From: a virus
Taxonomy: Duplodnaviria > Heunggongvirae > Uroviricota > Caudoviricetes
Direction: 5' to 3' (one strand)
IMG/VR virus record: IMGVR_UViG_3300031992_000025
Coordinates: 1-33,931 of that record
DNA: 33,931 bases
The notes beneath the pieces are model-generated. The model saw only the letters and a program-made list of their open reading frames with translations. It searched no databases and was not told the origin of the DNA. Shown here one piece after another: positions 1 to 33,931 of this stretch. Made by a program: the position numbers and the translations under genes. Every line of letters starts with the position of its first letter. Within the stretch, counting starts at the first letter, position 1.

Positions 1-48
1 CCCGATGACACAGAGATTTATGATGAAAATGAAAATTTAGTTGAATAA
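1..48 (+). CDS. 3' end of an upstream gene (partial, ...PDDTEIYDENENLVE*)
   Basis: Open frame from the window edge to TAA at 46-48, immediately followed by a promoter. Confidence 0.5.
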   Translation, partial: PDDTEIYDENENLVE

Positions 49-104
49 ACTATTTACATTTTCTATTTTTCGTGTTATAATATATTTGAAGAGAGGTAAG
101 AAGT

Positions 105-509
105 ATGGGCTTTAATAAAATTAGAACAATTAGAGTTAGCGAACGTGTGTTCGATCTCGTATGTGAAGATCTCGACAATGAAGCAACAGAAAACTATGTT
201 AAAATTTCTGGATACTTAGAATGCTTTAACAATTGCAGAGAACAAGGTTATGTTCTTCACGTAGATTCCGTTGATTGGGATAATCCAAACAGAACTAAAA
301 CTGATTTAGTTATCTGGGCTTTCGAAGCAAGAAGTTCAGATGAGATTGTCGTCTCTTGGCAAACTGAATATCCTCACAATGGAATGTTTAGTGAAGAAAC
401 TTACAACAATCGTAGAAAATATTTCCATTACGATGAATTACAAAAAGCAGCAAAGTTCATTATCGATTTAGTTAAGGAACATTTTGCACACGAATTTAGA
501 GGTAATTAA
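105..509 (+). CDS. Hypothetical early protein, 134 aa
   Basis: Promoter at 53, GAGGT RBS, TAA stop. Confidence 0.85.
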   Translation: MGFNKIRTIRVSERVFDLVCEDLDNEATENYVKISGYLECFNNCREQGYVLHVDSVDWDNPNRTKTDLVIWAFEARSSDEIVVSWQTEYPHNGMFSEETYNNRRKYFHYDELQKAAKFIIDLVKEHFAHEFRGN

Positions 510-511
510 TT

Positions 512-850
512 ATGGAAGAAAAAGATTTATTTGAAGAAATGGTCGATGAATTAGACTTAAATGAAATAGATGATTTTGAAATTAAGCCAGCAACGTATCA
601 AGTGTGGATGCTTGGTTATACTGAAGCTGAAGCTATTACTGACTTTGAAGTTTTAGTTAATGAATCTAAAGATGCAGAGCGCATGGTTGAATATGCTAAG
701 AAATTTGTAGATGAAAAAAGATACGAAAGCTCTATGCCATTTCCACCAGAAGTTGCATACATCGAAGTGTTAGTAGAAACAGTTGTTGATCTTGGAAACT
801 ATGAGTCTAATGAAGGAACTTTGTTCACAGCAACTGTAAAAGTGAAATAA
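512..850 (+). CDS. Hypothetical acidic early protein, 112 aa
   Basis: Starts 2 nt after the previous stop; ORF track. Confidence 0.85.
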   Translation: MEEKDLFEEMVDELDLNEIDDFEIKPATYQVWMLGYTEAEAITDFEVLVNESKDAERMVEYAKKFVDEKRYESSMPFPPEVAYIEVLVETVVDLGNYESNEGTLFTATVKVK

Positions 851-902
851 TTGTTTACAACACGAATTTATTGTGTTATAATATAAAATGCGAGGTAAAA
901 TT

Positions 903-1214
903 ATGAGAAAGTATTTTAACAAAATCAGATCAAAGTATTTAGGTAGAAAATTCGGTAGATGGACTGTTACAAGAGTGACACCAGTTTACACAAAAGGCTC
1001 TACTCACATGCGTTATTATTTAAGTAGAAAAACACATGATGGCGCAACTAAGACTGTTGCAGTAAGTTGCACAACTATGACTGCATTAGGTCGTGGCGAA
1101 ACTGATATGCCAACTTTATTACGTGGTAAAATGTTTCAACGCAAACGTTTTCCAAGCAAAGAATTTAGAAACTCTGCTTGGTATACTTATAACACAAACG
1201 GTAGTTTAGAATAA
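903..1214 (+). CDS. Hypothetical basic protein, 103 aa (GRKFGRWTV N-terminus)
   Basis: Promoter at 854; GAGGT at 892-896 favours ATG 903 over 888. Confidence 0.75.
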   Translation: MRKYFNKIRSKYLGRKFGRWTVTRVTPVYTKGSTHMRYYLSRKTHDGATKTVAVSCTTMTALGRGETDMPTLLRGKMFQRKRFPSKEFRNSAWYTYNTNGSLE

Positions 1215-1242
1215 TTACCAACATCGAAAGGAGGAAGTTGCG

Positions 1243-2160
1243 ATGGCAAGTCAAACATTCAACAACTTCAAGAATTACGCAAATCAATTAGAGAAAGAAC
1301 TTGGTATTAAATATGATGCTAAGCCTTATAAAGATACTATCAGGGTTATGCTTGATGGTTTTTGCAAAGCAATGGACGAAGGCGATGAACATCTTAAGAA
1401 CTTATATATCAGTGGTTTAATCTTACGTCATTGGGATAAAGTAAAGAAACTTGCAGATAGTTGCCCTGGCATCGATCTTAAAGGTGAAGAGTTCGTCGAC
1501 TGGGTTTATGAAGCAATTATGCTTGCTTGCGAATATCGTAAATGGCAAAAAGACGGAAGTGTCAATGCCCAACAATGTATCAATCAATGTATTGAAACTG
1601 TTAGAGTTAGACACTATTATGAATATAACTTAGACAAACACAAAGCGAACTACAATACTGTATCTTTAGAAACACCGGTGTGCGAAGAAGGCGATAATGG
1701 TGTTCAAAAAACACTTGGTGATACTATTTATGATGAAGATGCAGCAGCAGAAGTTAGTATGTCAGACGGATTTTCAAATGCAAAGCAACTAATTCAATCT
1801 TTCATCAACAAGAATCGTTTAGTTGAGGCAATTATTCTAGACATCATTGCTTTTGGTGATACACAAAAAGTTACAAAACACATTAAGAAAGGTTTTGATG
1901 AAAATGGTGAGTCTTATAAGTATTCAACTTATACATCGGAATTTTGGAAATTCAAAGCAGTCCAAATTCTTGCTAACTTACCAGAAGATTACCAACAATA
2001 CTTTCTTGAAACTTATTTAGTTAAGACAGCAGCGTTAGAAGCAGCTCTAGACGTGTTAAAACGTGCTAATAATCAAAAGTTATACAAAGAATTGCAAAAT
2101 ACTTTAACTTATGCAAAAAGCGTCTTAAACATCGCGATTTGAAACGATAATAACAATTAA
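1243..2160 (+). CDS. Phage sigma70-like transcription factor; ends at 2142 (TGA) in code 11 or 2160 (TAA, adds WNDNNN) in code 4
   Basis: GGAGG RBS; helical region-2-like segment (LILRHWDKVKKLA...EEFVDWVYEAIMLACEY) and region-3.2-like VSLETPV...TLGDTI; motif recognition only. Confidence 0.55.
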
Positions 2161-2168
2161 AAACACAC

Positions 2169-2191
2169 AACCTCTCAAATTGGGAGGTTTT
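2169..2191 (+). terminator. Intrinsic terminator after the sigma-like gene
   Basis: AACCTCTC-AAATT-GGGAGGTT hairpin followed by T residues. Confidence 0.65.
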
Positions 2192-2224
2192 CACATTGTA
2201 TAATAAAGTGAGGTAAACGACACT

Positions 2225-2953
2225 ATGTGGTTAGATATAATGAGCCAGTATAATACATTACAAGTAAATATCAAATTGGCGAATTTGCTTGGTTTAGAAG
2301 TTGCTACTTATTGGGCAGCACTGATGGACGTGTATGCGAGAGTAGTAAATAAATATAAAGATGAGTTAGAAGCGAATTCAGGATATTTTGAACTCGACAG
2401 AGACTATATTACTAAGAGAACGACATTACAGTTAGACAAACAGTTAGAGATCGATGCAGGACTCGGTAAACTCGGCGTATTACAACATCGCAATGAAAAC
2501 GAACTGAATTGGATCACACTAGATGTAGAAAAGCTTTGTGCGATCTTAGTAGATGACAGTATCGATGCGATCAGAGATGTTCAACGCGTTTCTAAACTTA
2601 GACGAGAAGATACCGCTCGCGCCAAGAAAGCATCGGTCAGAATAAATTTAGTCGCTGCACTAAAAGAAACTGATCCAGATGTGCTTACAGCTTACAATAA
2701 CTGGATCGACGCACTATTGGAAGCTAAGAAGCCGATTACTAGACAAGCTTTGGATATATACCAGAATAACTTAAACAATTACACTGATAACAAACAGGCG
2801 AAGATTAAAATTCTTGAGATTGCAACAACAAATGCTTACACTGAATTTGCGTGGTCTATGAAAATTTACGAAAAAGATTATCGTGGCAATGGAACATTTA
2901 TTGGTGTAAAGCAAAATAGAACTAGTGGAATTGATCCGAATTCAGGTTTTTAG
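2225..2953 (+). CDS. Putative replication initiator / winged-HTH DNA-binding protein, 242 aa
   Basis: N-terminus (NIKLANLLGLEVATYW...GYFELDRDYITKRTTL...LGKLGVL) resembles the wHTH of phage replisome organisers; GAGGT RBS. Confidence 0.45.
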   Translation: MWLDIMSQYNTLQVNIKLANLLGLEVATYWAALMDVYARVVNKYKDELEANSGYFELDRDYITKRTTLQLDKQLEIDAGLGKLGVLQHRNENELNWITLDVEKLCAILVDDSIDAIRDVQRVSKLRREDTARAKKASVRINLVAALKETDPDVLTAYNNWIDALLEAKKPITRQALDIYQNNLNNYTDNKQAKIKILEIATTNAYTEFAWSMKIYEKDYRGNGTFIGVKQNRTSGIDPNSGF

Positions 2954-2965
2954 GAGAAATTTAGT

Positions 2966-3259
2966 ATGAATGAATTTATAGCAAGACGATCATTAGAAGA
3001 AGATGCACTTCTAGAATATATTTCGAAAGCAAGAGTGTTAGACGATCTGTATCATCGAACAGGTGAGTTAGAAGAAACTATTGAAGCGATGGATAAAAAC
3101 ATCGACGATGTTGAGGAAACTGGTTTAGATGAAATTGTAGAAGTGATGTGCAAAGCTCGCAACGCACTAAATTTAGAAAGACTTGACCTCGAAATTCAAA
3201 TTCACAAGTTAGAGCTTTGGTTGGCAGAATTCGAAAAAATAAGACAATTAACCCGATAA
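2966..3259 (+). CDS. Hypothetical coiled-coil protein, 97 aa
   Basis: AGGAG RBS; heptad-like Leu/Glu pattern. Confidence 0.8.
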   Translation: MNEFIARRSLEEDALLEYISKARVLDDLYHRTGELEETIEAMDKNIDDVEETGLDEIVEVMCKARNALNLERLDLEIQIHKLELWLAEFEKIRQLTR

Positions 3260-3275
3260 ATTCGGGTTTTTTATT
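3250..3275 (+). terminator. Intrinsic terminator
   Basis: AACCCGA-TAAAT-TCGGGTT followed by a T run. Confidence 0.8.
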
Positions 3276-3329
3276 ATTTTTTAGCCAAAAATAGTGATTT
3301 TTTCACTGTTTTTAGTAGTTTTTTCACTA

Positions 3330-3700
3330 AAATTTAGTGAGAATTTAGCTGCAGATCTGTAAATTTAGTGTGATGATCATGTAACTGATCTGCAATTTGT
3401 GACTGTAACTTGTAACACGATCTGTAGTCGATCTGTATTCTAGTGAAATTTGTGACGGCATCCAGATGCACTAAACAGATGAATCAGGTTGCTGATCAGG
3501 TCTAGTGAATGACTGGCCAGCGTTCTAGTGAAGCTTTACAGTAACTGATCAGATGAATCTGTGTCATCTAGTGTGATGTACAGTAACAGATGCAGTAATA
3601 AGTGCGATGTACAGTAACGATGCAGTACTGTGTAACTGGATTTTGTGCCACTAGACTGAAAACAGGTTGATTTCGTGCATGTGTATGTGCGTTTCTTTTT
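3330..3700. repeat. Non-coding motif island A (YTAGTG / GATC / CAGATGAATCTG family)
   Basis: YTAGTG at 3334, 3365, 3440, 3502, 3525, 3568; 7 GATC in 3354-3550; direct repeat GATGTACAGTAAC(A)GATGCAGTA at 3575-3597 and 3606-3627; lies between a terminator and a promoter. Confidence 0.8.
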
Positions 3701-3781
3701 AATAATAAATAAAATGAAAAAGTATTTACAATTGGTCTAGAAAGTGATATAATATATATATAGAGAGTGAGGAATAAACAA

Positions 3782-3985
3782 ATGCAAGTAGTTACAGTTG
3801 AACGATTATTAAAACTTTTACAAGAACAAGTTAACAAAGGTAATGGAAAGAAAAAGATTCTATTATCAAATGACGATGAAGGTAATGGTTATCACGAAAT
3901 GTATTACGAAATTACTGAAGACGTCGCAGGTAATGATATGTGGGGAGAAATTAGTAATCCCGACGAATATATTATCTTAGGTTAA
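3782..3985 (+). CDS. Hypothetical early protein, 67 aa
   Basis: Promoter at 3725; GAGGA RBS supports ATG 3782. Confidence 0.8.
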   Translation: MQVVTVERLLKLLQEQVNKGNGKKKILLSNDDEGNGYHEMYYEITEDVAGNDMWGEISNPDEYIILG

Positions 3986-4224
3986 TGGAGGAACTGATAA
4001 TGACAAGACAAGAACTCGATACACTTTGGGAACTCGCATGTAAACTTCGTAAGGAAAGACTTGAAGAGATTAAAAAAGAAAATGACTTCACAGAAGAAGA
4101 ACTTCAAGAATTAGTCGACGACCCTTACTGCGAAGACCTCTACGACATTGATGATGGTGATAACTTAATTCAAGGTTTAGACATTGTGATAAGTGTTGTA
4201 GAAGACATGAAACCAACTGAATAA
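3985..4224 (+). CDS. Hypothetical acidic protein, 79 aa
   Basis: TAATG stop/start overlap with the previous gene. Confidence 0.8.
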   Translation: MEELIMTRQELDTLWELACKLRKERLEEIKKENDFTEEELQELVDDPYCEDLYDIDDGDNLIQGLDIVISVVEDMKPTE

Positions 4225-4310
4225 AAAAGTTTAAAGTAGACGTAAAAAAACGTTTACTTTTTCTTTTAAACGTGATATAATATTTATAGAATAAAGAGAG
4301 GTAAAAAACA

Positions 4311-4763
4311 ATGCAAGGACCAAAAGAAAAATATAATGCTGAAAAAGTATTAGAAAGATTAGAAGCAATGATTGAAAGAGGTTGCTCAAGAGAGATTAGA
4401 CAAGTCTATGACGAATTATCAATCTTCGACTGGTGGCCAGAAAGATTAACTATCACTCACATGAAACAAATGAGATCATTCTTGAGAGAAGCAATCAAGT
4501 TAGGTTATACTGGTTATGTTTGCTTTAAAGTCGGTGCTTCTGGTTGTGCTAATGGAATGTGGGCACACAAAGAAGAAGGTAAGGTAGAAGGTAAAGATGT
4601 CTACTCACCAGATGGCGATGCTATTTACAGAAGTTTCACACCTGATTACACTTATTGGTCATTTAATAAGAATGGCAAGTGGCTTCCAGACGGTGATACT
4701 CGTGGAACATACGACTCACTCAAAACCGCAAAGATGCTTGAAGAAGCACTTGCAAATGCTTAA
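4311..4763 (+). CDS. Hypothetical early protein, 150 aa
   Basis: Own hairpin and promoter (4253), GAGGT RBS. Confidence 0.85.
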   Translation: MQGPKEKYNAEKVLERLEAMIERGCSREIRQVYDELSIFDWWPERLTITHMKQMRSFLREAIKLGYTGYVCFKVGASGCANGMWAHKEEGKVEGKDVYSPDGDAIYRSFTPDYTYWSFNKNGKWLPDGDTRGTYDSLKTAKMLEEALANA

Positions 4764-4840
4764 ATAAAAAACTAAAAAGAAGTAAAAAACTATTTACTTC
4801 TTTTTTATTTTGTGGTATAATATATGTAGAGGATGAGAGT

Positions 4841-4999
4841 ATGAGGTATAATGTTAAAATTAAACTAAACAAAAATACACTTTACGAAGTTGAAGTTGAA
4901 GCAAGAAATGAAGCTGAAGCAATGTGCTTCGCTTACGACCAAATGGAATTAAATACTTATGCGGAGGCAAAAAGAATTTATGAAAGCAAAAAATTATAA
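4841..4999 (+). CDS. Small hypothetical protein, 52 aa (MRYNVKIKLNKNTLYEVEVEARNEAEA...)
   Basis: Directly after promoter 4793 and GAGGA; below the ORF-track size cutoff. Confidence 0.7.
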   Translation: MRYNVKIKLNKNTLYEVEVEARNEAEAMCFAYDQMELNTYAEAKRIYESKKL

Positions 5000-5300
5000 T
5001 CAAGTATTAAGAGCTCGCGGTTATAAAGCGAGAGAACTTAGCAAGTATGAAGGAATTTGTATCTACGAAAAAGTTCATAAGTTTAACAAGATAGTTTGCT
5101 ATGTTAAAAAAGACTCACATGGCAAAGGTCAAGAAATGACTTTCAATATCTATAGCACTTTGAAAACACCACAAGATATGGTTGAGTTTAAAGAGCAAGA
5201 ATTTGATAGAAGTTATCTTGCTAAAGAAGCAAATGCAATTCACGATGCTTTTGAAAAACTAAAAGACTTAAAAGCACCTAAACACTTATATTGTTTCTAA
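4980..5300 (+). CDS. Hypothetical protein, 106 aa
   Basis: GGAGG at 4963-4967 supports ATG 4980. Confidence 0.8.
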   Translation: MKAKNYNQVLRARGYKARELSKYEGICIYEKVHKFNKIVCYVKKDSHGKGQEMTFNIYSTLKTPQDMVEFKEQEFDRSYLAKEANAIHDAFEKLKDLKAPKHLYCF

Positions 5301-5367
5301 AAATTAAAAAAGGCTATTTACAAAGTAGCCTTTTTATGTTATAATATAATTGTAGGGAGAAAGAAAT

Positions 5368-5658
5368 ATGAAATACAAGATTTACCAAATTACAAACTAC
5401 AATGACTGCGATTATAAATTTGAATGGTGGGACTGGGCCAAAGAGAAATTTAACTTTGAGAGAGATTACTCATTAGTTTATGAAGGCGAGATTGAACTTG
5501 AAACCGATCCGATTTCAACACTTGAAAAACTATTTGAGATATTCAACATCAATCATCCAGCAGATTTTAGAGGTCACAGTTTGTCAGTCAGTGATGTTGT
5601 TGAGTTAGATGGTATTAAGTATTATTGTGACTCACAAGGTTGGGTAAAATTAAACTAA
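5368..5658 (+). CDS. YodL-like domain protein, 96 aa
   Basis: YKIYQI...LEKLFEIFNINHPADFRGHSLSVSDVVEL...YYCDS matches the YodL-family signature; own promoter at 5317. Confidence 0.75.
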   Translation: MKYKIYQITNYNDCDYKFEWWDWAKEKFNFERDYSLVYEGEIELETDPISTLEKLFEIFNINHPADFRGHSLSVSDVVELDGIKYYCDSQGWVKLN

Positions 5659-5729
5659 AAAATTTAATTAAAAAATTTATATAAAAATTAAAGGAGGTTC
5701 GTTGTATAATATAATAGGAGGCTATAGTT

Positions 5730-5945
5730 ATGAGATTAGAAGAAGGCAAATTAATTCTATCTGAGGCTGAACTTGCTGAAGTTAAAAAAGCAAACGTAAT
5801 GGCAAGCCCAAGCATTGCTGGTCTTTATCTACGTAGTTTTCTTAGAAATAAAAATTTAGTTGAAGACTTAGAAACACAACCTGATGTTAAATTTTATACA
5901 GAATGCGTGCAAGCATATAGAAGAAAGAATTTTGAAGTAAAATAA
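5730..5945 (+). CDS. Hypothetical protein, 71 aa
   Basis: TTGTATAAT at 5702-5710 and AGGAGG RBS. Confidence 0.8.
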   Translation: MRLEEGKLILSEAELAEVKKANVMASPSIAGLYLRSFLRNKNLVEDLETQPDVKFYTECVQAYRRKNFEVK

Positions 5946-6004
5946 AAAAAGTATTTACATCGTTTCACTAATATGTTATAATATATGTGTAAGCGAGGTA
6001 GTTT

Positions 6005-6301
6005 ATGCGAAACACAATTAAAAAAGAAACTGATATTTTCAAAAAAGATTTATCAAAAGTAGAAGGCTCTTACACAAAGTGTATTAGCGATAACATTAAC
6101 TTGATTTATGATCTTGGCGTCGATACTAAAGTCGATTTAGTTACATTTGTAAACAAGATTATAGATATAATTAAAGATGCAAAAGACACAGATGCAAAAC
6201 GAAACTTTTTAGTTAAGTTAAAAATGCAAAGAAGTAAAATGCACGCATTAGAATTTGTAAACAATGCATATCTTCGTGGCTGTGGTCTTGAAGCAATCTA
6301 G
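6005..6301 (+). CDS. Hypothetical protein, 98 aa
   Basis: Promoter at 5954, GAGGT RBS. Confidence 0.8.
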   Translation: MRNTIKKETDIFKKDLSKVEGSYTKCISDNINLIYDLGVDTKVDLVTFVNKIIDIIKDAKDTDAKRNFLVKLKMQRSKMHALEFVNNAYLRGCGLEAI

Positions 6302-6316
6302 AAAGGACGAACCACT

Positions 6317-6688
6317 ATGAACGACAGACGACTTGTCAAAAACACAGAAAACCCAGCAATGTTAGTTTTCTATCTTAACAAGCACAGAAAAGAAATTAAG
6401 CGTATTGCTGATGCCCCAAAAGGAACTTACACATTAACTGAATTTTATCGTGTAGTTAAACCAGCATTTATTGAAGCACCAAGCAAACCTTACACCAATG
6501 CAACTATTAATAAATATAGTGCAACAGTAAGACGTGGTAAAGCAAGTGCTGAATCACAAGCAAGATCAATTATGTATGTGCTTGAAAGAAATGATGAACT
6601 TTATGGTTATGGTGGAGGCAATAGAAAACCTCTTGAACCAAAAGATATTATTTCTGACGAAGAATTAGCAATGCTTGAAACAAAGTAA
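6317..6688 (+). CDS. Hypothetical basic protein, 123 aa
   Basis: AAGGA RBS; followed by a terminator. Confidence 0.8.
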   Translation: MNDRRLVKNTENPAMLVFYLNKHRKEIKRIADAPKGTYTLTEFYRVVKPAFIEAPSKPYTNATINKYSATVRRGKASAESQARSIMYVLERNDELYGYGGGNRKPLEPKDIISDEELAMLETK

Positions 6689-6704
6689 TACATTAAACAA
6701 ACAA

Positions 6705-6742
6705 AAATAAAGTTAGCGTATAAAACGTTAACTTTTTATTTT
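6705..6742 (+). terminator. Intrinsic terminator before island B
   Basis: AAAGTTAGCGT-ATAAA-ACGTTAACTTT hairpin (G-T wobble) followed by a T run. Confidence 0.7.
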
Positions 6743-6749
6743 ATATTAG

Positions 6750-7080
6750 CAGATGATGAATTTAGTGCATGATGAATTTAGTGTGAAAGCTACAGACTGT
6801 GATCGCAGCTTTATCCGACGATCAGTTAGCTGTTACGATTCTAGTGTGAAAGCTGCAGATCAGAAGCTGATCTTTTACAGCTGCATCGATCTATATTCTA
6901 GTGTGAATCACCACAGATCGTGGATACAGATTCATCTGCAATGTACGATCATGTCTAGTGAATCAGACTACGATGTTGATGAAAACAGTACGATTTCGAG
7001 CATTTGTTAGTGAACAAAAACATGATCTGCAAAGTTTTGTTCGCGATTTCATGTAGTAAACTGTTACAAAAATTTGCAAC
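6750..7080. repeat. Non-coding motif island B
   Basis: ATGATGAATTTAGTG tandem at 6753 and 6769; YTAGTG at 6762, 6778, 6841, 6898, 6955, 7007; TTCTAGTGTGAA twice; 8 GATC in 6801-7027; CGATCTATATTCTAGTG (6887) matches 3429-3445 at 16 of 17 positions. Confidence 0.8.
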
Positions 7081-7121
7081 AAAACGTTTACATCGAAACA
7101 CTAATGTGATATAATATAAGT

Positions 7122-7418
7122 ATGGAAGTAAAGATAACTAAACTTAACAACTTACAAATATGGCCAACTGGTTTTATTACAGTATCAGCGGTTCATTTTA
7201 AATTAGATGATGAAGATTATTTCTTGCATTACTCTGGCGAAGAATACGAAGACCATTTGACTTTATATAAAGGCAGAAACAAATGTCATCTTACTCGTAT
7301 TAGTTCTTGCTATGGAACATTAGATGACTTTATTAAATTCACAAAAAAGCCAAGATGTTTAAAGTATGTTGATACAGAAAACTTTATTGAGAAGTTAAAA
7401 GAAAAACATTTACTTTAA
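7122..7418 (+). CDS. Hypothetical protein, 98 aa
   Basis: Follows promoter 7087; nearly leaderless. Confidence 0.75.
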   Translation: MEVKITKLNNLQIWPTGFITVSAVHFKLDDEDYFLHYSGEEYEDHLTLYKGRNKCHLTRISSCYGTLDDFIKFTKKPRCLKYVDTENFIEKLKEKHLL

Positions 7419-7460
7419 TTTAAAAGTGTGTTATAATATTAATAGTGAGGTAAGAAAGAA

Positions 7461-7835
7461 ATGATTGATAAACAAACATTAGAAAACTTTAGGCAAGACT
7501 TCAATGAAGCAATGAAAGATTTAGAAACAAAGTATGGTTTTGTAATCGAACTTGGACGTATCACTTATACAGCAACAAGTTTCACCGGCAAACTCGAAGT
7601 CAATGAAGGTGATAGCAAAGACGACGTTAATGAAAAAGACTTCTATAAGTATTGCTCTATGTATGGCTTAAGTAAAGACGACTATGATAGACGTTTCACT
7701 TTCCAAGGCAATGATTATATTGTAGTTGGCATTAGACCAAGCAAACGCAAATACCCGATTTGTTGCCAGCAAGTTCAAAACGGCACCACTTATGGTTTCA
7801 CCGCTGAGTGTGTTAAACGTTGCTTAGGCAAATAA
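7461..7835 (+). CDS. Hypothetical phage protein, 124 aa
   Basis: Promoter at 7409, GAGGT RBS. Confidence 0.85.
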   Translation: MIDKQTLENFRQDFNEAMKDLETKYGFVIELGRITYTATSFTGKLEVNEGDSKDDVNEKDFYKYCSMYGLSKDDYDRRFTFQGNDYIVVGIRPSKRKYPICCQQVQNGTTYGFTAECVKRCLGK

Positions 7836-7894
7836 GAGAAGAATAAAACTTCTCTTTTTTATTTACAAAGTTCGAGAAACATGTTATAATATAT

Positions 7895-8323
7895 ATGAAG
7901 ATAAGCGAGGAATATAAAATGAAATTTAAAGAATGGTTATTAGCAAATTGGAACGAACTTAGAAAAGATACAAAACATTTCTCTGATGACGAACACAAAG
8001 TGTTAGACTTAGAAAACAACTCTTGGTGGATCAACTATTCACATGAAAAGCCGTTAGATAGTTGGGACAGATTATTTGCTTTATACTTAATTGACGTTCA
8101 CCCAGAATGTATTAATAAAACATGGGACGAAGTAAAAGACATTGAAGATATTAAAGACTTTGAAATTGGTGGTTATGAAGGTAATAGAGCTTATGACAAC
8201 TATGAACGTGAATGGCTTAGTGTTGATAATGCTTGGAGCGCAATGACTAATGTTGCTAAGCAAGGTAGAGAAGTAGTCTTAGTTGACTCTTACGAAGACG
8301 ACGGTTGGTTTGGTGCCAGCTAG
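7895..8323 (+). CDS. Hypothetical Trp-rich acidic protein, 142 aa (9 Trp, all TGG)
   Basis: Follows promoter 7862. Confidence 0.8.
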   Translation: MKISEEYKMKFKEWLLANWNELRKDTKHFSDDEHKVLDLENNSWWINYSHEKPLDSWDRLFALYLIDVHPECINKTWDEVKDIEDIKDFEIGGYEGNRAYDNYEREWLSVDNAWSAMTNVAKQGREVVLVDSYEDDGWFGAS

Positions 8324-8410
8324 AAATAAAAAGAAAAGTAAGTAGAAAAACTATTTACTTTTTTTCTTTTGTGTGTTATAATATATATGTAGAGAAGAGG
8401 TATACTAATT

Positions 8411-8794
8411 ATGGAAAGATTTGAATTTCATACTGCGTTTCAATTAACAAGAAAGATTATATTCGAAGTTAGTTATTACACTTTAGGCAGCAATGACTCT
8501 GCTTATTTCACAACTAGTGCTTGTGAGTTTAATCAACCTAAGACAGACTTTAATAGAGGTGGTCAAGCACAGAAAGACTTATGCTTTGGACCTGCTAAAG
8601 CATTCTATGAGAAGTGGGACAAGTATCATTTACATAGATTAGATGACGAACACTTTGAAGAAATGATTAAAGACTTAGAAGTATTAAAACAAAACTATAA
8701 TTACATTGAACACAAAGCCGATTGCCGTCCAGAAGATATTAGATTTTGGCAAGAGAAAGAATTGTCAATGCAAAAAGTAAAGAAAGTAAAATAA
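8411..8794 (+). CDS. Hypothetical protein, 127 aa
   Basis: Promoter at 8354, GAGG RBS. Confidence 0.85.
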   Translation: MERFEFHTAFQLTRKIIFEVSYYTLGSNDSAYFTTSACEFNQPKTDFNRGGQAQKDLCFGPAKAFYEKWDKYHLHRLDDEHFEEMIKDLEVLKQNYNYIEHKADCRPEDIRFWQEKELSMQKVKKVK

Positions 8795-8851
8795 CTTATT
8801 TACTTTTCTTTTTATCTGTGATATAATAATAATGTAAGGAGAAACTTATTT

Positions 8852-9052
8852 ATGAAGTGTTGTATTTGTGGAGTTGAAATTAATGGTTACGGAAATAACC
8901 CTGATGGTGCCGTATGGAAAACACCTACTGGAGAAATCGAACTACCAGAGTTTGAAGCAGACGACAGATGCTGCGACGAATGTAATTCTAAGTTTGTCAT
9001 ACCTGGCCGCATATATAGAATGAATTTGGTTAAGAGAGGAGAAACTAAATAA
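8852..9052 (+). CDS. Small Cys-rich (Zn-binding) protein, 66 aa
   Basis: MKCCICG...RCCDECN motifs; promoter at 8799; AGGAG RBS. Confidence 0.8.
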   Translation: MKCCICGVEINGYGNNPDGAVWKTPTGEIELPEFEADDRCCDECNSKFVIPGRIYRMNLVKRGETK

Positions 9053-9195
9053 TGTTTACCATATTCATAATCGTCGCTGCATGGAACTTAAACCTACCAC
9101 AGTGGCTACAAATATGCTTAACAGTATTTGGTGTCTTACATCTCTTGTTTGGAACTACCACACGAGTCGTGCATGAATATAAGGAGAGGAAATAA
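9052..9195 (+). CDS. Small membrane peptide, 47 aa (MFTIFIIVAAWNLNLPQWLQICLTVFGVLHLLFG...)
   Basis: TAATG overlap, AGGAG RBS, hydrophobic sequence. Confidence 0.65.
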   Translation: MFTIFIIVAAWNLNLPQWLQICLTVFGVLHLLFGTTTRVVHEYKERK

Positions 9196-9240
9196 AACCT
9201 CTTCTTTTTTTATTTACACAGTACGTAGAACATGATATAA

Positions 9241-9660
9241 CGTAGACATGAAAAGCTTCACTAGAAAAATTCAGAACAGTCTTCATCTAGCTACAGCTTC
9301 ACTGAACATCGGAACAGACTCTTCTAAATATCGGATTTAGCTTTACTAGAAATTGACATATCTGAATCAGATCGCTGTATCCGGATTTTCGTCCACTAGA
9401 AATACAGACGAAGATGTTGTAGCATACAGTAACACAAATGTTACATACGGTAACTTTTTACTAGAGCACAGTAACATACAGATGACGATGCTGCTATATA
9501 CAGATGTGCCGCACTAGAATACAGATGAATCTGCGATCTGATACAGATGAATACAGCTTAATATACACTAGCATCGGATACAGTATCTGGTAGCTTTTAC
9601 ACTAGCATCGGCAGCTATATCTGAGCTTTCGGCAGCTTATAATATACTAGAAATAGGCCT
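9241..9660. repeat. Non-coding motif island C (motif inverted relative to A and B)
   Basis: YACTAG at 9259, 9344, 9394, 9459, 9512, 9566, 9600, 9645; ATACAG 8 times; CACTAGAATACAGAT (9512-9526) is the exact reverse complement of 3431-3445; ACACTAGCATCGG at 9565 and 9599. Confidence 0.8.
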
Positions 9661-9684
9661 CTGTGACATGCTTCATTTTTGATA

Positions 9685-9765
9685 CCCCTTTTGGCTAGGG
9701 GGGCCCTTTCAAACCTAAAGGGAGCATTTGTAGGGGAGCCAAAAAATTTTCCGCGCGCACACGTA
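9685..9765. other. GC-rich junction element (candidate genome terminus, packaging site or terminal-repeat boundary)
   Basis: CCCCT..AGGGG and CCCTTT..AAAGGG inverted repeats, a G6 run, AAAAAATTTT, CCGCGCGCACACG; sits at the compositional boundary. The function is inferred. Confidence 0.35.
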
Positions 9766-9906
9766 ATAATAAAAAGAAAGAGTAGCAAAACGTGTAGCAA
9801 ATAAAAATTTCACACGAAGGCCACAATATAAGAAGCAAAGAGTTGCAGTTCGTGTAGCAATTAACAAGATTTTACTGTATAATATAGTATAGAGGTAAAA
9901 TAAAGT

Positions 9907-10146
9907 ATGACAATTAAAGATTATTTACAAGTTCATAGTGGTGAAGATATTAGTTCAATTGGTGTCTACAAGACTAATACTACTCATGATATTATTGATG
10001 CTCATGTTAAAACTGTTGATTTAGTTAAATATGAAGATTTAGAAATTGACCATGTTCATCTTTGGATTTATGATGAGTCCGATAAAGATATTTACGGCAA
10101 TCCTATTAATCTAAAACATATTAGAGCCTGCATTTATGTTAAATAA
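9907..10146 (+). CDS. Hypothetical protein, 79 aa
   Basis: CTGTATAAT and GAGGT RBS. Confidence 0.8.
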   Translation: MTIKDYLQVHSGEDISSIGVYKTNTTHDIIDAHVKTVDLVKYEDLEIDHVHLWIYDESDKDIYGNPINLKHIRACIYVK

Positions 10147-10148
10147 TT

Positions 10149-10436
10149 ATGAAAAAATATATCTTAAATATCTATAATAAAATACTTATTCGTAGAAAAG
10201 CAACTCAAGCAGATGTAGACCTTGGTATTTGGTATAATACTCAGGGCTACCATCCTTGTACAAATATAAAGCTAAATGAAGAATTTTATGCTTTTGTATT
10301 TTGGAGTCATCCGATTACTAATGTATTTTCTGAAAAAGACTATTTATTAAAAGACAGTATTAAAAAAGAAACTAATAATATACTTAAATATCTATATTGG
10401 CGAATTAAGTACAGAAAAGAAAATAGAAGGAGATAA
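10149..10436 (+). CDS. Hypothetical basic protein, 95 aa
   Basis: Operon spacing. Confidence 0.75.
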   Translation: MKKYILNIYNKILIRRKATQADVDLGIWYNTQGYHPCTNIKLNEEFYAFVFWSHPITNVFSEKDYLLKDSIKKETNNILKYLYWRIKYRKENRRR

Positions 10437-10439
10437 TTT

Positions 10440-10958
10440 ATGATTAAAGATAAAATTTTAAAAAATGCTGCTGAAGCCGGTGTTGACCTATCTATATTCC
10501 ATGAGCCAGATAGAAAATGGAAGAATTATTATATAGAAGATGAAGAGCATGATTTATTATTTCTTGTTCCATCTTATTTATTCTACGGCGTAATTGTACT
10601 TGATTTATCGTTAGCAAGAAATCTTACATTTAAAACTGGGGACGGAGCTATTCATCGTCTTAGAGACTATGCTTGGAATATGTCTTCTAATAATAGAAAA
10701 AATAGCTACCCCAAAACTGCTGTGGTTGATAGAAGCATTAAATGTGGAAGAAAGACTATTTTACTTAGTTCATTAATTGCTGACCGAACAATTATTAATG
10801 TTGGCTCTGAGGACCGTTTAGCAGTCGATAATATAAATGGTAATAAACTTGACAACCGTCTCTGTAACTTGCGTTATGGTTCAATCAAAGAAAATAATGA
10901 TAATAGATATGAGCAAAAGGTTCCAGAAATAAAATACCCCTTTAAAACTTGGTTTTAA
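10440..10958 (+). CDS. HNH-endonuclease-like protein, probably catalytically inactive, 172 aa
   Basis: VDNINGNKLDNRLCNLR...EN..N matches the HNH motif VDHINGNKLDNR with His replaced by Asn. Confidence 0.6.
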   Translation: MIKDKILKNAAEAGVDLSIFHEPDRKWKNYYIEDEEHDLLFLVPSYLFYGVIVLDLSLARNLTFKTGDGAIHRLRDYAWNMSSNNRKNSYPKTAVVDRSIKCGRKTILLSSLIADRTIINVGSEDRLAVDNINGNKLDNRLCNLRYGSIKENNDNRYEQKVPEIKYPFKTWF

Positions 10959-11018
10959 GTAGGTTATTAAAGTAATGTGACTGAAACTGTATAATATATA
11001 AGAATAGGAGAATAAAAT

Positions 11019-11228
11019 ATGGCAAAAAAATCATTAAGCTCAAAAGTAGAGCATTGTCCAGCATGTGGTATTCTTAAAAGTAAAAATAAACAATGTAAAC
11101 ACTGTGGTTATGGTGCGGCCTCTCAAACTGCTGAACAATCACCTTGTGAAATTAGCCTAAAGCTTACTGGCTATGATATGAATACATATGATTGTGTTAT
11201 TATTAATGGAGTCAAGTTTTACAAATAA
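11019..11228 (+). CDS. Small Zn-ribbon protein, 69 aa
   Basis: CPACG...CKHCG; AGGAG RBS. Confidence 0.75.
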   Translation: MAKKSLSSKVEHCPACGILKSKNKQCKHCGYGAASQTAEQSPCEISLKLTGYDMNTYDCVIINGVKFYK

Positions 11229-11231
11229 GTT

Positions 11232-11459
11232 ATGTCAGAAAAAGAAAAGTTAAAATTTTACGATTTAATTAAGCGCTGTCAAGACACTACTCCAGATGGC
11301 AGTAAGCTAATTAAACTTGCTAGTTATGATAGGACTGGTGAAAGACTTATGGAAACTGGTGAGCCATTACATTTAGACTATATTCTTTTTGGTAAAGAAG
11401 CTTGTTTCTGTATTAGCTCAGAAGAAAGGGCAGTCTTGGAGAAATTTTTAAGTGAGTAA
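11232..11459 (+). CDS. Hypothetical protein, 75 aa
   Basis: Operon spacing. Confidence 0.75.
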   Translation: MSEKEKLKFYDLIKRCQDTTPDGSKLIKLASYDRTGERLMETGEPLHLDYILFGKEACFCISSEERAVLEKFLSE

Positions 11460-11655
11460 AGAAGTATATAATAATTTAATTGTTATCATTAATATTATCT
11501 TTGTGCTTGTTTGGGCTGGTCTAGCAATTCATATGTTTCACAGCCACCCAGAAGATATAGTAGAAGGTGTATTATTTACAATTGCTGCAATTGGTCAAAC
11601 AGCTGCATTAGGGCTTGGACTATGTAAACTATTTAATGATAGGGTGGACAGTTAG
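11452..11655 (+). CDS. Small two-TM membrane protein, 67 aa
   Basis: GTG start with GGAG RBS; two hydrophobic stretches. Confidence 0.7.
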   Translation: MSKEVYNNLIVIINIIFVLVWAGLAIHMFHSHPEDIVEGVLFTIAAIGQTAALGLGLCKLFNDRVDS

Positions 11656-11709
11656 TAAATATAACATAAATAAGTTGTATAATATTATATATCGAAAGGA
11701 AATTTCACT

Positions 11710-11955
11710 ATGGTTAAAGAATTTGATATTGAAAGAGTGTTTGATGATACCATTAAAAATTTAAGAGATGAAATTTTAACAGCTAATGCGCGAGTTGCTC
11801 TTATTCAAGAATTTAAACAATTTTTTGCAACAAATAATTTAAAGGTTTATCAAGAAGTTTCTGACACTCCTGCAGAAGACATTACAAAAGGAGCTGTTGA
11901 AGCAGTTACAGAAACTGAAGGTAAGAAACCAGCAACAAAAGCAGCTGTAAAATAA
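11710..11955 (+). CDS. Hypothetical protein, 81 aa
   Basis: TTGTATAAT and AAGGA RBS. Confidence 0.8.
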   Translation: MVKEFDIERVFDDTIKNLRDEILTANARVALIQEFKQFFATNNLKVYQEVSDTPAEDITKGAVEAVTETEGKKPATKAAVK

Positions 11956-12041
11956 GCAGTTATATTAATTACTAAAAAGTGCCTGTAAATCTGGCATTTT
12001 TATTTTATGTATTGTATATTATATATGAGGAAAATTTAAAA

Positions 12042-12878
12042 ATGGTAGAAAAAGTGAACCCATCCCATCCTGATAAAGTAGCAGACAGAATTGCTGGTGC
12101 TTTAGTAGACTTGGCATATTCATTACAAGAAAATCCAAAAGTTGCCATCGAAGTTTTAATTGGCCATGGTATTTGTCATATTATTAATGAAACATCAGTT
12201 AGTTTAAGTTCAATGAAAGTTGCTGAGATTGTTTCAAGAATAGCCGGTCAAAGCATTCAAGTTGACTATAAAGAAGTTCCACAAGATGTGCAGTTAGCTA
12301 ATAATCAAAAAGAAGAAATTAGATGTGGCGATAATGGTATATTCTTAGGTGTTCCAATTACTCCTGAACAAAGACAAATGATTGTGGTTACTAGAGACTT
12401 ATATAAAAAATGGCCAAGTGATGGAAAATATATTATAGACGATGGCAAAATTATTGTCTGTCAAAGTAATGCTAAATCTAAAGCTGTTGAAAAATTTCTT
12501 AAAAAACAATATGGAAGCAGTTTATCAGCATATGTAATAAACCCACTTGGGGATTGGACCGGTGGGACAGATGTAGATACTGGTGCTACCAATAGAAAAC
12601 TTGGAAGCGATATGTTTGACTCCATTACTGGTGGCGGTCTTCATGGCAAAGACCTTAGCAAGGGAGACGTTAGTATTAATATCTATGCTTGGTTAAAAGC
12701 TCAAACATTAAATAGGAGAGTTAAAATATCTTGTGCTATTGGAGACATAGAAGTTGATGGCAGACCATATAAAGAAATCGTAGAAATTGCTAGAGATTAT
12801 ATTCAAAAAATTGGTGGTTTTGAAAAATTTGCTGAATATGGACTATGTGATACAAAAGGCATTACCGTATTTAGATAA
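12042..12878 (+). CDS. metK: Short phage-type S-adenosylmethionine synthetase, 278 aa
   Basis: SHPDKVADRI (cf. GHPDK), CGDNGI (cf. GDQG), GGTDVDTGATNRK, GGGLHGKDLSKGD; start at ATG 12042 after GAGG. Confidence 0.8.
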   Translation: MVEKVNPSHPDKVADRIAGALVDLAYSLQENPKVAIEVLIGHGICHIINETSVSLSSMKVAEIVSRIAGQSIQVDYKEVPQDVQLANNQKEEIRCGDNGIFLGVPITPEQRQMIVVTRDLYKKWPSDGKYIIDDGKIIVCQSNAKSKAVEKFLKKQYGSSLSAYVINPLGDWTGGTDVDTGATNRKLGSDMFDSITGGGLHGKDLSKGDVSINIYAWLKAQTLNRRVKISCAIGDIEVDGRPYKEIVEIARDYIQKIGGFEKFAEYGLCDTKGITVFR

Positions 12879-12926
12879 AACAGTTAAAAAAGAAAGGTAA
12901 TCAGTAATGGTTATCTTTTTATTTTG

Positions 12927-12936
12927 TGCTAAATTA
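12927..12936 (+). promoter_or_regulatory. TGCTAAATTA motif, candidate late promoter
   Basis: Intergenic, after a terminator, upstream of the Gly-rich gene; identical 10-mer at 17806 and 21316. Confidence 0.5.
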
Positions 12937-12971
12937 TACGAGATATTAATTTAATAGAGTAGGTTTTTATA

Positions 12972-14090
12972 ATGGGTAAATATAATAGGAATACAATTAA
13001 TGTAGATAATTTATTAATAAACAGCAGTACTTATTGATATGATCAAAGAAATCATACAGGATTTTACCCACTTTCTTCAATTACACCTTGTAGTAGTAAT
13101 GGTTGAGAGCAATATGATTATCTTAAAAATTATGGTTTCAATGGTCCAACTGATGAAAATAATAAATTCATAAAGCAGGGCTATGTTCCAACATTTGTAG
13201 GTGAAAATACAACCTCAGGTTCAGGTGCTTGATTTGAAACTGGTGCAAATGATACGTATAATTTAACAGTAGCAAGTGATGGATCAAAGATAAGCGTATA
13301 TGCTAATTATACTGGTATAACTACGTCTTTTGTTGCATCAAGATTTAGAGACGGTGTTTTACCAAAAAGAATGATTGTAGTTTTACAGGGTGCAGGTGGT
13401 CGCGGTGGATGGACCTTTTGGAATCAATCTTCTCAGCAATGGCGTAATGCTGGTGGTGGAGGATCTGGTGCTTTTTGTGCAGTAGTTTTACGAACTGAAC
13501 CAGGAGACTCCTATAAAATTCAAGTTGGTGAAGGCGGTAAGGCAAACGATTCTGGAAATTCTTGGCTAAAAACTAGTGATGGTACTTTATTAATTACTGC
13601 TGGGCGCGGTAGTGGTGGTAGTACTTCACAGGCTGGCGGTGCTGGTGGCGCATATACATTACATAGTGGAGAAGGCGTTTATTGGTGGCATTTGCCTAGT
13701 AAACGAGTTGGGCCAGATGGCACAATTACTTATGATGATTCATGTTATAACGGAATAGCTGGTGGAGATCCAGGTAAAAGTGGCGGTAATAGAGGGACTG
13801 TAACAACATATACTAGTTTTTCAACTGATATTAAATGGCAGTCAAAAACATGAACATTTTGAAATTTTGGTGGCACTTCAGCAGGCAGTAAGGGGTTTGC
13901 TACTGGCGGTGGCGCTGCCTCTTTCTTCGGTAATGGTGGTAATGGCGGCACAATTAATGGTGGCCGGCAGACGCCAGGAAGTCCAGGTGGCTATGGTGCT
14001 GGCGGCGGCGGCGGCGGTAACGGCCAGCAATCTGGCGGTACTGCCGGCGGTGGTCGTGGAGGCAATGGTTGATTTGCTTTATATTATTAA
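12972..14090 (+). CDS. Glycine-rich tail-fibre-type protein, 372 aa in code 4 (6 TGA = Trp)
   Basis: One frame from ATG 12972 to TAA 14088, broken only by TGA at 13035, 13104, 13230, 13851, 13860, 14070; GAGG/GGGGSG repeats and a GGNGWFALYY end typical of Gly-rich fibre domains. Confidence 0.8.
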
Positions 14091-14141
14091 TAATAAATAA
14101 AAAATAGAGTCTTTTTATTAACTATTATTGTATAATATAAT

Positions 14142-14363
14142 ATGAAAAATGAAAATGAGCTAGACCAAGAAATAAAAGAAGAATATTTAGATTTAATTAA
14201 AAAGTGTTCAAGTGCTACCTCTGGCATTGCTTTATCTAATAGAGAAATGGCCATGTTATACCATTGGATTAGACATGTTAATGATCCTATGTATTCTTTT
14301 GTTCCAGAAGAGTATAAAAAAGAATTACCTAATTATTTAGGGGGAATAAATAATGGCAAATAG
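14142..14363 (+). CDS. Hypothetical protein, 73 aa
   Basis: Follows TTGTATAAT. Confidence 0.75.
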   Translation: MKNENELDQEIKEEYLDLIKKCSSATSGIALSNREMAMLYHWIRHVNDPMYSFVPEEYKKELPNYLGGINNGK

Positions 14364-14610
14364 AAGCACCTATGAAAAAGATTTAGCAGCATTAATTAAA
14401 AACCAAACAGAGTTAATTAAACAAGAAGTGTTACTTGAATTAATTACAATTGCCTGTAACTGTGATGACTTTAATCAATTTAAAGGAGTCTTGTATGCAA
14501 GAGCACTTGGTATGATGAAACAGTTTGAAGACCAAGGAATGCTTAAAAAAGGCACGACTGAGCGAGTTGCTAAAGGCGGTAAATTTGAAGAAGAAAAGAC
14601 TGATAAGTAA
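14353..14610 (+). CDS. Hypothetical protein, 85 aa
   Basis: GGGGG RBS-like run; overlaps the previous gene. Confidence 0.8.
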   Translation: MANRSTYEKDLAALIKNQTELIKQEVLLELITIACNCDDFNQFKGVLYARALGMMKQFEDQGMLKKGTTERVAKGGKFEEEKTDK

Positions 14611-14625
14611 TCAGTCTTTTTATTT
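14596..14625 (+). terminator. Intrinsic terminator
   Basis: Perfect 9-bp AAGACTGAT-AAGTA-ATCAGTCTT followed by a T run. Confidence 0.8.
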
Positions 14626-14646
14626 AAACACTGTATAATATATTAT

Positions 14647-14895
14647 ATGGAAAGTAAATATTTAGATTTTATTAAAGAAATAGTACCAAATAGAAAAACA
14701 CCACTTGTTCATGTGATGAATAAGTCAACCACATATTTAGGAACAATTTGTTTTTATCCGGCATGGCGTAAGTTTGTATTTAACCCAGAATCTGATATAG
14801 TTTTTGATACTAGTTGTTTATCAGATATTATTGCTGAAATAAATGAACTTCAGCATGAATGGAAGGAGAGTTTAAAAAATGAGCTCAAAAGATAG
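14647..14895 (+). CDS. Hypothetical phage protein, 82 aa
   Basis: Follows CTGTATAAT. Confidence 0.8.
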   Translation: MESKYLDFIKEIVPNRKTPLVHVMNKSTTYLGTICFYPAWRKFVFNPESDIVFDTSCLSDIIAEINELQHEWKESLKNELKR

Positions 14896-15256
14896 ACTAA
14901 ATAGATATTTTGAATTATCGCATAGACAGTCTCAGTTAAATGTTGATGAGTATCATGAGATGCTTCATTTAGAAGAAGCACTTGTTGATGATATTGACCA
15001 TTTAGACCTACCAGATGACTTGCGAGAGCTTCAACAAAAGTTTATTAATGCATCTATTGAATTGATGGCCGGTCCATATGCAATTATGGATACTGGGTCT
15101 GGTTGGGATGCAATGTATACTTTACTAGAGAGCGCATTACCAAAATTAAGCGGTAGAGAGAGAATGGCTATTGCAGATTTAATTGGCGGCAGAATTGCTG
15201 TTGGTGGCCCCTATCCAAGTAGAAGAGAGTATATTAAGCAATTTAGGAAGAAATAA
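14879..15256 (+). CDS. Hypothetical protein, 125 aa
   Basis: AGGAG RBS, overlap with the previous gene. Confidence 0.8.
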   Translation: MSSKDRLNRYFELSHRQSQLNVDEYHEMLHLEEALVDDIDHLDLPDDLRELQQKFINASIELMAGPYAIMDTGSGWDAMYTLLESALPKLSGRERMAIADLIGGRIAVGGPYPSRREYIKQFRKK

Positions 15257-15258
15257 TT

Positions 15259-15894
15259 ATGATTAGATTAAAAGATTGAGACAGATTATATGTGCATACT
15301 TTTGATTGGGTTTTAAGAAGACTAGAGCCAGACTGCTTAGAAAGTTATAAAGATACTGAGCAAGATTGGCTTGATGCAATTAAGGCTTTTAATAAACTTC
15401 AATTAGAATTATTTAAAAAATATGCACTTACCTATAAATCAGGTGATAGCTATAAAAGAAAATGCATCAAAGGTATTGAATTAACTGCAGACCAATTATT
15501 TGAATTATTTCATAGACATTTAAATCAATATACTAATCATACAGTTAGATATTTTATTTTTCATTGGTGGAATGATTTAAGACATTATATAGAAGGGGCA
15601 TTGCCTCCATTAGATTGTCCATGGGAATACTATAAGAAAGCTACTGAAGAAGAAATTAAACAAGCAGAGAAAGATTTTGGCAGTGTTACTGAAGAAAGAC
15701 ATGGAGAAAAAGTTACTCATCATCACACATTCAAAAGTGCAACTGTATTAGAGTATCGAGGTAATAGATTTATTATTGATACTGAATGGGGAAGTGCCTG
15801 GACCAAAGATAAAAATGGAAATGTAAGAAGTTTTCAATTAGATTGGGACTGGTGGTACCCAATTGATGAATACTTAGATTTATATAATATTTAA
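15259..15894 (+). CDS. Hypothetical protein, 211 aa in code 4 (TGA at codon 7)
   Basis: ATG 15259 (2 nt after the previous stop, AGGAAG RBS) is in frame with GTG 15292; the only interruption is TGA 15277. Confidence 0.75.
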
Positions 15895-15903
15895 GGAGAG
15901 ATT

Positions 15904-16530
15904 ATGGACGTTACAAAAACAATGAAGTTACCACTAAAAGATGTTTATCAACTACTTATCAGTGAAATGCGTTATGGGTATAGACGTAATAATCATTTAA
16001 TGCCAAGTTGTGGCTATGACAAGGTAAAAACTTTTGTCCCGCAAATGTATAAAGTTGATAAGGATTATGCGGTCTATACAATGAAACAACTTTGTGAAGA
16101 ATGCATTACGGACCAATTAGTAGCTAATTTCTATGATGGTGAAGATGATGAAAATAACAATAGAAAAGAAGCTATTGAGTTTGTCAAATGGAGTTTAAAA
16201 TGGATTCATGAACATGAAACAGATAAAAGATATGAAAGCAGTATCTGGCTTCCATATAATCATGATTTATTTTTAGATAACTTAGCAAAAGATGATGAAC
16301 CAAGATATTTAGTTTATGAGCTTCGTGGTAAAAGTAAAAGAAAGAAATTAATTACAACTGAACCAGTTAGTGAAAAAGAATATATCAACATAATTTTTAA
16401 TGGTATTGCTGAAGGCACTTATCGCAAAGAATCACATAAAGTTACAGAAAAATATGGTGATAATAGAAGAAGCTATACGTATCATATTGTATCGCCAATT
16501 GAAAAGGACTTTTTTGTAAAACATATTTAA
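15904..16530 (+). CDS. Hypothetical protein, 208 aa
   Basis: AAGGAG RBS. Confidence 0.85.
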   Translation: MDVTKTMKLPLKDVYQLLISEMRYGYRRNNHLMPSCGYDKVKTFVPQMYKVDKDYAVYTMKQLCEECITDQLVANFYDGEDDENNNRKEAIEFVKWSLKWIHEHETDKRYESSIWLPYNHDLFLDNLAKDDEPRYLVYELRGKSKRKKLITTEPVSEKEYINIIFNGIAEGTYRKESHKVTEKYGDNRRSYTYHIVSPIEKDFFVKHI

Positions 16531-16557
16531 GTTTCATTGTATAATATAATATAATAT

Positions 16558-16746
16558 ATGACAAAGATTTTATGTTATGATATTCACTATAAGAATGGTG
16601 TTAAAGGGCCATCTGAGGTTCAAATTTGGGTTAGTTTACCAGCTAATTGGCTATTTGATTATACTCCAGCAAAAATTACAGTAAAAAAAGTATTAGAAGT
16701 TGAAGTTAAACTAGAGGTTGACCAATTTGAATGGCGACCAATTTAA
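16558..16746 (+). CDS. Hypothetical protein, 62 aa
   Basis: Follows TTGTATAAT. Confidence 0.7.
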   Translation: MTKILCYDIHYKNGVKGPSEVQIWVSLPANWLFDYTPAKITVKKVLEVEVKLEVDQFEWRPI

Positions 16747-16768
16747 TAAATAGGAGGAATATATTTTA

Positions 16769-16936
16769 ATGTATTATGCATGTTTAAGAGTTAAGCCTGA
16801 AAGTAAAGCTCAAACAGGCGCTCAAAAAATTATTAAAAAGGCATTTACAACTCGTGATGAGGCAAGAGCTTATTTATCAGCTATTCAAAATGATGAAAAG
16901 CAAAGCATTTTATATGATCAATTCTGGACAGAATAA
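16769..16936 (+). CDS. Small hypothetical protein, 55 aa
   Basis: AGGAGG RBS; TAATG overlap with the methyltransferase. Confidence 0.75.
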   Translation: MYYACLRVKPESKAQTGAQKIIKKAFTTRDEARAYLSAIQNDEKQSILYDQFWTE

Positions 16937-17412
16937 TGAGTCAAAATATTGGTGATAAAGTTTATACTCCAGAAAATATTGCTAAAAAAATTATCGAAGA
17001 ATTTGATTTAGAAGGCAAAGTTTTAGACCCGTTTAGAGGCAAAGGCGCTTTCTATGATAGTCTTCCAGAAACAGTTAGCAAAGAGTGGTGTGAATTAGAC
17101 GATGGTAAAGATTTTTTTCAATTTAATGAAAGAGTTGACTGAATTATTTCAAACCCACCGTATTCAATATTTAATGATGTTTTAAAGCACAGTTTTGAAC
17201 TTTGTAATAATATTGTTTATTTAATTCCAATTAATAAATTAACGAGCTCTTTTACGAGAATTAAGCAGCTTTCTGAATGGGGCGGAATTCCAAAAATAAT
17301 TCTAATGTCACCAAAGAAAATTGGTTTCCCATTTGGATTTGCTGTTGGAGCCGTTTATTTTAAAAAAGGCTATAAAGGTTTGACGGAATTTAAAATTTTA
17401 GAGGAAAAATAA
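16936..17412 (+). CDS. Small orphan amino (N6A/N4C) DNA methyltransferase, 158 aa in code 4
   Basis: VYTPE, motif I LDPFRGKGAF, then VD-[TGA 17140]-IISNPPY motif IV; the frame continues to TAA 17410. Confidence 0.8.
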
Positions 17413-17414
17413 TT

Positions 17415-17792
17415 ATGAGAGACCCAAAAAGAATTGATGTAATTTTACAAGAAATTAGTAATATTTGGCATAAATACCCAGATATGCGTTTAGGTCAACT
17501 AATTGGTAATGTTTTAGAGGGTGCATCACTTTATTATGTAGAAGATGATGGACTTATTGCAGCTTTAAAAGATATGTATAATGAGGCCAAAGAATCTGTT
17601 AAATTTGATGATGATGCATACATTTTTGATTTAATTAAAAAAGACCCAGAAGAGCTTGGTTTTGTGGTACAAGCCAAAAACTTTGAAGAGTATATATCGA
17701 CTTATACAGATATTGGTGGAAAAGCAGAAGATGCTGTTTATAATGAGATAGAATTTAAGGCTTTAAAGAGCTATTTTAAAGATAAAAAATAG
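17415..17792 (+). CDS. Conserved phage protein (MRDPKRID...WHKYPDMRLGQLI, DUF1040-like), 125 aa
   Basis: Recognisable N-terminal motif; GAGG RBS. Confidence 0.6.
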   Translation: MRDPKRIDVILQEISNIWHKYPDMRLGQLIGNVLEGASLYYVEDDGLIAALKDMYNEAKESVKFDDDAYIFDLIKKDPEELGFVVQAKNFEEYISTYTDIGGKAEDAVYNEIEFKALKSYFKDKK

Positions 17793-17805
17793 CTAAAAAA
17801 TTAAC

Positions 17806-17880
17806 TGCTAAATTAAATACAAAACAAGCCACTTAGACCAAATCTTGGTGGCTTTATTTTATTTATAATTGGCTAAATTT
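17806..17880 (+). promoter_or_regulatory. TGCTAAATTA (17806) and GGCTAAATTT (17871) flanking an AAGCCAC/GTGGCTT terminator hairpin, upstream of nrdD
   Basis: Motif copies and a 7-bp stem with T tail seen directly. Confidence 0.5.
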
Positions 17881-17946
17881 AGTACATAAATAAAAGTTTA
17901 TTTATATGAACATATATTAAGAAGAAAGGGTATTTTTTTATTCTCT

Positions 17947-20127
17947 ATGACAGTAATTAAGCGTGATGGTAAAAAGGTAGACTTTGATGTCTATAAAATT
18001 AAAAAAGCACTGATTGGTGCTAATTCAAGATCTCAAGAGATGTCTGATGGTGACATTGAAAGAATTACAGAGATTGTTTTAAACAAATGTAATAAAGTAA
18101 CTGGAGATTTAAAAGTTGAAGAAATTCAAGATATTGTTGAAGATACTTTATTAAAAAGTAAGTTTAATCATACTGCAAAAGCATATATTCTTTATAGAGA
18201 CAAACGTACAAGAATCAGACAAGGCAAATCAAAACTTCTCAAAGAGGTTGGTGATAAGCTTATGGGTGTTCACATTGTTAATCAAAATGCTAATGTCGAC
18301 GAACGCTCATTTGGTGGTCGTAAAGGTGAAGCAGATAGCGTTTTAACTAAACAATATGCTTTAGACTACTGCATGTCCGAAAAGTCTAGAAATAATCATT
18401 TAAACAATGAAATTTATATTCATGACTTAGATGCTTATGCTGTTGGTATGCACAACTGCTTAAGTATTCCATTTGATGATTTACTAGCTAAAGGTTTTAA
18501 TACAAGACAAACTGATGTTAGACCAGCAAATTCAATTAATACTGCATTCCAACTTATTGCTGTAATATTCCAATTACAAAGCTTACAACAATTTGGAGGA
18601 GTTTCAGCAACTCACTTAGACTGGACAATGGTTCCATATGTTAGAAAGTCATTCTATAAACACTTTAATGATGGTGTTAAGTGACTCTATGAAGATGAAG
18701 ACTGTATAGAGCTTAAGCCAGATATGCCAATTGATGATGCTCAATATAAGTGGTCTGGTTGGGGCGATAAAATTTATAAATATGCTTTAGAAATGACAAC
18801 TAAAGAGCTAAAGCAAGCCGTAGAAGGTATGTATCATAACTTGAATACTCTTCAAAGTCGCTCTGGAAACCAATTACCATTTACAAGTATTAACTATGGC
18901 ACTTGCACTTTATTAGAAGGTAGAATGGTTATTAAAGCTTTATTAGAAGGCAGTCTAAAAGGTGTTGGTAAGTTACATCGTACACCAATCTTCCCGTGTG
19001 GCATCTTCCAATATATGAAAGGCGTTAACGATAAACCGGGAACACCAAACTATGATTTATATCAATTAGCACTAAAGTCAACAGCTAAACGTTTATACCC
19101 AAACTATGCTAATGTTGACTGGAGCAATAATGCTGGGTATGATAGAAATGATCCTAAAACCTATTTCTCAACTATGGGCTGCAGAACTGCCAATGGTGCA
19201 GACATCAATGCAGAGCCTGGTGTAAATCCACAAACAAAAGATGGTCGTGGAAATATCTGTCCAGTTACAATTATCATGCCAACATTGGCTATGGAAGCTG
19301 GTAGAGACGTTGAGAAATTCATGGCTTTACTTAATACAAAAATCCATGAAGCTAAAGATATGCTAATTGAAAGATATGAATATATCTGTAGTCAATGTGC
19401 TGATTCTGCTAAGTTTATGTATGAGAATGGAACTATGATGGGATATAAGCCAGAAGAAGGTATTAGAAGTGCTATGAAGCACGGAACTCTCGTTATTGGG
19501 CAAATTGCTTTAGCCGAGACTTTAGAGCTTTTAATTGGCAAAAATCAATGTACTCCAGAAGGCATGGAATTGGCAAAACGAATTGAGCAACTATTCAAAG
19601 ATAGATGCGCTGAATTCAAACAAAGATACCACTTGAATTTCGGCGTTTATTACACACCTGCTGAAAATTTATGCTATACAGCAATGAAGAAATTCAAAGA
19701 AAAATACGGTATAATAAAAAATGTATCAGATCGTGAATATTTTACAAATAGTATTCACGTGCCAGTTTGGGAAAAAGTATCAGCTTTTGAAAAGATTGAT
19801 ATTGAATCTCAATTAACTGGATATTCAAATGCTGGTTGTATTACTTATGTCGAATTAAGTTCAGCTGCAACTGGAAACTTAGAAGCACTTGAGTCATTAG
19901 TTAATTATGCAATGGACCATGACATTCCATATTTTGCAGTTAATATTCCAAATGATACATGCTTAGAATGTGGTTATACAGGCGAGTTCAATGATCATTG
20001 TCCAGAATGTGGAAGCCATAATATTCAACAATTAAGAAGGGTGACAGGGTACCTTACTGGAAATTATAAAACAGCATTTAACTACGGAAAACAAAAAGAA
20101 GTAGAAGATAGGGTGAAACATATTTAA
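17947..20127 (+). CDS. nrdD: Anaerobic (class III) ribonucleoside-triphosphate reductase with ATP cone, 726 aa in code 4
   Basis: ATP cone MTVIKRDG; HNC; TMGCR thiyl-radical loop; CLECG..CPECG Zn site; RVTGYL glycyl-radical motif; the two track ORFs are in frame across a single TGA (18682). Confidence 0.95.
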
Positions 20128-20789
20128 TGAAAAATTTAACATTTACTTGGAAAACACAATTTATCTTTAAATCATTATTAGCTGGAGTTTTAATTGCTTT
20201 AGCTGGCGGAACATATTTATCATGTGGTTCACTTATTTCAAATCCAGATTTAGCTAAGATAGTTGGTTCATTCTTATTCTCAATTGGACTCATTGCTGTA
20301 TTAATGCTTGAAGCAAACTTATTTACTGGCAAGGTTGGTTATATTGATAGCTGACATAAGTTTGGATTAGCATGTGCTTGCTTAATTTATAATTTGCTAG
20401 TTGCTTTCTTAATTGGTATGTTGTATAAAGGCATTAATTTACCTGGAGCAATAAGTGGTGGTCCATTTATTAGTCGATTAGATAAGCATTGGTATAAAAT
20501 GCTTGCTGATGGCTTCGGTTGTGGCGCATTAATTTATCTAGCAGTTGAGCTTTATAGAAGAACTAAAAATGTTATTCCAGTAATTATTTGTGTTATGGCA
20601 TTTATTCTTAGTGGAACTGAGCACTGTATTGCGGATGCTTTCTATTTAGGTGCATCACAATTATCTTGGAAAGCATTTGGTTATCTTTGGTTAGCAGTTG
20701 TAGGAAATTCACTTGGAGCAGCTGGTGTTCACTGGCTGCAAGTCGGAGCTGAGAGACTTAATGAGATACCTGACAATATACAAAGATAG
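20127..20789 (+). CDS. Formate/nitrite transporter (FNT, FocA family), 220 aa in code 4
   Basis: NLFTGKVG, FILSGTEHCIAD (conserved His), VVGNSLG, multiple TM segments; fragments in frame across TGA 20352; TAATG overlap with nrdD. Confidence 0.85.
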
Positions 20790-21288
20790 TATTTCTGATG
20801 GCCCAGGCGTAAGAGTTTCTGCTTATTTTGCAGGATGCTTGCCTAATAAGTGTGGAAATAAGAATTGCCCAGGTTGTCATAATCCAGAAGCTCAGAAGTT
20901 TACTGCCGGTGAAGAATACACAGAAGAAACAAAGAATTATATTTTAGGTCTTTGCAGAAATCCATATATTGCTGGTCTGACAATTTGTGGCGGCGAACCT
21001 TATGACCAAGATGAAAATCAATTAATTGAGCTTTTAAAGGCTTTTTATGAGCAAAACCCAAATAAAAATGTTTGAATTTATACAGGTTATGAATTTGAAC
21101 AGATTAGAAATAGGGAACTAACAAAATATATTGATGTTGCTGTAGTTGGACCATTTATCTTAGAGCAAAGAGATATTTCTGATGCTAATAGATGGCGAGG
21201 AAGTAGAAATCAAAGAGTTATAAATGGACCAAAATCTTTAAAAAGCGGTCAGATTATTTTCTTGGAAGATATACCAAATAATGAATAA
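20761..21288 (+). CDS. nrdG: Anaerobic RNR activating radical-SAM enzyme, 175 aa in code 4
   Basis: SDGPGVRVSAYFAGC...CPGCHN, GLTICGGEP, V-[TGA 21073]-IYTGY, RWRGSRNQRVI; GGAG RBS for ATG 20761. Confidence 0.92.
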
Positions 21289-21316
21289 CCATATCTATTG
21301 ATATGGTTTTTATTTT
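21288..21316 (+). terminator. Terminator after nrdG
   Basis: ACCATATC-TATT-GATATGGT followed by a T run. Confidence 0.75.
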
Positions 21317-21325
21317 GCTAAATTA
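21316..21325 (+). promoter_or_regulatory. TGCTAAATTA motif, candidate late promoter
   Basis: Third identical intergenic copy. Confidence 0.5.
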
Positions 21326-21353
21326 AATGCTGTTGACTTGGGAGGTTAGCTGC

Positions 21354-21593
21354 ATGAGCTGTTGAAGTAAATATTCATATTACGACTATGAGGAAGCTTA
21401 TTTTCATATGCAGTATTATAAATGCAAAGAAATAGGAATGTATTTATTAGCCAACTTAGAAGATAAACACTCTAAAAAATTATTAAAACAACTTAAAGCA
21501 TTTGATCATGAATGAGAAGCAGTAAGTGCTGAAGACATAAAGCTTCTTTGAGATATAAAGGTTTGATTGATGGTAAATTGCAATTATTTTTAA
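21354..21593 (+). CDS. Hypothetical protein, 79 aa, visible only in code 4 (4 TGA, 0 TGG)
   Basis: GGAGGT RBS at 21341, ATG 21354, TAA 21591; the frame is interrupted only by TGA. Confidence 0.7.
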
Positions 21594-21665
21594 ATAATTG
21601 TATATTATACTAGGGTTCCCGGACGGTCCATAGCGATCCAGCCCTTTAGAGGAGAAAGTAAAGAT

Positions 21666-21905
21666 ATGGGTAAAGAACTTAAAGGTATTACAGCCAAAGA
21701 AGCTAGAAAACTAGCAGACGAGTCTGACTTTACACTCAGACATATTTATAAGGTAATTAGAGAACACGCAGAAGAAAATAGTACTTCTCTTGAATGATGC
21801 CTATGTGCTATAAGTAAACCAGCATTAGATGCTGTTAAAGCAGCTTTAAAAGAAGACGGTTTCAATATCGAATGCACAGATGATTCATTAACAATTAAGT
21901 GGTAA
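21666..21905 (+). CDS. Hypothetical protein, 79 aa in code 4 (TGA 21795)
   Basis: AGAGGAG RBS; fills the space up to a terminator. Confidence 0.75.
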
Positions 21906-21982
21906 TTTAAAACAAAAATTTTGGAGCTGGACATTAGTTTGGCTCTTTTTATTTATGTTATAAATATTGTATAATATATAGT

Positions 21983-23029
21983 ATGAGTGATAAGAAAAAT
22001 TTAGATTTAGCTAAGTTAAAAGCAGATGATGAATTCTATACTTCTTTTGCTGATATTGTCACAGAGTTATCTCACTGAACAAGTAAATTAAAAGATAAAA
22101 AAATTATTTGTCCATGTGATTTTGTTCCAACTAAAAAAATAAGCTCTATAACAATTGATTTTATTCAGAATAGATATTTTATTAATTCAGCTAAAAAGAA
22201 GGCTTCTGATACACCTTATTTTAATTTATTTGAGGATTTTGTAGTATCTGAGCCTGCAACTGAAATTTCTGAAAGCCAATTAAGAGAAATATTAGCTAAT
22301 CAAGAAGTAGTAAATTTTGTTAATTATTTATGAGCAGTCGGCAAAGAAGCTGGTATCAAATCTATTACAGCATCAGGCTATAATATTAAGTCTGGGCTTG
22401 GTGTCAGTTTTGATGAAATAGATTATAGCCAATATGATTTAGTTATTACAAACCCGCCATTTAGCTTGTATAGTTCATTTATGGAGTGCATCGGTGATAT
22501 TGATAAAATTATTATTGCACCATTTATGAACAGAGTTGCTCCATGTGTTGCTATTCCACTTATGGAAAGAAAAGCTTATTTAGGTTATGGAAGACATTTA
22601 GCAATGAATTTCAACAATCCAACTGGCGGTAAAGGTAAAAAGGTTGCAGTTGATTGGATTGTTTCTTGGTCTGATGCACAAGACGAAATAGACAAATTGT
22701 CCTGTAAAACTGGTATCAGATATGACATTTTGTCCTATAAAGACATGCCATATATGACAATGAAAGATGGAACAAAACCAATTAAAATTAATTCGGTTCA
22801 GCAAATTCCAGATGACTATAATGGCTATATGTTTACATCGGTTGCTGTTTTAGATAAATTAAGTTATAATGAGTTTGATTGGATTTGCACAGGTTGTAAA
22901 CGATATTTTAATAAAGAGCATCCAGAATTAAATCCATTTGCACATAATGTTTCAAATGAGATGATTGGGTATGGAACAGAAAATTCATGTTTTCATGGCA
23001 TTCTATTTAAAAGAAAGCGTATAATATAG
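21983..23029 (+). CDS. Orphan M.EcoRI-family adenine DNA methyltransferase, 348 aa in code 4
   Basis: NLDLAKLKADDEFYT...ELSH-[TGA 22076]...IICPCD...[TGA 22331]...DLVITNPPFSL; in frame with the 22466 ORF. Confidence 0.8.
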
Positions 23030-23030
23030 T

Positions 23031-23294
23031 ATGAGTAAAATGATTTATAAAAAAGATTATACTACAAAAGCTCAAAAAATAAAGCTTATAGAAAGTCGCG
23101 TTTTGGGTAGACAATATGTAGAGGATCTTATTTATACAGATATTGTAGACTTTGAATTGGGTGATGAATATAACTTACCTGTCAAAGAACTGAAAGAAGT
23201 TGAAAGATATATCCATGATCATTTTTATAGCATAGTAAATAGAAACATAGATCAAGTTTGGGAAGCAATTTGGGAGGACCTTAGCTATGCATAA
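23031..23294 (+). CDS. Hypothetical protein, 87 aa
   Basis: Operon spacing. Confidence 0.75.
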   Translation: MSKMIYKKDYTTKAQKIKLIESRVLGRQYVEDLIYTDIVDFELGDEYNLPVKELKEVERYIHDHFYSIVNRNIDQVWEAIWEDLSYA

Positions 23295-23748
23295 AACATG
23301 CTTTAATTGTAAATATTATCATGGCTGCTTAGCTGAAGCAGATCCGTCTCAATATCATATTCATGACTACTGTGAAATTTTTAAAACAATACTACCATTT
23401 GACATGGATACTGAGATAAATAAATTCTTAGATGACCATTGGCATACAATGTGTAAAGCATCTATTGGCTGTGACTATGGCTTATATGATGATAAAGAGA
23501 CTGGTGAAGCAAGCTGTTATTTATACAAAGATGCAGATAAAGAATTCTGGCCAGATGAAAGATTTGAAGCCAATAAAAAACATAACAGAGAGCTTGCAAT
23601 AAAAACATTAGAATATATGTTTGAAAAAGATGAAGTCTGGGATGAATTTGATGAGTATACTTGGTATAAATTAGATGATTATTTTGAAGACGAAGAATTA
23701 AATTATCTTAAAGATTTATTAAATAGATTAAAAGAGGAGAATAAATAA
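23287..23748 (+). CDS. Cys-rich hypothetical protein, 153 aa
   Basis: GGAGG RBS; CFNC..C motifs. Confidence 0.8.
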   Translation: MHKTCFNCKYYHGCLAEADPSQYHIHDYCEIFKTILPFDMDTEINKFLDDHWHTMCKASIGCDYGLYDDKETGEASCYLYKDADKEFWPDERFEANKKHNRELAIKTLEYMFEKDEVWDEFDEYTWYKLDDYFEDEELNYLKDLLNRLKEENK

Positions 23749-24260
23749 TGGCAATTAAAGTAATTAAGCATGGAACAAAGGTATTTAGAGCAGTTTGTCC
23801 AATTTGTGGCTGTGAATTTGAATATGAATATGAAGATTTAAAAACTGAATACGGGTTTGTTAGAGAGGTAAAATGTCCAGACTGTGGAAATATGGTTTAT
23901 CATCAAGAATATAAACCAGTTTATCCAAATAGCCCAACATGGCCAACTTACCCAAATTACCCATATATTACTTGGACAACAACTGGCACTGGAACAGAAT
24001 TAGATTGTGATAAATGTCCAAATAAGCCAGATCTTAGCCACCCCATTGTTGGTGATACTCCATGCACTTGGTGTAAGAAAAACCAACCATATTGTTTTAC
24101 AGGCGATAAATTCCCCGCTGATTATAAAGGTGGAGTTTATACAGTAAAACCAGAAAGCTACAAAGATACAATTACTACATTTAGTAATTTAAAAACAGAT
24201 GCTACTGATTGGTCTGGAATTAAGACAGCTTATACTACAAATACAATTTCTGAAAAATAA
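23748..24260 (+). CDS. Zn-ribbon protein with Pro/Thr-rich linker, 170 aa
   Basis: CPICG, CPDCG, CDKC, CTWC; YPNSPTWPTYPNYP. Confidence 0.75.
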   Translation: MAIKVIKHGTKVFRAVCPICGCEFEYEYEDLKTEYGFVREVKCPDCGNMVYHQEYKPVYPNSPTWPTYPNYPYITWTTTGTGTELDCDKCPNKPDLSHPIVGDTPCTWCKKNQPYCFTGDKFPADYKGGVYTVKPESYKDTITTFSNLKTDATDWSGIKTAYTTNTISEK

Positions 24261-24290
24261 TAGCAAAAAGCTATTATTTTTTTATTTTTG
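24253..24290 (+). terminator. Intrinsic terminator
   Basis: Perfect 12-bp AAAAATAATAGC/GCTATTATTTTT. Confidence 0.75.
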
Positions 24291-24301
24291 CTGTATAATA
24301 T

Positions 24302-24460
24302 AATGTGTGTAGGTAATATTTGACCCACATTTAAACCTTGCGAAAGCTAAATAAGAAAGTGGCGGGAAGCTCATATAGCACACATTTGAGTTGAGACGAT
24401 AGATAGCCGTTAGAAGAGGTTAATGAATTTTCCTGGATGAAACAAAAATTCTAGAACGGA
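24302..24460 (+). ncRNA. Candidate structured 5' leader RNA
   Basis: About 165-nt ORF-free leader after CTGTATAAT; AATGTGTG/CACACATT closing stem, GC-GAAA-GC loop, GAATTTT/AAAATTC hairpin. Confidence 0.35.
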
Positions 24461-24470
24461 GAACCAAAAC

Positions 24471-24623
24471 ATGGACAAAATTTTAAAAGCATTTGAAGGA
24501 CACGTCAGAGTTAATGACTCTAACAAAACAGTTGAAGTTTATACTGAATATGGTGTTGCTATGAGATTAACGGTTGACGAAGAAACATTAGCTGAATTTA
24601 AAAAGCATTATCCAAGTTTCTAA
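24471..24623 (+). CDS. Small hypothetical protein, 50 aa
   Basis: GGAGA RBS; followed by an AGCGCAAG/CTTGCGCT terminator. Confidence 0.75.
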   Translation: MDKILKAFEGHVRVNDSNKTVEVYTEYGVAMRLTVDEETLAEFKKHYPSF

Positions 24624-24703
24624 TTTATACTTAAAAATAAGCGCAAGCATGCAAAAACAAACACTTGCGCTTTTATTTTGGTATAAAAATTGTATAATAA
24701 AAT

Positions 24704-25285
24704 ATGGGAAATCTAATTAAGCATTTAAAAGTTGTTCATAAGCATAGAAAATATGTAAGAAGAATGTGTTGGAAAATGGGTTTATTCTGGCAAGGATTAA
24801 CTCATGATTTATCTAAATATTCTATTACAGAATTAAAAATTGCAAAATATTACAGTGGTGATAGAAGTCCACATGCAGTTTGTCGAGACACAATTGGGTA
24901 TAGCCCAAGCTGGATGCATCATTATCATATAAATAAGCATCATTGGCAATATTGGCTTGATATTGAAGATTGGCCAAGTAAAGTTATTCCAGTAAAGATG
25001 CCTTATAAATATGTTATTGAAATGCTTTGCGATATGATTGGTGCAAGTAAAGCCTATAATCCAAAAAATTGGGAACCTAAAATGGTTTGGAATTATTGGT
25101 CTACTAAATGTAAAGGCACAAATATTATGCACCCAGATTCTGAATATTTAATTGAAAAGCTTATTTGGAATTATTATCAGTATGGTGAGCTTGGCTTTAT
25201 TAAAGTTTATAAAGATCAAAAAAAATATTTAATAAAAGCATATAATAATGGCAGTATTCGAGATGAAGCTCTTATAAATTATTAA
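24704..25285 (+). CDS. HD-like protein (DUF5662-type), 193 aa; 10 Trp, all TGG
   Basis: HRKYV...GLTHDLSKYS...WMHHYHINKHHWQYW...EMLCDMIGA. Confidence 0.65.
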   Translation: MGNLIKHLKVVHKHRKYVRRMCWKMGLFWQGLTHDLSKYSITELKIAKYYSGDRSPHAVCRDTIGYSPSWMHHYHINKHHWQYWLDIEDWPSKVIPVKMPYKYVIEMLCDMIGASKAYNPKNWEPKMVWNYWSTKCKGTNIMHPDSEYLIEKLIWNYYQYGELGFIKVYKDQKKYLIKAYNNGSIRDEALINY

Positions 25286-25294
25286 TGAAAATTA

Positions 25295-25323
25295 TTTACA
25301 AATGCCTCTATTTATTGTATAAT
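25295..25323 (+). promoter_or_regulatory. TTTACA-N17-TATAAT promoter for def-ligase
   Basis: Exact spacing. Confidence 0.75.
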
Positions 25324-25342
25324 ATAAATAGAGGTTTTTATT

Positions 25343-25810
25343 ATGAACATTATTAAATATCCAAATGAAAAATTAAGAGAAATTTCAAAAACAGTTAAGC
25401 TTCCATTATCAGCTGAAGATAGACAAACTTTAGATGAAATGTATTCTTATATTAAAGACCCAGCTAATGGTGCCGTTGGTTTATCAGCAATTCAAATTGG
25501 CATTGCAAAAAGAATGTGTGCTATTAGAATTGTTGGTGATAAAACAATTGGTTATAAATTAGTTAATCCAAAGATTATTAAGCATTCAGCTAAAAAGTAT
25601 TATTTAGAAGAAGGTTGTTTATCAGTTGATGAAGAGCATCATGAATTAATTGGCAGGTATGACCAAGTTACAGTTATGGCTTATGATGCAATTCAAAATA
25701 AAAATATTATTATAAATGCTTCAGGTTGGCTAGCTAGAGTTTTACAGCATGAAATTGATCACATGGACGGAATTTTATACATTGATTATATTAAAAAGGA
25801 AGATGAATAA
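25343..25810 (+). CDS. def: Peptide deformylase, 155 aa
   Basis: GAVGLSAIQIG, EGCLS and HEIDH motifs. Confidence 0.93.
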   Translation: MNIIKYPNEKLREISKTVKLPLSAEDRQTLDEMYSYIKDPANGAVGLSAIQIGIAKRMCAIRIVGDKTIGYKLVNPKIIKHSAKKYYLEEGCLSVDEEHHELIGRYDQVTVMAYDAIQNKNIIINASGWLARVLQHEIDHMDGILYIDYIKKEDE

Positions 25811-27105
25811 TGTTAGTAAAATTTAAGCAATTTGTAGATGAAATTACGGCAGAAGCTGGACGAAATTATAAAATCTCGGTCTTAGAGAAATATAAAGATG
25901 ATGAAGATATTAAATATCTTTTAGATTTTATCTATAATCCATATATTACTACTGGTATTTCTGACAAAAAGTTACATAAAAAATTGTCAGATATTTGTGT
26001 TATGCCATATCTAAACTCAGATGGTTTTAAAGTACTTTTACAATATCTTAAAGTAAATAATACTGGCACTGATAAAGATATTGCACTTCTTCAAGATTTT
26101 AAAGTTAGACATTTTGGTTATTCTTATGACAGTGAACCAACTGAGTTATGTAAATTATTTGATACTATTGTTACTAAAAATGTTCAACTTGGTATTGACT
26201 CAAAGACAATTAATAAAGTTATTCCAGGTCTTATTCCAGAATTTAATGTTCAATTAAGTAATAAATATTTTGACAAACCAGAAGTAGTTGAAGGCAAAAA
26301 ATTTGCAATAACAACTAAAATAGATGGCTCAAGAATTATTGCTATGAAAGATGATGGCAAAGTTAGTTTCTGGACTCGTCAAGGCCAAAAGTATGAAGGT
26401 CTTGTTGATTTAGAAGAAGAATTAAAATCAATGACGTTTGATAATTTTATTTTAGATGGTGAAATTGTAGCTATTAATTCAGATAAAGAAAATACATATA
26501 AAAATACTATGAAATTAAGCCGAACAAAAGAGCTAGAAAAGCATGGCTTAAAAATGTTAGTATTTGATTATATGCCAATTGCTAATTTTAAGGTTCAGAA
26601 ATGCCCAATGTCATATGAGACAAGAAGAGCAGCATTATCTTTTATGTTTGAGTCTGCAATAAAGTATGAATACTTTGAATTGTTGCCACTTCTTTATGTC
26701 GGTAAAGATACTGCTATGATCACTAAAATTTTAGATGAACAAGTAGCTAATGGTGAAGAAGGCATAATGATTAATATTCTAGATGCTCCTTATGAATTCA
26801 AGAGAAGCAATAATCTTCTTAAATGTAAAAAGTTTCAAGATACTGAATTAAAAGTTATTGGCTTTGAAGAAGGGACAAATAAACTTGCCGGAACTCTTGG
26901 TGCCTTTGTATGCAAATATAAAGATAATGAAGTCAGAGTTGGCTCAGGCTTATCAGATGAAGATAGAGCTTATTTTTGGGCCAATAGAGACAAGTTTTTA
27001 GGTAAATTTATTACAGTTAAATACTTTGAAACTTCTGTTGATTCTAAGACAGGTTTAGAAAGTTTAAGATTCCCAATTTATATGAGAGTTAGAGAGGACT
27101 TGTAA
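25810..27105 (+). CDS. ATP-dependent DNA ligase, 431 aa
   Basis: KIDGSR (motif I), LDGEIV, EGIMI, LLKCK, OB-fold VGSG...LRFP. Confidence 0.9.
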   Translation: MLVKFKQFVDEITAEAGRNYKISVLEKYKDDEDIKYLLDFIYNPYITTGISDKKLHKKLSDICVMPYLNSDGFKVLLQYLKVNNTGTDKDIALLQDFKVRHFGYSYDSEPTELCKLFDTIVTKNVQLGIDSKTINKVIPGLIPEFNVQLSNKYFDKPEVVEGKKFAITTKIDGSRIIAMKDDGKVSFWTRQGQKYEGLVDLEEELKSMTFDNFILDGEIVAINSDKENTYKNTMKLSRTKELEKHGLKMLVFDYMPIANFKVQKCPMSYETRRAALSFMFESAIKYEYFELLPLLYVGKDTAMITKILDEQVANGEEGIMINILDAPYEFKRSNNLLKCKKFQDTELKVIGFEEGTNKLAGTLGAFVCKYKDNEVRVGSGLSDEDRAYFWANRDKFLGKFITVKYFETSVDSKTGLESLRFPIYMRVREDL

Positions 27106-27106
27106 A

Positions 27107-27388
27107 TTGATTATTGAAATTTCTGAAAATGGAAAACATAAAATCGTAGAGTATCCAGGCTATTTTAAAAAATATGAAAATGGTCATTTTAGACAGTGTG
27201 TTAGTAAAAAACAATTTGACTTTTTTATAGAAGATGATATTCATGGAAGCTATATGTTTTTTGATTATAAAAAGAAGATTATTTATTTTCATGAATGGGA
27301 AGACCCAGTATTAACAGGCGACTGCGATTATGCTTGGGGCATATCTTGTGAATATAAAAAGAAAGTATTTAATATTTGGGCAAATTAG
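27107..27388 (+). CDS. Hypothetical protein, 93 aa
   Basis: TTG start with GAGGA RBS. Confidence 0.65.
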   Translation: MIIEISENGKHKIVEYPGYFKKYENGHFRQCVSKKQFDFFIEDDIHGSYMFFDYKKKIIYFHEWEDPVLTGDCDYAWGISCEYKKKVFNIWAN

Positions 27389-27398
27389 AAAAAAGGTG

Positions 27399-27427
27399 TT
27401 TACAAGCATCTTTTTTTGTTGTATAAT
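27399..27427 (+). promoter_or_regulatory. TTTACA-N17-TATAAT promoter with the -35 inside a terminator loop
   Basis: AAAAAGGTGT-TTACAA-GCATCTTTTT hairpin. Confidence 0.75.
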
Positions 27428-27446
27428 ATTATTAGAGGTTTTAAAA

Positions 27447-28910
27447 ATGTTTAAGAAAAAAATTGAATTAATTAAACCAATTAATTATCCCAAAGACATT
27501 CAAGATAATCCTACTTTTATGTTTGGTGTTGACAATCGTATTTATCGTAGTTTATATAATTTATTTGAAGCTTTTTGGATTTATCATAAAAAAGAATTAT
27601 ACTTAGTTGGCGGTGTTGTCAGGGATTTATTATTAAATAAAACACCAAAAGACTATGATTTAACAACTAATGCATCAATTGAAGAAATCCGTGAAATTTG
27701 TGCTGAGTTAAATCTTAAAACATTTGATAGTGGTGTAAAACATGGAACACTTACAATTATAGATGAATTTTATAAAACATCTTATGAATGCACAGTTTAT
27801 CGTAAAGATGGTGAATACACAGATGGTAGACATCCTGATACTGTTGAATTTGTTTCTAGCTTAGAAGAAGATTTAAAGCGCCGCGATTTCACAATTAACT
27901 CTTTTGCTTATGATTTTATTAGACAAGAAATTTTAGCTTTAGATGAGTCTTATTTTAGAGACTTAGAATATGGTATTATTAGAACTGTCGGCAATGCAGA
28001 AGATAGATTTAATGAAGATGCTTTAAGAATGCTTAGAGCTCTTAGATTTTCTGCTCAATTAAACTTTAGTATTGCTAACGATACTTTTGAAGCAATTAAA
28101 AAATTATCTAAGAATTTATTTAAGATTTCCAAAGAAAGAATTAGAGATGAGTTAACTAAAATTCTTTTAAGTGATAATCCACAAGTTTTAGAATTATTTG
28201 TTATTACAGGTTTAGAAGCATACGCCTTTGATGGAATTACCCCTATTGGTGATATCTTAAACTGTGAGCATCAAAACCCATGGCACTATACAGATGTTTT
28301 CCATCATACAATGGACGTTGTTAAAAGAGTGCCAAAGACATTTGAGCTTAGATGGGCAGCATTAATGCATGACTTTGGTAAGCCAGCTGTTAAAGAATTA
28401 AAAGAAGGAACAGTTGATCATTATCATTATCATGGTCATCAAGATGTTTCTGTAGAAATTGCTGAGCAGCTTACAGACATTTTAAAGTTTTCAAATGAAC
28501 AAAAAGACTTAGTAGTTAAATTCATTAAATATCATGATGCAGATTTAGCAACCTGTAGAAATGGAACCTTCAAAAGAATACTTGCTGATATTGGAATTGA
28601 ACATTTCTTAGATTTTATGAAATTAAAACTTGCTGATGCTTATGCGCATCAGTTAAGAAAAGATACTAAATGGGCAATTGAAGTTCCAGATAAAGTATAT
28701 GAACGATTTGCTAAGGTTATTGAAGAGAGCCAAGCATTAACAGTTAGAGATCTCGATATTAATGGCTATGACTTAATGGAGCTTGGTTTAAAAGGTAAGC
28801 AGATTGGCGATTGTTTAAATTACTTAGTTGAAAATGTTTTAGAAGATGCTAATTTAAATGATAATAAGCAGTTAATCGAACTTGTTAAGCAATTTATCAA
28901 AAACTTATAA
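27447..28910 (+). CDS. cca: Class II CCA-adding enzyme / tRNA nucleotidyltransferase with HD domain, 487 aa
   Basis: VGGVVRD, DYD, DLKRRDFTINS, EDALRMLRALRF, SKERIRDEL, H...HD; ATG 27447 after the promoter and GAGG. Confidence 0.88.
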   Translation: MFKKKIELIKPINYPKDIQDNPTFMFGVDNRIYRSLYNLFEAFWIYHKKELYLVGGVVRDLLLNKTPKDYDLTTNASIEEIREICAELNLKTFDSGVKHGTLTIIDEFYKTSYECTVYRKDGEYTDGRHPDTVEFVSSLEEDLKRRDFTINSFAYDFIRQEILALDESYFRDLEYGIIRTVGNAEDRFNEDALRMLRALRFSAQLNFSIANDTFEAIKKLSKNLFKISKERIRDELTKILLSDNPQVLELFVITGLEAYAFDGITPIGDILNCEHQNPWHYTDVFHHTMDVVKRVPKTFELRWAALMHDFGKPAVKELKEGTVDHYHYHGHQDVSVEIAEQLTDILKFSNEQKDLVVKFIKYHDADLATCRNGTFKRILADIGIEHFLDFMKLKLADAYAHQLRKDTKWAIEVPDKVYERFAKVIEESQALTVRDLDINGYDLMELGLKGKQIGDCLNYLVENVLEDANLNDNKQLIELVKQFIKNL

Positions 28911-28917
28911 AAGGGCG

Positions 28918-28946
28918 TTTACAAACGCCTTTTTTCGTTGTATAAT
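28918..28946 (+). promoter_or_regulatory. TTTACA-N17-TATAAT promoter with the -35 inside a hairpin
   Basis: AAGGGCGTTT-AC-AAACGCCTTT. Confidence 0.75.
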
Positions 28947-28981
28947 ATAATAAGGAGTTTTCTCAGAAAGGAGAACAAATT

Positions 28982-30160
28982 ATGAATGATAAAGATTTTG
29001 AAGTTTTTGTTAATCATATCGATAAAGTAGATTTATCAAATTCTATTAATATTTCAAAAGAAGATGAAAAGAAGCTTTTAGATGCACTAGCAAATCCGCC
29101 AGAGCCAAATGAAGAGCTTAAGAAACTTTTTGTTGGCTATGCAGAAAAGCTTAAAGAATTATTTCCAAGAAGTGTTTGGGATTGCTACCAGATGATTGCT
29201 GATGAAAAAGAACTCAGATGGTTTTTTGATCATGTTATTCAAAAGCCACAAGTTAATGAATCTTATTCAGCTGTTTTTGTTAGCCGTCATAAAAAGCTTA
29301 CAAAAGAAGAACAAGAGACCATTGGGCTCACAAGAAAAGAGGCAGAATTTTTAGCTACACAGACTTTTAGATTAGCTGGTTTTAAAGATGCTTTTAATAT
29401 TGATGAAGAAAATAGTTGGACTTTTGATAGGTTTTTACAAAGATTAAAAAGATTTAATGTCGATAAGGGTGCTTACACAACTTCTAAAGGTGAGCCAATT
29501 CCAAGTAAGACATTAGCTATTATTTTCTATGTTAACCCTTGTGATGATATTAAAGTCTGCAGAGAATTTTTTAATCAATATTTAGATGTTAGTCAATCAA
29601 TTTCAAAGGCTATGTTAGGTGGAAAAACTTATACAGATAATTTACATGGCTATCAATGGTTTGGCAATGCTGAGAATAATTTAAAACATTTAAAAGCAAA
29701 CCAAAAAGGAACTAGATACTGGATGGATTTTGATATCGATGTTCCAGCATGGTTTAGACAAACTGAACAAAACGGGTTTGATAAATTAGATTATGACAAA
29801 GTTCCAGCAGGATTATGCGATGTATGGGTCATGGAAGCAAGCAAGTATTATAAAGAAATGCTTGAAAAACTTAATGCCAGGTTTGGTAAAGGTAATTATG
29901 TTATTGTTGATACATCTGGCGGTTATCACATTTTAGTTAAAACTTCAGCTATCAAATCTAATCCACATGATTTCTGTAAAGAAGTTGAAGCAATCTATAA
30001 ACAAGGCGTAGCAGATGGATATCAAGAATACTTAGATGAAAAGGGTGTCTGTAAATTTGAATGTATTGTTAATGATTCTCAAATTCCAGGTTTACCACTT
30101 CCAGGCACTTATCAATATGATAGACCGGTTACAGTTCTTAATAAGGAGGACTTTGAATAA
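28982..30160 (+). CDS. Divergent AEP (primase-polymerase)-like protein, 392 aa
   Basis: YWMDFDID (DxD) and DTSGGYHIL (SxGxH) motifs; motif recognition only. Confidence 0.45.
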   Translation: MNDKDFEVFVNHIDKVDLSNSINISKEDEKKLLDALANPPEPNEELKKLFVGYAEKLKELFPRSVWDCYQMIADEKELRWFFDHVIQKPQVNESYSAVFVSRHKKLTKEEQETIGLTRKEAEFLATQTFRLAGFKDAFNIDEENSWTFDRFLQRLKRFNVDKGAYTTSKGEPIPSKTLAIIFYVNPCDDIKVCREFFNQYLDVSQSISKAMLGGKTYTDNLHGYQWFGNAENNLKHLKANQKGTRYWMDFDIDVPAWFRQTEQNGFDKLDYDKVPAGLCDVWVMEASKYYKEMLEKLNARFGKGNYVIVDTSGGYHILVKTSAIKSNPHDFCKEVEAIYKQGVADGYQEYLDEKGVCKFECIVNDSQIPGLPLPGTYQYDRPVTVLNKEDFE

Positions 30161-31080
30161 TGAGCCAATGGACGCATATTAGAGGCGGACTTGAATTAGT
30201 CAGCACCCCATACGAAATGAAGAAAATGCCTAAATCTTTAGTCGAGCCAAAGAAAGAAGACTTTGAGACTGAAGAAGCATTTGAAAAAGCCCACGATAAA
30301 TATAGATATGAAGTAAGAAAACTTTTCTATTACCCATATCCAGAAGAGCAATTTAAGCTTTTAATGCCAAAGCCAGGCATGTCTTATGGCAAAAAGAAAA
30401 AGAATGGAAAACGTGAAGAATTTCATACTATTGACTTTGAAGCTAAGGTTTATTCTTTGCCACGCGCTAGAAAATATATTGAAGAAGCATTTAAGCTTAT
30501 GCCACAAGGCGAACTAGGTTTTAGATATAGTCTTGACCAAAATGATAATGATAGCTCTTCAAGCTGTAGTGGCTTTATGATTCCTTGTGAATATAAAGCA
30601 TATCAAGATGCTCTTAATAGATTATATAAAGCGCAAAATCCATTCGACTCTTATACTTATGAAGATTTGCGTAGATGGTTCCATATTGATGATGAATGTT
30701 CAGTAGACGAAGTTAGCCACATTATAGTTGGTATTAGAGATGATATTAGATATGCTTCTGCTGAGGAAGTTCAAGAAGGTTTAGAGAAAGCATTTAAATA
30801 CTTAGAAGACCATGAAATTTCAGTTGAAGATGGGTATCTTGAGTGGCAAGATGAGTACGAACCAAGTTATATTTATGCTTGGAGAAACAGCAGATTAAGT
30901 TTTGGAATTTCCCACCAATTCCTTAAATTAGATAAAAGAACAAATCAAGTAGTTCATTCTAAAACATGGGCAGTTAAACGTGATGAAAATGGCAAGAGAA
31001 TGTATGATGAAGACTGGAATACTATTTGGGAAGTTGTTGAAAAAGATGGGCCATTTATTGATAAGGAGGATCTTGAATAA
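30160..31080 (+). CDS. Hypothetical protein, 306 aa
   Basis: AGGAGG RBS, TAATG overlap. Confidence 0.85.
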   Translation: MSQWTHIRGGLELVSTPYEMKKMPKSLVEPKKEDFETEEAFEKAHDKYRYEVRKLFYYPYPEEQFKLLMPKPGMSYGKKKKNGKREEFHTIDFEAKVYSLPRARKYIEEAFKLMPQGELGFRYSLDQNDNDSSSSCSGFMIPCEYKAYQDALNRLYKAQNPFDSYTYEDLRRWFHIDDECSVDEVSHIIVGIRDDIRYASAEEVQEGLEKAFKYLEDHEISVEDGYLEWQDEYEPSYIYAWRNSRLSFGISHQFLKLDKRTNQVVHSKTWAVKRDENGKRMYDEDWNTIWEVVEKDGPFIDKEDLE

Positions 31081-31334
31081 TGGAAACTAATATTAAAGTT
31101 CATTCTGAAGTATCTGTTCCACTTGGTACACTTAGTTGGATAGTTTGGGTTGTATTCATGATTATGGATTATGGCTGTCATATGGACTGGATCATAAATG
31201 CCAATAATGCAGTTAAAGCTGGTGGGCATTTCTGGACCTGGTTTCCATTTTGGCTCCCATTTGCATTATTTGGTGTTAGCTTGATTCTTTCTTTAATAGT
31301 ATTTTTAATTGCGCTTGCTATAGAAAATAGATAA
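31080..31334 (+). CDS. Two-TM membrane protein, 84 aa
   Basis: Two hydrophobic segments; AGGAGG RBS. Confidence 0.8.
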   Translation: METNIKVHSEVSVPLGTLSWIVWVVFMIMDYGCHMDWIINANNAVKAGGHFWTWFPFWLPFALFGVSLILSLIVFLIALAIENR

Positions 31335-31335
31335 T

Positions 31336-31626
31336 ATGAGTAGAGTAAAAACAAATAATACAGACCATGCTTATTTTAGAGCAGCTGAGCGTTGTGGCTG
31401 GGGTAAAAAGAAAGCTAGAGAAATGATGAAGCTTGCTTCTAGGTATGGCACAGCGCCCGGCAATTTATCAGATGGACCTATTAAAGATTTTTTAGCAGCT
31501 AGGCAGGATTTTACACCAAGAAGAGTAAAATTATATCAAGGGTATGTGTTTATTTTCTGCTCAACTAGCACAAGATGCATAACAGTTTATCCACTTCCAG
31601 ATGAGCTCAAAAAGATAACAAATTAA
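31336..31626 (+). CDS. Possible RelE/DUF4258-like RNase-fold protein, 96 aa
   Basis: TDHAYFRAAER N-terminus and CITVYP C-terminus. Confidence 0.4.
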   Translation: MSRVKTNNTDHAYFRAAERCGWGKKKAREMMKLASRYGTAPGNLSDGPIKDFLAARQDFTPRRVKLYQGYVFIFCSTSTRCITVYPLPDELKKITN

Positions 31627-31640
31627 GTTATCTTTTTTTA
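31608..31640 (+). terminator. Intrinsic terminator
   Basis: AAAAAGATAAC-AAATTAA-GTTATCTTTTT. Confidence 0.75.
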
Positions 31641-31673
31641 ATTGTATAATATAAAGATAAATGGAGTATATTT

Positions 31674-32048
31674 ATGAATAAATATTTAGATGCACTTTGA
31701 AATTTAAAATTACGTGTAGATGCATATAATGAGCAAGATCAAGATGCAAATAATGCTTTTGATATTTTAAAAGAGCTTATTGATAGAGTAAGTACAGTAG
31801 ATACTGCTGAAGCTGTTACACAAGATACTTTTAAAGCTCTTGAGATTATGAAGAAGCACGTTGAAGTTCAAGACCACCCAGATATGTTTTTTCATCGTGA
31901 AATGCCAGAGCGAGTAATAATTGACTTGCGATATCTAATTGATACAGGTGGTTGGTCAAAAAAGCCAGAAAATATGGAAGAAAATAATGCTGAGTATAAT
32001 TTAGTTAAACGTGTGCTTGGTTTACCAGAATATAAGGAGACTAAGTAA
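31674..32048 (+). CDS. Hypothetical protein, 124 aa in code 4 (TGA at codon 9)
   Basis: GGAG RBS and ATG 31674 in frame with the 31848 ORF; the only break is TGA 31698. Confidence 0.75.
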
Positions 32049-32049
32049 T

Positions 32050-32304
32050 ATGACAAAAGAAGAATTACTCAAAGCCATGGAGACTTCAGCTACTGTTGAA
32101 ACTCTTTATAAAAATGAAGCATATATTATAGAAATTGAAGTTGGGGACATGCCAAAAGAGCATCTCAAAAATTATTTAGAGGTTATTGCTGACCGACTTC
32201 ACAATTTGGGAATTCAAGACTTTATTCTTGCTCCAACATGTAATGGTCAAGGTCGCTTTAAATTTTACAGACTAAAAGATAAACATCTTTTTGAGGTAGA
32301 CTAA
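32050..32304 (+). CDS. Hypothetical protein, 84 aa
   Basis: AAGGAG RBS supports ATG 32050. Confidence 0.75.
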   Translation: MTKEELLKAMETSATVETLYKNEAYIIEIEVGDMPKEHLKNYLEVIADRLHNLGIQDFILAPTCNGQGRFKFYRLKDKHLFEVD

Positions 32305-32305
32305 T

Positions 32306-32695
32306 ATGTTTTATGAATTATATGATTGGGATCATGATACTGAAGAAAAAGAATATCACTTGATTAACCTAGATGAAGTCCTTCAAGTTAATAAAACTAA
32401 TGGTATTTATGAGCTTAGAAATCAAAGAACTGGCCAAGTAATGAACTATTACAGAATGACCGTATACTACACAGGAAAGGGTAATAGTTGGACTTTTTAT
32501 TATAGAAGTGAATCAGAAAGACATCTTGCTTATGAAGAGCTAAAAAAAGCTATGAGAGAATTTAGAATTTTACCAGCTGAGCCAGTAAACCCAAATGATA
32601 TTAAAAATATCTTAGAAGAAAAATCAAATATTTTTGATGAAATACTCAGAAATCCAGGTCAAATTGATATTCCAGAAGTAAAACTATGCGAGTAA
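32306..32695 (+). CDS. Hypothetical protein, 129 aa
   Basis: GAGGT RBS. Confidence 0.8.
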   Translation: MFYELYDWDHDTEEKEYHLINLDEVLQVNKTNGIYELRNQRTGQVMNYYRMTVYYTGKGNSWTFYYRSESERHLAYEELKKAMREFRILPAEPVNPNDIKNILEEKSNIFDEILRNPGQIDIPEVKLCE

Positions 32696-33321
32696 TATTC
32701 TTAGATATAGATGGCGTGTTAAATGCAGACTGTGATTTTGGCGGAAGAAGTAAGCCAAATCCATATGTCACTACTGAATATGGCGAAAGATATTGTGGCA
32801 TATGTAAATCTCACATAAAAGCATTGAAAGAATTAGTTGAAAAAACAGATGCAAAAATAGTATTAGTTTCTTCTTGAAAACGTGATTATGTAGATTACAT
32901 AAAGCATGGGTATCAAAATAGTATTGGAAAATACTTATATAATAAGTTACGTAGCGCAGGATTAAAGATATTTGATACGACGCTTAGCTATGATTTTAGC
33001 GATGGGAGAAATCGTGGTTATGAAATTAGCCAATGATTAGAAAATCATCAAGAGGTAGACAGTTGAGTTGTATTAGATGATGAAAAATTTAGAGATTATG
33101 ATTTTTTAAAGATAACACCGAATTTGATACTTACTGATCCAGCCCTTGGACTTTGAAAGCTTCCAGCTTTGCAAGCAGTCTATAAATTAACAGGTAAAAA
33201 AGATCCTTGATTAGAAGCCCATGAAAAATTTGCTAAACTATGCAGCGAAATGATTGCAACAGTTATTCCTGAGGTAGAAAAACAAGAGCCTGTAATCATT
33301 AAGCCAGAAATGGAGGATTAA
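32686..33321 (+). CDS. HAD-superfamily protein (Swiss-Army-knife RNA-repair-like HAD type), 211 aa in code 4 (5 TGA, 0 TGG)
   Basis: IFLDIDGVLN...IVLVSS-W...RGYEISQ-W-LENH...S-W-VVLDD; TGA at 32875, 33034, 33064, 33154, 33208. Confidence 0.8.
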
Positions 33322-33324
33322 TTC

Positions 33325-33564
33325 ATGGACTATGAATGAATGGCAAATAGGTTAATTAATAATGAGTATGCTGAAGATATGCCAGAGTTAGACAAAGAGG
33401 AATGTGAGAAGCTACTTAAGCTTATTTCAGAAAAAACTGGTAAGACACATTTATTAATCGTTAATGTAAACATTGAGCTAGACGGAATTTGCTATGATTA
33501 TCTGCTAGATAATAATGATACTAATAAAGTCTTAATTAATGAATGAGATAATAGATACCTATAA
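33325..33564 (+). CDS. Hypothetical protein, 79 aa in code 4 (TGA at codon 5 and near the C-terminus)
   Basis: GGAGG 8 nt before ATG 33325; TGA at 33337 and 33544; TAA at 33562. Confidence 0.7.
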
Positions 33565-33593
33565 AATGGTATCTTTTTTATTGTATAATATAT

Positions 33594-33825
33594 TGATAAT
33601 TAGGAGACGATAAAGTCTTAAACAAATAATGAACCCTAATTATTACTGGAGACTGGTTTAGACTACGAAACACGTAAAGGTCAAAGGTGATATTATTGTT
33701 ATTGATTTCATTCTAGATAACGTAGTCATGTTCAAAGCGATTGGCGCTTGACCGTAGAGAGCATTATTATATTGTGCAAAAAGCGTAATAGCAGTAGGTG
33801 TACAACTATTGCTATTTTTTATTTT
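33594..33825 (+). ncRNA. Candidate stand-alone structured ncRNA (about 230 nt)
   Basis: Between TTGTATAAT (33581) and a terminator (33787-33816); no credible ORF; several complementary stems. Confidence 0.45.
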
Positions 33826-33843
33826 TTTGTTGTATAATAAAAT

Positions 33844-33931
33844 ATGAAGTTTTATACAAGTGATTTACATTTTGACCATGCAAACATGCTTAAGTTTGAA
33901 CCTGAAAGTCGACCATTCAATAATGTTGATG
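33844..33931 (+). CDS. Calcineurin-like metallophosphoesterase, N-terminal part (partial)
   Basis: MKFYTSDLHFDHANMLKFEPESRPF matches the DxH motif of phage phosphoesterases. Confidence 0.75.
   Translation, partial: MKFYTSDLHFDHANMLKFEPESRPFNNVD

Follow-up and report, generated by a model that had tools for sequence, protein, structure and literature searches.

In-frame TGA codons follow promoter class in a large AT-rich phage, consistent with a mid-infection switch of TGA from termination to tryptophan

The stretch of DNA analyzed here, 33,931 nucleotides long and called the window below, makes up the left third of a phage genome that is known only in part (about 64% complete), as a contig of 146.5 kb. 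The phage is large, AT-rich (32.7% GC), and tRNA-rich and comes from the gut or rumen. No terminase was found in the 146.5-kb contig. The relatives used for comparison are G001, the closest complete genome (237 kb); L007, the closest relative; and L102. All genes were called anew. Four TGA-rich open reading frames (3450-3617, 6769-7056, 8868-9182, and 9128-9340) were left out of the counts because each either falls in a noncoding island or conflicts by overlap with a better gene call (8852-9052). The called genes have Shine-Dalgarno sites, the promoters have -35/-10 elements of the sigma-A type, and stops are TAA or TAG with one probable exception, a TGA at 2140-2142.

Three classes of promoter were distinguished. 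Class E, called early, is the host-type TTTAC-N17-TATAAT with a -35 element; class X is TTGTATAAT without a -35 element; and class L, the late type, is GCTAAATTA, a short AT-rich element located ~30-55 nt before late genes. In the window, TTTAC-N16-18-TATAAT occurs 17 times (0.48 expected), YTGTATAAT 17 times (1.9 expected), and GCTAAATTA 3 times (1.2 expected). Across the contig GCTAAATTA is found 24 times on the + strand, always outside gene bodies, and once on the - strand. Taking contig and window together, the three motif classes are strand-specific and far above chance overall. In relatives with the standard code the promoters are TTGAC-N17-TATAAT. The GCTAAATTA units of the contig carry tail fibers, homing endonucleases, PhoH, and the nrdD operon, and those of G001 carry the whole virion module, including the genes for the head protease and tail sheath as well as the major head protein. 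Class X units encode replication, nucleotide, and RNA-repair enzymes and are mostly free of TGA, apart from a few TGA-rich accessory genes. A Sigma70_r2 domain was found in neither the contig nor G001, a search that divergent gp55-like factors would escape.

All of the window features described here lie on the + strand. The left end is an early block (53..9052) of about 19 small genes behind 12 TTTAC-N17-TGnTATAAT promoters, which start at 53, 854, 3725, 4253, 4793, 5317, 5954, 7087, 7409, 7862, 8354, and 8799; two -35-less TTGTATAAT units, at 2196 and 5702, are embedded in it. The block has 40 TGG codons and no sense TGA, which bears out an earlier sequence-only reading that had called 105-9195 free of TGA on a hand count of 42 TGG. 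That reading also held that nothing behind a host-type promoter requires readthrough, and this stands: the sole TGA there, which it had missed, ends the early gene 1243-2142 as a probable stop at 2140-2142, with a back-up TAA at 2158-2160. Next come three -35-less YTGTATAAT units (9875..12878; promoters at 9875, 10987, and 11675), for which its count of 11 TGG and 0 TGA was reproduced.

The first late-type motif, TGCTAAATTA (12927-12936), precedes gene 12972-14090, which has 6 TGA and 7 TGG (unit 12927..14090); the 372-residue product has no family match. The -35-less units that follow (14128..17792; promoters at 14128, 14631, and 16537) are mostly TGA-free, with 2 TGA and 24 TGG. Gene 15259-15894 has TGA at codon 7, where L007 has TGG, and the DNA methyltransferase gene 16936-17412, missing in L007, has TGA at codon 69. 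A second TGCTAAATTA (17806), a hairpin, and GCTAAATTT (17872) then lead into the nrdD operon (17806..21288; 3 TGA, 11 TGG), in which each gene has one TGA: at 18682-18684 in nrdD (17947-20127), at 20352-20354 in the gene for a formate/nitrite-type channel (20127-20789), and at 21073-21075 in nrdG (20761-21288). The third TGCTAAATTA (21316) stands before two genes (21316..21905), 21354-21593 with 4 TGA and no TGG and 21666-21905 with one of each.

Further -35-less units (21967..25285; promoters at 21967, 24291, and 24690) begin with a leaderless EcoRI-type adenine methyltransferase gene (21983-23029; 2 TGA, 3 TGG), absent from L007. The genes at 23031-24260 have 10 TGG and no TGA, as does gene 24704-25285, and in a gene for 66 residues (24423-24623) codon 6 is TGA where L007 has TGG. 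A second early-class block (25295..31626; 0 TGA, 31 TGG) is headed by TTTAC-N17-TTGTATAAT promoters at 25295, 27399, and 28918 and encodes an ATP-dependent DNA ligase (25810-27105), a tRNA nucleotidyltransferase (27447-28910), and five other genes. The last unit (31642..33564; 8 TGA, 3 TGG) is TGA-rich and -35-less, its promoter (31642) following a terminator hairpin, with no GCTAAATTA-like motif nearby. Its TGA-bearing genes are 31674-32048 (one TGA, one TGG), 32686-33321 (five TGA, no TGG; a HAD_SAK_2 domain in the product), and 33325-33564 (two TGA, no TGG). The earlier tally of TGA in 7 of 8 genes of 16936-23029 and 3 of 5 of 31674-33564 was reproduced, and the three genes with TGA as their only Trp codon, 21354-21593, 32686-33321, and 33325-33564, were confirmed. 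For 23031-31626, the 51 TGG of that tally are correct and its statement that TGA is lacking is not, given codon 6 of gene 24423-24623.

Counts of Trp codons per class, written TGA/TGG, are 1/65 (E), 13/67 (X), and 14/19 (L) in the window, with P = 9e-7 by chi-square at the codon level and P = 3e-5 for E versus L at the gene level. Over the whole contig the association holds, with 1/86, 25/215, and 88/163 (P = 9e-16), and if class labels are shuffled among transcription units P is 0.047 for the window and 1.5e-4 for the contig. G001 provides an independent replicate, with 1/54, 37/273, and 366/108. As shares of Trp codons, TGA accounts for 1% (early), 10% (-35-less), and 35% (late) in the contig and for 2%, 12%, and 77%, respectively, in G001; sense TGA behind -35-containing promoters amounts to 0 among 140 Trp codons in the two genomes together. 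The replication genes at 106-146 kb of the contig have no TGA, and one late protein of 2,457 residues has 11. The proposal that TGA use tracks promoter class is thus clean at the E and L extremes and blurred in the -35-less class, which is heterogeneous, its transcription units spanning 0/10 to 8/3. The major head protein of G001, with 0 TGA and 4 TGG although it is late, shows that TGA use depends on expression level as well. The further suggestion that nucleotide metabolism and DNA methylation are gated in the same way is weak: nrdD, the formate channel, and nrdG have a single TGA each, and the two methyltransferase genes with TGA are accessory insertions that L007 lacks.

By sequence comparison, the in-frame TGA is read as Trp. 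Codon 246 of nrdD, a TGA, aligns with a tryptophan in PDB 9d3x, and at the positions of the window TGAs the aligned codons of relatives are TGG in 42 cases, Tyr in 83, and Phe in 17, with no Gly. The TGAs of nrdD, the channel, and nrdG are absent from the same genes in G001, and that of nrdD is almost absent from 80 nrdD relatives. The TGA at 2140-2142 is of another kind. Alone among the in-frame TGAs it lies behind an early-class promoter, five codons before a TAA, and because the L102 and G001 orthologues have a TAG stop at exactly that position, we take it to be the stop of gene 1243-2142. The only early-class TGA in G001 is likewise found at the next-to-last codon. Judged from these alignments, a single genome uses TGA to end one early gene and to encode Trp in its late genes, which fits an infection that starts in the standard code.

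The Trp positions conserved between the contig and G001 were compared pairwise in late and in other genes. TGG and TGA differ at 30 of 56 such positions in late genes and at 3 of 97 elsewhere (54% versus 3%; P = 3e-13), whereas conserved Lys, Glu, and Gln codons differ alike (21.5% versus 24.9%), with protein identities of 50% and 53%. In the late orthologues, 28 positions have TGG here and TGA in G001, and 2 have the reverse. The Trp-codon contrast with equal ordinary synonymous divergence therefore indicates that exclusion of TGA outside late genes is kept by selection rather than by drift or gene origin. The turnover between TGG and TGA is concentrated in late genes.

A search for a tRNA-Trp(UCA), a TrpRS, or a release factor, suggested with that reading, was negative here and partly positive in G001. 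The 146.5-kb contig has neither a TrpRS nor a release factor, and a tRNA(UCA) is absent both among its 38 tRNAs and by pattern search; RF1 is absent from the phage and its relatives. In G001, a TTGTATAAT promoter immediately precedes a tRNA(UCA) that has G73 and an acceptor stem of the Trp type. Next to this tRNA, following a second TTGTATAAT promoter, are genes for Lon (Pfam Lon_C, 2e-77) and, beside it, TrpRS (5e-90 to solved TrpRS structures), and the whole module of tRNA-Trp(UCA), Lon, and TrpRS is free of TGA. The tRNA-Trp(CCA) of the contig is slightly closer to the G001 suppressor than to the G001 Trp(CCA) tRNA. In E. coli, a phage TrpRS:tRNA(UCA) pair of the same type decodes UGA as Trp, in competition with RF2 (PMC12636597). 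The phage's own suppressor tRNA and TrpRS genes probably lie in the missing third of the genome.

We consider it probable that this is a phage of a known kind, one that switches TGA from stop to Trp in mid-infection of a standard-code host, most likely a Bacillota bacterium of the gut or rumen. By analogy with T4 and SPO1, and from gene content, we infer a firing order of E, then X, then L. Class E genes (TTTACA-N17-TATAAT) would be translated before suppression exists and therefore would have no sense TGA. Genes behind GCTAAATTA would be made once TGA already reads as Trp, so that AT mutation bias could let their TGG codons drift to TGA; in this lineage the reading would be supplied by the phage tRNA-Trp(UCA) and phage TrpRS. 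Should the host RNA polymerase be able to use TTGTATAAT as soon as infection begins, the switch would be a gradual one and not gated. A more elaborate possibility, which we regard as unlikely, is a dual-sense TGA under a three-tier promoter clock, in which the Lon of the code-change module removes host RF2 as a new way of silencing termination, or in which a phage without a UCA tRNA reads TGA through an edited or modified tRNA-Trp(CCA).

A timed gate might be dispensed with altogether if TGA suppression were available early and inefficient against host RF2. TGA would then be kept where low or noisy output is harmless (fibers, endonucleases, accessory genes) and purged where high or exact output is required, and promoter class would correlate with TGA only through gene function. 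The E. coli result cited above, in which RF2 limits suppression, is in favor of this account, as are the TGA-free late head protein of G001, the mixture of TGA-free and TGA-rich genes in the -35-less class, and the -35-less TTGTATAAT promoter of the G001 suppressor tRNA, which may need no phage factor. Nevertheless, both genomes wholly lack sense TGA behind -35-containing promoters; the TGA share in the late units of G001 comes near the A-ending share of other two-fold codons, which ill fits costly decoding; and the late protein with 11 TGA requires efficient readthrough. We judge an ungated system rather unlikely. Even less can be said for an explanation from gene origin or evolutionary rate, in which genes that evolve fast or move horizontally gain TGA by AT bias, slow ones retain TGG, and the timing of translation is irrelevant. 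Homing endonucleases and accessory methyltransferases are indeed among the TGA-richest genes, and the slow gene nrdD has one TGA that its relatives almost all lack, but the 17-fold contrast at conserved Trp positions, at equal identity and synonymous divergence, largely refutes this explanation, and TGG and TGA replace one another at matching positions of the late orthologues. It is scarcely credible.

A host that natively uses code 4, such as one resembling Mollicutes, would make the TGA-free genes the special case, for example as recent acquisitions from a standard-code source. With the exception of the one ending at 2140-2142, where reading on would add only six residues, no gene of the contig requires TGA for termination. 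No peptidoglycan hydrolase domain was found in the phage or in G001, its complete relative, a result compatible with a wall-less host. Some nrdD relatives lie on contigs of metagenome-assembled genomes (MAGs) labeled Mollicutes or Mycoplasmatota. Against this, the TGA at 2140-2142 lies at an orthologous stop, G001 brings its own TrpRS along with the tRNA(UCA), and the TGA-free set includes core replication genes in both phages and is thus not a recent import. A code-4 host also gives no reason for the selective removal of TGA at conserved Trp sites of non-late genes. The rpoB gene has no in-frame stop in any of the 14 MAGs tested in which it was found, one 'Mollicutes' MAG included; these MAGs hold contigs with nrdD relatives, some phage-like and some bacterial, and such binning is not a host assignment. 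The Shine-Dalgarno sites, the promoter elements of the sigma-A type, and the TTGAC-N17-TATAAT promoters of standard-code relatives are further hints of a host with the standard code. Standard-code hosts are predicted for clades of this kind by Borges et al. (bioRxiv 10.1101/2021.08.26.457843). We therefore hold a native code-4 host to be very unlikely.

The preferred reading, a code switch in mid-infection, has been published as a model, including the depletion of TGA in replication genes, by Borges et al. (bioRxiv 10.1101/2021.08.26.457843). Their Jade, Sapphire, and Agate phages are, as here, large low-GC phages of animal guts that almost never use TGA as a stop and have a suppressor tRNA in some genomes only (35% of code-4 phages in that study). 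In-frame TGA is Trp in their structural, lysis, and other late genes, and replication genes are in the standard code. In two Jade phages, TrpRS and a suppressor tRNA are encoded in a 'code change' operon that is itself in the standard code, and G001 has a similar cluster. New in comparison with that paper, in which the word 'promoter' is absent, is the tie to three sequence-defined promoter classes; our phage and its relatives also differ from those phages in having no RF1, and the G001 module in including a Lon protease. Mycoplasma and Spiroplasma phages, with code-4 hosts, share TGA as Trp and an AT-rich genome, but in them TGA is expected in all gene classes, whereas the early genes here exclude it as a sense codon and one of them ends with it. 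The recoded crAss-like and Lak phages (PMC9523058, PMC7886860) have a stop codon reassigned in late genes, standard-code hosts, and suppressor tRNAs of their own, with proteomic validation for crAss-like phages; those phages differ from ours in using TAG, Gln, and a Bacteroidota host and in belonging to another phage lineage.

The organization of the promoters recalls a different phage. In the cascade of T4, early sigma-70 promoters and middle promoters are accompanied by late TATAAATA promoters read by gp55/gp33. As here, T4 has three strand-specific promoter vocabularies and a short AT-rich late element, and its late units contain virion genes, as in G001, although no homology is shown. Unlike in T4, the late class here takes in the nrdD operon, and the cascade is coupled to codon meaning.

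These results introduce no new principle; they make a published model sharper and testable. Whether a gene may hold TGA can be predicted almost perfectly from three short, sequence-defined classes of promoter, the -35-less class being mixed, and G001 offers a compact candidate code-change module in tRNA-Trp(UCA), Lon, and TrpRS. The promoters could be used with the host or in a cell-free system to ask when and how the phage flips the meaning of a codon, and TrpRS:tRNA pairs like that of G001 are already in use for expansion of the genetic code. Annotation of this phage family has to translate late units with TGA as Trp and early units by the standard code.

Genes were called on the + strand with TGA left open; the choice of start codon followed the ribosome-binding site or a promoter inside the ORF, and ORFs overlapping tRNAs or sitting in non-coding islands were discarded. 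These calls reproduced the regional counts of the sequence-only reading, which had separated TGA-free from TGA-bearing regions: 40 TGG and no sense TGA in 105-9195, 11 TGG and no TGA in 9907-12878, 51 TGG in 23031-31626, and TGA in seven of the eight genes of 16936-23029 and three of the five of 31674-33564. Three window genes encode tryptophan by TGA alone (TGA/TGG of 4/0, 5/0, and 2/0). Two in-frame TGAs had been overlooked, one at 2140-2142 and one at codon 6 of 24423-24623 (66 aa). The latter is a real sense codon, since the closest relative, the 14-kb stretch L007, has TGG there. Gene-free islands at 3330-3700, 6750-7080, and 9128-9660 gave no Rfam match at the gathering score; read in code 4, they yield spurious TGA-rich ORFs at 3450-3617, 6769-7056, and 9128-9340.

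The contig that the window opens, a single IMG/VR virus record of 146,538 bases, has a GC content of 32.7%, carries almost all its genes on the + strand, and has 38 tRNA genes at 44-62 kb. CheckV estimates it to be 64% complete, with terminal repeats absent. Its closest complete relative, G001, is a 237,392-base record with an nrdD 84% identical. By protein-level synteny, ~85 kb of G001, encoding the head protease, major head protein, and tail sheath, has no counterpart in the contig, and a relative sharing 90% identity with the last gene of the contig runs on into the virion module; the contig is therefore a fragment without the virion core. L007 aligns collinearly with the window over 14.2-29.8 kb.

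Three promoter motifs are nearly confined to the + strand and occur far above chance, class L in the contig rather than in the window. The early, host-type class E (TTTAC-N17-TATAAT) was found 17 times in the window, compared to 0.48 expected, and the contig has 23 sites on the + strand and 2 on the - strand. Class X, TTGTATAAT with no -35 element, appears in the window as YTGTATAAT 17 times, compared to 1.9 expected, and many of its sites are preceded by a terminator hairpin. The late-type class L, GCTAAATTA, has three window sites, not significant alone, and 24 + strand and 1 - strand sites in the contig, compared to ~3 expected; all 24 on the + strand fall outside gene bodies. E sites in the first 9 kb have a canonical extended -10 (TGnTATAAT), and those at 25-29 kb have TTGTATAAT as the -10, as in class X. 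Several X sites lie only 11 to 14 nt upstream of ATG, so the genes behind them look leaderless. Leaderless-looking starts in the window, with TATAAT at this distance and no ribosome-binding site, are at 7122, 14142, 14647, 16558, 21983, 23031, 24704, and 33844. A search of the contig and G001 for a late sigma factor found no Sigma70_r2 domain. Among the relatives compared, the three-motif vocabulary is common to the contig, L007, and G001 only. In more distant relatives the code is the standard one and the promoters are TTGAC-N17-TATAAT; G002 and G003, standard-code relatives with different promoters, were rejected as further replicates.

When each gene was assigned to its nearest upstream intergenic motif, the TGA/TGG split for classes E, X, and L was 1/65, 13/67, and 14/19 in the window, 1/86, 25/215, and 88/163 in the contig, 1/54, 37/273, and 366/108 in G001, and 0/7, 1/18, and 5/14 in L007. 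The codon-level association of TGA with class has p = 9e-7 in the window and 9e-16 in the contig, and E and L differ by gene in the window (p = 3e-5); shuffling class labels among transcription units gave p = 0.047 for the window and 1.5e-4 for the contig. The proposal that TGA tracks promoter class accordingly stands for the extremes, E and L. Class X is mixed: TGA is absent from most X units, and the X unit at 31642-33564, near which the late motif was not found, has 8 TGA versus 3 TGG.

One gene without a known family (274 aa; contig 139119-139943; G001 3278-4102) has TGA at 4/4 Trp codons in both phages, within a replication-type operon that is otherwise TGA-free, and may be a deliberately delayed gene. 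The G001 major head protein gene (33682-35001) has no TGA and 4 TGG in a late unit where TGA makes up 77% of Trp codons.

That TGA would be randomly distributed once gene origin is accounted for was examined with 60 reciprocal-best orthologue pairs between the contig and G001, comparing codons at conserved positions. TGG and TGA differed at 30/56 conserved tryptophans in late-late pairs, compared to 3/97 in all other pairs (p = 3e-13), which answers against randomness. Conserved Lys/Glu/Gln codons differed at 21.5% and 24.9%, respectively, not significant (p = 0.17), and mean protein identity was 50% for late-late and 53% for all other pairs. Because only Trp codon turnover differs, the TGG-to-TGA change is specifically blocked in non-late genes. 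The TGA pattern reflects selection, not history.

Alignments show that TGA is read as tryptophan in the contig. Codon 246 of nrdD, a TGA, aligns to W of the solved structure 9d3x; three window genes with TGA show TGG at those positions in L007; and across 80 related loci the window TGA positions hold TGG 42 times, TGA 4, Tyr 83, Phe 17, and Gly 0. Readings as glycine (code 25) or selenocysteine were rejected, since W, Y, and F align at these positions and Gly never does, and the 75-nt tRNA(UCA) of G001, with its Trp-type acceptor features, also argues against them. TGA apparently serves as a stop as well. Class E genes of the contig have a single TGA (2140-2142), close to the 3' end of the early gene 1243-2160. 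It sits 24 residues past an NNQKLYK motif shared with orthologues; those in G001 and a further relative, L102, have TAG at exactly this position, and five codons further on there is a back-up TAA. In G001 the sole E-class TGA is the next-to-last codon of its gene. This use of TGA as a stop is the most direct internal sign of translation starting under the standard code. We rejected a general reading of near-terminal TGAs as fossil stops: their enrichment is only marginal in the contig (9/113 versus 16/454, p = 0.07) and absent in G001, and orthologous stops back the early-gene case only.

The sequence-only reading had extended the code gate to nucleotide metabolism and DNA methylation. GCTAAATTA precedes nrdD, a formate/nitrite-type channel gene, and nrdG in the contig and L007, and nrdD in G001; the three genes have one TGA each in the contig and none in G001, and TGA is almost absent from 80 nrdD relatives. 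The TGA-bearing methyltransferase genes at 16936-17412 and 21983-23029 (EcoRI-type) are both missing from L007 and are accessory insertions. TGA in the nrd, channel, and methyltransferase genes is a consequence of late expression or mobility, not of a conserved gate. A hairpin and T run lie between GCTAAATTA and the nrdD start in all three phages (window 17806-17946, L007 3586-3745, G001 135751-135910), followed in the contig's phage and L007 by a second GCTAAATTT; this stretch may be a leader or attenuator.

In the 146.5-kb contig, no tRNA(UCA) was found by ARAGORN, Rfam tRNA, BLAST with the G001 tRNA(UCA), or a UCA anticodon-arm regex, and no TrpRS (class-Ib synthetase), RF-1, or dCMP/cytidine deaminase Pfam domain; these negatives say little, because one third of the genome is missing. 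Five relatives likewise have no RF-1 domain. Searching IMG/VR with the G001 suppressor anticodon arm found a few other Trp-like tRNA(UCA) genes and none from the contig's phage. The tRNA at 48045-48118 (49 bits in Rfam, six-base anticodon loop TATTAA, nothing assigned by ARAGORN) was rejected as a UGA reader, since at best its loop would decode UAA or AAU. The contig's tRNA-Trp(CCA) (45918-45991) resembles the G001 suppressor (72%) slightly more than it does the G001 tRNA-Trp(CCA) (66%).

G001 itself has a tRNA-Trp(UCA) (75 nt, acceptor stem AGGGG/CCCCT, G73) that begins eight bases past a TTGTATAAT promoter and is followed by a second TTGTATAAT promoter, then a Lon protease (full length, 789 aa) and a bacterial-type TrpRS, all in one TGA-free 3.7-kb stretch (229814-233430). 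A similar operon, made up of TrpRS, RF1, and tRNA, is known from two Jade phages (Borges et al., bioRxiv 10.1101/2021.08.26.457843). In E. coli, such a phage TrpRS:tRNA(UCA) pair competes with RF2 and places Trp at UGA (PMC12636597). The recoding literature searched does not mention Lon within a code-change module; the G001 Lon might act on RF2. TrpRS homologues 56-59% identical to that of G001 lie near nrdD or PhoH in L103 (Waltera intestinalis MAG contig CAVBGZ010000007.1) and L101, with no tRNA(UCA) within the flanks searched. Elsewhere in G001, two tandem c-di-GMP-I riboswitch aptamers (221962-222149; 65 and 61 bits) lie upstream of gene 222199-222909.

Shine-Dalgarno sites, sigma-A-type promoters, and Holin_LLH point to a putative Bacillota host. 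Holin_LLH was the only such match in the search through cell-wall and lysis genes; Amidase_2, Amidase_3, GH25, NlpC/P60, and M23, five common families of peptidoglycan hydrolase, had no match in the contig or G001, so the host need not be walled. Contigs with nrdD relatives are phage-like in some cases and bacterial in others; they sit in MAGs labeled Bacilli, Erysipelotrichaceae, Clostridia, Mollicutes, Prevotella, and Treponema, too mixed for host assignment by binning, which we rejected. rpoB was found in 14 of 16 MAGs tested, in every case without an in-frame stop.

Overall, the observation that prompted the sequence-only reading is confirmed and its interpretation partly supported. In the model of Borges et al. 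for gut phages, early and replication genes are in the standard code and late genes have TGA=Trp, the code being switched in the course of an infection whose hosts, Firmicutes or Bacteroidetes, use the standard code. That paper does not contain the word "promoter", and "late promoter" was not found in the recoding papers checked, a part of those matching the literature search, so the explicit link to promoters may be new to print. The code-switch model itself is already published, and the phage of this contig is probably a further case of it.

Follow-up and report, generated by a model that had tools for sequence, protein, structure and literature searches.

Arrays of short DNA words around the early module of a large uncultured gut phage: candidate loading sites for a DNA-binding protein

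The phage that is the subject of this work comes from sheep gut. It is uncultured, its genome of ~244 kb lies in two contigs and TGA is a sense codon. The window, by which we mean the whole stretch of 33,931 nucleotides that was analysed, is the start of one of these contigs, in a record of 146.5 kb. Every gene of the phage is carried on a single strand. The early module is a run of roughly 16 kb of early promoter cassettes of host type (sigma-A-like). Twelve sigma-A-type promoters fall in the window, and island C sits directly 3' of the last of these cassettes; beyond it the only promoters are a -35-less TGTATAAT type and a TTTGCTAAATTA type with 41 copies. Arrays of short words occur at four places around this promoter run: in the coding DNA of a border gene, in gaps A and B, and in island C. 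The early region is also a mosaic, with many strain variants, cassette swaps and gene replacements within one sample. The features, in window coordinates, are these:

3250..3268, + strand: intrinsic-terminator-like hairpin, closing the operon upstream of island A
3270..3700, unstranded: island A, with 7 TAGTG, 3 CACTA, 7 GATC, 3 ACAGTAAC and 5+5 CAGAT/ATCTG
3431..3445, + strand: composite unit ATCTGTATTCTAGTG, the reverse complement of CACTAGAATACAGAT
3674..3691, + strand: alternating purine-pyrimidine hairpin and T-run, at the right end of island A
6709..6735, + strand: terminator-like hairpin upstream of island B
6750..7080, unstranded: island B, with 6 TAGTG on the + strand and 8 GATC
6889..6903, + strand: composite unit ATCTATATTCTAGTG with one mismatch, exact in the G001 variant
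9212..9240, + strand: promoter-like TTTACA-N17-TATAAC with TG upstream, kept in L254, reading into island C
9241..9660, unstranded: island C, with 8 (C/T)ACTAG, ~9 TACAG, 4 CAGATG and 2 ACAGTAAC on the + strand
9512..9526, - strand: exact reverse-complement copy of the 15-nt composite unit
9685..9765, unstranded: G+C-rich element with a terminal alternating CGCGCGCACACGTA tract, directly after island C

A sequence-only reading had singled out A, B and C as non-coding islands sharing a vocabulary, and every item it listed is present at the position given. YTAGTG occurs six times in A (3334, 3365, 3440, 3502, 3525 and 3568), six times in B (6762, 6778, 6841, 6898, 6955 and 7007) and as eight ACTAG-type reverse copies in C (9260-9646); the near-palindrome CAGATGAATCTG lies at 3550 and 9522, with its reverse complement at 6927. 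A and B each lie, as had also been said, between a terminator-like hairpin and the next sigma-A-type promoter (at 3725 and 7087, respectively). A hairpin and T-run of the kind that ends island A also follow the word cluster in the border gene, island C and the islands of relatives. The G+C-rich element after island C keeps its position in L254 with a diverged sequence, and its membership of the island system is uncertain.

The words fall into three families: CACTA/TAGTG; CAGAT(C/G)/ATCTG with GATC; and ACAGTA(AC)/TACAG. These join into a composite unit, CACTAGAA(A)TACAGAT. TCTAGTG occurs ten times in the 1.1 kb of islands and ten times in the other 243 kb, an enrichment of ~200-fold (binomial p 2.7e-20), and YTAGTG/CACTAR reaches z scores of 10, 12 and 5 in A, B and C against first-order Markov simulations of each island, so the motif stands far above chance. 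The islands are the top windows for the words in the 244 kb, and the enrichment is extreme and strand-specific. For GATC the same simulations give z scores of 5.2 (A), 4.2 (B) and 0.1 (C); its density in A and B is 8-10 times that of the genome, with TGATCA and CGATCT as frequent contexts. Across the genome both CTAG and GATC are ~2-fold under-represented, and in the islands both are ~4-fold above expectation; nothing special was seen for the other 4-mer palindromes compared with them. All five + strand copies of ACAGTAAC in the record are accounted for by A (three) and C (two). Besides the 15-mer at 3431, the record contains its exact reverse complement (9512) and a copy with a single mismatch (6889), and no other.

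Words of 5-8 nt (15-16 nt for the composite) are spaced irregularly, 16-85 nt apart, and half-sites appear singly, in direct arrays or as inverted pairs 0-5 nt apart. One such pair, CACTA-N5-TAGTG, lies at 3325-3339 in island A; island B has the palindromes CAGAT-TC-ATCTG and CCAC-AGATC-GTGG. A repeat search gave no near-identical 24-48 nt repeats with unique spacers of similar length; a CRISPR array was rejected on this ground, in agreement with the earlier view. Nor are the islands arrays of late promoters: the position weight matrix for TTTGCTAAATTA, built on its 41 genomic copies, has no match among the island words and matches only the AT-rich left edges of A and B.

Island C had been described as inverted with respect to A and B. 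This holds for the TAGTG word and the composite unit only; in A and C alike, CAGATG and ACAGTAAC read on the + strand. The stress on inversion was probably over-weighted, since at the equivalent island of relatives the orientation of the words is reversed (L259, with CACTAAAA four times in the reverse sense) or palindromic (L268, with CACTA-N0-5-TAGTG palindromes).

Conservation of the islands in related phages, which the sequence-only reading had proposed as a check, proved to be a matter of distance. Close relatives have islands with the same words in the same places: L254 has A', B' and C', island A is found in L252, L259 and L264 and, with unit indels, in the second variant G001, and L268 has two islands. 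The number, order and orientation of the words vary freely. GATC, for example, occurs twice in island C and nine times in the L254 variant. The more distant G002 (~65% portal identity) has neither islands nor embedded words, so the system is dispensable or has been replaced there. The islands are not conserved above their flanks; A lies within an 82% block, C and C' are 74% identical with 86 gaps, and the 97.5% identity of island B extends over a 1 kb block in which two genes also lie. Between variants there are indels of 9, 10, 11 and 55 nt plus unit-sized deletions, and among co-existing strains word-to-word deletions (6776->6842 in island B; 9407->9512), all of which bears out the claim that the islands are non-coding. 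In L268 the sigma-A-type promoters go on past the second island, and the position of island C as a right border would, on this comparison, hold only for the present lineage.

What is new is that the gene directly before the early-promoter run carries the island words in its coding DNA. Here it is an SNF2 helicase gene (G001 89336-91051, outside the window), immediately followed by the first early cassette. It has 13 YTAGTG/CACTAR words and 24 GATC, whereas 1000 synonymous-codon permutations give 3.1 +/- 1.5 and 14.6, respectively, and it is the sole outlier for embedded words among 216 ORFs. When the 5-mers of the gene are scanned without bias, CACTA/TAGTG comes first of 512, with TACAG/CTGTA and CGATC/GATCG also in the top ten. 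The embedded words occupy all three reading frames, and the cluster they form at the left border spans 1.7 kb. At five of the 13 sites the G002 homologue has the same residues, and at a sixth there is a single conservative difference; at all six the homologue uses other synonymous codons. Enrichment (P 0.003-0.005) extends to three further SNF2 homologues located at this border (with 84, 82 and 69% amino acid identity); their sites fall mostly on different codons, which implies turnover of sites under selection for density. In L248 the border gene is NrdG, with six words against 1.2 in permutations (P<0.001). Our phage has its own NrdG elsewhere in the genome, with no words. Judged from these genes, word embedding tracks map position, not gene identity.

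The words built into the border gene through synonymous codons tell us that the islands act at the level of DNA, as the earlier reading had thought probable. One alternative is that the islands are genes for non-coding RNAs, with A and B RNAs partly complementary to C RNA and acting by pairing. A promoter-like sequence does stand directly before island C (at 9212-9240, and conserved), and another before B as found in G001, so that some read-through transcription is possible; a hairpin and T-run end island A; and the longest inverted matches between islands, 15-19 nt, supply complementary stretches between A/B and C. Yet A and the G000 version of B are without a promoter, the words of relatives are flipped or palindromic, and the same words are selected within protein-coding DNA in all three frames. 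With Rfam 15 covariance models nothing in B or C matched at E<=1, and the only hits, at chance level, were in 3216-3319, a stretch that takes in the terminator and A's left edge; the island RNAs fold only weakly better than shuffles (z-scores -1.8, -2.4 and -1.5). We regard RNA genes as very unlikely. Much the same applies to the idea that the islands have no function and are recombination debris or decayed repeats left by rampant cassette shuffling. The mosaic region with its many strain variants, the fast evolution of the islands and their absence from G002 would suit this idea. Against it, density is kept by turnover in two different genes, both essential-looking, that hold one map position across five lineages, and the vocabulary is retained where the neighbouring 299-aa protein is only 57-59% identical; we consider debris highly improbable.

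The same words in three islands and in the coding DNA of the preceding gene most likely reflect the loading of a DNA-binding protein, the best-fitting of the roles listed in the earlier reading. The enrichment, the places of the arrays, the turnover of sites between lineages and a constraint on the DNA itself, within genes too, are demonstrated, and from them we infer that a protein binds and what its binding achieves; that the islands are DNA-level arrays of short sites for at least one sequence-specific DNA-binding protein is, in our judgement, an even call. The core half-site would be CACTA/TAGTG, often beside TACAGAT to give the composite unit, with units interspersed with GATC-containing CAGATC/GATCTG words. 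Single, direct and inverted half-sites together would suit binding by dimers or by monomers that cooperate. Selection would maintain the local density of words rather than their order, spacing or orientation, and the array-loaded protein, by marking two inner points of the early module as well as its borders, would handle the module as one unit. As to what binding might do, one tentative suggestion is that it closes the early transcription domain at a set time or insulates it; another, equally tentative and by analogy with T5, is that it holds or defines a segment that enters first or is terminally repeated; initiation of replication seems somewhat doubtful.

Short-repeat arrays together with GATC clusters are what one might expect of replication origins. 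In such a scheme the words would be initiator-binding iterons and the AT-rich tracts unwinding elements aided by the adjacent strong promoter, with several clusters cooperating as in P4 ori and crr or the multiple origins of T4. The clusters are followed by a hairpin, an AT-rich tract of the TTAATAA type and a promoter; the tract at the left border runs for roughly 90 nt with a periodicity of 8 nt. The AT-rich tracts behind island A and the left-border cluster are also compatible with promoter UP elements. With all genes on one strand and GC skew positive along the entire 244 kb, forks probably run co-directionally with the genes, from, for example, the start of the early module. Iteron origins have at least three direct repeats of ~17-22 bp with regular, helically phased spacing; the words here are shorter, irregularly spaced and of mixed orientation, and close relatives do not keep their arrangement. 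The left cluster, over 1.7 kb of coding DNA, is far wider than known origins, and DnaA boxes are absent. No initiator gene adjoins any island, and Pfam gave no match to replication proteins for the ORFs beside them. An origin is thus, we think, rather unlikely.

Several known systems share something with the protein-loading arrays we favour. In phage P4 the alpha protein binds the octamer TGTTCACC, which is clustered at ori and crr, sites several kb apart, with words in both orientations, as here; the P4 clusters are compact and adjoin the initiator gene, whereas here there are four, one of them across a 1.7 kb gene. The parS1-3 sites of pSM19035 are three Omega-repressor arrays upstream of promoters, each with 7-10 copies of a 7 bp word that may be direct or inverted, orientation being functionally flexible. 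The heptads there are contiguous and differ in sequence; here the words are 16-85 nt apart. No ribbon-helix-helix gene was found in this phage. GATC-rich sites are known from P1 pac (TGATCA/G hexamers), P1 oriR and E. coli oriC, and the GATC clusters of islands A and B resemble them. In P1 pac the hexamer clusters flank the cleavage site close to the terminase genes, but island C has only two GATC and the terminase gene of our phage is ~80-100 kb from the islands. No Dam-type methylase was recognised, the sole methylase match being of EcoRI type.

The closest known analogue, if layout is a guide, is the set of repeat regions R1-R3 in the left terminal repeat of T5: untranslated, rich in repeats and palindromes, and placed among the pre-early host-takeover genes (Davison, bioRxiv 10.1101/866236). 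R2 and R3 share an element in opposite orientation ~3 kb apart, R3 is at the end of the first-step-transfer region, and the ORFs between the repeat regions are hypervariable; the regions include a presumed injection stop signal, their function still unproven (Davison, bioRxiv 10.1101/866236). In our phage, too, untranslated gaps lie within the first-expressed block, the last at its end, with variable ORFs between them; two of the gaps, separated by a few kb, have an element in common that is turned opposite ways. The inverted element of T5 is 131 bp with eight paired DnaA boxes in strongly conserved order (Davison, bioRxiv 10.1101/866236), whereas the shared inverted pieces here are 15-19 nt, island arrangement turns over quickly, and DnaA boxes (TTWTNCACA) have no exact match in the islands and a one-mismatch density equal to genome background. 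No gene-embedded word cluster is described for T5 in that paper.

On a T5-like reading the early module would be, or lie within, a long terminal repeat, and the arrays would either halt or anchor the DNA as it enters or direct the cutting that generates the repeat. The architecture, the word clusters at both module borders and a strictly unidirectional genome with early genes first all fit. Counting against it, besides the missing DnaA boxes and long inverted element, are islands no better conserved than the ORFs, where T5-type regions would be more conserved than theirs, and word orientations that differ among relatives. Window position 1 is an assembly branch and no physical genome end: its first 127 nt are identical to G001 97929-98055, and a 137 kb contig passes uninterrupted through the whole region. 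A terminal repeat and two-step entry are established for T5, and the comparison here is of assembled contigs from public runs. On balance this reading, too, is unlikely. Bolder and less probable still is that a private short-word code with one reader protein holds or defines the first-entering or terminally repeated DNA, which would amount to an independent T5-style staged entry in a phage of low-G+C gut bacteria. Its signals would be density-coded rather than position-coded, marking the early host-takeover segment and written into whichever gene sits at the border.

Repeat-rich untranslated early regions, of which T5 is the classic case, have gone without explanation for decades because mutation of an essential cis site yields no selectable phenotype. 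The arrays offer a comparative handle: a small vocabulary, its density kept by turnover, that moves with map position rather than with a gene. Synonymous-codon permutation reveals the signal inside genes, providing a quantitative test for cis-acting domain markers that needs only sequence and can be applied to other uncultured large phages.

As for the protein that would load on the arrays, no Pfam match to a DNA-binding domain was found in the early ORFs. The only ORF that always adjoins an island (2966-3259, 97 aa) is strongly acidic, and its product is on that account unlikely to be the DNA binder. The search can be narrowed to early or virion proteins that are common to the island-bearing lineages and missing from G002-type relatives.

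Every motif count and coordinate of the sequence-only reading was reproduced in the islands (A, B and C, the gene-free, word-rich stretches of the early region), and the motif is far commoner there than chance would give, well above what Markov simulations of each island yield. TCTAGTG is ~200-fold enriched (p ~3e-20). When YTAGTG/CACTAR is counted with the strands merged, the islands are the top windows across the whole 244 kb, with z-scores against Markov simulation of 10, 12 and 5 for the individual islands. Their vocabulary comprises three families, CACTA/TAGTG, CAGAT(C/G)/ATCTG and ACAGTA(AC)/TACAG, the second of which carries the islands' GATC excess. CTAG and GATC are each ~2-fold depleted genome-wide and ~4-fold over expectation in the islands, an enrichment found for no other palindrome there. 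Words also join into a longer unit, the composite CACTAGAA(A)TACAGAT, of which C has two copies and A and B inverted ones. The earlier claim that the last island is inverted held for the TAGTG word and this composite unit, which are flipped in C, but not for CAGATG and ACAGTAAC, which stay in + orientation. The flip being limited in this way, we rejected C as an inverted copy of A or B.

The islands are not genes. The two versions of island A differ by indels of 9, 10, 11 and 55 nt, those of island B by an alignment gap of ~46 nt, and the deletions seen in strains of the sample each start at one word and end precisely at the next (6776 to 6842 and 9407 to 9512). Rfam gave no match inside the islands, and their RNA folds just 1.5-2.4 sd better than shuffles, as is expected because they hold many short palindromes; RNA genes are an unlikely explanation. 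Neutral debris is unlikely as well. The late-promoter matrix had no matches among the island words.

Two records carry these versions. G000, an IMG/VR virus record of 146,538 bp (the window being its bases 1-33931), shares 170 identical bases at its end with G001 (IMGVR_UViG_3300028833_000101; 104,702 bp), and the two contigs together are one phage of ~244 kb. G000 1-7172 recurs at 82-95% identity as the last 6.8 kb of G001 (97929-104702). Both stretches open with the same 127 bases (G001 97929-98055) and then diverge, so window position 1 is a branch of the assembly graph (127 nt overlap) and no physical end. At least two versions of the first 7 kb of the window are present in the sample, and a sheep-gut DNA run holds many more variants, unit deletions and cassette swaps across the early region, a strain mosaic with cassettes exchanged at promoter-terminator junctions. 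Contig depth in the DNA run, ~80 summed over 1-7 kb vs ~47 at 9.8-10.9 kb, gives an apparent twofold step that we rejected as evidence of a terminal repeat, as it pools multiple strain variants and promoter cassettes that cross-map.

The stretch 53-8799 has twelve sigma-A-type promoters (TTTAC(A/T)-N17-TATAAT, in most cases with TG), each with short ORFs and terminators, and the run of such cassettes begins at G001 ~91.19 kb, just past the gene of an SNF2-family helicase. Beyond island C there are only -35-less promoters and a phage-specific promoter, TTTGCTAAATTA. The promoter-like motif TTTGCTAAATTA(T/A)AT is found 41 times in G000/G001 from 12.9 kb on, nearly always between genes and on the + strand. 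They begin only past the early module, and the motif is presumably a middle or late promoter class.

Promoters beyond the early module
9875: first -35-less promoter, TGTATAAT
12928, 17807 and 21317: TTTGCTAAATTA(T/A)AT motif in the window, with 38 further sites in G000/G001

It follows from this distribution that A and B lie inside the early module and C at its end. Behind each cluster the + strand has an alternating purine-pyrimidine hairpin and a T-run (e.g. 3674-3691); the SNF2 gene is followed by the same kind of element, as is C (there CGCGCGCACACGTA), and it recurs in relatives. Past the hairpin, an AT-rich TTAATAA-type tract leads up to a promoter. Promoter-like sequences also lie directly ahead of island C and of the G001 version of B. 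In RNA contigs from two sheep-gut metatranscriptome runs the early genes were covered and B and C barely so; in contigs this amounts to missing cover, and we gave it no weight as evidence. Three effects of protein binding to such arrays may be considered, and we rank first that they would close or insulate the early transcription domain, since all clusters are found shortly before a promoter and at class boundaries.

Two further elements follow island C. A G+C-rich element fills 9685-9765, and between 9765 and 9867, just upstream of the first -35-less promoter, are four AGTTGCAA/GTAGCAA-type repeats in two 43 nt units. The repeats look like activator sites and are kept in L254, a relative of the G001 type, which also keeps the position of the G+C-rich element, its sequence largely diverged except for the closing CGCGCGCACACGTAATAATAAAAAG.

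The SNF2 gene itself (G001 89336-91051; L017:9336-11051 in our locus numbering), directly upstream of the first early cassette, holds island words within its coding DNA, formed by its choice of synonymous codons. It is the only place outside the islands in 244 kb that is dense in them, and the sole outlier in word content among 216 ORFs. In permutations that shuffled synonymous codons with protein sequence and codon usage held fixed, strand-merged YTAGTG/CACTAR averaged 3.1 +/- 1.5 against 13 in the gene, and GATC 14.6 +/- 2.5 against 24 (P<0.001 for each). When all 512 strand-merged 5-mers were ranked de novo, CACTA/TAGTG came first, with TACAG/CTGTA and CGATC/GATCG within the top ten. Word sites are found in each of the three frames. 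Of the 13, five fall on residues identical in the homologue of G002, a more distant relative, and a sixth is one conservative residue apart; G002 uses different synonymous codons at all six and has no enrichment. Enrichment is also seen in three more SNF2 genes at this border, homologues with 84, 82 and 69% amino acid identity (P 0.003-0.005), mostly at different codons, and word density is therefore maintained by turnover of sites. In the relative L248 the border gene is NrdG, not SNF2. This NrdG, 52% identical to that of our phage, has 6 words vs 1.2 in the permutation test, 8 GATC vs 2.8 and 6 CAGAT/ATCTG vs 2.2, and our phage's own NrdG (20713-21288) has 0 words. The word signal tracks map position rather than gene, and selection on words in double-stranded DNA is hard to avoid as its explanation.

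Relatives were anchored on a 299-aa early ORF (1243-2142) and its homologues, in contigs from IMG/VR and JGI metagenomes.

Islands in relatives, with percentages for the anchoring proteins
L254 (137 kb contig, G001 type): 299-aa ORF 81%; has A', B' and C'
L252, L259 and L264: 299-aa ORF 73-82%; island at the position of A
L268: 299-aa ORF 57%; two islands, the word in inverted pairs CACTA-N0-5-TAGTG
L248: 299-aa ORF 59%; small island of four CAGATCG words and the palindrome CACTAAATTTAGTG
G002 (221 kb): portal 65%, 299-aa ORF 37%; islands absent

C' of L254 has 9 GATC, and a G+C-rich element of like kind comes after it; the L259 island has the word four times as GCACTAAAA, in the opposite orientation, with many ACAGTAC/TACTGT words. 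At the position of A, L248 has G+C-rich palindromes in place of an island, and G002 a mere 239 nt gap with a promoter and hairpins. Close relatives thus keep position and vocabulary but vary in the number, order, spacing and orientation of the words. Farther out the system is missing. TCTAGTG clusters were found in none of 17 relatives picked by portal protein (54-80% identity). Conservation in related phages, a test named by the sequence-only reading, therefore stood for position and vocabulary among close relatives and not for arrangement or at greater distance. As for a vocabulary of its own in G002, an ACCTAG cluster that may exist at the 3' end of its SNF2 gene is too weak to count.

Wider searches returned little. 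No match came up among 50,697 phage records when the region or island A was searched by megablast and blastn; the exact 15-mer hit 54 loci in IMG/VR, all single chance matches except in the sister contig G001; and a triple TCTAGTG pattern in IMG/VR brought up no relative among the matches listed, which were dominated by collagen-like coding repeats spaced in multiples of 9. We found no close cultured relative. Against cultured phages the 299-aa ORF had no match and the portal, a distant T4-type protein, had only T4-type matches at 23-33% identity; NrdD is 73% identical to that of Thomasclavelia phages.

The data favour islands and border-gene cluster as putative arrays of protein-binding sites acting on DNA, placed at both borders of the early module and in two inner gaps, with selection probably acting on the local density of word sites. 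Binding-site arrays in phage early regions are already a known kind of thing. We know of no described counterpart to this vocabulary, to the four-site layout around the early module, or to the position-dependent embedding in coding DNA with turnover of sites, the last of which is the foremost new element.

Ranked second among the effects is a T5-like handling of a first-entering or terminally repeated segment. The repeat regions R1-R3 of T5 (bioRxiv 10.1101/866236) provide the comparison, and the architecture around the early module matches theirs. However, the islands contain no DnaA boxes and no long inverted element, and are conserved no better than their flanks, so that all three of these expectations failed. 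Third, the arrays might initiate replication, as repeats, GATC and AT-rich tracts would allow; almost every ORF is on the + strand and the GC skew is positive along the whole genome, a strand bias that suggests forks moving with the genes. Against this, the words are short, irregular and fast-changing, and the embedded cluster is 1.7 kb wide, all unlike known origins.

A 97-aa ORF (2966-3259), strongly acidic and helical-looking, always lies directly upstream of a TAGTG island: the two are paired in G000, G001, L252, L259 and L264, and at another position in L268, and the ORF is absent where the island is absent (L248, G002). In L259 (6094-6190) and L252 (4490-4600) a late-type promoter, TTTGCTAAATTT, comes right after this ORF, then a hairpin and terminator, and a small late transcript may thus be made immediately ahead of island A. 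A Pfam search of 20 early ORFs found no DNA-binding domain; besides two sub-threshold matches, its one domain match was a clear YodL-like domain (PF14191, E 1e-21) in the ORF at 5368-5658.

A complex non-coding stretch lies upstream of a Zn-ribbon ORF and the SNF2 gene (G001 88300-89000; L017:8300-9000). It includes a palindrome (88454-88525) whose arms are 32 nt long, several tracts of alternating purines and pyrimidines, and an AT-rich tract of 8 nt period. This last tract has a mirrored counterpart beyond the SNF2 gene (G001 91100-91170; L017:11100-11170), 84-89% complementary over 64 nt. Many later ORFs become longer when TGA is read as sense (54 vs 46 of at least 250 aa in G000), and only so is NrdD (17947-20127) a single 726-aa frame; many later genes require TGA=W and early genes do not. 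Beyond the window, G000 45000-62400 has a series of gaps free of ORFs, each 200-1400 nt long and raised in G+C (0.36-0.42), which may contain RNA genes.

Follow-up and report, generated by a model that had tools for sequence, protein, structure and literature searches.

A compact FNT-family channel gene between nrdD and nrdG in a phage genome: a candidate formate channel for anaerobic nucleotide synthesis

The three-gene unit and its TGA codons

The window analyzed here is a stretch of 33,931 nucleotides, and its source is a large rumen/gut phage. Open reading frames were called with table 4 (TGA=W) and, for comparison, with table 11. The genes nrdD, FNT and nrdG form one unit flanked by two terminator hairpins (Table 1). 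Gene calls and family matches agree in placing the FNT gene between the other two, as the earlier note had proposed from the letters alone, and both of the junctions described in that note were recovered: a TAATG at 20124-20128 joins nrdD to the FNT gene, and the latter overlaps nrdG by 29 nt (nrdG ATG at 20761, FNT stop at 20787-20789).

Table 1. Features of the nrdD–FNT–nrdG unit and its borders (window coordinates)
Feature	Position	Strand	Remarks
Terminator-like hairpin, then U-tract	17826..17854	+	-13.2 kcal/mol, z = -3.9 vs shuffles; closes the upstream unit
Candidate phage promoter word GGCTAAATTT	17871..17880	+	67 nt 5' of the nrdD ATG
nrdD	17947..20127	+	726 aa under table 4 (TGA=W); TGA=W246 at 18682-18684
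Short FNT-family channel gene	20127..20789	+	220 aa, table 4; TGA=W76 at 20352-20354
nrdG, radical-SAM activase	20761..21288 (alternative start 20713)	+	table 4; TGA=W at 21073-21075
Terminator hairpin and U-tract, right after the nrdG stop	21287..21308	+	-12.8 kcal/mol, z = -5.6; closes the three-gene unit

The degenerate word KGCTAAATTW has four matches in the window, two of which (at 17871 and 21316) sit just 3' of terminator hairpins. As an enriched promoter, the TGCTAAATTA-type word was rejected, the enrichment in the window (4 matches vs 1.5 expected, with at least 4 in 13 of 100 shuffles) not being significant.

Under table 11 each of the three genes is interrupted once, at the TGA codons given in Table 1. 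The count of one TGA per gene in the earlier note is therefore correct, but its further suggestion that the module is specially "code-gated" had to be abandoned, because TGA density is at the genome background and relatives do not share the positions. In-frame TGA codons number 147 in the genome vs 483 TGG (∼3.5 TGA per 1000 aa), about a third of the phage's ORFs contain an in-frame TGA, and the chance of finding at least one in all three genes at this background rate is, by our own arithmetic, about 1 in 4. Among relatives the sites vary, being absent from one nrdD (L001) and from three FNT genes (L002, L004 and L005). A tRNA with anticodon UCA was not found in the 146-kb record, which is no evidence of its absence from the phage as the record is only ∼64% complete.

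A predicted formate-type reductase and a minimal channel

The nrdD product combines NRDD, ATP-cone and Gly_radical domains and scores 499 bits with TIGR02487 (cut-off 326). It contains the glycyl-radical motif RVTGY at 698-702 (G701) and a Zn ribbon CLEC...CPEC (CxxC...CxxC), and its key residues include C171 (the bottom-face Cys), M410-G411-C412-R413, in which the Met stands two positions ahead of the thiyl Cys, and N436. The TMGCR loop on which the earlier assignment had been based lies at 409-413. The closest solved structure is that of the formate-requiring P. copri NrdD (8p23, 413 bits), in which Asn435, occupying the "third cysteine" site on strand 6, aligns with N436. The subtype criterion was drawn from two studies (PMC4493059 and PMC11226230), of which the one on P. 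copri NrdD gives Asn instead of the third Cys as a criterion for formate-type enzymes (PMC11226230). Having both the MGCR loop and Asn at this site, the phage enzyme is marked by these residues as putatively formate-dependent (NrdD1/NrdDc-like). It also has a lineage-specific C438 two residues past the Asn (GNICP), a position taken by Ala in some relatives. The activase NrdG scores 126.5 bits with TIGR02491 (cut-off 126.1), and its Cys motif reads C-x4-C-x4-C-x2-C vs C-x3-C-x2-C in relatives.

The channel protein matches Form_Nir_trans (PF01226; TCDB 1.A.16) with 77.6 bits vs a cut-off of 34.6, across profile positions 20-232 of 240. An AF2 monomer model (pLDDT 89, pTM 0.85) predicts six TM helices, TM2 and TM5 being broken into half-helices at a central pore (8-36, 40-60/66-72, 76-104, 122-146, 149-162/167-175 and 181-211), and Foldseek aligns it at TM 0.75-0.79 to 3TDO, 4FC4, 3KCU and 7E26 (HSC, NirC, FocA and PfFNT). 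The LFT and EH motifs pointed out beforehand are present at 65-67 and 165-166, and the reported lack of an N-terminal extension is confirmed: the ∼25-residue domain of FocA is missing, the alignment starts at FocA residue 32 (profile position 7), and the protein begins ∼7 residues before TM1. In the alignment, F51, L55, L65, T67, I136, F159 and H166 correspond to FocA F75, L79, L89, T91, V175, F202 and H209, and these pore residues are invariant among 18 members of the short-FNT family; at the positions of FocA N172 and N213 the phage protein has Gly and Asp, respectively. In FocA, H209 and T91 are needed for formate uptake (PMC11841067).

Channels of the FNT family are membrane homopentamers that carry monovalent anions or weak acids. 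Pore residues of this kind do not discriminate formate from nitrite, HS-, lactate or bicarbonate. An attempt to pick the nearest relative among FocA, HSC and NirC was given up, as neither the profile scores (55, 49 and 43 bits, respectively) nor the structure comparison (TM 0.75-0.79) separates them; the bicarbonate channel LCIA (9v2a) was also matched. The phage protein falls short of both FocA-orthologue equivalogs (TIGR04060, 55.2 bits vs 290.1; PRK10805, 23.5 vs 440). The GenBank phage collection yielded one weak FNT match only, and no PHROGs family corresponds to this FNT.

Genomic contexts of short FNTs in phages and cells

The synteny of FNT with nrdD/nrdG in phages, a check set beforehand, was borne out. 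In IMG/VR, nrdD and/or nrdG adjoin a short FNT gene on the same strand in 60 of 80 loci, corresponding to 31 of 41 clusters (defined at 90% FNT identity), with the gene orders D-F-G in 15 clusters, D-G-F in 13 and F-D-G in three. Every FNT-linked NrdD that could be read at the loop keeps MGCR (49/49), and all those read at the "third Cys" site have Asn (57/57). By comparison, nrdD or nrdG lies beside FNT in none of the 80 cellular loci (Fisher p = 2e-20). Of 12 FNT phages without this linkage, ten still have NrdD elsewhere. Among the 80 closest phage relatives of our NrdD, FNT is carried by only 21 (about a quarter), so that it is an accessory rather than a requirement.

In the phylogenetic tree cellular and phage FNTs intermingle, a single viral clade is rejected by the AU test (p = 3e-5), and phage FNTs from linked cassettes fall in at least four well-supported separate places among cellular FNTs. 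As the phage proteins do not form one clade, the linkage to nrdDG has arisen or been retained repeatedly. These observations bear on the possibility that an ancestral nrdD-FNT-nrdG block merely spread in related phages, the FNT being functionally unrelated to its neighbors and serving, e.g., in membrane conditioning or superinfection exclusion. Many of the 80 loci are indeed closely related (NrdD is 65-95% identical in most, and a single FNT cluster accounts for 15 loci). On the other hand, such hitch-hiking appears quite improbable given the three gene orders, the separate tree positions of linked FNTs that are only 30-50% identical to one another, the presence of FNT also in cassettes with very different NrdDs (29-31% identity; L006, L022 and L023), and the invariance of the pore residues.

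Cellular short FNTs occur in a different nucleotide-related context. The arrangement purM-FNT-purN was found in 23 of 80 cellular loci (gut Clostridia), with a ZMP/ZTP riboswitch upstream in 14 out of 14 tested. The ZTP riboswitch senses a shortage of 10-formyl-THF. One further locus (L084) reads fhs-x-FNT-folD, and in another (L137) FNT and fhs are 1.4 kb apart; apart from L084, the cellular FNTs nearest to the phage's own clade have housekeeping neighbors that are uninformative on substrate. Nitrite or sulfite reductase genes were absent from the commonest neighbor families. The parallel purM-FNT-purN operons suggest that gut Firmicutes generally use the mini-FNT to import formate for making nucleotides.

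The phage record itself encodes Fhs (747 bits, cut-off 652), FolD and ThyA, located at 112-115 kb and 107.5 kb, and its 146 kb contain no PFL-like gene and no class I/II RNR. Fhs is present in 6 of 22 phage records with nrdD-linked FNT vs 0 of 23 FNT-free NrdD-positive ones (p = 0.009, from few and partly related genomes). Overall, the riboswitch-associated purM-FNT-purN operons, the fhs neighbors, the phage Fhs/FolD/ThyA set and the formate-type NrdD make formate the likely substrate.

The same body of data was weighed against the view that the channel is real but physiologically carries a different small, monovalent anion or a weak acid (nitrite, hydrosulfide, lactate, acetate or bicarbonate), its link to nrdDG reflecting, for example, pH or CO2/bicarbonate handling. 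This view draws on the near-equal scores to FocA, HSC and NirC in both sequence and structure, the LCIA match, the Gly and Asp replacements of FocA N172 and N213, and the fact that CO2 is made by NrdD and used in purine synthesis after PurM. We nevertheless consider it unlikely, as every informative context includes a formate consumer (formate-type NrdD, riboswitch PurN operons or fhs/folD), Fhs co-occurs solely with FNT-positive phages, and nitrite/sulfite reductases do not appear among the commonest neighbor families.

A proposed formate route and its known counterparts

Our preferred reading, which we hold to be probable, is that the minimal FNT channel conducts formate/formic acid for the formate-dependent NrdD/NrdG system and feeds phage dNTP synthesis. 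The gene identities, the operon structure, the conserved pore residues, the repeated phage-specific nrdDG linkage and the Fhs co-occurrence are established by the present analysis; we infer formate as the substrate, import as the net direction and dNTP supply as the benefit. According to this scheme, FNT would be co-transcribed and translationally coupled with nrdD and nrdG, and would conduct formate or formic acid through the host membrane. During infection, NrdD would oxidize one formate per dNTP, while Fhs-FolD-ThyA would use further formate to make the dTMP methyl group, both sinks reducing cytoplasmic formate. The phage FNT retains the Thr/His pair on which proton-assisted uptake by FocA depends, and external rumen/gut formate could enter without host regulation because the protein lacks FocA's PflB-gated N-terminal domain. 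The idea of a phage-controlled formate flux for dNTPs, put forward in the earlier note, is thus supported by the linkage, the formate-type NrdD and the purine/fhs contexts. It requires one amendment: NrdD is probably not the sole consumer, since the Fhs-FolD-ThyA route also uses formate, which likely feeds both ribonucleotide reduction and thymidylate synthesis.

A bolder version would have the ungated FNT dock onto NrdD in the manner of FocA-PflB, in the consuming direction, channeling formate to reduction and thymidylate and freeing phage DNA synthesis from host formate metabolism and ZTP-riboswitch control; we regard this extension as unlikely. FNT channels work in both directions, a property that would also suit a formic-acid efflux valve whose main role would be to release formate or acid made by the host while it is infected. 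The export of formic acid by FocA in fermentation (PMC11841067) speaks for such a role as well. It is nonetheless very improbable, as formate is consumed by both the neighboring NrdD and the phage Fhs, PFL is missing from the phage record, and the uptake-specific His and Thr are invariant, efflux-only variants being those without the His (PMC11841067).

Returning to the import of formate, strict anaerobes and the phages that infect them obtain dNTPs chiefly through the class III RNR, at a cost of one formate per nucleotide; to our knowledge, the origin of this formate in the course of a phage burst has so far received no attention. For a genome of 244 kb, a burst size of 100 and a cell volume of 1 fL, we estimate a demand of ∼6.5e7 formate molecules, equivalent to ∼100 mM in that volume and hence far beyond what a millimolar pool holds. 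If our reading is true, a phage-borne channel dedicated to the small-molecule reductant of an RNR would be an auxiliary metabolic gene of a new type. Formate is a key interspecies electron carrier for which methanogens compete, and rumen/gut phage productivity would then be tied to extracellular formate. Short FNTs of this kind (180-225 aa) would also give studies of structure and mechanism in the family a naturally minimized channel. Our literature search found no published account of a phage FNT with nrdD or of FNT in purine operons.

Among characterized systems, FocA of E. coli, Salmonella and V. cholerae (3KCU, 3Q7K, 3KLY and 9G49) shares with the phage channel the six-TM aquaporin-like fold with broken TM2/TM5, the Omega-loop Thr, the S-loop His and the Phe/Leu/Val(Ile) constrictions, and both genes are associated with a formate-handling glycyl-radical enzyme. 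The phage protein, however, is ∼60 residues shorter, has a short TM3-TM4 loop and lacks the cytoplasmic N-terminal domain, which in FocA binds PflB and gates the channel. The partner of FocA, PflB, produces formate whereas NrdD consumes it, and FocA is encoded by a cellular gene in the focA-pflB operon rather than by a phage.

In addition to an ATP-cone, a Zn ribbon and a glycyl-radical motif, the formate-dependent NrdD/NrdG systems of P. copri, T4 and E. coli (8P23, 1H78) share with the phage enzyme the counterpart of Cys171, the finger loop MGCR and an Asn where a third Cys could stand, as well as an activase encoded alongside. The differences lie in the overall divergence (the nearest solved enzyme is ∼40% identical) and in NrdG, where six additional residues, an extra Cys among them, are inserted in the CX3CX2C cluster motif.

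The FNTs of the gut-Clostridia purM-FNT-purN loci (L098-L154) belong to the same compact subfamily (35-40% identity, ∼200 aa), with invariant pore residues identical to those of the phage and a context of nucleotide synthesis needing formate-derived units. Unlike the phage protein, they are cellular and riboswitch-regulated, relate to purine formylation instead of ribonucleotide reduction, and none is near nrdD/nrdG. Finally, the T4 NrdC thioredoxin and the glutaredoxin-like NrdH of phage nrdIEFH operons, which serve aerobic RNRs, follow the same logic, with a phage supplying the reducing equivalents of its RNR from adjoining genes; those are soluble redox proteins serving a class I RNR, whereas here the pair would consist of a small-molecule reductant and a membrane channel.

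Organization and decoding of the unit

When TGA is read as Trp, nearly all genes of the window, which forms bases 1-33931 of a 146,538-bp IMG/VR virus record (~64% complete by CheckV), lie on the + strand. The sequence agrees with the junctions described in the earlier note: nrdD and the channel gene meet in TAATG (20124-20128), and the channel gene shares 29 nt with nrdG. As two U-tract hairpins bracket the genes, nrdD, FNT and nrdG form a predicted self-contained three-gene transcription unit. Most other ORFs flanking it had no match in Pfam/NCBIfam.

Features of the window and of the remaining phage record (G000:C1)
Feature	Position	Strand	Description
Neighbouring gene	11979-12878		S-AdoMet synthetase N-terminal domain only (44.6 bits)
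Hairpin + U-tract	17826-17854		upstream edge of unit; z = -3.9
ORF 1, nrdD	17947-20127	+	726 aa (TGA = Trp); table 11 break at 18682
NrdD C438	19258-19260		lineage-specific Cys
ORF 2, FNT channel gene	20127-20789	+	220 aa (TGA = Trp); table 11 break at 20352
ORF 3, nrdG	20761-21288	+	175 aa from ATG; open frame starts at TTG 20713; table 11 break at 21073
NrdG cluster motif	20836-20877		interrupted; residues 42-55 from TTG 20713
Hairpin + U-tract	21287-21308		directly 3' of nrdG stop; z = -5.6
Neighbouring gene	21983-23029		EcoRI-like adenine methyltransferase (75.6 bits), two TGA
tRNA block	44089-62212		38 tRNA genes; outside window
Odd tRNA	48045-48118		within tRNA block; 6-nt anticodon loop; ARAGORN call Asn/Stop
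ThyA (thymidylate synthase)	107527-108330		outside window
Fhs (formate-tetrahydrofolate ligase)	112191-113798		outside window; NF010030, 747 bits (cut-off 652); 0 TGA
FolD	113869-114774		outside window

With table 11 (TGA = stop) each gene is broken once. At the positions of the three TGAs, relatives have TGG or, in the case of NrdD and NrdG, a Tyr/Phe codon, which supports decoding as Trp rather than Gly. The whole module had been proposed to be code-gated; each gene does need TGA to be read through as Trp, but TGA occurs at the background of the record (53 of 161 ORFs, ~3.5 per 1000 aa), so a single one in each of the three genes is unremarkable, and its positions are not conserved (related loci have no TGA in the nrdD of L001 or in the FNT genes of L002, L004 and L005). 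No tRNA(UCA) was found in the 146-kb, ~64% complete record, and none of the clustered tRNA genes is of this type despite 147 in-frame TGA codons.

Reductase, activase and their linkage to the channel

The ORF 1 product is an NrdD with ATP-cone, NRDD and glycyl-radical domains (TIGR02487, 499 bits, cut-off 326; phrog_487). Its closest solved structure is NrdD of P. copri (8p23, 413 bits), an enzyme shown to need formate, a need tied by the authors to the missing third Cys on strand 6, where Asn435 stands instead (PMC11226230). The equivalent phage sites are C171, M410-G-C412-R and N436, the last aligned to Asn435, in keeping with the formate-dependent MGCR type assigned earlier. C438, two residues past this Asn (GNICP), is common within this phage NrdD lineage, is Ala in some members, and is probably not catalytic. 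In the related loci L005, L009, L044, L049, L055 and L069 nrdD is split into 2-3 pieces over 3.1-4.3 kb, and the gene is also interrupted in the phage records G055 and G030; the inserts of ~1 kb or more are probably inteins or introns/homing elements. Split nrdD genes are already known from cultured phages.

The ORF 3 product matches NrdG (TIGR02491, 126.5 bits, cut-off 126.1; phrog_626). The radical-SAM cluster motif of relatives, G-C-x3-C-x2-C, is replaced by C-x4-C-x4-C-x2-C in this protein and in L001, its closest relative; the change amounts to a 6-residue insert with one extra Cys and may represent a variant cluster-binding motif.

A short-FNT profile search of IMG/VR matched 108 contigs, of which 80 were fetched and examined, and the association with MGCR-type nrdD that the earlier note had put up for a synteny survey held: 60 of the 80 phage loci have nrdD and/or nrdG as an immediate same-strand neighbour. 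Among 41 clusters (90% identity) the orders are nrdD-FNT-nrdG (15), nrdD-nrdG-FNT (13) and FNT-nrdD-nrdG (3), with 10 unlinked; NrdD is encoded elsewhere in the genome in 10/12 "unlinked" FNT phage records. The MGCR loop is present in 49/49 linked NrdDs with a readable loop and Asn at the third-Cys position in 57/57 read there, a pattern extending to NrdDs only 29-31% identical to that of this phage. By comparison, the same short FNT also occurs in at least 582 genomes of bacteria and archaea (including Oscillospiraceae, Ruminococcus, Acutalibacteraceae, Erysipelotrichaceae, Acholeplasmataceae and Methanomassiliicoccales), and none of the 80 cellular loci fetched from them has nrdD/nrdG within 5 kb (Fisher p = 2e-20 versus phages); in a genome of 150 kb, chance alone would place the genes within 5 kb of each other ~9% of the time. 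In the reverse survey an FNT lies up to 4 kb from nrdD in only 21 of the 80 most closely related phage NrdD loci, so the channel is a frequent accessory, not a fixture. Four archaeal homologues (L101, L115, L153 and L155; Methanomassiliicoccales/Thermoplasmata) have open frames of 374-424 aa, which points to a fusion at the N-terminus or to frames that were extended too far.

Phage FNTs occupy several well-supported positions among cellular ones in a maximum-likelihood tree calculated for 111 FNTs. As this was a rapid search with a short protein, long-branch placements such as that of L022 are unsafe. The L051 protein, whose phage genome is complete and has terminal repeats, clusters with Acholeplasmataceae (support 98), that of L023 with Oscillospiraceae and Methanomassiliicoccales (support 95), and that of the window falls in a mostly viral clade. 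A single viral clade is rejected (constrained tree 247 log-likelihood units worse, AU p = 3e-5). This result and the occurrence of three gene orders favour selection on the nrdDG linkage over inheritance of one cassette.

Genomic evidence on the substrate

Sequence and fold comparisons do not discriminate between formate, nitrite and HS-. In 23/80 cellular loci the short FNT lies between purM (TIGR00878, 454 bits) and purN (TIGR00639, 199 bits), usually with overlapping stop/start codons. All 14 purM-FNT-purN loci tested carry, on the same strand, a ZMP/ZTP riboswitch (48-69 bits, gathering score 39) ~2.8 kb upstream of purM, which is ~3.8 kb before the FNT gene; this riboswitch reports 10-formyl-THF shortage. 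A 5.6-kb contig binned 'bacterium', which may be cellular or phage (L084:2-2095), has the order fhs (partial), 125-aa ORF, short FNT, folD, with FNT and folD overlapping; its Fhs, FNT and FolD share 50-53% identity with the phage proteins, and the FNT is among those of the cellular set nearest to that of the window. In locus L137 fhs lies 1.4 kb from FNT.

The phage itself encodes Fhs, FolD and ThyA, a predicted formate-to-dTMP route; no PFL, class I/II RNR or PurN was found in the 146-kb record (~64% complete). Fhs occurs in 6/22 nrdD-linked FNT+ phage records (this one, L004, L005, L007, L019 and L029), spanning at least 3 FNT clades, in 0/10 unlinked FNT+ phage records and in 0/23 NrdD+ records that lack an FNT altogether (nrdD-linked versus FNT-free, Fisher p = 0.009). 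Overall, the purM-FNT-purN operons, the riboswitch, the fhs/folD neighbours and the phage Fhs/FolD/ThyA set point to formate as the likely substrate.

We infer formate as the substrate, import as the direction and a benefit of the channel. Formate would enter through an ungated mini-channel along a gradient set by its consumption, NrdD spending one formate per ribonucleotide reduced and Fhs, FolD and ThyA one further formate per dTMP. With our own assumptions (244-kb genome, 34% T, burst 100, 1-fL cell), the estimated demand is ~6.5e7 molecules (~100 mM-equivalents), of which host DNA breakdown would meet only a small part. A full-text literature search returned no paper describing a phage FNT with nrdD and none on FNT in purine operons; a 2013 survey of phage RNR operons mentions no transporter.

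The channel protein in comparison with FocA

ORF 2 matches Form_Nir_trans (77.6 bits, cut-off 34.6) and no PHROG family; tblastn against 50,697 GenBank phage records gave one weak match only. The AlphaFold model (18 homologues as input; pLDDT 89, pTM 0.85) predicts six TM helices with breaks in TM2 and TM5, and Foldseek assigns the FNT fold (TM 0.75-0.79 to HSC, NirC, FocA and PfFNT). A FocA orthologue is ruled out (TIGR04060, 55 bits, cut-off 290), and by these matches the product is classified as an FNT other than FocA.

By profile alignment, E. coli FocA F75/L79/L89/T91/V175/F202/H209 correspond to phage F51/L55/L65/T67/I136/F159/H166, all seven invariant across the short-FNT family alignment; FocA N172 is replaced by Gly133 and N213 by Asp170. 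In FocA, proton-assisted uptake of formate and hypophosphite needs both His209 and Thr91, and the cytoplasmic N-terminal domain of FocA gates the channel by way of PflB (PMC11841067). Compared with FocA, the phage channel retains the Thr/His pair and is without the N-terminal cytoplasmic domain, as the earlier note had observed of its missing N-terminal extension.
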